Made by a program: the position numbers and the translations under genes. Below, one piece after another: positions 1 to 64,000 of a DNA stretch of 64,000 nt (position 1 is the first letter of the stretch; each line of letters starts with the position of its first letter). This DNA comes from Sphyrna mokarran (Eukaryota): assembly GCA_024679065.1 (NCBI GenBank), contig JAGIQG010000009.1, positions 100,936,001-101,000,000 on the forward strand, read 5' to 3'. The notes beneath the pieces were generated by a model. That model made no database searches. It was not told the origin of the DNA and saw only the letters and a program-made list of their open reading frames with translations.

Positions 1-165
1 GGAGCTGCGTGCCGATCAGGGCAGCAACAGCTATTTCTCCTGTGTCTACATTGCAAGGGGTTCAAAATAATATTCCCTTAGTGAATGATTACTTAAATTG
101 CTTGCATCTGCTTCATCACTCATGGCAAAGATGTGCATTCAACACACACAATCTGGAAATTTTAC

Positions 166-192
166 CTTTATCCTTTCTTCGTAACCGTTCCT
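166..192 (-). CDS. 27-nt micro-exon (class B) of the coiled-coil micro-exon gene, (E)ERLRRKDK
   Basis: Minus strand ttttctcttattttcgcag|AGGAACGGTTACGAAGAAAGGATAAAG|gtaaaa; phase 1-1, open; closely similar to the exon at 22886-22912. Confidence 0.85.
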
Positions 193-925
193 CTGCGAAA
201 ATAAGAGAAAAACACGACATTGGTTCCTTCTCATCATAAAATCTAAGTACTCAGATTAATCTATTTCCAATATAACCATATTAGCGTGACAATAAACAAA
301 GCGAATATCTTTGTAAGTTCTGGAGAGTGACGTTACAATTCCTGTAATTTTTATGTGCACTGAAGTATGTAGGCTAAATAAATAGCAGTAAGCAATACAT
401 TTTATTAAACAACTAACTTAGCAGCATTGACCTAAGCTGGGTAATAAAAAATGTTATGCATAATTTAATCGTCTATTCTAAGCCATTCAGAAGTGATTCA
501 TTTTGGATAGTTTAGGCTATTAGTTTCCTAAATAAATCATTTCTATTTAATGTTGGTTTGAATTCATTTGTTACGATTTTAAAAATAACATATATATGTC
601 TGAGTTCCTGTAAATCGTTCACTTGAAATTCGTTATTTTTAAGTTAATTTAACTGCTCATTCATCACGAAACATACGTTTCGAACAAGAATCCTGCACAA
701 TATTGATCGGATCGTACAGGTGGAAGATTGAATTTGATCAGTTACCAGTTCAATACCACGAACTGATTGCTCGTGACTGTTATACTTTAAAATAAGTATC
801 CAGTTGATTGGCCGATGTAGAATGTTATCCCACACTTTAACAAAATTTAATGGAAAGTATTTACAGTATTACCCTGTTGTTACAAACAGTTACTTTTAGT
901 TGGTTGCGGATTTACGCAACGAAAA

Positions 926-1870
926 TAAAGAACAAAGAACAAAACAGCACGGAAAACAGGCCCTTTGGCCCAACGAGCCCGCGCGGCCACCCCGATGTCC
1001 CCACCTCTACCCGTGATCCCAGTCTATGTTTATTGATGTATGGATTAAAAACCAAATTTGAGACAATTTAGGGAGAATTTGTTTTGCCAATTAGCCTAAG
1101 AGCACATCTTTGGGATTTGGGAGGAAACCGGAGCACCCGGAGAAAACCCACGCAAGCACTGGCAGAATACGCAAACTCCCACAGACACAGGCCCAAATCC
1201 ATGTATCTGCACAGCACAACGATAGTCACTGAGCTGTCGTGTTGCCCATCAAATGGTCCAGGTCAAGCGTACATTAACGACGTGAAGCACTAGGCTACTC
1301 TCGAAAAAAGAAATCCAAGAGCAGCCCTCTCACGACCCATCGCGTGTATTCGCCTTGTTAGACAACAAGGTGGACCAAAGCACCTGTAGGATAAAAACGA
1401 GTGCATCAATATCATCATCTATTTACACACTTCCCAGGGACTCCCAAGGCTCATGATCCCTATTTTAAATCAGTTTCCTAAACCCCTCCATTCCCATTCT
1501 GTTCATGTGCCCATCTAGGTATTTCTTAAATAACTCCAGAGTGTCTGCCTCTACCACTTTATTTGCCAGCGCATTCCATACACCCACCACCCTCCGTGTG
1601 AAAAACTCGCTCTAGCATCCAACTTATACCTTACCCCCCTCAACCTAAGCCGTGACCCCTCGTGGTATTCGAGTCCATCCTAGCAAAAAGGTTAACCCTG
1701 TTTACTCTGTCTATACCCCTCATAATCGTGTACACCTGTATTAGATCTCCTCTAAGTCTACGTCTATCTAAGGAAAACAACCACAATTTGCCTAATCTCT
1801 CCCCGTAACTCAGACCTTCCACACCAGGAGGCATCCTGGTAAACCTCCTCTGCACTCTCTCCAGAGTCTC
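926..1870 (-). mobile_element. 5'-truncated CR1 LINE with a long 3' UTR ending in an HE1/V-SINE-derived segment (chimera copy 1)
   Basis: ORF 1640..1900 reads LERVQRRFTRMPPG..LSYGERLGKLWLFSLDRRRLRGDLIQVYTIMRG (CR1 ORF2 C-terminus); V-domain core ctccgggtgctccggtttcctccca on the minus strand; (TTCTTTG)n-type tail near 930-945. Confidence 0.85.
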
Positions 1871-2409
1871 CAACGAGAATATTCTGTAAACTGCATTCAT
1901 TAACTTTCTGAGGGATGCATGTCAATAATTGTGAAATTACCTATTGTGACGTACATTCGTCTTGCATTCAAACTCAGATCAACCTCTGTGTTTAATAGCC
2001 CCACAAATACAATACAACCGCTTCTCCCTCTCTCTCTTTCTCTTTCTCAAAGTAAGACATAACAAATTGTAACGAAATAATTAAAGCAGCGATGTGGGGC
2101 TAGGTGATGTGTTATAACTGCTTGTTGTAGGAGCTCGTGGGCTCGATTATTGTTGCTGGAAACCTCATCTGTAGCTTGTTGCCTGAGGATTCTGGCTTAG
2201 TTTTGGTGAACTGTCGTCTGAACTTCAAACAATGCAACACGTCCGGAGATTTACCTGGATGTGTTGATTCCAGAGGCAATCAAAAACCCAAAGAACAATT
2301 ACATCAAGTTCATCAGTGGACAGGAATGGAATTATGTTGCTGCGAGCAAAGGAGCTTGAGGATCCCAGGATGTTTTGCTGAAAGAGCCTTGTGCTGTCCA
2401 AACAGATTT

Positions 2410-3440
2410 TAGGTAATTGTTTCTTAAGCGGTTGAGGGCCGGGTCTCCATGGAGAATGAACAATCTAACCAACATAAGGTTGCTTTGGGAGCCATTCAAT
2501 GGATAGGATAAGGATGGGGCATGGGGAGCATAATGTAGATACAATTGGAGACTGTGTATTCAGGAGAATACCCACTGTTCTTTGTAGTAATGGTCGTGGA
2601 GCCCAGAAACTTCTGCTGCATACGTGTGCTCTGGTTCAGGACATTCCATCGGCACTGCAAAGGAAGTTGCAGCGTGAAAGGAAAGATTCAGTAGTCATAA
2701 GCCAGGTGCGTATTAACAACAGAGGTAGAAAAAAAAAGTAATAGTCTTTTTTTGCTGCGGGAGTATGAGCAACTAAGAACGAAAAAAAAACAAAATAAAA
2801 GAGGTCCTTATCTCTGGATTACTATTTCAAGCAAAAACGAATTGTCACATGATCTAGGAGATCATAGACATAAATGCGTGGCTCAAGTATCGATGCAAGA
2901 GAAGTGGGTTCAAATTCATGGGACGTTGGCACCAGTACTGAGGGACGAGTGAGATGCTTCGATGTGACGTGCTCCACTTGAGTCATGCTGGATCAGAGCG
3001 CTGGTGAAATGCGTAACTACGGTTGTATATAGGGCTTGAAACTAAATATTGGATGGGAAAGGGGCTGCAACTGCTTTCGAATTTTTGAAGAAAGATATAT
3101 TAAAAGAGTGAGATCCCAGCGAAGATTATTAAAGTCCGCATCAGACATAATAGATCAGCGTGTTTGGATAGAGTTACGAATCTAACTTCAGGCAAAGCAG
3201 ACACGAAGGCGACTAAGAAAAGAGGGATTGTCAATGCGGCACTGAGGGTGTTGCATTTGAGTCGCACAGTATACAAAATAAGGCATATGAATTGTAGCAT
3301 AGATTCAAATTGGCCGTAATGTCGTTATGGGCCTCACAGTGAGGTAGTGATAAGCGGTCAGCGCTGGGAGCTAAATTTCCTAGTTTACACGTACTATCAA
3401 AATGTTAGGATGGTGCGCACAAGGGCAGGGTTGCTTTGTT
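2410..3440 (+). mobile_element. Degenerate CR1 LINE: ORF1 esterase domain and start of the ORF2 endonuclease
   Basis: ORF 2499..2741 (TIGDCVFRRIPTVLCS...ALVQDI...VRINNRGR) and the following LREYEQL resemble CR1 ORF1 (IGDSIVR...PGARVQD...HVGTNDIG); 3240-3440 resembles the APE endonuclease N-terminus, with frameshifts. Confidence 0.7.
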
Positions 3441-3449
3441 TATGAAATG

Positions 3450-3595
3450 GAGACACGAGAACCTGAGGACACGGCCTCAAAGTGAAAGGAAAACCATTTT
3501 TTGAACAGAGATGAAAAGGGTCTCCTTAGCATTTAATCTATGGAATTTATTGCCACAGAAAAAAAAAGTAGAAGCCAAGACATTGAATACATTGG
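3450..3595 (+). mobile_element. CR1 ORF2 3'-end fragment
   Basis: gaggacacggcctcaaagtgaaagga...gagatgaaaagg...aatctatggaatttattgccacagaa (TRGH.LK / NLWN.LP motifs). Confidence 0.65.
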
Positions 3596-4112
3596 TGTCC
3601 AGAAGTCTTCTCTCTCTCCCTGTCTCTCCCTCTGTACCTATATATCATCTTTCTTTTTTCAGCTTTTCTCTCCTATATAGTTGTTGTACAGTTATTAGGC
3701 CGTCTACTTCTAGACAACCATTGTATGCAAGTGTCAACATTTATTTTAGGTGAAGGTGAGAGCGTCAGAGCGTCTGATAATATAAAGTCGATACTCAATT
3801 AATATTCTATACGCGAGTAAAATAATTGGGATAGAGAATCTTTGCGACGTGATCACTGCTGCAATTAATGTGTGCAGTGCACATTTATTATTTAGCGACC
3901 ACATCGTGAAAATTTCTGCAAAAATCTGTCTTTACATAATCTATCACCCCTTTAAAATCGTTTTCGTTTTTCCCAATATGTTGTCTATCTAATTAAAATA
4001 TGGGTGGAACAAAAGGCTCTATCAAATTTACTTGGTGTAAAAATGCCTTAATATGTTCATCCAGTAATTTACACACGAACAACTTAATGCTTCAAGATTA
4101 TTTTCTTCTTAC

Positions 4113-4148
4113 CAGCATCCAGTTTGAAAGCTTCTATTTTGGCTATTT
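4113..4148 (-). CDS. 36-nt micro-exon (class A), (E)IAKIEAFKLDA
   Basis: ttcctttatgttaattcag|AAATAGCCAAAATAGAAGCTTTCAAACTGGATGCTG|gtaaga; phase 1-1; paralogous to EMEQLEAIRRDV. Confidence 0.85.
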
Positions 4149-5914
4149 CTGAATTAACATAAAGGAAGAAGCATAGCAAATTCATCAACCGTTATTGTTT
4201 TTATTTCTGCAGTGTAATTAATTTGCAGTCCGTGCAGAACAATGTATAGGCTATCTTTCATATTTAACCAAAAGATATTCTAATTTAATGAAACCTTAAT
4301 ACGAATTGACACAGCATACTCCCCAGGGACCTTAATTAAACGTTATCTTCAGCCAATCAAATATTCTTCACAAATTATTTTCCGTTACTTTACAGCCTGT
4401 GGCGGAGAGGATCCAGATCCTCGATGTTCCTAAATATATGCGTGTTTGACCACTGATAATTCGGCAGCAAAATGCATACCTGCAACTGACGATTTGCTGT
4501 ATTAGTTTTTTTTTTCTGTCAATCAATGCCATTTTCTTCATTGCATAGAAAGTCCATGAAGCAGCTTATGCCAATTGAAGCTTCAGATGAATGCAGCATT
4601 CCTGTTGGCATTTACACTCTTTTTATTTTTCAATGTCCGGTCACTGTGTTCAGTATTAGAAAACAACAATATGTTTCTGATAATATTTCCGTTAAATCTG
4701 CATTCTCCATTTCATTCCACTCGTTTCTGATGTGTTGGAATGAGTTGGGAATGCTCCGTTTCTTTGCAGGTTTTGGGGCAATGTTCAAAAATCTGTTGAT
4801 CAATATTTTGTTGATATAAATATATAGAAACACCATCTCTTGTAATTCCATCTTTTCACCTCTCCGCCATTTTAGACCAAATTTAAATTGTTTTAAATTT
4901 TCAAATGCTTTCCCTGTGCATTTCCAAATGCCCTCTACTCTCTCCTCTTTTTTTAAGGAAATGTTTTGTTTTCGATTTTATAAAATATTTTTCGAAAATA
5001 TGTATATAATATATAAAAACTTAATTTTCAAATACTTCATCTGTACCGTAGGTAGACCCTGTTATTTTCTTCGAAGTAGCTGCAATGATTTCATACTGAA
5101 GCATGAACATTGTTTCATCACTTCGAAATAAATGCAGCCTATCGTCATATATCAATTATGTTTTAGTCAGATCTGTTGTTAGGAGTTCAATATTTTCATC
5201 CAAGTTTCGAAATTTTGGGCAATGGTTTACTCGTCTTACGTATGGACGTCGAACAACTTAAATGCAACTTAATAAGGAAAATGTGAGGACATTTGCTGAA
5301 TTTAATCTATTCAGTTTTATGTCTGCTCCATGAGTAGGCATCGCTAATATTTTTCTACGGAACAAACCCTTGTTCTTGTGTTGCAAGACAGCAACCAGCA
5401 GACATCGGCATATATTATTTGCAAGTGGGAGTAAATTGGACCTCCGTAATTTAAACCTTCACTATAGCAAATACACACGAACTTATCTTTGCAGTACTGC
5501 AAATGTCCAAGCGTGCAATGACACAATAGCTCTTACAGGCAAATATTGTGTTAAAGGTTGCATGTTCCGAACATGTCTGTATAAGATCCCATGTTAATGA
5601 AAATTGATTGCAATCGACAAATAATTCTTCCAAAAAGAAAGAACTCGGCAGCTGTTCTCAAATCTCTTTCGTTTTTCCCCCTCCATTATGTATTACAACA
5701 ATTCACTTGAGATTAGTGATAGCTCTATAAAAAATCAGTTGATACAGATATTTAATAAATTGGGGCTTCTTATTCGTTTTAAAACAAAAACACTTTCTCA
5801 ACCTGCCTTGCGAAAATGAAGATTCACCTCACAGGCACTAAAGTCTCTGAGAAATATTTCTCCAATAAAAAAATAAAACCTCCACAACAACAGACCGCCA
5901 AATCTATTCCATTA

Positions 5915-6180
5915 AGATGAAGAGTAGGCAATGGGAACACAGCACCGGGAACTTTCCTTACATGCCATGATGGTTCGGGAAGATAGTGCCTGTTCTTCTC
6001 TATCGCTGAATTAAAATGCTGGATCTCAATCCCTCACAGCACTGTTTGTGTGCACCTGCACCACATGCACTGCAAAGGTTTCAAACTACCATTCACCACC
6101 GGAATATCCAGATCAAGTGTCATAGGCAGCAAATGCTGATCTTGTTAGTAAGTAAAATCCACATTCTGGCAATGAATGTG
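5915..6180 (+). mobile_element. Degenerate 3' end of a CR1/L2-group LINE
   Basis: atgggaacacagcacc...aaaatgctggatctcaatccctcacagcactg...cacctgcaccacatgcactgca...aatgaat; a related sequence lies in reverse orientation at about 51460-52050. Confidence 0.55.
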
Positions 6181-8581
6181 GAAAAGACATTCCTGATTTC
6201 GAGGCTTTTCGCTTTTATTAAACGTTGTACTCTTCGCAGAGGATGCTATTTCTAACTTATACTGATTCTCTGTCACGGTATTAAGACGTGCTCTTCCATT
6301 GTTTGCTCCATTATTTTTTTCCACTAAAAATGCGTATGAATTCCTCTGCCCGGTTTTAATTATTGCCATTCCTCCCACGTATTTTAACTGTTGTTACTCA
6401 GTAGTAATCCAGGTCCACGTAAATTAAGGCAATCAATTTATCTTAGTGAATTCCTCTCTTGATAACATCGAAAAACATAATTCGCCAAGATAATAGTTAT
6501 TTCTTCCGAAAACGACCTTGGGAAACTCAGGCATGCTCGAGTTTTATATTAATATGACGCTCGATTTCATATGTTCGTGTTTCGCTTTTCTTCTAATAGC
6601 TCATCATTCAGCGCTGCGTTCGTGGAAATTTCGTTGCGTGAACGGCTCGGAATGGACAAAATGTAACCCTTCGCTATCATGAACGCGAAGCAACTAACTG
6701 ATTTTTTTAAAGATTAACACGAACATTATGACGTTACGCTCATCAATTAGAGTTACTCCACAGAATACGCTGACCAGAAACACAAATCGCAGGCAAACCC
6801 CTCCCTAAAAATCTAAAAATGATAAACGTAAGGAGACCTTCAAACGTTCACCTCGCACATCGTTCGTTCAAAGCACAGTGAACATTGCAGCACGTTGCGT
6901 CAACTATTATGTCATAATTAAAACCGAGGTGGTCACTTCAATTAATAAACTGAAAAACTACGCTTAAAAAAATCAAATAGTTACTCGAAGCCTTGGCAAA
7001 TTGTGAATTCAAGATTTTAAGATAAGGTTTAACATTCCATAACATTTTCGCTTTCAGCAAACTCCATGCCCTCTGTGTCAGCTTAGGCAACGACACATTC
7101 CTATTTCGAACGTATTCTCTTAACAAATGTTTTAAATTATATTCGCCCGTTAGATTTCATTTGAATTTCGTAAATCTATGACAGTCGTTTGCATAGCTGT
7201 TTATTATTATTTACAGCTTGTACAGCCTAACAAAACTGATGCAACTACGAGCTCTGATGGTTTCGTCATATATTGGAGTTGGAATGTCCCTCAGCCGTAA
7301 GATACATCTATCAGCAACACCGCTCTCTGGTCAACAGAGAAAGGTTTCAGCTCGCCATTGAGTGCATGACCAATCCACTCCAATAAATAATAAGTACCGC
7401 ATTTGCTGCACAATTGTCCTCCTAAATAGCATTCATCTTGTGAATTGCCGGCACGATAACATCACGCTTCGTCGAAGCATGAACGGATTCAGCGTCGCAC
7501 CTTTAAAAAAAATGTGAGACAGGACATAGGGAGAGGTATTAACTAAGATTATCGCCAATTTGGTCGATGACTGAGCTTCCGGAATGTATTAAAGAAAGGC
7601 CAAAAGTGGAGGCATAATTATGAAGAATACTCAACTGGGTGCATGCCCAAGATTACTCGAGAAATTATAATTAGGCACACTCAAGACCTCGGTCAGTACA
7701 CATAGCTCTATAGGTTTTGAAGGGCGACAAGATCAAATGGATAAAATGTTGCCATGACATGGAATGGATTTGTATGCAAAGCGCAATTTCATTACGTTGT
7801 TTCTACGGTAGCGAATGCATTCAGTAAGCATGGGGTAATGACCGAATTGACGTCAACATAATGTTTCGACAACTCCAGTTCATTTCAGGCATTAAATAAT
7901 TTGATTTGCATGATTAATTGCCACAACCAAATGGTACAAGTCTTAATTTCATTACGAGATCGTTGGATGTCCCACTGTTTGTTATTAACCTAGTGACAAT
8001 GTGGTATAGTGCTTTACGAGGGTAAGACATACTAACTGATACCTACGAGTTCAAATGATTTACATGATGCAGAACGGATCGAATAAACAGACTACACGAT
8101 TCTAATACTAAGTGCTCAGTAATGAATGATAGATGCAGAAAAAAACGCATTTTTTATTGTTTAGTGATTACATTATCAGGATGTGGCCGAGCAATATGCA
8201 TTGCTCTTCTATGTCCAAGAATCAAGATATCCATTATATAGTGGTGTGGATCGGAACTGGAAAGTATCTAAAATGAGAACGTTTGGTGCTTTCCCTGATC
8301 TTGAAGAATGAGCTGTACTCCGAAGGAACTGGATTTATAACATTCTATGGGGTTCATGATTTTTCCCAAGCAGGTAATATATACGATGTTGAAACCCCAG
8401 TTAATAGACCTGATTTTCAGCACTAAGTAATATTCCAATGTTTTTGTTTCGTCTAAACATCAAATATTATGATATTATGAACGAAATACCACGAATAATG
8501 TCTGGACATTTGACTCTATTACAATATTTCACAACAACACAAAATTTCAATTCAAGTTTTGATTTGTAAACGTTTGTGGAC

Positions 8582-8617
8582 CTGCATCAGTCAGACGCTC
8601 TTTCAAAGATCTAATTT
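8582..8617 (-). CDS. 36-nt micro-exon (class A), (E)IRSLKERLTDA
   Basis: cg(t)10gcag|AAATTAGATCTTTGAAAGAGCGTCTGACTGATGCAG|gtccac; strong acceptor, weak donor; paralogous to EIDRLKESLKNA. Confidence 0.78.
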
Positions 8618-9777
8618 CTGCAAAAAAAAAACGAATCAAGCAAATGTTGCGAACAGTGAATTGGCTAATGAATGCTACAATTCATAATCATCAGTTGAAC
8701 CATTATGCTATTTGAGTTCCTTGCACTCGTAGGAGGACAAAATTTAAGGCAGATCAGTGGAATACAAAAAAAAAATGCATTCGAAACTTATTGGATATGT
8801 CTTGTGCGTTGGAGAGGATCGTGATGACAGAACCATTAACAGTGCGTCATATTTTGAGAAATATTATATTTTTATTTTGGTTCTGCTAAAAATGTATGAA
8901 TTCAACCCATTATTAATACCATCATTTTAGAGTATTTCCAACTCTAACACGCATCCCACACCATTTACCGAAGAAATAAATACAAAGTGATGGCATTTTG
9001 TTAGATTAATTTTAAATTATGATTTGTCTTAATGATATGAGACTCGTTGGGTAATGTTGCCCTCCATTTGCAGCAAACTGTCGCTTAGCTTTTCAGAGCG
9101 CCTCTGTAAATGAACGTCTGATCGATTGGCCGTCAACAACATTTATGCACAGTTGAATCGTATGCAAGAGCCAGGTGGATCTATGCAGTTCCAAGAGAAT
9201 GTACTTAACGGCTGTTTTGAAGATATCCGAAGATGCACTCAGTTACACGAATCATGGGTAATTGTCAAAGAAAATGATACAAGGAAGCCACTAATGTGAA
9301 ATTAAACAACGACTCTGGTAACAGGGAGATATCCAAGGATTGCGTGGCTTTTGTTTTATTATACAAACGACACTCAGCTTGATGCATTACGGACATCTCT
9401 ATAACTGTGAACTATATGCACCTTATAACCTTAATTAGCACAACACATTTCAGAAACGGAATTTCCATAAATGCTACATGCAATATCGTGCACCTTGTAA
9501 AGACAAATCACATTTCCTCAAAGAAAATACTTTTATATTCGCACAAATGCTAATGGTAAATGAAAAAAAAAATAGATGAAGGGGAAGGAACGTATCTTGT
9601 AAAATCTCACTGTCCTGGCTCATTTAGACCACGTTTAGACCTCGTTAACTTGTGCTTAAACCTCTCTCCACTCACATTGTCTGTATTTTTGAAACTTAAT
9701 TACCCGTCAAGACCTGCATTTCAACCATTACCTTATAAATTGAGTTTGTATATATGCCCTGTTTGTGAGCACTATTC

Positions 9778-9998
9778 TTCACTCACTTGATGAAATAGCA
9801 GCATTCCGAAAGCTTGCACTACCAAATAAACCCGTTGGACTTTGACCTGGTGTTATGAGACTTCTTAGTGTCAGGGTACTATCAGTGTAAATACATGAGG
9901 CTACGAAAGGGGTTCTCTGAAGGATTGCTGTCTGTTGACTTGACTTGATGGGCTGAGTAGTTTCCTTCTGCACTGTAGAAATTAAACGATTCCATGAT
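9778..9998 (+). mobile_element. Short retroposon debris: Penelope-type terminal segment plus CR1/HE1-type tail
   Basis: actcacttgatgaaatagcagcattccgaaagct...aaataaacccgttggactttgacctggtgtt followed by gacttgatgggctgagtag...ctgcactgtag. Confidence 0.5.
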
Positions 9999-10011
9999 TC
10001 TGTGAACTGAC

Positions 10012-10038
10012 CTGCATCCTTTTCGCTGATTTCTTTTT
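10012..10038 (-). CDS. 27-nt micro-exon (class B), (E)KEISEKDA
   Basis: gtgtttttgtttacag|AAAAAGAAATCAGCGAAAAGGATGCAG|gtcagt; phase 1-1; carries the AAG-GAT (KD) motif of class B. Confidence 0.85.
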
Positions 10039-10774
10039 CTGTAAACAAAAACACGGATCTAAACATGTTTTCTGCACACATTTTTTCTGAAGAGCAATTG
10101 ACATTCTTCACAAATATACAGGGGGAGCATTGAGAGCATTGAGCATTGTATATATCAATAGAAAAAAAAAGGGAAATGCATTGATGTAGTTCATTGAAAA
10201 AAAAAGAAACACACCTTTATGTCGCATTCTCCCTGATCGACATGTTCAGATGAAAAGTAAAATAAAAAGTAGAAACTTTTCTCTCTCTCTCTGAATGATG
10301 TTTTCCGTTACGAAACGAAGACAATGCGAGTATACTTGTTTTGATTCCAGAGAAAATGAATTGGCTTAGGATGTGTAATGTCTATTACTGTATAAGATGA
10401 AGAATACAAATAAAATTACAAAGTTCCATCACGAATTTATAAACACCATATAACGGAGGTGATGTATCAAGGATTATTGAATTCGGGGGTTCACAAGCAG
10501 TTTCCTGCATGGCAGAAAAACAAGCCAGAGAAATCAATGTGTCATTAATCTGTCCAATAGTGAAAACTATGACTAATGCAGGAGGGTGTATGTTTTTCAT
10601 GAAAAAGAAGCTAAAATAATAAAAGGAAACAACTTTACGAAGAAAGTAGAATCTCCGTAGAAAATTATCGAAACAATTAAGGAATTATAGCTGCAAAAAA
10701 AATGAAGCAAGCAAGCTGAACTGAAAGGAAGTAATTTAGTCCTTTATAATCATTTCGGGTAGCCGTTTCGATGT

Positions 10775-11161
10775 TTTATTCATTCATGAGGTATGAGGTC
10801 GCTGGCTGGCCAGCAGTTATTACCCACCGCTAACTGCCGTTTTACTGAATAACTTGCTAATTCATTTCAGATGGAAGTCGAGAGTCAATCCCATTGTTTT
10901 GATTCTGGACTCGCATTTAGACCAGACGAGGTAAGGGCGCAGATTTCCTTCCCTAATGGATATTAGAGAACCAGTTGTGTTTTTTTTTGACAATCGACAA
11001 TGGCTTCATAGTCATCAGTAGATACTTAGTTACAAATGTATACACTCTACTTTCGAGTTACATCAGCTGCCGTAGTGGGATTCGATCTGGTGTTGCCGGA
11101 TCATTAGTTGAGTTTTGGGATTAATAGGCAAACAATAATGCCAGTAAGCCACCTCCTTCCC
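10775..11161 (-). mobile_element. tRNA-derived Deu-domain SINE (SacSINE1-like)
   Basis: Reverse complement contains the Deu-like core ctggttctctaatatccattagggaaggaaatctgcgcccttacctcgtctggtc, a B-box-like gatcgaatccc in the head and a (tgaa)n-type tail. Confidence 0.7.
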
Positions 11162-13914
11162 TTCTTGAACGTATGTGTGAACGCAAATTCCTATCTGTCC
11201 TAAATCACAATCGCCTTCGTATTCAAAGCGCCTCGTTGAAAATAATTCCAAATTTCTGACTGTTTTCTTTATGAAATTAAGTTAGTTTAATTAATTTATT
11301 GACGGCTCAGTTTTCATTTTCTAATTACTCTTATCTTGTAATCTAATACTACAGAAAAGTACTTCTTTGGCACTTGTTCTGGAAGAAATCAGGTAGTGAT
11401 TTAGATGAAAGTGCAATCAGGATGTTGAATTTGACCACCGTCAGCCATGATCATACTGAATGCCAGTACAGTCTCGAAGTTCTCTTTGTGTTTCTATGTT
11501 TCTACGTTTGTCACATTTCAACACTGCAATCAGAACACATCTCCCTCTTTTTTTAACGAATGTTCTTGGCGCCAACAGTACGTGAATTGTTCTCATAATT
11601 TCAGAATGCATACGTTCTAACGTTTGCGGGGAATGGAATTCATGCTCTTTCGTATTCAATTCAATATATCCTTACTAAAAATGGGTTACAAACAAGTAAA
11701 TATAACAGATTGTCTGTGAAAATGATCCATCCGACGGATTTTTTCTCTTTGTATGCCACTCTACGTATGTTACAAAATTACATTTTCTACGTTTCTCTTG
11801 ATATTTATCGTGATAAGTTGGATTGTATGATAGTTATTGTCAAGCAGGGCATATTTTTGAAAGAAAGCGAAATCACATTTGGAAAGAAAAAATATTCCTT
11901 CAGAGGATTACGCTTTCACACTAAGTTTAAAAAAGAATCTCTGCAGAAAATCGGAGAGCTAATTGACCTATTCGATGCTTATTTGAGACCAAACATGTAA
12001 CATCGTATCACGGTGTGATGACCAGGTCTCAGAAAGTATATTAGGGATATTAAGCAAATCGGTTAAGAATAGCAAATCAACCAAGGTGGTGGAGGGAATG
12101 ACATATCCAAATTCAATCAAAAAAATACAATTAGTTAAGAAAACAACACTTTCAAATCATATAAGTTATTGAAAGATGCAGAGCAGCTCCGTTAAAAAAA
12201 AAGTGTAGCAGTATAGAATAGTTTTGAAATAATAATGCAAAACAAGATTTCGGAGTAATTAACCAAGTAACTTGAAGGAAAATTGCAGCACGACTGTATG
12301 GACATATCTAAAGAACCGAAAGGGGGTTGGATTTGAGCCCAGGATGGCGGATGAAGAAATAAAAGGCTCAGAAATGACTGGCAATTATACATGAATTCTA
12401 CCACGTTCGAGAAATAAGAGCCAGGATCAGAACTAACATTTAACTGAGATAGCAACTGCACTCGGTGAAATTCCAAAATTTGGAAGTGTGATAAAAAAAA
12501 TGGAGAAAAAATAAACAGACAAATGATATCACCGATAAACTCTGAGGTTATTGGTTGCTGAGTGCTGCTGTCATATTCCTTCCCCCAAACGGATTAGGTT
12601 TAAACCAATACATGGTGAGATTATTAGCGGTAGAATCTCACAAATATTCACGATTTACATTAAGATATGTTACTTTGGTTTTGTAAGCATGAATATTGAG
12701 ACGAATTTTCAGTGCAAATCTCTAATAGTTCTTCCTAAATATTATAAGTTTTGGATTCGTTTAATAATATTCAGAAGCCATGGGAAAGATTATCGAAAAG
12801 TTGCTTCCCCCTGAAAACGTTTACACAGTAAACATATTCCGTTTCAACAGTTACAACTCCAGGTTTTGGAGCTTGAACAGCATCTGCTTTCAGGGCGCGG
12901 CATTCAAGAGATATAAAACTCTGTTGTCAGCACACTTATAGATTTAGCCGCAAAACAGCACAATAATGTCACGAGCGAGAGTTACTGCGTGGACAATACA
13001 AACCAAAAATAAAACAGCATTCCTTGAGTCATCCCACTCAAAAGATCATGTTCAAAAGATGTTTCGCATACATGGGACCTGTACAAATCGGATGGCTCAT
13101 ACACATGATGAGACACGACTGAGTGTTTTCCTGTATTCGCTCTTAGGGAGAATGGAACCTAAGTAGCTCGGGTTATGAAAATTATTAGTAACTGCATAGG
13201 GTAATTTGAAAAGAGCATTGGAGGAAATATATGGAACAACGATTTGAAATTGGATATCATTATGTTTGAGTAAAATGAAAGTGCAAGTCATAAAGTGAAA
13301 ATCAGGAATATTGTACATACATTAATAGCTAGAGTATGCTTTTTTTTTGTTAACGAATTAGAACACATTCTCTTGGTGTTAGTTCGTGGAAGTGGTTACA
13401 ACAGAGGTACAGTAAAGCGGCAGTTCTAGTGTCAATATTAACTAAACAATTGTTCCTGAATGAAACAGCGTAAACAACATTCGCTGCCGCTATTGACCAA
13501 AAGGAAATCGGATGTTCCACCTGTTCAAGAACAGAATGGGATTTGGGATTTGACCGTCGAATGGAATGGCCAGGAGTGAGCTGGGGATGTTTGTTTTTTT
13601 TTGAGAGGTGAGTGGGGGACCGATATTGCTCTTGCTACATGTTACAAACTGATGACCAAATCTCTCAAGATAAATGCAGAGAATTTTGTTTTTTTTTTAC
13701 TATCTAAAAATAGATAGAAACTTAAAAATATGGATATCAGTAACCGAAAGCAGGATATGTAAAATAACATTTTAATGGATAACTGTATAACTGTTCCAAC
13801 ACGCACAGACATTAAATGTTCAAAATTGAGCTATGCTACTTGTTAAGATAGAATAGGCGTACCGGTAGACCATGTTCTTCGCATTAAATTGAGACAAGTG
13901 TCTCAAATTATAGA

Positions 13915-26950: not shown

Positions 26951-26977
26951 CTGATTTGGCTTCACGTATCTTTTCTT
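26951..26977 (-). CDS. 27-nt micro-exon (class B), (E)EKIREAKS
   Basis: gttttgtttttccgcattgcag|AAGAAAAGATACGTGAAGCCAAATCAG|gtgaac; phase 1-1. Confidence 0.83.
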
Positions 26978-28218
26978 CTGCAATGCGGAAAAACAAAACA
27001 ATGTTTGATTCCTGGTATAGAGAATTCCAGGTTTTCTCTTTGATAATATCATGCTTAATAAATGAGTGAAATTTATGAATAAATTTGGAACTGGAACAAA
27101 TCATAAGATGAAACTTGGAGCAAAATAAAGAAAATCTAATTTTCATTCCATGCTCTTCCTTCTCGCGTCGATTTTTCTGGAATTATGCTCAAGCAGTTAC
27201 CGTGTATTTATTTCAAGGACGACGCTTTGATTTGTGCACACACATTGCTTAAAAATCTCGAACATATTCGTTTGCACATCTGTGTTTTACATTTTCTCTA
27301 TTCGTTGGAAACTTCACATTCCTGCTTAAGAAGGTCTACTTGTTCGGTCAGTTTTCACCAGTGGCTTCATACTTAACATTCAAGTGTGTACGCCGTACCA
27401 CTCCAGCAAAAAGCTACGGTGCTTACGTATACAAAAACATTAAGATTGGTTTGTGCAAATTTGTAATATTTCGAAATTGCAAACTATTGAAGATATCATT
27501 ATTAACGTTGGCATTTTGGCTCCATGCAAAATTACACTTATAATTTAGACGATAGTTAGTCTTGCAATATAAATGGAGATGAGGCGTGGTTACAATGTGT
27601 CTTGTCACCTACCCTTCAGTTGGCCGCAGCATTTGGCGATGCATTGCATTTATGCACGCATCCCATTCCCAGTTCAGTAGCATGTCCTCAATAATACAAG
27701 AAAGCCATAACCTTCGGAAACCAAAAGAATAAAAAGCTGGGAAGTTTCAGAAGTTTGGCAGCATCTAAAAGAGGAGACGTTTCCATTTCAGATGGTGCTT
27801 GATGCAAGCGTCTTTCAACCATGGTGGCTCATCATCATAGGCTTCTCATTAGAATAATGCTAGAGGCAGGGAAGGTGCAAGTGATTTCTCAGACCGCATC
27901 TTAATCGCCCGCTTCCTGGAAAATCAGTTACAAGTTGCAAGTACCAGAATTTTAAGCTTTCCGAAAAGAATTTAAGTTCTCAGTTCTGAAATAGCAAATG
28001 TGCCATGCCCTGAGATTTCTTTGATTATTTTGTTTTGCTGAATGGCGTTATGAATGTTAAAGTTATCTGTTGCTATTTATTAGTAGACCAAATGTCCATG
28101 GATACCATGAAATGGAAAACCAAAACAGGCTGCAGTAATGTGTCTCCATATAGTGCGCTGTTTTGTTTGACGTATTCGGCATACCAGATTTTCAGTAATA
28201 TATCAATATAATGCTTAC

Positions 28219-28236
28219 CATCGTCCAGCAGGTGTT
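28219..28236 (-). CDS. 18-nt micro-exon, (Q/E)HLLDD
   Basis: tccatttcgttgtag|AACACCTGCTGGACGATG|gtaagc; phase 1-1, strong donor. Confidence 0.65.
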
Positions 28237-28411
28237 CTACAACGAAATGGATATTAATCCTGATAAGTACTACAAAATTCGTATCGATCATATTAATGGA
28301 ATTTACAAGAAAATTCAAGGCAAACAGTGTAATGAGAAAAATAAATTGAGGCCTCGTTACCGGATGAAGAACATCTGCCTCTGTGATATTGTAATTGGTA
28401 AGTACGCTTAC

Positions 28412-28426
28412 GTTTCTCTTTGTCAA
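28412..28426 (-). CDS. 15-nt micro-exon, (V)DKEK
   Basis: ctttttgctccttttcgcag|TTGACAAAGAGAAAC|gtaagc; phase 1-1, strong acceptor and donor. Confidence 0.7.
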
Positions 28427-28596
28427 CTGCGAAAAGGAGCAAAAAGACCGCCTTTTAATAATTAAATGCGGGTCAGCGACATATACGTGTCATGAAAGTA
28501 AGGCAAAGCTGATATGAGGCGATGAGAAATTATAGGGATCTCGTAAGCCTTTATATATCATTACTTAAACCTAAAAGATGCTTTGAAACTTTCAAA

Positions 28597-28942
28597 CGGC
28601 AGGCACGGTGGTACAATAGTTCGCACTGCGGGTTCACATCGCCAAGGACTAATGTTCAAATCCTGCCTGGGGGATTGCCTGTGAGGAGTTTTAACATAGT
28701 ACATTGACTGCGTGAGTTTCACCCCGTTGCTCCGTTTTCCTCCCTCAATCCAAATGTGTGAAGGTTAGATAGGTTGGTCTTACTAAATTGCCCCTTGAAG
28801 TCCCAAAATATATATATATATTTTTTTTGCAGAGGGATGAATTAGTGCGGCAAATACTCTGGAAATGCTGTGTCGACAATCTTTGCACGCTCAACGGGCC
28901 GAATGGCCTCCGTCGGCACCGTAGCAATTACTGGATTCTATG
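28597..28942 (+). mobile_element. HE1-type V-SINE, full length and diverged
   Basis: Head ggcaggcacggtggtacaatagttcgcactgc...gttcaaatcc; V domain ttgctccgttttcctccctcaatccaaatgtgtgaaggttag; CR1-like tail gggccgaatggcctcc...gattctatg. Confidence 0.8.
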
Positions 28943-28994
28943 GGAACATATAAATTGGCAGGTCATGCCAGTTATATTTTTGTTTTTCTCTCAC

Positions 28995-29030
28995 CTTGTT
29001 TCTTCAGAGCATCTTTTAGATCGTCCACTT
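28995..29030 (-). CDS. 36-nt micro-exon (class A), (E)VDDLKDALKKQ
   Basis: catgtttatattccag|AAGTGGACGATCTAAAAGATGCTCTGAAGAAACAAG|gtgaga; phase 1-1. Confidence 0.87.
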
Positions 29031-29189
29031 CTGGAATATAAACATGTATTAAAAACACGTTTACTTGCCATTTATAATTCAAACGGGCCATTATTCTAAA
29101 GTGTCACTTTCAATGACCATTTCTCTGCTTTCTTGTCATGCCACTTGTTCCACCAAGTGCCACCTCTGTCTTGTGATGATTTATTTTCC

Positions 29190-30412
29190 TAGCACCTCCT
29201 GGAACAGTGTTTGTGGAACCAATCAGGGAGCACGCTGCTCTGTATATCGTATTGTGTAATGAAGAGAGATTACATCATTACATTAAAGTTAAGGAGCCGT
29301 GATCATAGCCTGGTAAGATTCAAAAATCAATTTTTGGTGTGAGCAAGTTTAGTCCCATATTAACGTTCCAGAATTAAATAAATGAAATTGCAAAATTATG
29401 AGGGTAGATTTGGCCCGAGTAGAGTGGGCAAGAAGGCTAAAATTTGGACAGCGTAAGAACGACAGCAGACGTTTAAGGACATAATCAATTACACACAACT
29501 AAAAAATAAACACAGTGACAAATAAAGGGCGTTAAAAATAAAACAACCAACGTTAACCAATAAGTCCGAGGGTCATATAAAGATAAAAGAAGTGTATCAT
29601 ATTATAAAGGCAGTGGATATCTGGAAGAGTGGCAAACTTTCAAACACAAGCAACAGCATAGTTAAAAAAAAGTAACAAGAAGAGTTAAAGTAAATTACGA
29701 AAAATAAAGCGCAATGCATCAATATGATAGCAAAATCTGTATCTATTCGTAAAAGGGATGGGTATCGCTAAGGTGAATCTTAGTCCCTTCGAAAATGAAA
29801 TCGGGAGTTCGTAGTGCGGAGCGCTGGAATAGCAGGGATGCTAAATAAATACTTTGCCTCAGTTTTCACAGTGAAGGAAACCAGTACCATTCATGTAGAA
29901 TCGAGCAAGTCAGAGGCAATAGAACAATTGCATCTATAGGGAAATGGTACTCAACAAACTATTTGAATTGAGGGCAGACAACCATACCGCATACCATTCA
30001 CTACTACACCAGCGCCCTCCTCCCCCATCCATCCCCACTGCCTGTTTGCGTAAATCCGAGGATATTACAGGAATAGCGGTGTCGATTGTGGATCTATTGG
30101 TTCTAAAATTCCGAAATTTCCTGGGCACAGAAATGTTCCAGTGGATTGATAAAATTCTGATGTCCTGCCCTTATCCAAAAAAAGGAGGGACAAAAAATGT
30201 GGGAAATTTCAGACCAGTTAGTTTAAGGTCTGCTGTTGAGAAAGTATATGATTCAATTATCAAAGACTTAAAATCAGGTCATATGAAATGCCAAAATGCT
30301 ATCCATCATGTTCAGCGTTGTTTTGTGGAGGGCAAATCATGGTTGACTAATTTGGTCGAATTCTTCCAAGATGTAACATGCAAAATGCATAATGCGGATC
30401 TTGTTGATGAAT
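29190..30412 (+). mobile_element. Degenerate CR1 ORF2 internal fragment (endonuclease end to RT N-terminus)
   Basis: ORF 29944..30414 contains KKGGTKNVGNFRPVSLRSAVEK...FVEGKSWLTNLVEFFQDVT; upstream ctaaataaatactttgcctcagttttcaca (LNKYFASVFT). Confidence 0.88.
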
Positions 30413-30424
30413 AATTAAATTCAC

Positions 30425-30451
30425 CTCTTTCCTTTTTACGTAGGTTGTCCT
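30425..30451 (-). CDS. 27-nt micro-exon (class B), (E)DNLRKKER
   Basis: tactttctttttacag|AGGACAACCTACGTAAAAAGGAAAGAG|gtgaat; phase 1-1; close paralogue of 60263-60289. Confidence 0.87.
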
Positions 30452-31319
30452 CTGTAAAAAGAAAGTATACTTTCTTATTCAAGTCACTTTTCAGATTCAT
30501 TTTGGTGACATCTACTGTAAATTCTGACTGGCAGTTGTGAACGAACTCAACCGCTCTTAAATCAACTTCATAATTCATCAGATCCAAATTACGTTGTTAT
30601 TAATGCCAATATTCAAATCTAGCTTTGAAATATTCGGTCCTTCGATTTTGTCTGTCCAGAATGTCATCAAAACTTTGCACTACGCGAGGTATAAAATCAG
30701 AAGCTCGATAATATTGTGCATCATCTTAATAATTTTGTATAATCAATTGCAAAATATATTGCATCTCAATAATCCCTAGAGTGTGAACTTTTGAAATTCG
30801 AACGGAAAATAATTAAATTTTCTTAAACCTGAATCGTACATCCAACGTATAGAGAGAAGCCTCGGATAATAACCAATTCTGCTATATTTCTTGTCAGGAA
30901 TATGAAATTCCACAGGATGAAACATTATTAATTTGGTTAGAGTCAGACTAAATGCATATCAAGTAGATATTTACTGCTAACAAAATACTTAATGTTCAAG
31001 TCCTAAGTACGGAAATCTGTCCTTGCAGTTTTCTGACCGTAAACCAACTTGACCGTGAAGTATGTACTACTCTTCCAAAACAAATAACCCATGGTGTCAA
31101 TAATTTATTACACTTTTTTTGATGATTAATTTGATTTCGTCGAAGAATAATTGTCGAACAGAGTACATTCTTCTTTTAAGAAATGTCTTCCAGTTTTGCA
31201 TCAAGTGATTTGCCCTGTGCCAAAATATATTATGAATTCATGTGAAACCTGGTTCAATTATGCCTGGTTGCTTGTAACGTTAGGTCTTGCTGATAGTACT
31301 TCGAAAAGATTTCCCTCAC

Positions 31320-31355
31320 CAACATATTGTTTGTCTTCCTTCAGTTTTTCTATTT
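31320..31355 (-). CDS. 36-nt micro-exon (class A), (E)IEKLKEDKQYV
   Basis: gttttgactttaatttgcag|AAATAGAAAAACTGAAGGAAGACAAACAATATGTTG|gtgagg; phase 1-1. Confidence 0.87.
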
Positions 31356-32569
31356 CTGCAAATTAAAGTCAAAACGAACAAATTTACTCATTATACCAGG
31401 TTCAATATGATAACCTAAACATTCCTAAACGTTCTCTGTGACACTTAATAAACATGTTCATTTTCCTTCTGGCTTGAAGAACGACTGAAAGTGGCCTCAG
31501 GACTTGAATTTGCTTTTCCCAAGATTATCTATTCTCACCCATCCTACCATCCATCAGTGGATTGGCAGGACAGGGAGCCAATATCACATTTCAGACGTCT
31601 GTCAGCTTTGTAGTCAACATTGTGAGTACATAGAAGAGGATGTGTTCAGGCAGACAGTGAGTGAAAATTATTCAGACCTCTATTCAATGAAGAAGCAAAA
31701 GATACAATTTGAAAGCAGAATCCATGATGATTTGAGGACTATCAGCATCAACATAATTTTATGAAAAGTGAACCCGTGATCTCTTCGCAGGCACATTTGT
31801 TGAATTAAAATTGGGATGATTCCGGCAATCAAGGAAGAGTTTAAGAGAACATAATGACGAATGTTATTTTTTCCATGTGTGGAATAGAAAATAACTACGT
31901 ACCGACATCAAAGTACAATCACTCAGCAATCTACTGGGAATTGAAAAGAGCACTCCTCTCAGTACGGCATAGAGTGAATTGAAACTCATGCCCATAAATG
32001 GCGGATGAGAGGAATAGTATAGATGCATGCAAGGGGGCAAAGGCTAATACCTTACAGAAATGTGGATGGATGGTTGCAATCTTAGATTTTGATTACAAAT
32101 TCTGAGCCTGTTTTGTTCGATCATGTTCATGAACGTGGCAAGAGTTTGTCAAGTCTTCTGTTCTGGTAATGGAAATCCTATTTAATCACATTAAATCTTA
32201 TGTAACACATGCAGCCTCTGGAGAAGTATTTGAATTTACTAAGAATTTTATTTTGTGAACCTTCTGAATCTACGATATTTGATTGCTGGCACATTAAAAA
32301 AGCATGAGCATTATAACATTCAAATAGAAAATCAAACCGACAATTAATCAGTTCCAACAAATGTATTCACTCCACCCAACGTCCATAGTTGAAAATTAAT
32401 TTCAAAGAGAAGAAATGACAGTGAACACATTTCCGATTTTCACAGATTTCGGAGCCCAGCGTGCTATTGCAAAATATGCAAGGAAAGTGTTGCAGCTGTA
32501 CCACCAACTAGCACTTCTGATAGTTCGCAAAATCCATAAGGAAAGACTGTCATGGTTGCCTCGTATTTA

Positions 32570-34480
32570 TTATTATCTTGACTCCACACTTTGTCTTCTG
32601 GTGGATTGTCCTCCCTCCTGCATCCGGGATTCCTCTGATGTCCTGTCTCATAATGATAGCTTCCAGTTTTCAGGGCCTCACTGCCTCCTGTTTATCATGG
32701 ATGCACAATCTCCCTATGACTCCATTCCAACTGGAATGGACTGAGAGCACTTCGCTTCTTCCTTGAAAAGAGGCATGAATAATTCCCCTTCTCTGCCTGG
32801 CTGAACACATCCATCTCTCAACCAAGCGTCTTTTAACTCATCCAACTCTCTCCAAATCAAAGATGTCGCAAATAGTATCCGCATGGGTCCTAGCTTTGCC
32901 TGTCTTTCTCATGCAGAGGTGGAACATTCCTTGTTCCAGGCCTACACTAGTCCCGTCCCACAACACATTTCCTGGTACATCAATGACTATATTTGCGCTG
33001 CTTCGTGGTCTTGTCAGGGCCTAGAAAAATTGATCAACTTCGCTTCCACTCTACTCCACCATCACTTTCACCTGGTCAATGTTAGGCACTTCTTTCCGTT
33101 TTTTTACGGCCGGGGGGGGGGGCGCTTTCTCTATCCATTTCTGGCAATAAACTACGAAACAATATCCACCAAAAGCCCACTGACCCTTACAGTTATTTAG
33201 ACTACAGCTCATTCCAGCACATTCCCTCATTTCATTCACCTCCCTCACAATTGTCTGTTGACGCCATTTTCCAAAGTTGTCATTCTAACATGTACTCACA
33301 TTTCCTCAACCATGGTTTTCTATCTACAGTTTTGACAAGAACAGCTTGCGTTCCATCTTCCATGCCACGAGGCTCACCCCCTCCCTTCCTTCCGTGGACG
33401 AAGGTAGATAACCCTTTTTTTCTCCCATTTCCAGAACACTAGTCTTTACATGCAAAGCATAATGCTCCGCTACTTCTGCCAACTTCAGCGTGATGCCACC
33501 ACCGAGCACATCTTTGCTTCACTACCACTTTCATCAGTCTGCGGAGATCACTCCCTCCGGTATAACCTATTCTACTCCTCCCCTGTACCTTACACCATTT
33601 CATCACCCATAGCGCCTTCCCACGGATTCACAGAATGTGTCACACCTGCCGTTTACTTTTATCAATCTTTCCATCCAAGATCCAAATCACTAATTGCAAG
33701 TTAAAACAGTGTTTCACTTGCACCTCTTTCAATTTTATGTACTGCATTCGCTGCTCCGATTGCGGTTTCCTCCATAGCGGAGAGACCAAATGCCGACTGT
33801 GTGATCGTATTGCTAAACACATTTGTTCTACTACAATCAGGACCCTGACCGTATTGTTCTTTGCCATTTTAACACGCAGCCCTATTTCCATGCATACATG
33901 TCTGTCCTTTCACTGTTGTAATTTGCTTAAGAAGCTTAACGCAAACTGCACAAACAACACCTTCTCTTGTGGTTAGGCATGTTACAAACTTCCGGACTTA
34001 ACATCGAACTCAACAAGTTCAGATGATTAACTCTACCCCACATCAACCTCTTTGTTGTAATTTTATTCATTTTTTTTCACGGTTCTCTACCATTTATTTA
34101 TTGTTTTTCTTCACTTTCCTTCTCCCCAAACCTTTCCCTTATTTCATCCCCTCTTTCATTATTTTTTCTTCCCCTTCGCTTACCCTTTCTCCCCCATCCC
34201 CCCACATCTTCATTTGCCCCAGCTTACCCTCTGGTTTCAGTTTATCCGCCGTATGGCCATTCATAACTATTATTCTCTCTATGGACTGCCATTAATAGCT
34301 GTTCCCCTTGTTTTTGTTTTAAATAACTATGGCTCATCTTTCCTTCCCACATGCAACAGTATAAATATTTCCCACTTTCTATGCCTTTTAGCTTCGACAG
34401 ACCATCAGAGATTCGAAACGTCAGCTCTTTTCTCTCGTTACAGATGCTGTCAGTTTTATTGAGATTTCCACTATTTTCCC
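32570..34480 (+). mobile_element. Degenerate Penelope-like retroelement (RT, GIY-YIG endonuclease and 3' terminal region)
   Basis: LLFIMDAQSPYDSIP, MGPSFACL...WYINDYI (YIDD-like) and FTCTSFNFMYCIRCSDCGFLHSGETKCRLCDRIAKH (GIY-YIG-like) appear in successive frameshifted ORFs. Confidence 0.88.
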
Positions 34481-35830
34481 ATTTGGTCGCCAGATCTTTT
34501 GAGATTTCGTTTTTGGAGCGTGCGTCTCACGAATTTCACTGTCCAGGATGTAAAGAGACAGGATGCACAATAGGATGCGGACCCAAAGGAAACGATTTCT
34601 TTCACTCGGAAGCCTAATGCCTCACAATAATTAGCAGCAAATTTGTCATGTTCGTGTCAAATCAAATAGGCTTGCATTTCAGATACGGTTTGAACATAAG
34701 CACGTCTAATTCCGATACGGCTGTCCACGTATATTAGTCATTGCCAAGAAACTTGACAAATATATGACAAATGGACTGAAGGCAATATTCAATAATGTTT
34801 GATTTGCTTCCCATGTGTGAACTCCGATTGCAACACTGTCGTATGTCTCAAAGAAGAAGACCAGCATCACTGAGATCAGGTAAGAGATTGCAAGGTAAGA
34901 TCTGAAGGAGTGAAGCAGCCAGGAAAACTGACAATTCGAAGTGATGCATACATTGATAGTGAAAACATGGATTGATTGCAACCAAACATAACACAAAGGA
35001 ATATGATTGCAACGCCCCAGGCAAGTTCTACTTTTCATTGCTTCACAGAATGTCCCCATGGCTGCGAGACCAACCTTAGGTTACTCAGCCAAATATCATG
35101 GGGAAAGTGCCGGCAAGCAGCCGAGTGTTGTAGGTGCTGTAGGTGCAAACAAGGTGTTGTTACAAAGGTTTGCAGTGCCGATTGACAGCAATGAAATTGC
35201 TGTAGATGTTTAAGTCACATTGCCTCGCGGCTTGAATGAAGATTTGTTGTAAATTAAGTTTCAAGGATTTTCTATGTTGCTTGGATCAAAAATTGGTTTG
35301 TACAGTCGAAGATGATTTAAGCGTTACATTTCTCTAAGGCAACGCTCCGAACGTTGACCACAAGAGGACGGATTGTATGCTGATAATTTTAAAATGATGG
35401 ATGAAGGCTGGGACAAGCAGAATTCTTTACATATTTGTTGCTGATGTTTTAGCGATTGTTGCCTTCCCATTAATTCGGACACTAATAACACTCCTCGCAA
35501 TCCAAATGTACTATAGGATGAATATTAGAAGGCAAGAACGGAGTTCCTCATTGCAAAATTTCCAGTTCTTGTTTAATGCGCATTTGCTATATGATTTCCC
35601 ATTTTGCTCAGCCATCAATCTAATCAATTGTGCATTATTTAACCCTAAGACCTAAAAGAATATGTTATATGCAGCAAATTACTTCTTTCTAATTCTGCCA
35701 ACGCCAGTTTGCTGTTTTCAATGTAAATAGTATTGGTATATCGTGAGCTCTACATGACAGAAAGTGCATTCGTCGAACCGACTTGCAGTCAATAATTGAA
35801 ATACTGGAAAACGCATCTTGGTTAACTTAC

Positions 35831-35857
35831 CTGTATCCTTTATAAGAAGTTGTCTCA
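35831..35857 (-). CDS. 27-nt micro-exon (class B), (M/V)RQLLIKDT
   Basis: tttcttgtcttctcaaacag|TGAGACAACTTCTTATAAAGGATACAG|gtaagt; consensus donor, KD motif. Confidence 0.85.
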
Positions 35858-38800
35858 CTGTTTGAGAAGACAAGAAAGTAAATATTAAACGCCAACATAT
35901 ACGTCAGATTTTTAGAAACAAAACACTTTGATCAAATGCAAAGGAACATTTGGCTTCCACTCATTTGCTTAGTTTTCAGATAAACACTTGAGGCTTATAT
36001 TTTACATGCAATTTTAGGGCATATTTGTTGAGATACAATTAAATAAAATGAATGTTTATACACAAAGAAACGTATCTCTTAATGTTCAAGATCTTCCAAA
36101 TGCATTAATATTTCCATTCTAATACCTCGTTTAAAATAACATTCAAACACCGATCAATTCGAATAGTTGGTCAATACATCAGTCTCCAAACAGCTTTATA
36201 ATCGTATTCATAATTACATGTGTGAAATATCAAGCTTTAGTATTAGCTACCAGCATGGTAAAATAGTAGCAATGTTTTCTTTCTCTGACCTGAGCTGCCG
36301 ACCTCATATCTTTTTCATCAATATGACTTCCTTCGCGAGTATCCATACTATCGAGTATTCGTTCTTTGATTCATAGTGTACAGTATGAAAATTCTTATTC
36401 ATGCTTCAGTTGCCTCTAGTTTTATCCTTCAAATATGATGTTAATAGAAAAAACTATGCGTAGCACAATTTGATTCACAACAGATACTTTTAACAGTGTA
36501 ATCAGGTATTCAGTAGTCGAACTGAGTATTATCAAGATTCTTATTTATCCCTATGCCGACAGTCTCAACAGCCTTTCGAATTCACATATATTCAGAACGC
36601 CGTTCGCCTCATACGAGTTTCAAACTTTTTAGGTCAGCAGTTCTACTCAATTCTTATCTAAATTCCCTTCTGGAGATTTTCACACACATAGTCTTTACTA
36701 ATTTTTAGGCTAGTTATTTTCTTTTTTCAAAGATGTAATTTCCTGTACCAATGTCGGGATTATTAAACATTGTAACTTGAAGCGCATTGTAATATTTTAA
36801 ATTAGAAACGTAAATTAGCAGTGTAAGTTGTCATTGCATTTGAGGACATTCATTTATCTGCTATCATAATATTTCGAATTGAATATTCGTTTCAGTACAA
36901 GAAAGCTTGTGTGGTTGTTCCTCGAAAGAATGATAATACTAGACTTGGAAAATATAACAGCAACACATTCAAGCACAGAAATGAACGAATACTTTCACCC
37001 AAGAACGCATAGCAAAATGTATCAGCAGGAAAAGATGCAGTGAGCAATATTAGAGAACAGGCGGAATGAAGAACGTAATGTTAATGGAGACTAGTAAAAT
37101 GTACAATAACAACAGGGGGGTGTGAGTGAACGACGGGCTTTAAGAACGCATGCCAAATTGCAGATACATAAATAAACTCTGGGAAATAATAGTGTTTCGC
37201 TGGATAAATAAGTTAGAATTTATCAAATTACAAAAGAATAAAACGAAAGGCAGAGATGAAGATACATATTAAGGTAAAGGAAAAATACTACAGCTACTGA
37301 ACACTGAAATAGAAAATCAGAAAATTCTCGGAAACTTAAAAGATCTCACAGCATTGTGGAAAGAAAGACAGTAGTGTCGATGTTTAGAGTAAGAACGGCA
37401 CGGACAAGTACCGGGCATTTGAAAGAAACAGTCAAGCAGTACAGCAATTCAGAAAGTTGCTGAATACTGAGTACTGACTAAAACCGGGCAACTAAAAACA
37501 ATATATATAAATCATGTTTTCTTTGGTGTCTTCCATGGGACCAGAAAATATTAGGAACATGTGAAGGAACAGATTAAATTACAGTGAAGTAACAGTATGA
37601 GACATTACTGCAATGTGATTGATGACTATATATACACACGTAAAATGGTAACAATCTCCTTACACCAGCCATTTCCCCTCTATCAGCATCCGAACCGAAC
37701 CCACTCACAGCTGCACTGGTCTAACGCGCAGTTTCGTTGTAAAACGTTAAATTTGCTGACTTAAGTGGACCCACTGAGCAAATGATAGTTGGAAAAGAAA
37801 GCTGAAAGCACGTTTCATTCGTTTTTGGATAAGGAAACAAAATATTTGAGGCCTGACTGAGTTCCCAGCTTTTCCATTCAGTCTGAAAGTAATTGGGCAC
37901 CGTCCGCGGAGCACTGACATCCGCCTCAGCATACTCATTACTCCTTATAGAGAAAGGTGAGTGAGAATCATCATTGCGCAGATTTTAAGTAACTGCTTTG
38001 GAAGATAACAACACAAAATTATATGAAAACCTGAACAGAACCCTCACTCGGAGCTCACAGGTCGAAAGCATCATTGTCTTCGAGCAGTGCAAAGAGGATG
38101 TGCCTTGAGATGGTGCATTGAGAAAATAAAGTGTAGAGTTGCATTATCAATGGACTTCCTCCAATGATTCTTTGCAGGTCTGGGGATGTGTACCACTAAC
38201 ATTAAGCCGAGAGCACAGGTAAAAAGTAAATATTTGAATGCACCGGATACCCAATCTAAGGAGTTAATTTGGTCTCAATATCACACGCATGAGGAATCTA
38301 AATATGTGATCATCACCAGGTTTATGAGCAGGTATTTCTCTACTAACCATAATATAACATAATTTTTTGACCGCTCATTGAGGGAAAAAACAAATGCCTT
38401 TTTTTTCGGAGTAAAGAGGGCACTTATTTCAATGATATGCATTCATTAACAGCTCTGCTCTGAAACAAAAATAAAATCACTGTTTTCGAACCTCCCCACC
38501 TGACATAGAGAGTTAATTACGGAAACGCTTGCAACCTGGTCCAAATATGAAAACCAGGAAAGAAAACCCGCCAGTGTGGAGGTTGGGAGACAATATCAAT
38601 TATGCACACTTATCGAAGGCACCGGCTCCGAAAGAAAGTTCAGGAGCAACTTACAAATCAGCGGAAATGTCTATCTAATCCTGAGAAATGCATTTGGAAT
38701 TTGGGATCAACAGTGAATTCTTCAGAACGTCGAAAATGTTAAGATTGTTAGCTGAGGAAAAATATCTGTGAAATGTTGTAATACTTTTTAATGTTAAGCA

Positions 38801-40052
38801 ATTTATCATCCCATTTAATGTCTATTAATTGCCACGTCCATCTCTGAAATAACAAATTAACATTTCTGCAATAAGAAGTCCATGACCTGCAGGCAAAAAA
38901 AAATTGTGCTAGCAATATCTTGGACATTGCAAGTTTTGGAGTAACCTGGACATCTACGCCCTATGCAGATACGGAACTAATCAACCTAAGCCTTCCATTC
39001 AAGCCACACCAAATAAATACTATTGTTAGGCAACCAAACTGGTTTCTTGAGAATCTGAACCACTGGCGCCGCAATTTTCAGTTCTATAATCACAGAATGA
39101 ATGTCACGATGAAATTAATCTCTTCTCTTTCTTTGGGTTACGTTCCCAATTCTTTGAGCACCATTGACGCAATAAGACTGTGGATTTTTTTTTTAGCCGA
39201 ATTCAGTTTATTTGATAGAGTTGGAAAATTAATTTGTCATTTTGAGAATGGGATGAAGTGACATTTCTCGATTGTTCTAAACATGCAGAAAACTTTGATG
39301 AATACAATGGCTTGGAACATGGCTGGCAAGGCCAATGCGCTTTCTAATATATTTCACGAACGTTGTTGGATGTTTAATTCGAAATGCTAATGAAATGTAT
39401 ACCTGCTTCAAAATAAACATGCATCACTACAGACTGATGTGGCAGAATTCTGCAGCTTGCATACCAGATACCAGGATATGGTAATATGCTTTGCCAATGA
39501 GTATGCGCTTTTGTTACATTGTGACAATGAACTTCACATTCTCATAAATTGTTTTTTTTTCAAAGCAGGGGACGAGTGTTCTTGTTTTTCTTTATCAACA
39601 GAAGTAATATATTGCATCAAACAGCAAGATATGACTACAACTCACGAACTCTAGTAATTACATATAAAGGTTACAGACAACTTCTGCTATCTAAGATCGA
39701 AAGTTCTTGCAACATATGCACAAGTTTTGACAGAGAACACCAAGCCTTAGATCAGAACCTTACATTACGGTAGAGGAAATTAATTATCTGCCATAAAACA
39801 AGACAATCTATGCACAAGTTCATTATAATATGTCTTTGTGTATGAGTCATGGACTTACAGAAATATCGACGCTTTGAATTGTTGCCACATGCTGTTGCAC
39901 TCGGCAAACAAAGGGCATTAAATGAAAAGTGTGTTGTCATTTCAACTGGGATATGGGCATGAGATGTCGCCCTCACTATGTAGCATGGTTGTGGAGGCTA
40001 TCCATGTTTGAGTGGCAAAGAGCCAGGAATCAATATTTTCAATTATGTAGAT

Positions 40053-40282
40053 TAGAACATAGAACATAGAACATTACAGCGCAGTACAGGCCCTTCGGCC
40101 CTCGATGTTGCGCCGGCCAGTGAACCCTCTAACCTAAACTATTCCAATATCATCCATATGCCTATCCACCGAACATTTGAATGCCCCCAAAGTAGGCGAG
40201 TCCTCAACTGCTGCAGGCAGGGCATTCCACGCCCTCACCACCCTCTGTGTAAAGAACCTGCCTCTGACATCCGTCCTATAAC
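40053..40282 (-). mobile_element. Relatively young CR1 3' end with a (TTCTATG)n tail
   Basis: agaacatagaacatagaacattacagcgcagtacaggcccttcggccctcgatgttgcgcc...ggcattccacgccctcaccaccctctgtgtaaagaacc; CpGs retained. Confidence 0.85.
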
Positions 40283-41799
40283 TACCACTGGTTGAAGTAC
40301 TCCGAGAAAAGAGAAAGTTGGCATATAATTGCTGGAAACATTTGGAAGCAGCATTTTAACTGCCGTTTTATTTTAATTAAAACATTCATTATCAGAGACA
40401 TGGACAGCCAGAGTTGAAATACAGCGAAGATGATGAAGAATATAGCCTCCGAAGGCGTCATACATTCGTGATAAAATTTGAAGTTGACTTTTGAGATAGG
40501 TCAAGCTCATTTTAATGTCGAATCCAAGGGAATATGGCATGTCCGCAACACATTTGGGAGAAACAAACGATTGAGATGTCATTTCAAATAATAGCGCAGT
40601 TTCGATCGAACACCAAATAAAATAGCAGCTAGGAGAATGCCCACGTTAAAAGACCGTGCAGTCGGAGCAAAATAGGGAATTTATCCTGACCTGCAGCATA
40701 AAATAATATCCATACTTATAATAAGCTCAAGAACACCATATTAGCCAGGAAACTAGACTACACAGAGATGAAAAGGTCAACTTAAATTATGATGAAACCG
40801 AATTTAGAGTCGAAAAACAAGGAACTTGTTTTACACTTGTATTGAAGTATATTTTCATTTCAACTGTAACATTTGCATGACTTCTGGGCACCACCACTTA
40901 GCATAGGTGTGGAAGCCATTAAAATAATGCACAAAAGTTCTACAGGGAAATCCAGGATCCAGGAATCGACGTGTTTCAATTGTGTGCTTTGTTTGAATAA
41001 GTCGTGTCTGCTTTAGTGGGAAAAAAGATGTTTGGGATCTACATTGCTGGAGACATTCGAAATTAGCACGCTCTTTGAAGAGAAACAGAAGTTGCACTCA
41101 TCCATGAAATGATAAAAACAAAGCAGACTGTGATTTTGAGTAAACTGTGGTTGGTGAGGTAGGTCGGGTGGTGATAGAAGCAACATGTCAAACACGTGGT
41201 AATCATCGTGGGTGCACTGATATAGAGTGAGATTGACTCACACTAATTTGAAGAATTCTCGAGCGAATTTATATTCTAAAAATAAGAAATGTACAGGACA
41301 AAAGAGGGAAGAGTAGGCAAACAGTAAATGAATTGGTACTTCAGATCTCGAGCCTTACGGCATAAACCACAGACGTCGTTCTGTTTAAGGAGCAGTCTTT
41401 AATTCCATGCTTTTCTTTTTCGGCAACATATCCTATTCATTTTGAGATGGGAACTGAGTAAGAAACTTTGCGTTCCTGAGTCAAATTTTTAATGAGCTTT
41501 GGCTGTAAGTTTGAAAGAAACTTTATGCTTATCTCGGAAAAGAATGGGATAGTAATAAAAAATGCATATCGTATCAGAGAATGGTTACAGCACAGATGGA
41601 CGCAACTAGTTTGCCTTGTTCTTGTTGACTCTCGGCAACAAAGTTTCAGCAAGTTCCACTCTAATGCAAAATACACTTTCATCGATCGGATCATTCAATG
41701 GAGTTTATTTTTCCCCGATGTTTAACTATAACATTGAAGAGGGACATAAATAAACGGACCACATGAGCGGTCTGCAGATAGATGGATATAGTAGGACTG

Positions 41800-42222
41800 T
41801 TTAAATATCCCATTTGTTTCCACAGGATTTCGGTCCACCTTGTTCACCAACAAGGGCATGCATGCGGCAGGTCGTGCGAGAGCTGTTCTTGGATGTTGCT
41901 TCAGGAGTGGCCTAGTGCTTCACGTCGTTAGTGTATGCTTAAACTGGACCATCTGATGGGCACCATGGCAGCTCAGGGACTATCGCTGTTGCTGTGCAGA
42001 CACATGGATTTGGGCCTGTGTCTGCGGGAGTTTGCGCGTTCTCCCCGTGGTTGCGTGGGTTTTCTCCGGGTGCTCCGGTTTCCTCCCACATCCCAAAAAT
42101 GTGCTCTTAGGCTGATTGGGTAACAAATTGGTCCCTATATGTCATTAAGACGTTAGGACGGCGGCACGGGCTCGTTGGGCCGAAGGGCCTGTTTCCGGTG
42201 CTGTGTTGTCCTTTGTTTCTTT
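41800..42222 (+). mobile_element. Diverged copy of the CR1/HE1 chimera 3' UTR (copy 4)
   Basis: ggtccaccttgtt...cctagtgcttcacgtcgttagtgtatgctt..ctggaccatctgatgggca...catggatttgggcctgtgtctg...ctccgggtgctccggtttcctcccaca, colinear with the reverse complement of 930-1390. Confidence 0.82.
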
Positions 42223-44645
42223 GGACAGCCACAATTACTATGAAAAATAAATAAATTGAGACAGGATGTGCATAAGTTATGGATGGGAGACAAAAGGAAG
42301 TGAATCAACTTGCATGGTTTTCAGATGGATGTTTGCAGGCCATTTGGTTTGTTCCAAAATTAAAGCAGAATGCAATAAATAGACGTAGAGTTTCCATATT
42401 GTAACATTAAATACATTTTGGCAACACACATTCATTGGAAATTCCCTCAAATATCATTATGTTCCCAAATTGGAGACAGTGTGGAATATCACCGAATTCA
42501 TGCTTTCTGAATGCAAAACAAAAGGTTGGGGCTAATATTTTGGAGTAATATTGCTTTTTGAGGCATATTATTGAGTTTGGTTGAAGTAGAAACTAAACAA
42601 TATTGTTGTTGATGTCTGTTGTAAAAAAAATAAATATGTTAGTTTTTTTTTAAATCTAAATAACTCAATTCAATGCTTTTCAGTTGCTGACATACCACTA
42701 CAACACAACCTACCTCACCTCTACGCCAGAATCAAATTACTTTTCATAATATATATTGAGGCGGGTCCGTTAAAACTCAATTATCTTGTGTTCTATTTTA
42801 TTCGAAGTAAATTATACACCATGGTGGTTCTGGGCAGAAAAACGGCAAGGGTACTACAACTTCATTAATGATACATCTATAAAAGAAAGTCATACTAACG
42901 AGGATGATCAATGGCTTTTAAAACCATTTGAAATATATATTAACCTGAGCATGGATAGAAACGGTGCTTGTAAGAATTTACAACTTTTGTAAGCTTAGAA
43001 ATACCAACAAAGGCCTTTAGACTTCAAAAGAACGAGTAACTTCTTATAGTCTGTTGTCGTAGTTCTAATGATCCAGAAAAAGACTCAGACTCAATGCAAC
43101 AGTACTGGATTTTATTATTCTTATTTCTGCGAAGTTCCTCGATCCCTGAATGGTCCAAAGCATTTGTCAATTGCAAGTGGAGCATAGCTTCTCAAGAAAA
43201 GCAATGTGAGAGATAAAATTAAACTATGTTAAAATTTAAGTGAGTAAGCTTGACATTATTCGTCAAAATAATGCTCTAGTACTTTCTTTTGGAATCACAA
43301 TATTGTTGTACGTCAGCCAGGCAGATAGATGCAATTTTACGGATATTTTGCAAATTCAATAACGTTTCTCTTTTTTTTTTGAAAATGTAACACGTATTAC
43401 AGGTTGCCGATGCCTGTACAAATTGTATGTTTTGATTCAAAAATAAGTTCTTCTGTAAGGAACAATGTTTGATGTGCAATATGTATTTGCATGAAGTCGA
43501 GGACAATGTATTAACATCAATTGAAGTCATGGAACAGGCAGAAAGTGGTCTATGTGGAGAAAAATTACATTTTTAACTTGTCAGACGGCGCCTCGACGAG
43601 ATTTTAATTAAATCTCAGAGCTCAACTATTCACATTCGTCAACAACAACTTAAATGAAAAATGTAGAGCAATGCATTTTATTTGGATCACAGAAAACGTG
43701 TTTACAAGTTCAGCCTGTTAGGACAATTCAAATGCAGAATAAATACATAGAAACGGTGTAGTTGAGCTCGTAAGATGTGACACTGCAAAAGAGAGACGTT
43801 CCTAACAGGAGTACAGTTGTACACTGTACGCCACCAGCATGGAGATTGTAAGTCCTGACTTTCACACAGATCTGACGGCCAACGTGTGCATCAGGAGTAA
43901 GGCAAGTCTTTAACGACAGCTAACAATTAGGAAGTTAAATTGAGCGGTGTTTTCACTGAAATTATACATAAATGATGAAACATTGCAATCTGAAGTAATT
44001 GCAGAGGCCTTTGTCCAGTCCACACATAGCGAAGTAAATGTATATTTATTATGCAGATTTTCTATGCCATTGTGGGATAAAAGGCTCATTCTATCTTGGA
44101 GGATGAAAAGTTTCTTATGTTTGGAAGGAAATTAAGGAATAGTTTTCCTTATACTTTGAACATTGCCGAAGATCATTTTTTCAGAATCGAGGAAACTTTT
44201 GTTTTCCACGAATTTTGGAATGAAATAAACAATGCCACGTGCTGAAGGTCAGATCAGATTAATTAAACCATTGCAGAATCCATTTTGTTTTGCTTAGGGA
44301 CTTTTCCATCACTTCTGACACCCTTCCACCTCTTCCGTACTGCAGTTTTATCGTTCAGTATGCACAAGGTTTGGGAATATTTATCCATGCATTGAAGTCA
44401 GGAAATCCTTGGATGCGGTAACTGATTATGAATGTGAAAATTAGGCAGACGTTAAGTCAATTTCGAAATACTATAGGAGCAAAGTCCAAGTTCCATATTC
44501 TTTTCACCCTTTTGTAAGTGTACAGAAAATTGAGGCATATTCTTTTTAAATGATTTGTATTTTTCTGGTGCAGATATTTCTCAATTTCAAACCACAGATC
44601 GTATAATTTTACATAAAGAATTCCCAAATAGTCGTGATTGCTTAC

Positions 44646-44672
44646 TGGTATCTTGAAGTAGTTTTTTGAATT
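44646..44672 (-). CDS. 27-nt micro-exon, (E)FKKLLQDT
   Basis: catttttgattatttaattcag|AATTCAAAAAACTACTTCAAGATACCA|gtaagc; phase 1-1, open. Confidence 0.75.
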
Positions 44673-45399
44673 CTGAATTAAATAATCAAAAATGAATTGC
44701 GTTTTACATATGTCAATGGGAGTGGCATTTTGAGTAAATGATTAACTGCATGCAAAAGACAAATTATTAAGATATATCCATAAATACATGTAGAATTTTG
44801 CTTACGAAATCATGGATAGTTCTACACGCGAGGCAAAATAAAGATTTGATCTTTTTGTAAGGAGATCTGCAATTATTACATGAAGGCATAAATCCTATAT
44901 TTCGGTGGCACCACGTAAATGTAAAACGTCCTCAACAGAACAATTCAAACTTCATCCTGTTAATGTCAAATACAATTTTTTCGACTAATGAGGGAATTTA
45001 CTGTGGGAGGCATCAGCAATGCCATTAATTGATGTCACCTCACCGATTGCCGAAAAAGATTCCTGTTTTGACAGAGACTCTCCAGTTTAGGCATTAGGGG
45101 CATAGATAGTTGACGTTGACAGCGAAGTTTGATTAAATTATATAACCTTGTTCGATCATTAATTTGAAACTTATATCAAAGATTATCATGAGTGCTGAAC
45201 ACTTTTCCCAACACTTCATTGGCAAATATTAATACTAGTTAGGATAGAGTGCATGCACATGCAATGCTGTTGCTCGAGCTGCCAGAATGGTGTAGAAAAA
45301 TACTAAGAGAAATACATAATTCTCATGATCCTCATACGTTGTAGTGGTAATATATCTTTACATGTCCCAATTATCACTGCTGCTTAATCAATGCATAAC

Positions 45400-45830
45400 T
45401 TCCAACAGAATTTCAAATTGGACTGTTCAGTAATGCTTGCATAGTGTTCAGCAACATTCGGCTATCTCCTCAGTTACTGAAGCAGTTTCTGTCGAAGTCA
45501 ACCAAGACCTGGACAATATATAAGTTTCGGCCGACAATTGACAAATAATATTGTGCCACCCAAGGGCAAGATAATTCCTAAATCTAGCAAGCGGTCAGTT
45601 GACAATTCCTCCTTGTCATCTCAAGACGCCATGGCCACTTAATATCCAACTATGAACACAATTTACCAGAGACCGTGCTGGACTAGCCATATAAATACTA
45701 TGGTTACAAGAACAGAGTTCAGCGATCAAGTAATGTAAAGGACAAACAAGAATCGCAAATTCGTTGTCGACATTCAGAAATTTCGCAAATGCTCCAGTTG
45801 ATATCTTCAAGAAAATTCCCATGAAATTTT
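45400..45830 (+). mobile_element. Degenerate LINE RT fragment (CR1/L2 group)
   Basis: caagacctggacaatatataagtttcggccgacaattgacaaataatattgtgccacc (QDLD.I..WA..W...F motif) and ctggactagccatataaatact. Confidence 0.6.
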
Positions 45831-48229
45831 CAGTGCTTGAAATCAGACAATAAGCCTGAATATTCTAAATCATTTCAGCCTGAAGAACATTTCGTTATAC
45901 TTCGCTCATATTGCAAATTTCCCAGGGTTCCGGTATCACGCAAGTAGATTCACCAACACCAGCATGTGAAAGCAAATCTGTGTGAACTGATTAGATTGAA
46001 CACCCTCCTATCAGCAACCGACCGAATGTTTTAGGGAAGATTTTTTTTCGAAATTTCCAAGTTTTTAGTGAAGTTTCTCCAAGGGAAAATAAAATAGAAA
46101 CGTCGACTATATCTGGTCACACGCAGAACTGTCCGATTTTCTTTTTCAGAAAAAAGAAAACGGCAGTTTCAACCTGGCATGTTACCACCTCAGCAGTTCA
46201 TTACAATACCAGCACAATGATGAGCACTGCCGTCATCTGTGTTCCATGATAACTATTTTATAAAATATGAGTGTTGTCTCCTCCAATGTTATTCTGATTC
46301 GTTACTACCATGTTTGAAACATGTCATATCCTGTTGAAGTTTAGAGGAGAACGAACTTTTAAGGATACATTTGGTTAGAGGGCCATGTGCTCCACTATAG
46401 TGAAATCAACATGGATCAGACATAAATATTGCACCTGGTTGAAGTTATATTCAGCACAACGTGCTGATCACCAGACAGTCTGGACACTAAACAGATCACT
46501 GCACGAGTTTAACAATTATGAACTAGACACAGTCAAATTGAGGCTTCTTGAATGAATTTCCATTCGTCATAGAGAGAACTCCGTGTTTTTTTTTCGTGCT
46601 GGGTACCTCAAACTTTATTCAGTTCCATTCATTATTCGAATGGAACTATCGCTCACTCGTATGCAAAAAAGATATCTCCAATATTCAAACTGGGGCTGTT
46701 GCGGGACATATGATTTTCAAGGTTAAAAGTACTCAGCAGAGTAGATCAAGATTTCTGGCCATGTAGCACGCAAATTAAGCCGCTCAGCTAAACTGGATAA
46801 AACTATGGACACAATATCCATACCAAAATTCAGAAACTAGATAATGCGAAGAAATCAATAGTCTTACTCTGCAAGTCTTGTGTCTAATCGGCAGCACAAG
46901 AGTCAGGAACATTAATGAATGCCTCCAGTTGTTTTATTACATTCAATTCCGAAAGCGTTGAAGAATGTTAATACAAAATTAATATAAACGATGGTACATT
47001 TCCATCAGCCTAAGTTCAAAAAGTCATGAAAGCTGCAGCTTTTATGAATTTAGTTGAGAAATTTCCACAAGGTTAGGCAGTGTTCCATATAAATAACCTG
47101 TCCACGCTAAGAGGGGAAAACAATGTCAGCAGAGAAATGGGACGGTAAGTGCCTTCAAGTTCTCCGCAAGAACCAAAAACTGTCTAGTCTTGGAAATGTA
47201 TCGCTATTTCTTGCCAATTTCAGCGCCACAGCCATGGATGTCCTTGTCGGCCAAAGTTTTTTTTTGCTACATCCACCACGTGGATTGTTGTCATGTGGAC
47301 TGTTGGACACTAGGACCTTTAAACATGCGATAAGCAATGTAAGTTATTTTACTCTTAATAAGTATGAAACAAGGAAACAAACACATTTCACTCAATCAAA
47401 ATTTGTAATCCGACAAACCATTTGAAATGTTGGCACCAAATGTCATATAATACAAATCAGCACACTGTGCTAACGACAGTGATTGTCCTTAAAATGGTTC
47501 TCTAGACCTTGCGAAACAAAAATGCCTCAAACGAAATTATTTCCCCATGACCCTATAAAAACTGCTTGTCACTCACTCCCAGTACACATATATTTTCGGA
47601 ATAGTACGAAAATATGACCACCACGTCTGTTCCTAAGCAACATGGATATCAGTGATGTTTCTGCGGACTTGTTGTATCTTGTAATTGTAGTGGCCAATTG
47701 CGAAAGACACGACGAATTAAATGCAGACAGATTCAAAGTGATTTTCAGAAATTTGGCACTGAGTGGGAATTAAATGCAGCGGGTTAAGAGCTGCCTTTTC
47801 CTTTCATTTCTCACTTTCTAACACTTACATCCTCAGCATGTTTTTTTTTATTTCGTGCTGCAGTAATAAGGAATAAAGGGAGAGAGCTGAGTGGTAAGTC
47901 GTGGAGCAGGGCGAATGAAGCAGTGCAAGAATAAATGAGATTGAGTGGAGTTTCTGGGAGATAAAAAAAAAAGTGTGCGGAAGTGGTGTGAAATCAACCA
48001 GAGTTTCTGATTACCGATACGACCTGATAGGTATTTTCATTGCATTAAAGTAACCTACTGCCTAACAATGAGGTAGGCATTAATAAAACAAATATAATGC
48101 AATACTGTACAATTGTCACTGGAGTGTTTGGGAAGAAACGAATTTCTTTCTTGTCTTAAAGAAATTTTTCATTGCTGCGTTTTCGTTCTAGGGAGGAACG
48201 AGATTAATCGAATGGGATATCATTGCAGG

Positions 48230-50020
48230 AGACCTCAGAACCGGGAAAAACTCCTCCTGTGTAAATTGGGAAACCAGAGAACTTTGTGTCCGTGTTGATC
48301 ATGTGGGCAGAGGATGTATCCAAATGCAACTACTAGATAACCGATTTTCGGAGCACCTGCTGCATTTGAACTCAATGTGGAACATCTAGAATTCCGAGCT
48401 ACTCATGTTTAGCAAGTTTAGTGGAGTGCTGACATTGCAGTTGAGGAAGTATCAGGCAGACATGGACGAGTGATCAACAGAAACAGTAAATGACTCAGGA
48501 AGACAGTGTGGTCAGCCCTTCCGTCATTGGTCTCTCAAGCTAACATATTGAATTTGATACTGAGGGGGAACGGCTTCTTAGGGAAAAGCAGAAGCAGCCA
48601 CGTTCAGGCGTCATGGATGACTTTGCTGATGAGGCATGAAAACAAGTGGCTTGCCTTTTGTCACAGGGAATTCAATAGACTGGGGACAGAGAAAGGCACT
48701 TTATTTAAAGCGGACTGAAGAAAATTCATTTAAAAAAAATAAAGGAATAAAATTATAGGCCAGTTAGCCGTACATCAGCCATGGGATAATGAGTTGAGTC
48801 AACTGTCACATCGGAAGTCATGGACTTGCAAGGAATGGTTGGCATGGAGATACTGAAGGAACTTTTTACTTGACAAATTTGATTATTTCAGGGAAAAATG
48901 ATGGCTGTAACGTGGTGGATGATGTTTACATGAATTTGGCATGCATTTTACAAAGTCCCACATGAAGTTCAAAGGGTTCATTCAAACGGCAAAGTCTTAT
49001 GTGGCAATCTGGATCAGAAGCTTGCTGGTATCAACAAGCAAACGTCGGTTGGTGCCACTTGAAATGGTAGGTTGTTCCACATCGCTTTCCGTGGTGTTCG
49101 ACTTTTGACTCTTGAGATTTTAGTTCTATATCAATTATTTCGATGTGAACTTCAAGATATGATTGGAAAATTCGCAGATACAGACATTTTCAACATAATA
49201 TCGATTTTGGATTGGGCCGTACATTCGAGCTGGATTTTAAAATGTAAATGTGTGAGTTGATGCAATGAAGGAGGTCAACCAGTTAAAGAAACGTGCAATA
49301 AATAGAATTGTATGGCAGATGAAAATAAACAAATCAGTGTACACGTTCTTAAAGACAGAAGTGCAGGTAGATACTGTTCTAAAGAGAGCAATGTGGAATG
49401 ATCGACTTCATCGGCAAAGAATGAAATATAAAAGTTACTGTATGATATTTCGATTACATAAAATACTGCTATGTCATAATTAGAACAATGTATATGTTGG
49501 GTTAGTCGCCTTGTTGACAAGAAGATCGTAATTTCTGTGGGAAAAGAAAATGCATAGTATTTTGCGAGAATTTTTTTAGGGCTGGAAAAGTGTAGCTGAG
49601 AACAGACATTGGATAAGTTGGGATTATCTTCTAGGGAACGAAGGCTAATAGATGACTTCATAAAGATGTACACAATTATGTCGGAGTGAGAAGCAGTTGA
49701 CATGATAATATTGCATGCCTTAGCGGAGAATTTTAGAACGAGTGGAGATAGATTTAAGTTGCGTTCCTCCACGTGCAAAGGGAACATGTGGATTATTTTT
49801 CACACAATGGGAAGTGGGTGTCAGCAGTTCTGTAACCCAAGGTAGTGACGAAGGCAGAGGCCTTAAACTTGTTTAAAAAAAAACATTGGCATGCACCTTA
49901 AGTACAATAAGTTGCAGAGGTATGGATCGGGTTCAGGAAGATGACTAAGGAATGTCACCTGGATGCCTCGGGTTTCATGGACCATATGAATTGAACGGCC
50001 TCTTTCTTTGCTGTTCTATA
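48230..50020 (+). mobile_element. Old CR1 LINE remnant: ORF1-like start, then RT and 3' end
   Basis: aattataggccagttagcc (NYRPVS), tttacatgaatttgg...acaaagtcccacatg, IGKFADT in ORF 49072, and a CR1 tail at about 49970-50020. Confidence 0.75.
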
Positions 50021-51459
50021 GTTTCAATGGAGTGCAATTTAATGATAATTTAAAACATGGAGTACGCAGCATTCTCCACCCAAGTTAGTTAAACCTAGCA
50101 TTATTGTATTGTGTAAGTTTAAATTAGTCTATTTGGCATCTCGTTTCATTCATAGATCAGTTCTAACATACAAAGCACGAACTTGGTGGCAAAGAATGAG
50201 GGCTTATGGTTACTCGACAACAAGTGCCATTCCGGCTGAGGAAAAAAAAGACTGACGTTTTCAAAAAAGAACATTCGATGCCTTGGCGTTTGGCACGATG
50301 CATTTTAATAGATCTGCACATTCTTTGGTGTAATCTGTGCTCGCATTGTACAGAAAAGTGCCTGCCGATTGCTGTATCACAAACACACATGCATTTGGGT
50401 GTGTATTCGTGCAGGATTCGGCAATTCAGCAGACATTTTTTCATATATGTTCTGATTCAACAAATGGTACTCGCATTGCATCGACTAATAATATAATTAT
50501 TTTAAGGAAAACTAGAGAACTATAGCCAGAAGGAAACGAATGACGACATGCTAGTTTTAGATGACTAAAATTACATCTGAGTGCAACGTAAACTACACCA
50601 CAGACTAACTTGTTCGAAATGCCTGCTTCCCTGGCATAAATCTTACTTCATCAATTCATTTTCAAAACTGAACAAAAATCTATCTCCGAGACATAAACGG
50701 ATTAGCCCAACGTTGTTTTTCTGTTGACAAATCGTTTAGAATTCCGATTCGACTGCATTTTATTTTATTACTGTTTCCCCATTAATTTCATCTGGAATTT
50801 ATTAAATGCATTGTCGGATTCTAATAATCAGAATGATCACATAGGTTCGTGCAAAATGTCATACAATCGTTTTGCAGGTCGGTTATGCTCATTGCATCAA
50901 GTCAGGGATGAATCCATTGTTTTACATAAAGTGGGTTAAAGTAATGTCTGTTTTAAACCTGACACTAAGACTGAAAAAACGATCATTGAAATTTCTATTT
51001 GTTTTAAAGGGTGCAGTTGGCATTCAAAGAAGAAATGATGCGAGATTGAAGAAATGTGAACATGAACGTTTTTCCATGCAAGTGTGGGAGCAATTTAATT
51101 AATCAGCTATTATGTTGATTGCATATGGATAAGTTGATTGTAAGCTCACGTTCAGTGTTTAAAATTCGGGGACGTGTTAATCTTCATGGATTTGCATTTT
51201 CTCTGACAATTTTTGAAGTTCATTCTCAGAAATAATAAAATGTTCTCTTCTGGTGGCTCTCCATGAAGCAATGTGTACAAGCTGATGAGTTTGCCTGGTT
51301 TATGTCTCCGCCAAGAAAGAAAGAGAAATCCCAATAGCGAAGTGTTCGACCATAGTATAGCCAAGTGTTCGCTATACTCAGTTGTGTTATTTTTGTTCCG
51401 TATATCATTACTGAAAAGTGGCTATGGCAATTTAATCTTCTGATTTGCTTCATTCCTAC

Positions 51460-52050
51460 CAGAGATGTTGTTTTCGCTGGCTATGACCACATACATTGTG
51501 AACCATCATTTGCATTTCGGAAGGCGCCAATGAGTTGTGTTCTTCAATCGCGGATATACAAATAACAATAGTGCTCTGTGGGAGGATTTTGACACAGACG
51601 GTGACGCAACAGCAATATATTTCCAATGTAGGATGATGAGAGATCTCTAATACAACTTCCAACCGGTGACATCCCCATTTACCTACTAGATTTGTGCTGC
51701 TTGATTGTAGTGATCTCGTGCATGTGATGGATGCTGCCTTGGGACCTTCGGAGGATTCCTGCTGTACATTATGCAGATAGTTTAATGTGCATCGTTGGGG
51801 GAGAGACTGAAGACATGTGGACGGGTTATCAGTTAAGCGGGTTTCTTCGTCCTGAATTATGTCAAGATTCTTGGAGCTGCATTCACCCTGACAGGGTCCA
51901 CACAATTGACCCCTGCTTTACTGTTTAGAAATTCTAGGAAGTCACGAGGAAAGTAGCTTGCCTCAGAATTCACAACAACTGACGTCTTATTGTAAACACA
52001 CTTCATGGCTAGTCCGTCTCTGTTCAATGGTAATTTCCAGTATTGTGACA
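51460..52050 (-). mobile_element. Degenerate CR1/L2-group LINE 3' region
   Basis: Minus-strand text resembles 5915-6180 (catcctacattggaaatatattgctgttgcgtcaccgtc..aaaatcctccc) and overlaps 45670-45700-type sequence. Confidence 0.6.
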
Positions 52051-55000
52051 ATTTGGTAATCAGCTGCAGAAAAGAAAATGAACGTTATAGCAAGATTTGG
52101 TTTTCTCTTGCTGATTAAGTTAATTAGACTACCGTTGCAAATCTAAAGCCTACATATTGCCGCGGTTTTGCTGCTTTTTCACATGGACTGCTTCATCAGA
52201 GGAATGTGGAATGCTATTGTACACTATGAAATCATTAGCTCGCATTATGACATTATGATATGCTGGGACATAGGACAAAATCGTGCTCAAGATCATATTC
52301 AATATTTTTCTGAACTGAATTCAATTCCAAGTGATATGGATAGGCATAATAGGAAGTCCTCGTGTCAACGAAAAAAAAGTTGTATTTGAAACGGGGATTT
52401 TTTTTTTTTAAGTTGCCTGATAACTCATGCCAGGAAGAAAAGCGACAAACGCACAAAATCGACTCTTAAAAATAATAGTATTTAAATAACATTGTGAAAC
52501 CATAGATTGAAATAAGTCAGACGTGATACTTCGATGATTTGTTATAATTTACTATTAATAATAGATTAGTGATATATTTTTTTAAAAAAAAGACTATACC
52601 TCTATAGCTTTGATATAATTTCTCTATTGGAAGGCAAGGGATGCAAATGAAAATGTGACAGTTACTCCAAGACATGTAAAGATAAACACTGTCTCAATAA
52701 CAATATTTCGGGGCTCCAGCATCATGAAGTTTTTTTTAAAAAGCGCAAAACAGGATGTGCATTACGGTTGCTTCATGACAAGTTGACTAATTTCCCGAAC
52801 AGTTTAGCGTCCCATAAGATTATTGTGGACTACGTTTAAAATGAATAAATAGGCAGTCATCTGCTTTCCACTTCAAGTGCAATATTTTCATGAGTGTCCA
52901 GCACCTTGACAAATGTTGTCAATCCGTTTGGTCGACCAGTGAATTAAGATTCTTGCTTAACTTATCAACTACAATCTTTAAGTTACTTCTGCCTACTCCA
53001 TTTTATGAAGTAAAATGCGAACCTCATTTGATACAGATATTGGCATCCAGTCAAATGTATTTTGCCAAACTTGGATCGGATATGCATGACAAATGTTTCT
53101 TATATTAGACGTTGGTGGCTGGAAATGCCAGATGTTCCCCTTTGTGGTAAGATTGATTTTGCAGTTAATATTTGGAATATTTTGCTTTGAAATTCCTCCA
53201 TTTTGCGCACTGACCTTTGTTAGAAGTTCTATGAAGGAATATTTTCCGGAACATAATGTGGTATTTCCTATCCCACAATATTCAAATAAGCCCTTGAAAA
53301 TTACATTGAGAATGAATTTAAGTCATATCCATTGATTTCAATCACAACATAAAAATCAATATAGTGGTTGGAAAGGTGTTCCAATTTTACAAATCAGGAC
53401 ATAACGTCAAAACTATCATTATATGTATGAAAAACTATTTTATCCATGAGCTCTATTGAACACAGATTTCAAATGTTATTTTGGAATTATCAAATGTCTG
53501 GCGCTATATATGGTCAATCTTAGATCTGGCAACATGTTCCTTCATATGTGTGCCTCCACCCGAGTGCGCATGCGTCAGGCGGGGTGTGCTGGAGCGAAGC
53601 TCTGAAAGAAAAACGTCGTATGTTTCTGTCTTATGAATAAAATGACAATTTAACTGATGCAGTAGAATGTTTGGGTAATGAAAGTCCAGGTCGTGGCTAG
53701 ACGCGATTGCGAGACTAGATAAAATAATTGATGCATAGAAATACACCATAATCTTGCGAATATTGAACTTCTGTTAAATATCAATGTACATCTGACTACA
53801 GACTGTACTTCCCAAAAGTTCGGTTCATTTTCCGCTAATTCAATTGAGCGTTTAGCTATTTAGGCAAGATATATGTTCTAATAACTGTTGCAGATATGCA
53901 GGCAACATTTTGAGCAATAAAGTTGAGTTCTCCGAAGTTTTAGCACTACGTTCTCTATGAGGATTAACTAGACAGTCAGCGGTGCAAGATTCCTCGCTGA
54001 AAAACACGTATCGCCTCAGTCCATCCAGTGTAATTTTTAGTTCGCCTGAGAAAAAGAAGGTTGCCCAACAGATTTGTCAAGAAACAATAGATTGGATTTC
54101 CAGTGCATGGGAATGAATTCTTCGTAAAAGTTCGCTACCCTTGACTTGTCATCTATTCTGTTACATGGTTAGAAAATTTTAAATTTGCTTCAGATCTTGA
54201 GTGTGATTTGCCATAAAGTCGCTGAGAATACCTGCATATTTAAAAGTTGTTAAAGGTGCATTCTATATGTCCCTTCACAACTGAATTTGCACGAATGGAA
54301 TGTCCAATTGTTATGATGCGATTTCATTTCAGGTGCCTGTACGTATTAAAACGTAGTGCCGCTTTATGGTGTAGTGCTCCGTGATATAAACTGATATATT
54401 CTTAATACTATGTCATGAAAATAAAATCTGTTGATTATCGTTTTGCTGGATAATTTCACATTCAGGTAAGCAGCAGGGGGTATGAAAATCTGCTCTTAAT
54501 TAAAAGCTTTAAATCTCTGATCTCACGGGAAAGTAGTAAAAAAGAATGTAACTTTGATTCTTATAGAATCAGGGAAGGATTTAAATGCATACATTTCTCC
54601 TAAAAGTTCAGCAAAGGAATACTTGTCTCTCCCCCATGATTGGTACAAATTCCATAGCAGATGAAACACAGTCCAGAAAATTTACGCTTGAAATGGTGAA
54701 ACGTTTTTCAAGCCCGATGTGTATTTGTATTCATTAAAGATAGGATTGCAGAAAATAACGTTGGCAAACTCGGGGTCGTTTCACTCCGATCAATATACGG
54801 CTGTAAAACCCGTCGCATTCGTTTAGTTGCAAAAAAAAACACTACCAATGATTTTGCATGGTCGCCCATATTTTTCTTGAACTTGTGATAGATTGTGTTA
54901 ACCAGTGCGACTCACTGGCAGTTATTTACATGGAAACTATAGCGGACTACGTGGACAACAAAATGCATTGACCCGAATTTGATGTCTTAATGATGGGAGA

Positions 55001-55903
55001 ACTATTGTTGATGGGCATCAGAACTCAATTTACGTTCAGCAAACTTCTGGCACGTGGGTAGAGTAACCGATATCCAGTAGCTGCTGCCAGAGTTTCTATC
55101 ATTCGCAATAAGATCTGCTTTTAAGACTTCTCAAAAGACCAGTCTGCAAAAAATGAATGAATTGAAAATAGTTTCCATGGTTCGCTCTTGCTAATGATGA
55201 ACAAAAATAGATGACGTTTAAATACAACTTGCACGTTCTGGGAAAATGCAAAAAAAAAACATTGACGCCAAATATTAATCTTGTACAATTTGAAATGTAT
55301 CTTCTGTTCAAGAGGATTATCTAAGTTTATCACGGTAATTGATTTTAAATTGAATTTGGCTATATTTAAGTGCAATTATAAATTATTTGGCCTTTTTAGT
55401 CCCCTGTTTGTAGAATTCTATGCAGATATCTTCCTCGTTTGGACGGGATGCCAGGACTTTGCCATTGACATCAAAGTAACTGCACGACTGATGATTCTAT
55501 TGATTTGACCGCATATCTTGATTCCCTGCATGAGAAGATATATTCTGCTGACAGCGCTCATTTCTTGTGAGCATATGTTTTACAGGTCAGGTAAGTTTTA
55601 TTTTTCTTTGACCCGTTACGGTTGGTACGGTTGGCGTGATTCATCAATTTAGTTTCCTGCTTATTAATCCTTCCATTCAACTATCTATTGTTTCCTAAAG
55701 ATGAATTCACATGACACTTTAGTGCGATTAGTATATTATGTTCACATGAAACAGTATGATCATGAGATATGGTCTACTTTAGGACAATTGGCGTTAGAGA
55801 AACGTGCTGATCGTGCTTTTATCCACGACACAAAAATAAGCTTTCCAAGGATTCTTTGAGTGGACTACATTTCCATGTTCTTTTTTTTTTTGTCAAATCG
55901 TAC

Positions 55904-55932
55904 CTCTGCTTTATCACCAATTTTTTTTTCCT
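55904..55932 (-). pseudogene. 29-nt class-B-like exon homologue that breaks the frame, (E)EKKIGDKAE
   Basis: ctttatcttttaccgcaacag|AGGAAAAAAAAATTGGTGATAAAGCAGAG|gtacga; its 3' end resembles GATAAAGAAAGAG|gtacat of exon 60263-60289, but the length is not a multiple of 3. Confidence 0.5.
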
Positions 55933-55940
55933 CTGTTGCG

Positions 55941-56517
55941 GTAAAAGATAAAGTATGTTTGAAGTACGCTTGCTCTAAGAGTGAAAAGCTGATCTCGACA
56001 CGTTTTGACATTTTGCCCCCCATGGAACTCAGCAAACGCATTAGTAAATTTGTGAGTTCACATTTGTTATTTTAGTTATTGTTGAAATTTTCGCAATTTT
56101 CAACAACAATGAATTTCATATCTAACATGATGTAACGTTTTGTGCAAACAAACTTACAAAGAGAAAGATACTTTTTCACATTTGTATAGAAACACATACA
56201 AGCACGAATAAAATATTAATTTAATAGTGGAAAAGGTGGAGTATGTTTGAAATACACTTGTTCTAAGACTGAAAAGATAATCTCGACACATTTTAATTCC
56301 CCCCCCCCCCCAATGAAACATAGCGGACGCATTACTAAATTTGTGACTACACATTTGCTATTTTAGATATTGCTGATTTTTTTTGTTGCAATTTTCGACA
56401 GCGATGCATTTCATACATAATATGATATAGGTTTCTGTGCACACAAACTTACAGAAACACACTGTTGCACATTCATACAAAAAATACATGCTCAAACGGA
56501 AATATTAATTTAATAGT
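55941..56517. repeat. Two-unit tandem duplication, period about 288 bp
   Basis: gtatgtttgaagtacgcttgctctaagagtgaaaagctgatctcgacac (about 55953) versus gtatgtttgaaatacacttgttctaagactgaaaagataatctcgacac (about 56241); both units end aatattaatttaatagt. Confidence 0.88.
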
Positions 56518-57432
56518 TTTCGAAATTGAATATTGGATCTCACACCCCGCTGACGAAGAACACGCCAAAAGTTGGGGTATGCAAGAGTTATGTTCGATCA
56601 GATGAATACGTCTAACGGCAACGCGGCTTCCTTTAGTACTATATTAGACGGTTTGATTGTGATTTGCAGAAAAAGTGGAAAGCACCCGAAGCAGAAGCAA
56701 TCACAGGATGGATAATTTTGAAAAGAGAGGAGCAGACGTTAAATTGATGCAGTAACGTCCGTAGCAAGGGACAGCAAACTAGAGGATAGAAAAAAAAACG
56801 ACAAAGATGTGTTTGGTGATAGCAATTGATATGAAAGTTCTCAAGAAGAGAAACCTGGAGCGAACAGAAATAAGTGCAGTGGAAAAATCTACCCCTGCCT
56901 GAGAGGTAACGGGACAGCAGATGATGCTTGTGGATTCGTAATACATATTTCATTATGCCTGTCGCTGAGAGTGTGAAGGGCAGATGGGAAGAAAAGGTTA
57001 CTAATGGTTCACTGAGTGCAAGTTCACAACTGTTTTTGTTGCCAATTGACTAGTCAAGGACTCTTAAAACAACTGTAAAAATAATTTAAAAGAACTCTAC
57101 CGAATGACACTTCAGTAATATACGCTGGCAGAAACAAATAATTGTTTATTTACTTCATGGCAAAAATCGTGCAGTTTTCAAATCATCGGAGATAGAACAT
57201 TGTTTCAAAATGCGCGTCAGAACTTGCAATAATCCTGACTCAACAGACGAATGGGAAATACCTTGGAAGCTTAAATTCCTGTTAAGAAGGTTCCCAGCAT
57301 CACTGAATGGTAAACAATGTGTGCAGGCCTGACCTTAATGGAGAAACTTTGGTTAAACTGGTAGCAGTTACCTGAATACTTACCTAGGAAATATTTGACA
57401 ATTGTGTATCCAGTCAAAGAATTGCTTAAGAT

Positions 57433-57570
57433 AACTGAATATCAAAACTGGATGATTCGGTCTCTCCCTTGCCATTCAACGACATGGCTATGCCAAACAA
57501 TTGGCTGAGAGAACTGAATGTCAAATCTGGATGATTCGGTCCCTCCCTGGCCATTCAATGGCATGGTTAC
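57433..57570. repeat. Direct repeat of about 58 bp, period 79
   Basis: aactgaatatcaaaactggatgattcggtctctcccttgccattcaa versus aactgaatgtcaaatctggatgattcggtccctccctggccattcaa. Confidence 0.85.
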
Positions 57571-58589
57571 CCAAAATAATCGATGAACAATCACATCCTG
57601 ACTGTCATCCGGACAAGGTGGCTAACTGTAGAACATGAACAACGTGCAACAAAAGAATCACAAGCAAACATGGCTTGAGACAACTAATTTCCAGTTTCAC
57701 GCTTGCTGAGCAGAATACTGAGCAGAATGCTGAGCAGAGATATCACTCCTCAAAGAGCAGAATAATTTATGGCCACCGAACGACTCCACAGTGAAGCCGA
57801 CGGTCCCTTACTATTTGTGACAAAAAAACACCGAGGGCTCAACACTCACTGTATTTGCAAAAGGCCCAGAAGACCAAATAAACCACTCTAATCACGTTAA
57901 AATACTTTTCTGTCCGAGCTCAGGACCCCACATCTAATCGTGAAAATCACGAAACTAAATTCAGAAAGAAGTGTTACCATTCAAATTACACGTGCTACCA
58001 AGATCAAATACGTCACATGCAATTATCTATCCTTTGCAAAGTAACCAAATGCATGGGGAGACGTCGACGACCATCTGGTTACACGTGACAAATTAACTAC
58101 TTCAGCGAAACGACCCCAAGAGACCTCCGATCATTGCAAAACGGTCCCAGCCTGCTAACTAACACGATCACCAACGACAAATATCGAGAGATCGTAATCC
58201 CCTCACTGGCAGACCACTTTCCTCCATTTAATCTCCAAATCTCCATGTACATGATTCAACTGGCAGCAGAGAGCTGGCCCAACTAACACGACAATACAAA
58301 ATGTAACTTTCCATCCGCAACTGCCTATCAGTCAACCTGAACCCATCCGACAAATTAGCTATATCCAGCATCATAGCCGAAAAACTCCGAAGCAGAAACG
58401 TCTAACAGCCCTTAGCACACAAGTATAGCAGGATAATGACTGGATGCTCTTCACCTAGCCGAAAATAATGTGGAGAGTATTATCCGCGGATGAGGTGTGT
58501 TTGTGCCTCGTGGAACTGTCTACCCTGCGTACAAGATCCAACTACACACAGGATTTCCCAGCTCTGCACCAAACAAATGACAACCCGCC

Positions 58590-58760
58590 CTTATAAAACA
58601 GCAGATCTTTCATAAACTCAGCAAGTCTGGCAGAGTTTATGTAGAGAAACAGAGTTAACGTTTAGGGTGCAGATGATCCTTCTGTAGTTTTCTCCACAGA
58701 TGATATCAATCCTGTTGGTTTATACAGGATGTTCGGATGTTTTTATTATTTCTTATTTTG
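58590..58760. mobile_element. Short imperfectly palindromic element built from Penelope-type termini
   Basis: aaactcagcaagtctggcag..tgtagagaaacagagttaacgttt followed by ttttctccacagatgat..atcctgttg in the opposite orientation; similar halves at about 27715-27790 and 37300-37390. Confidence 0.5.
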
Positions 58761-59847
58761 AACTTATTTGCTGCATCTCATTTGCCTAAACAGTGAAATC
58801 ACAACAAGTTTGCGGCCGAACTAGTAGTCACCCATCTGCTTACTTACACAGTTAGGAATTTCAATAACCACCCACATACCTAACTTAGTACCCTATTTGC
58901 TTACACGTCAAATTTAATCACCTCGCGCACGGGCACGTATCACTCCAAAACTCATTTTTCTAACTATCCACATCAAAAGTCCAACGAAACAACATTTTCA
59001 TGTTTTCACTGACTACCGGTTGGTTCCTTCAGTCATCTATCTACTAAATCACGAACAGAGCTACATTTATTAAAATGTTCGGAATTTGTCACTTTTACCT
59101 GAATACAACAGCTATTGCAGAAGGATACGATACCCCGTTTTTCCCCCGTTTTTATACGTTTTGGACTTTCCATCGGTACACTGTGCAACACTTTTCTTTA
59201 GTAGCGATCGGAGGATCCTGAAAGGAATGCGCAGAATTATCTGATCGGGAGAAGGAGACTTTAGCGCTGAACAGAGGAGTTATACTGTATTTAAGGGTGG
59301 AATGTGGTCATTTGGATCGTAAATAAGACCTGAATTATATACTGACGCAACGTTGAACATATCGCAATGGCATGCCTCTTCAATTGAACAAGAAGATATA
59401 GGCAAAATAATGCACATTTTGAAAAACAGTTCCCTAGCAATGTACGGACGGATCGTTGCTTTGTTTTACTTCCAGCTCTACCACACATTCAGTGTGCAAT
59501 AGTTCGATCTATGCAGTGGTGACTGTGGTTGGCTCGTGGTGTTGCTAGATCGAGCAGGACAGTTTGCTGAATACCAGGTATATTGTTGCGATTCAGTAGT
59601 TGCAGACGTGTAGGCATGCAAACTAGTTGCATCAGCGGAATTAAGACACCCACGTAAGGAGGCTGAAAATTACTCGTACATTGAACAATTACCCAAAGAC
59701 AATGCCATTAAATTGCATTTTTTTAAAAAAACTTGTATTACAATCAAACGTATATTAAATCACTCGTCAAAGAGGGAACATCCTGCCATGATTTACATTC
59801 ATTATTACAACGATCAATGAAAAATAATCGCTGCTTAGCGAAAACAC

Positions 59848-59883
59848 CTGCGTTTTTCAGACTTTCTTTCAATCTGTCGATTT
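59848..59883 (-). CDS. 36-nt micro-exon (class A), (E)IDRLKESLKNA
   Basis: gtttcctttttgtttcag|AAATCGACAGATTGAAAGAAAGTCTGAAAAACGCAG|gtgttt; phase 1-1, clear heptad pattern. Confidence 0.83.
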
Positions 59884-60262
59884 CTGAAACAAAAAGGAAA
59901 CTGATTAATTCGAATGCAGCAAATCACGTTTTTTAAAAAATTTCACTGGCGGAAGTCGCAGAGGGAAACACAAAACACTGGACAGCTTATTAAAATACAC
60001 AATGTATGGACATGGGCTGTTGCAGTCGCATGCCACATATTCAAGCTTTGATTGACTGTGTTGCTCCCTACTATTCAGAAATCACAATTCACCTTGTATT
60101 CTCGTATTAAGCGCAAATGCGCTGAAGAAAGGAACGTAGAGTGTGTTTATAGCAAAGGACCATTATAATGTGTTAGGTCTTATAACATTGCAAATAGAGA
60201 TAAGAAAATTAACACTAAATATTCTTCGAAAAAATGGCACTCCGCTTCACTTATATATGTAC

Positions 60263-60289
60263 CTCTTTCTTTATCTCGTAGGTCACTAA
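60263..60289 (-). CDS. 27-nt micro-exon (class B), xSDLRDKER
   Basis: gttcatttttgtgaccacag|TTAGTGACCTACGAGATAAAGAAAGAG|gtacat; phase 1-1; paralogue of EDNLRKKER. Confidence 0.82.
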
Positions 60290-61309
60290 CTGTGGTCACA
60301 AAAATGAACAATCTATGAACATCGATTCAATGGCTTGGGCGAGAAAACAATCAACTGCATTGTATTCATGCTTAACAAAAGAAAGAAGTATGACAACAAA
60401 TCGTTACAGAATTGTATTTTGTAACGTAGAAATTAACATTTTGAAATGCTACATTAGAAGAATATGGAAATAGTTAAAATAGAGATAATATTTCGGGCCT
60501 AACTGTTGCAGATGTCTTTAAAGTTTTAGAAAGTCTTTCCAGATCAGTTAAATGCCACTTCTGAGTAAATGCATTTACATTAATACCACTACAAAGAGTA
60601 TATTTAAAATGACATATATATTTGGGTACTTCCATCTTCCCATTGGGAAAAAAAAACATGGATATTAAACGTGTTTGTCTAAAATAATTCGTGAAAGTGA
60701 GACTTTTCGTTGATCCACTTTCGAATTGTAAATATTAAAGTAAACTTTCTCTCAGCAGTTTATTTTGCTCCTCATACTTCTTTCATTCCTGCTTGGATTA
60801 TTTTCAAATTACACTGAATAATCCCCATTGTCTTAATATCATTCAGAACGTTTTCTCTAAAGATGTGCAGATCATCCTGTATGTTTGAGGACACAATATA
60901 ATGCCAAAAATCGATGAACAGATAATGTTTCTTAAATAAATGTTGTTATCTCGAACTATCTGCTCTGATCAACAAACGTATGAACTTGGATCTGTGTCAC
61001 ATAATATTCGGTAAGAATCTGGCAATACCAATTTTAAATCCAAACGATTTATTTAATACTAATTCTGCGAGCTTTCGACTTTTTTGTCTTCGTCAGACAA
61101 ATGCAGTGTTCTGTTCTGCAATAGCACACATATCAGCACAGACAGTCACAGATTGCTGATTAGAATGTGAATCCTTACACCTAACCTGCTATTCAAGTGT
61201 TAAAGTGGCTAACAATGTGTGCGAAGGGAACTCTGAGCATTGGTTAGAGAGATGTTTATTTTCTCCAGACAACACAGTAAGTGAGGTTTTTTGCTAACCC
61301 AGGCAAATC

Positions 61310-61445
61310 ATGGGGGTTACAAATAGTATGACATGAAGCCAAGATCCCTGTTAAGACCGTCCTCATGTGTACAGAACTTGGCTATCAGTCCCTGCTCAGC
61401 GACTCTGCGCTGTTGGGGTGTCATGAAGGCCCCCTTGAAGAACAT
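61310..61445 (-). mobile_element. Penelope-like element C-terminal fragment
   Basis: Reverse complement encodes QRRVAEQGLIAKFCTHEDGLNRDLGFMS, the end of a GIY-YIG domain (GLN motif). Confidence 0.75.
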
Positions 61446-62224
61446 GAAGACGAAAAAGTTGAAAGCTCACAGATTTACTGCCAAATAAATTGGTTGGATT
61501 TAAAATTGGTGTTGCCAGATTCTTACTGAGTTTACCCCAGTCCAACGCCGGCATCTCTACATCATGACGTAATTTTCGGCCATTTCCTTCAAAAAGGAGA
61601 GCTCTTTACTGCCCTCTTCACTAACTTAACATGTAAGTATCTCCCACATTCAAGGAACAATGTATCCCAATTCCAAATATACTTTACATGATTATAAATT
61701 TGGTGCTAGTTTTGGCCTTCCGAAATAGGGGAAATCATGCTTTTGCATCCTTCATATCTCCATTCTCAAAACTGGATGAAGTTATGTCAGTTCTCAAGTT
61801 TGGAATCTCTTTGATACTTGTAAACAACAGTTCTGTAATTATTTGCTTTAACATCTCTAGCGGCTATCTGCATATCGCTAAATGGCGCCAAACAAAGATT
61901 CAGGAACACAATTCAACAAGATTCTTCAAATTCTTCAAACCATGGCAAACGAGGAGAAATGTTGTTCCATTGCCGCACAATAAAACATGGAGAACTGGAT
62001 AACCACTAGAATTCTGGAAATCTGCAAAATCTGGAGATATTGGAAGAAAATGTATTTCCATGAACGTAGCACAGTTTAAAACTGAATGAATACATCCAAC
62101 TTCTCCTCAAACCTCAAACATAACAATTTAGCCGCACTCATCTTTGAACATGTATTCTCGCACAACCTCTGTCACGAAATTCTAACATGCTTTTTGTTAT
62201 TGTTGGTGAATGTTACATTTCTCA

Positions 62225-63385
62225 TCATTGACAAGGTGCCACATAGGAGATGGTTAAATATGTTATAGTGCCTATGTTGTTAAAGGTAAGATCCTGACAT
62301 AGATAGAAGATTGGTTGACTGGTAGAAGACAGGGACTGGGGATAAATTAGTCTTTCTCAGAATGGCAGCCGGTGACTAGCGGTATCCTCAGCAGGAGAGC
62401 AAAGACCACAACATTTCACAATATACATGAGTGATTTGGACGAAAATACGGAAGACAGCGACGCTAAGTTCGCAGATATACAAAGGCAGGTAGAGGGACA
62501 GGTAGTATTGAGTAAGCGGGGGAAAGGGAGGTTGCAGAAATAATTGGACAGGTTTGGAGAGTTGGCAAAGAAGTGACAGATGGAATACAATTGTGGAAAA
62601 TTGTGAGGTTATGCATTTGGAAGGAGGAATGGAGGCATGGACGCGCGGACAATTTTCTAAATGGGAAAATGCTTAGGAAATTAGGAACACAGAGGGACTT
62701 CATTGTTCAGAATTCTCTTAAGATTAGAGCTCAAATTCAGTTTCCAGTTAGGAAGGCAAATGCAATGTTAGCATTCATGTCGAGAGGGCTAGAATACAAG
62801 AAGAGGGATGAACTTTTGAGGCTGTATAAGTCTATTTGGAAATTGTGAGCAGTTGTGCGCCCCACATCTAAGGAAAGATGTGCTGACCTTGGAAAGGGTC
62901 CTCAGGATGTTCACAACAATGATGCTCGGAATGAAGAACTTGTCCTTTGAGGACTTTTGGCGTTTATTCGTTGGTGCTTAAAAGGATGAGGGGAAATCTT
63001 ATTGTAGCTTACCAGATAATGCAAGACTGCATATAGTAGGCGTGGAGAGGAAATTTCCACTAGTCAAAAAAAAAACAGAATCAGAGGGCACAACGTCAGA
63101 CTAAAGCAACAATCCTTTAAATCAGAGATGAGGAGAAATTTATTCACCCAGAGAATGGTAAGTCTGTGGAATCCTTTGCCACAGAGGACTGCGGAGGGCA
63201 GGTTATACAGGTCTTTAAGTTGGAGCTAGTTAGGTTCTTGATTAATAACGGTATCAGTGGTTATGGGGAAAATGCAGGAGAATGGGAATGAGAAAAAAAA
63301 CATGATTGAAGGGCGGACCAGACTCGATGGGACGAGTGGCCTGATTTTGCTCCTATGCCCTTTGCTGTCATGGTCTTATGACCAT
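62225..63385 (+). mobile_element. Degenerate CR1 LINE, RT through to the 3' tail
   Basis: gacaaggtgccacatagg (DKVPH), aagttcgcagat (KFAD), VRKANAMLAFMSRGLEYK...LLRLYK, and tail tcatggtcttatg. Confidence 0.9.
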
Positions 63386-64000
63386 TTTAGCAATGTACCG
63401 AGTTTCGAGTTAATTCGCGACAACTGGCAAAGTATACGACGTTGCAGATAAGTCATAAATCCATGTCAGCAATTTATGCATAGCCGCAGCAAACTATGGA
63501 TACTTGAATGTCTGATTTCTTTATAAAATATATATTCTGATTCCAGACTGCTTTCATAAATTTGGAATGTTTTCAACAAAATCGTATCGTCAATTGTCAT
63601 AACCATCTATTCGCTACACCATCCAGTTCACAAACTGGACGTCAATATACGACTGACTATTGTATTCTCGACTTAGTCGTGATTTTGTCTTGGCTTAAAT
63701 TAACTTCTCGGCAATGAACTTCTATGTATGGTATGCTTGGTAAAACGCTGCAATACTTTTCCTTTGATTTCGGCAGATGGGAAACGAGAATACATTAATC
63801 GCTCACCAAAAAAGAAACATTATCTAGGTTTAGATTGTCCATTCAAGTCATGAAGTGGAATTCGAGCAGAATGGTTTTAGATCAGAGTCTGGGATGTTAC
63901 AAGTTGCTCCAGAAGACAGTTTCATTATTGCTGTTACCAAACTTAAGTTATTTGCAATATCATGCATAGACTACCGAACGCAGTTATATTTTCCCTTACT

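Follow-up and report, generated by a model that had tools for sequence, protein, structure and literature searches.

The 64,000-nt window analysed here is, over its entire length (1..64000, minus strand), an internal part of a larger locus built of very small exons, and its minus-strand phase-1 micro-exons are confirmed as real. The locus is either one giant gene or a series of gene-sized copies without a B30.2 domain. As judged from sequence, the chances that its coil blocks splice through to a single B30.2 exon as one gene of 2.27 Mb are about even.

Micro-exons of the window

By generic splice scores alone, with frequencies set by hand from the splice consensus, 14 of 35 strong minus-strand candidates in the window had a length of 27 or 36 nt, whereas none of the 22 plus-strand candidates did. 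Thirty block shuffles of the window yielded a mean of 1.2 and a maximum of 5 candidates of these lengths. The exon model comprises 19 exons with a total of 525 nt (Table 1); 16 of these score ≥20 and three score 15–18. The first-pass annotation had arrived at the same number of exons, but at 561 nt (compared by totals, the earlier list being incomplete). The AG/GT boundaries, pyrimidine tracts and open phase 1 it described for exons 59848-59883 and 166-192 were found as claimed, while no 33-nt exon of the kind it listed was found in the window. All 19 exons align colinearly to residues 349-524 of the catshark protein XP_038671249.1. Two further weak candidates are located at 15049-15084 and 52600-52623.

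Each symmetric phase-1 exon encodes 9 or 12 residues, and a 27+36 pair encodes 21 residues, corresponding to three heptads. No exon of the array ends in T (the ends are G, C or A), so that no junction can form a stop codon and any exon may follow any other without a frameshift or junction stop. Joining 151 exons produced no stop. This agrees with the uninterrupted reading proposed earlier, but is partly built in, given the choice of stop-free candidates and the lack of exons with a final T. The proposed coiled-coil rod was borne out by a hydrophobic period of 3.46-3.5 and by the modelling of the catshark orthologue as long helices. That single-sequence fold (pLDDT 55, B30.2 part unfolded) supports only the term 'helical' because of its low confidence.

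Table 1. Exons of the window (window coordinates) and B30.2 exons bounding the array (contig coordinates)
Feature	Position	Strand	Score	Remarks
27-nt phase-1 micro-exon	60263..60289	-	20.4	
36-nt phase-1 micro-exon	59848..59883	-	28.8	AG/GT-bounded, pyrimidine tract
15-nt phase-1 micro-exon	55918..55932	-	24.6	
27-nt micro-exon, lower confidence	44646..44672	-	16.8	order matches catshark orthologue; ends in A, giving a Met codon at the junction with the next exon
27-nt micro-exon	35831..35857	-	25.2	7/8 residues identical to catshark P0162 257-264
36-nt micro-exon	31320..31355	-	29.7	
27-nt micro-exon	30425..30451	-	33.4	
18-nt candidate micro-exon, low confidence	30215..30232	-	15.1	gap in catshark protein alignment
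36-nt micro-exon	28995..29030	-	31.7	
15-nt micro-exon	28412..28426	-	25.3	
18-nt micro-exon, moderate confidence, first of recurring five-exon cassette	28219..28236	-	17.7	His aligned with catshark cassette
27-nt micro-exon, recurring cassette	26951..26977	-	31.5	aligned to catshark cassette
36-nt micro-exon, recurring cassette	25258..25293	-	32.4	aligned to catshark cassette
27-nt micro-exon, recurring cassette	22886..22912	-	27.0	7/8 residues identical to catshark P0162 440-447
27-nt micro-exon, recurring cassette	22361..22387	-	28.2	
27-nt micro-exon	10012..10038	-	33.2	
36-nt micro-exon	8582..8617	-	30.7	7/11 residues identical to catshark P0162 485-495
36-nt micro-exon	4113..4148	-	29.4	
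27-nt micro-exon	166..192	-	35.1	AG/GT-bounded, pyrimidine tract
Terminal B30.2 (PRY-SPRY) exon, phase-1 acceptor	C1548:99,103,309-99,103,835	-		1.83 Mb from window, nearest downstream
Intact B30.2 exon, upstream sister gene	C1548:101,418,260-101,418,780			taken as 5' bound of the locus

Extent and selection of the array

The same-strand array spans 101.375 to 99.116 Mb of the contig, approximately 2.27 Mb. About 40% of this span was read, continuously down to 100.506 Mb and in samples below, and the middle 1.35 Mb is covered by pattern matches and samples, not by an exon model. We counted 124-156 exons in 826 kb; extrapolated to the whole locus, this would correspond to perhaps 250-370 exons. 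When a similar filter was applied to 864 kb, 27-nt and 36-nt candidates numbered 32 and 33 on the minus strand, with ≤12 for each other length, and only 3 and 4, respectively, on the plus strand. Of these minus-strand candidates, 63/65 were stop-free in phase 1, compared to 25/65 and 30/65 in the other phases, and 123/124 high-scoring exons were still stop-free when stops were allowed. One 36-nt candidate at window position +310,404 carries stops in phase 1, and two of four blind 10-kb samples had no typical 27/30/36-nt exon. Genome-wide, a looser 36-nt pattern had 28 matches versus 22 for the reversed control, and what is informative here is solely that 17 of these matches cluster in two regions; a stricter pattern had 9 matches versus 2.

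Lengthening of the coil by in-frame exon duplication, as suggested by the first-pass annotation, is seen upstream of the window at 101.017-101.076 Mb, where a 27-30-36 triplet occurs in six tandem copies. Recent duplicates in this block had a dN/dS of approximately 0.4, and exon identity was 78-89% versus 66-75% for the flanking introns; the pN/pS of the 27-nt exons was 1.05. The dN/dS value, the higher identity of exons than introns and the 63/65 stop-free candidates are counted in favour of a coil that is probably under selection. Frame-neutral skipping, suggested alongside, is matched by RefSeq isoform models of relatives that differ by 6 or 9 residues, these models and isoforms being predictions.

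Relatives in cartilaginous fish

The catshark protein XP_038671249.1 (945 aa), a coiled coil followed by B30.2, is the orthologue, as judged by 9/12-residue units that agree in kind and order with those of the array. Its B30.2 identity is 58%, and five exons at 99.152-99.116 Mb correspond to it colinearly with 62-91% identity. Relatives also occur in ray, skate and chimaera, and close relatives were named only from cartilaginous fish, in accordance with the proposed lineage restriction. To the same B30.2 subfamily belong, besides XP_038671249.1, XP_078422387.1, XP_060706632.1, XP_038672306.1, XP_069775384.1, XP_055510696.1 and XP_042191566.1. The longer of these RefSeq models have coils of the same 9/12-residue units; most capture little or no coil, and the longest holds one block's worth (945 aa). 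Pfam analysis of eight relatives or pieces gave only SPRY/PRY and one sub-threshold coiled-coil match; RING, B-box and Ig domains were absent and no transmembrane segment was evident in the relatives scanned. The automatic models are named after TRIMs or BTNs although their sequences apparently lack the defining domains of either, XP_038671249.1 being called 'zinc-binding protein A33-like'.

One gene or several

The best interpretation places the locus in a cartilaginous-fish family that combines a coiled coil and B30.2 without a RING, B-box, Ig or transmembrane part. An ancestral coil block of ~270-300 kb and ~750 residues, equal in size to the coil of the catshark protein, may have been duplicated in tandem ~8 times without the B30.2 exon, and single cassettes would also have been duplicated within blocks. 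One block is clear in the 40% read, and the number of ~8 is extrapolated. In the most likely case, that of one gene, the blocks would splice into one B30.2 exon at 99.103 Mb, forming a transcription unit of 2.27 Mb, with shorter isoforms arising via internal starts and skipping. The predicted product is a cytoplasmic rod of hundreds of nanometres that would oligomerise through its coil and carry a target-binding B30.2 head; it might function as a spacer, scaffold or RING-less decoy/adaptor beside MHC-linked TRIMs. We only tentatively specify this as one 2.27-Mb gene of the MHC class I region with ~300+ exons, nearly all of 12-42 nt and in number on a par with or above the 363 of titin, and a rod of ~3,000 residues. 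A rod of ~0.45 micrometre (at 1.5 angstrom/residue), with a length that would depend on internal starts and on the skipping of exons, is likewise a doubtful estimate. That the gene is an extreme member of an undescribed chondrichthyan-wide RING-less, Ig-less coil-B30.2 family, truncated and misnamed by annotation, is put forward with the same reserve. Against one gene, the coil of the catshark model amounts to just one block, so that a block may well have a transcription start of its own, and exon-poor gaps lie between the blocks, an arrangement expected of separate genes.

It is a serious but less likely possibility that a tandem row of separate ~290-kb genes extends across the 2.27 Mb, of which only the last keeps B30.2. 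The gene of the window, reaching from upstream of +60,000 to approximately -85,000, would then be coil-only with its own first and last exons unrecognised. By analogy to the coil-only BG tails, such a protein could conceivably co-assemble with B30.2-bearing paralogues. The block from -135,000 to -392,000 has as its first exons the cassette found at the start of the catshark and ray proteins, and it stops a few exons short of the expected B30.2, exon -391,295 matching exon 99,121,757. It is flanked by exon-poor gaps of 40-60 kb: one of ~50 kb extends from -85,000 to -134,000, beyond the exon at -77,434, and the 38 kb after -392,011 contain no candidate scoring ≥17. In addition, the six C668 paralogues span a few hundred kb each. 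However, a B30.2 remnant is absent from the gaps, and no first- or last-exon sequence is common to them, although inter-block introns are diverged beyond recognition anyway. The gap from -85,000 to -134,000 also has no CpG-rich bin, but neither does the 5' end.

With the B30.2 of the array as query, no further copy was obtained between the window and 99.103 Mb (146/146 candidates scored). Searches by tblastn and HMM (stops as X) of 894 kb read continuously returned only the B30.2 exon of the sister gene, and HMM searches of 11 further 10-kb loci only the known B30.2 exon. The genome has at least 8 B30.2 exons of this subfamily; no longer protein was found with the C668 B30.2 query at E 1e-30. 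The nearest downstream Pfam SPRY match, at 98.91 Mb, was rejected as the end of the array because a B-box of its own accompanies it at 98.93 Mb and it clusters among ordinary TRIMs.

The terminal B30.2 exon

The terminal B30.2 scored 33 bits for SPRY (Pfam cut-off 26.3). The B30.2 of the basking-shark orthologue was modelled at pLDDT 86.8 and matches the B30.2 of TRIM7/BTN3 (E ~1e-14); among proteins of solved structure, BTN3A1 is nearest in sequence to the orthologous B30.2 (E 1.4e-21). In a tree of 11 rows with two long branches, one of them its own, the B30.2 of the array formed a clade separate from five neighbouring TRIM B30.2s (support 100/99). An in-frame TGA at C1548:99,103,372-374 interrupts the exon 20 codons ahead of the homologous end, at a position occupied by Arg in basking shark and catshark. 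Owing to this TGA, which cuts off strands 156-165 and 169-174, the last two of the modelled domain, B30.2 is incomplete in this assembly, and the head may by now be less important than the rod. Past the TGA, 16/20 residues are identical to basking shark, compared to 51% in the domain before it, which points to a stop of recent origin, a polymorphism, read-through or an error in the assembly. Nonsense-mediated decay is not elicited by a stop located in the last exon.

We consider it improbable that the array persists in this lineage as a relic, decaying or unexpressed, with the TGA marking loss of function. The TGA with its two lost strands, the long B30.2 branch and the stop-bearing 36-nt candidate would be expected of a relic, but the 123/124 stop-free exons, the dN/dS of recent duplicates, the conservation past the TGA and the escape of a last-exon stop from decay argue against it.

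Genomic context and the 5' end

All 53 MHC class I matches are on the scaffold of the window, at 85.8-95.8 Mb, and >100 of 150 scored SPRY matches are located there at 91.8-112.9 Mb in a cluster that includes B-box exons, consistent with the immune option raised in the first-pass annotation. That annotation had covered <3% of the locus, with the B30.2 end outside its view. Inspection of the flanks, which it had recommended, revealed the B30.2 exon, but no Ig, transmembrane, RING or B-box exon. Upstream of the array, none of these domains was found in any exon: among 64 minus-strand frames of ≥70 aa at 101.37-101.42 Mb, there was no Ig, RING or B-box family match, only one sister SPRY and one weak Tmp39 match below cut-off. 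In the 48 kb upstream, the filter retained no hydrophobic (transmembrane) exon with a phase-1 end, although a weakly spliced one could be missed there, and no B-box was present among the 150 of 325 candidates scored at 98.94-101.97 Mb. A first exon of the array was sought upstream and not found, and the search for a signal-peptide exon gave 12 weak candidates on the minus strand versus 5 on the plus strand, none singled out. The earlier proposal of a stalk or cytoplasmic tail, taken as that of a membrane protein, found no support: neither the upstream region nor the relatives scanned yielded an Ig or transmembrane exon.

A butyrophilin/BG-type membrane protein, or a TRIM, with missed Ig/transmembrane or RING/B-box exons and the array as cytoplasmic tail, for which the similarity to BTN3A1, the BG-like phase-1 heptad exons (excerpt of PMC5938342), the MHC class I region and the uncertain 5' ends of all models would speak, is the least probable explanation given these negative searches and the domain content of the relatives.

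A signal peptide suggested by the N-termini of the skate and epaulette-shark models was rejected, since these hydrophobic starts resemble translated pyrimidine tracts, as do the frames upstream of B30.2 acceptors. Tetherin/PLVAP, also considered, was dropped once B30.2 was found.

Comparison with known systems

Schistosome micro-exon genes encode secreted products whose variants arise from skipping of symmetric micro-exons. The array shares the symmetric exons; skipping is seen only in the RefSeq models of its relatives, and no signal-peptide exon was identified. With the TRIM-B30.2 E3 ligases of the MHC class I region the array shares a coiled coil and a terminal B30.2 exon, but no RING/B-box was found for it, its B30.2 forms a separate clade, and its coil is micro-exon-encoded and far longer. 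Butyrophilins (BTN2/BTN3) likewise have heptad exons followed by a terminal B30.2, which here follows the last block, and the modelled domain matches both BTN and TRIM structures. However, they have an IgV-IgC2 ectodomain and a transmembrane segment, neither of which was found here, and only a short heptad region (excerpt of PMC8813856). The MHC-linked chicken BG genes build a long coiled coil from numerous very small symmetric exons, each opening with a split codon, and differ from one another in exon number (excerpts of PMC5938342 and PMC8813856). The array resembles them in its many symmetric phase-1 heptad micro-exons and its MHC linkage. BG genes carry exons for a signal peptide, IgV and a transmembrane segment and ~27-37 of the 21-nt type, but lack B30.2, whereas the array has 27/36-nt exons, hundreds over megabases, and a B30.2 end, with no Ig/TM exon found.

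The literature search retrieved no published description of such a gene or locus. The analysis brings to light a shark, ray and chimaera gene family whose members are cut to fragments by annotation and misnamed as TRIMs or butyrophilins, and a single locus that takes up >2 Mb of the MHC class I region. The BG design, a coil from tiny phase-1 exons, is here joined to a BTN/TRIM B30.2 end, which bears on the origin of MHC-linked families. A row of coil-only genes would be a parallel to the unexplained BG tails. One gene would offer a case in which to study how hundreds of micro-exons are accurately spliced over megabases, and its extrapolated 250-370 exons would be similar in number to the 363 of human titin (excerpt of PMC3575840), a possible likeness of scale only, with no sequence relation claimed.

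Exon array within and beyond the window

In the window, positions 100,936,001 to 101,000,000 of scaffold C1548 in this 2.77-Gb genome, generic splice scores alone gave 35 strong exon candidates on the minus strand, 14 of which were 27 or 36 nt long, compared to none of 22 on the plus strand; 30 shuffles of the window yielded a mean of 1.2 candidates of these lengths (maximum 5). The two exons singled out in the first-pass annotation (59848-59883 and 166-192) agreed in sequence with their description. An exon model, for which 82 seed exons of the wider region served as training set, returned 19 exons, 16 of them scoring ≥20. This equals the number proposed earlier; the exons summed to 525 nt, and no 33-nt exon was found.

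When 400 kb on either side of the window were read, the minus-strand array was found to fill nearly all of the flanks (+438,957 to -392,011, window coordinates extended past its ends). Across these 864 kb, a codon-free filter yielded 32 candidates of 27 nt and 33 of 36 nt on the minus strand compared to 3 and 4 on the plus strand. Phase 1 was stop-free in 63 of the 65 minus-strand candidates, the other phases in 25 and 30. The trained model, whose counts lean on the training set, called 124 minus-strand and 2 plus-strand exons at score 20, and 156 and 10 at score 17. Pattern searches located further exons of this type on C1548, at 99.15, 99.23, 99.52, 99.84, 99.97 and 100.24 Mb and always on the minus strand, and in a second cluster on scaffold C668 (8.9-14.2 Mb). 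The micro-exon array is real and under selection, and the locus is far larger than the first pass could see, spanning 2.27 Mb, about 40% of which was read. In four 10-kb samples taken blind from the unread part, 6 candidates lay on the minus strand and 1 on the plus strand at score 17 (4 and 1 at score 20), and only two of the samples contained typical 27/30/36-nt exons; the 30 kb directly after the continuously read part held no candidate at score 17. Extrapolated from the blind samples, the middle part would contain 138-207 exons (95% range 38-450) and the whole array roughly 250-370.

Decayed LINE/retroelement-like frames were seen by eye in introns of the window, and one such frame gave rise to a false 48-nt exon candidate. 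Further upstream, stops in phase 1 interrupt a 36-nt candidate whose splice sites are good; it resembles an exon with compensating indels and is possibly a dead exon.

Coil anatomy, duplication and selection

Joining 151 exons by script produced 1,479 residues without a stop, rich in K, E, L, D and R, nearly free of Pro and Gly, and with a hydrophobic period of 3.46-3.5. Among neighbouring exons (n=150), 27 nt followed 36 nt in 38 cases and 36 nt followed 27 nt in 30; such a pair amounts to 63 nt, that is, 21 residues or three heptads. The last exon base was G in 141 of 151 exons, C in 8, A in 2 and T in none, so that exons can be joined in any order and no stop arises at a junction. Skipping of a single exon would keep the frame and shift the heptad register, while skipping of a pair would keep both.

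A 27-30-36 triplet occurs in six tandem copies, whose introns align at 72-82%; identity is 78-89% in the exons compared to 66-75% in flanking intron. Overall dN/dS of the triplet exons was about 0.4, and pN/pS of the 27-nt set was 1.05, the pairs not being independent. We conclude that the coil has this exon design, is under selection and has been duplicated in frame.

A repeat family whose copies share 97-99% identity across 1.4-2.6 kb has inserted into several introns and has been active recently. Between 100.54 and 101.43 Mb, CpG observed/expected averages 0.66 at 38-40% GC, which is high for a vertebrate.

The terminal B30.2 exon and its neighbourhood

No domain-sized exon was found across the 864 kb read. 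A B30.2 exon with a phase-1 acceptor stands at the end of the array, at 99.103 Mb, and micro-exons reach down to 99.116 Mb. It belongs to a distinct B30.2 subfamily of eight copies, two on C1548 and six on C668; each of the latter is preceded, on its own strand, by micro-exon hits, and the three exons read were all intact. In a tree that left out three C668 copies, five of the eight grouped with a catshark protein, and five neighbouring TRIM domains fell outside this clade (100/99). The second C1548 copy is likewise terminal and closes an upstream sister gene; it is intact and 67% identical to catshark XP_038672308.1. At the upstream end of the array (101.37-101.42 Mb), none of 64 long minus-strand frames matched a family of Ig, RING or B-box domains, and the filter retained no transmembrane-like exon. 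RING, B-box, Ig and TM are absent at the level of detection. A Pfam hit at 98.91 Mb, first considered as the array's end, is part of an ordinary TRIM. An open frame with coiled-coil-like content adjoins the 98.93-Mb TRIM.

Positions of features in and around the array (C1548, C668: scaffolds of the assembly; L045, L090, L091, L094: stretches of C1548)
Feature	Location	Strand	Remarks
Decayed LINE/retroelement-like frames	window 17102-17416, 19446-19901, 29923-30414, 32805-33976
Rejected 48-nt candidate	window 19649-19696
Triplet copies	+81,000 to +140,000
36-nt candidate	L045, C1548:101,246,404-101,246,439
Repeat family	C1548, near 100.782, 100.925, 101.151, 101.177, 101.263 Mb
Sister gene	C1548:101.418 to at most 101.97 Mb	same as array	L090, L091; B30.2 at 101.418 Mb
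Candidate penultimate exon of sister gene	C1548:101,427,987	same as array	27 nt
Second cluster, six genes of this family	C668:8.5-14.3 Mb; B30.2 at 8.56 (-), 11.34 (+), 11.88 (+), 11.93 (-), 13.72 (+), 14.32 (+) Mb	both	micro-exon pattern hits upstream of each
Open frame	L094:5978-6856, C1548:98.944 Mb	+	293 codons

The array sits in a cluster holding more than 100 of 150 scored SPRY hits (C1548, 91.8-112.9 Mb), and all 53 MHC class I hits fall on the same scaffold (85.8-95.8 Mb); the locus is linked to the MHC. The stretch from 85.8 to 112.9 Mb is a very large MHC class I/TRIM-B30.2 region with SPRY and B-box exons, some with stops. On contig C1170, SPRY and B-box hit scores are identical to those of the TRIM array at C1548:103.08-103.14 Mb, likely representing a duplicated haplotype or tandem copies of very recent origin. 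Passages of PMC7677710 note that TRIMs have expanded on the MHC chromosome of the bamboo shark; B30.2 and coils are not mentioned in them.

Relatives in cartilaginous fish

The closest named homologues found were from cartilaginous fish only. Catshark XP_038671249.1 (945 aa) combines a B30.2 domain 58% identical to the 99.103-Mb exon with a coil of about 770 residues. Five exons located at 99.152-99.116 Mb follow its sequence in order (62-91% identity), 7 of 8 residues agree in each of two window exons, and the 19 window exons align in order with residues 349-524. Across the region read, 10 of 37 windows of 45 residues scored ≥70 against this protein, compared to 19 of 185 with exon order shuffled. 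For the orthologues of basking, epaulette and whale shark, annotation covers scarcely more than the B30.2 exon, and paralogues occur in ray, skate and chimaera. Isoform models, all RefSeq predictions, are set apart by a single internal block of 9 residues in catshark and chimaera and by 6 and 9 residues in ray, as would be predicted from single-exon skipping. Pfam detected no RING, B-box or Ig in six relatives scanned. The Atlas contains chordate clusters of PRY-SPRY proteins, 1,277-1,802 aa long, that lack RING, B-box and Ig families (scores 0.93, 0.91 and 0.76); they serve as leads, which may point to long coil-B30.2 proteins beyond sharks. Among the papers listed in searches of an open-access library, none was found to describe this family; shark MHC gene lists may already carry these models under other names.

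One gene or a tandem row of genes

The exons between about -135,000 and -392,000 recapitulate the catshark coil, starting with its opening cassette (residues 9-67) and reaching residue 718. Exon -391,295 matches, at 86% over 36 nt, exon 99,121,757, which lies 18 kb ahead of the real B30.2, and the next exon agrees with its counterpart in position and last base. The block is bordered by exon-poor gaps, about 50 kb on one side and at least 38 kb on the other. Between blocks, introns can no longer be aligned, indicating that the duplications are old. By extrapolation, the locus would comprise about eight blocks of 270-300 kb each. Between 101.418 and 99.103 Mb, no further B30.2 copy of the subfamily was found among all 146 candidates scored. 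Because of the block structure, the odds that the whole locus is a single gene are put no higher than even, and a tandem row of separate genes is the somewhat less likely alternative.

Proposed function and the stop codon in the B30.2 exon

The locus works like a BG-style micro-exon coil with a BTN/TRIM-style B30.2 cap, yet it does not qualify as a member of the BG, BTN or TRIM families. Passages of PMC8813856 state that B30.2 domains bind ligands and that TRIM coils oligomerise. The product may be a soluble, length-adjustable rod that forms oligomers and displays B30.2 heads, and could act as a spacer, a scaffold or a non-catalytic partner of TRIMs. Neighbourhood and domain type suggest an immune role; a structural role is a possible alternative.

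At a codon that specifies Arg in basking shark and catshark, the 99.103-Mb exon reads TGA. The following 20 residues are identical to basking shark at 16 positions and to catshark at 14, and this persisting likeness indicates that the stop is recent, polymorphic, read through or an assembly error. In a confident model of the basking-shark domain (pLDDT 86.8, B30.2 fold), the residues past the TGA form the last two strands, and the stop, if real, would probably disable the head but not the rod.
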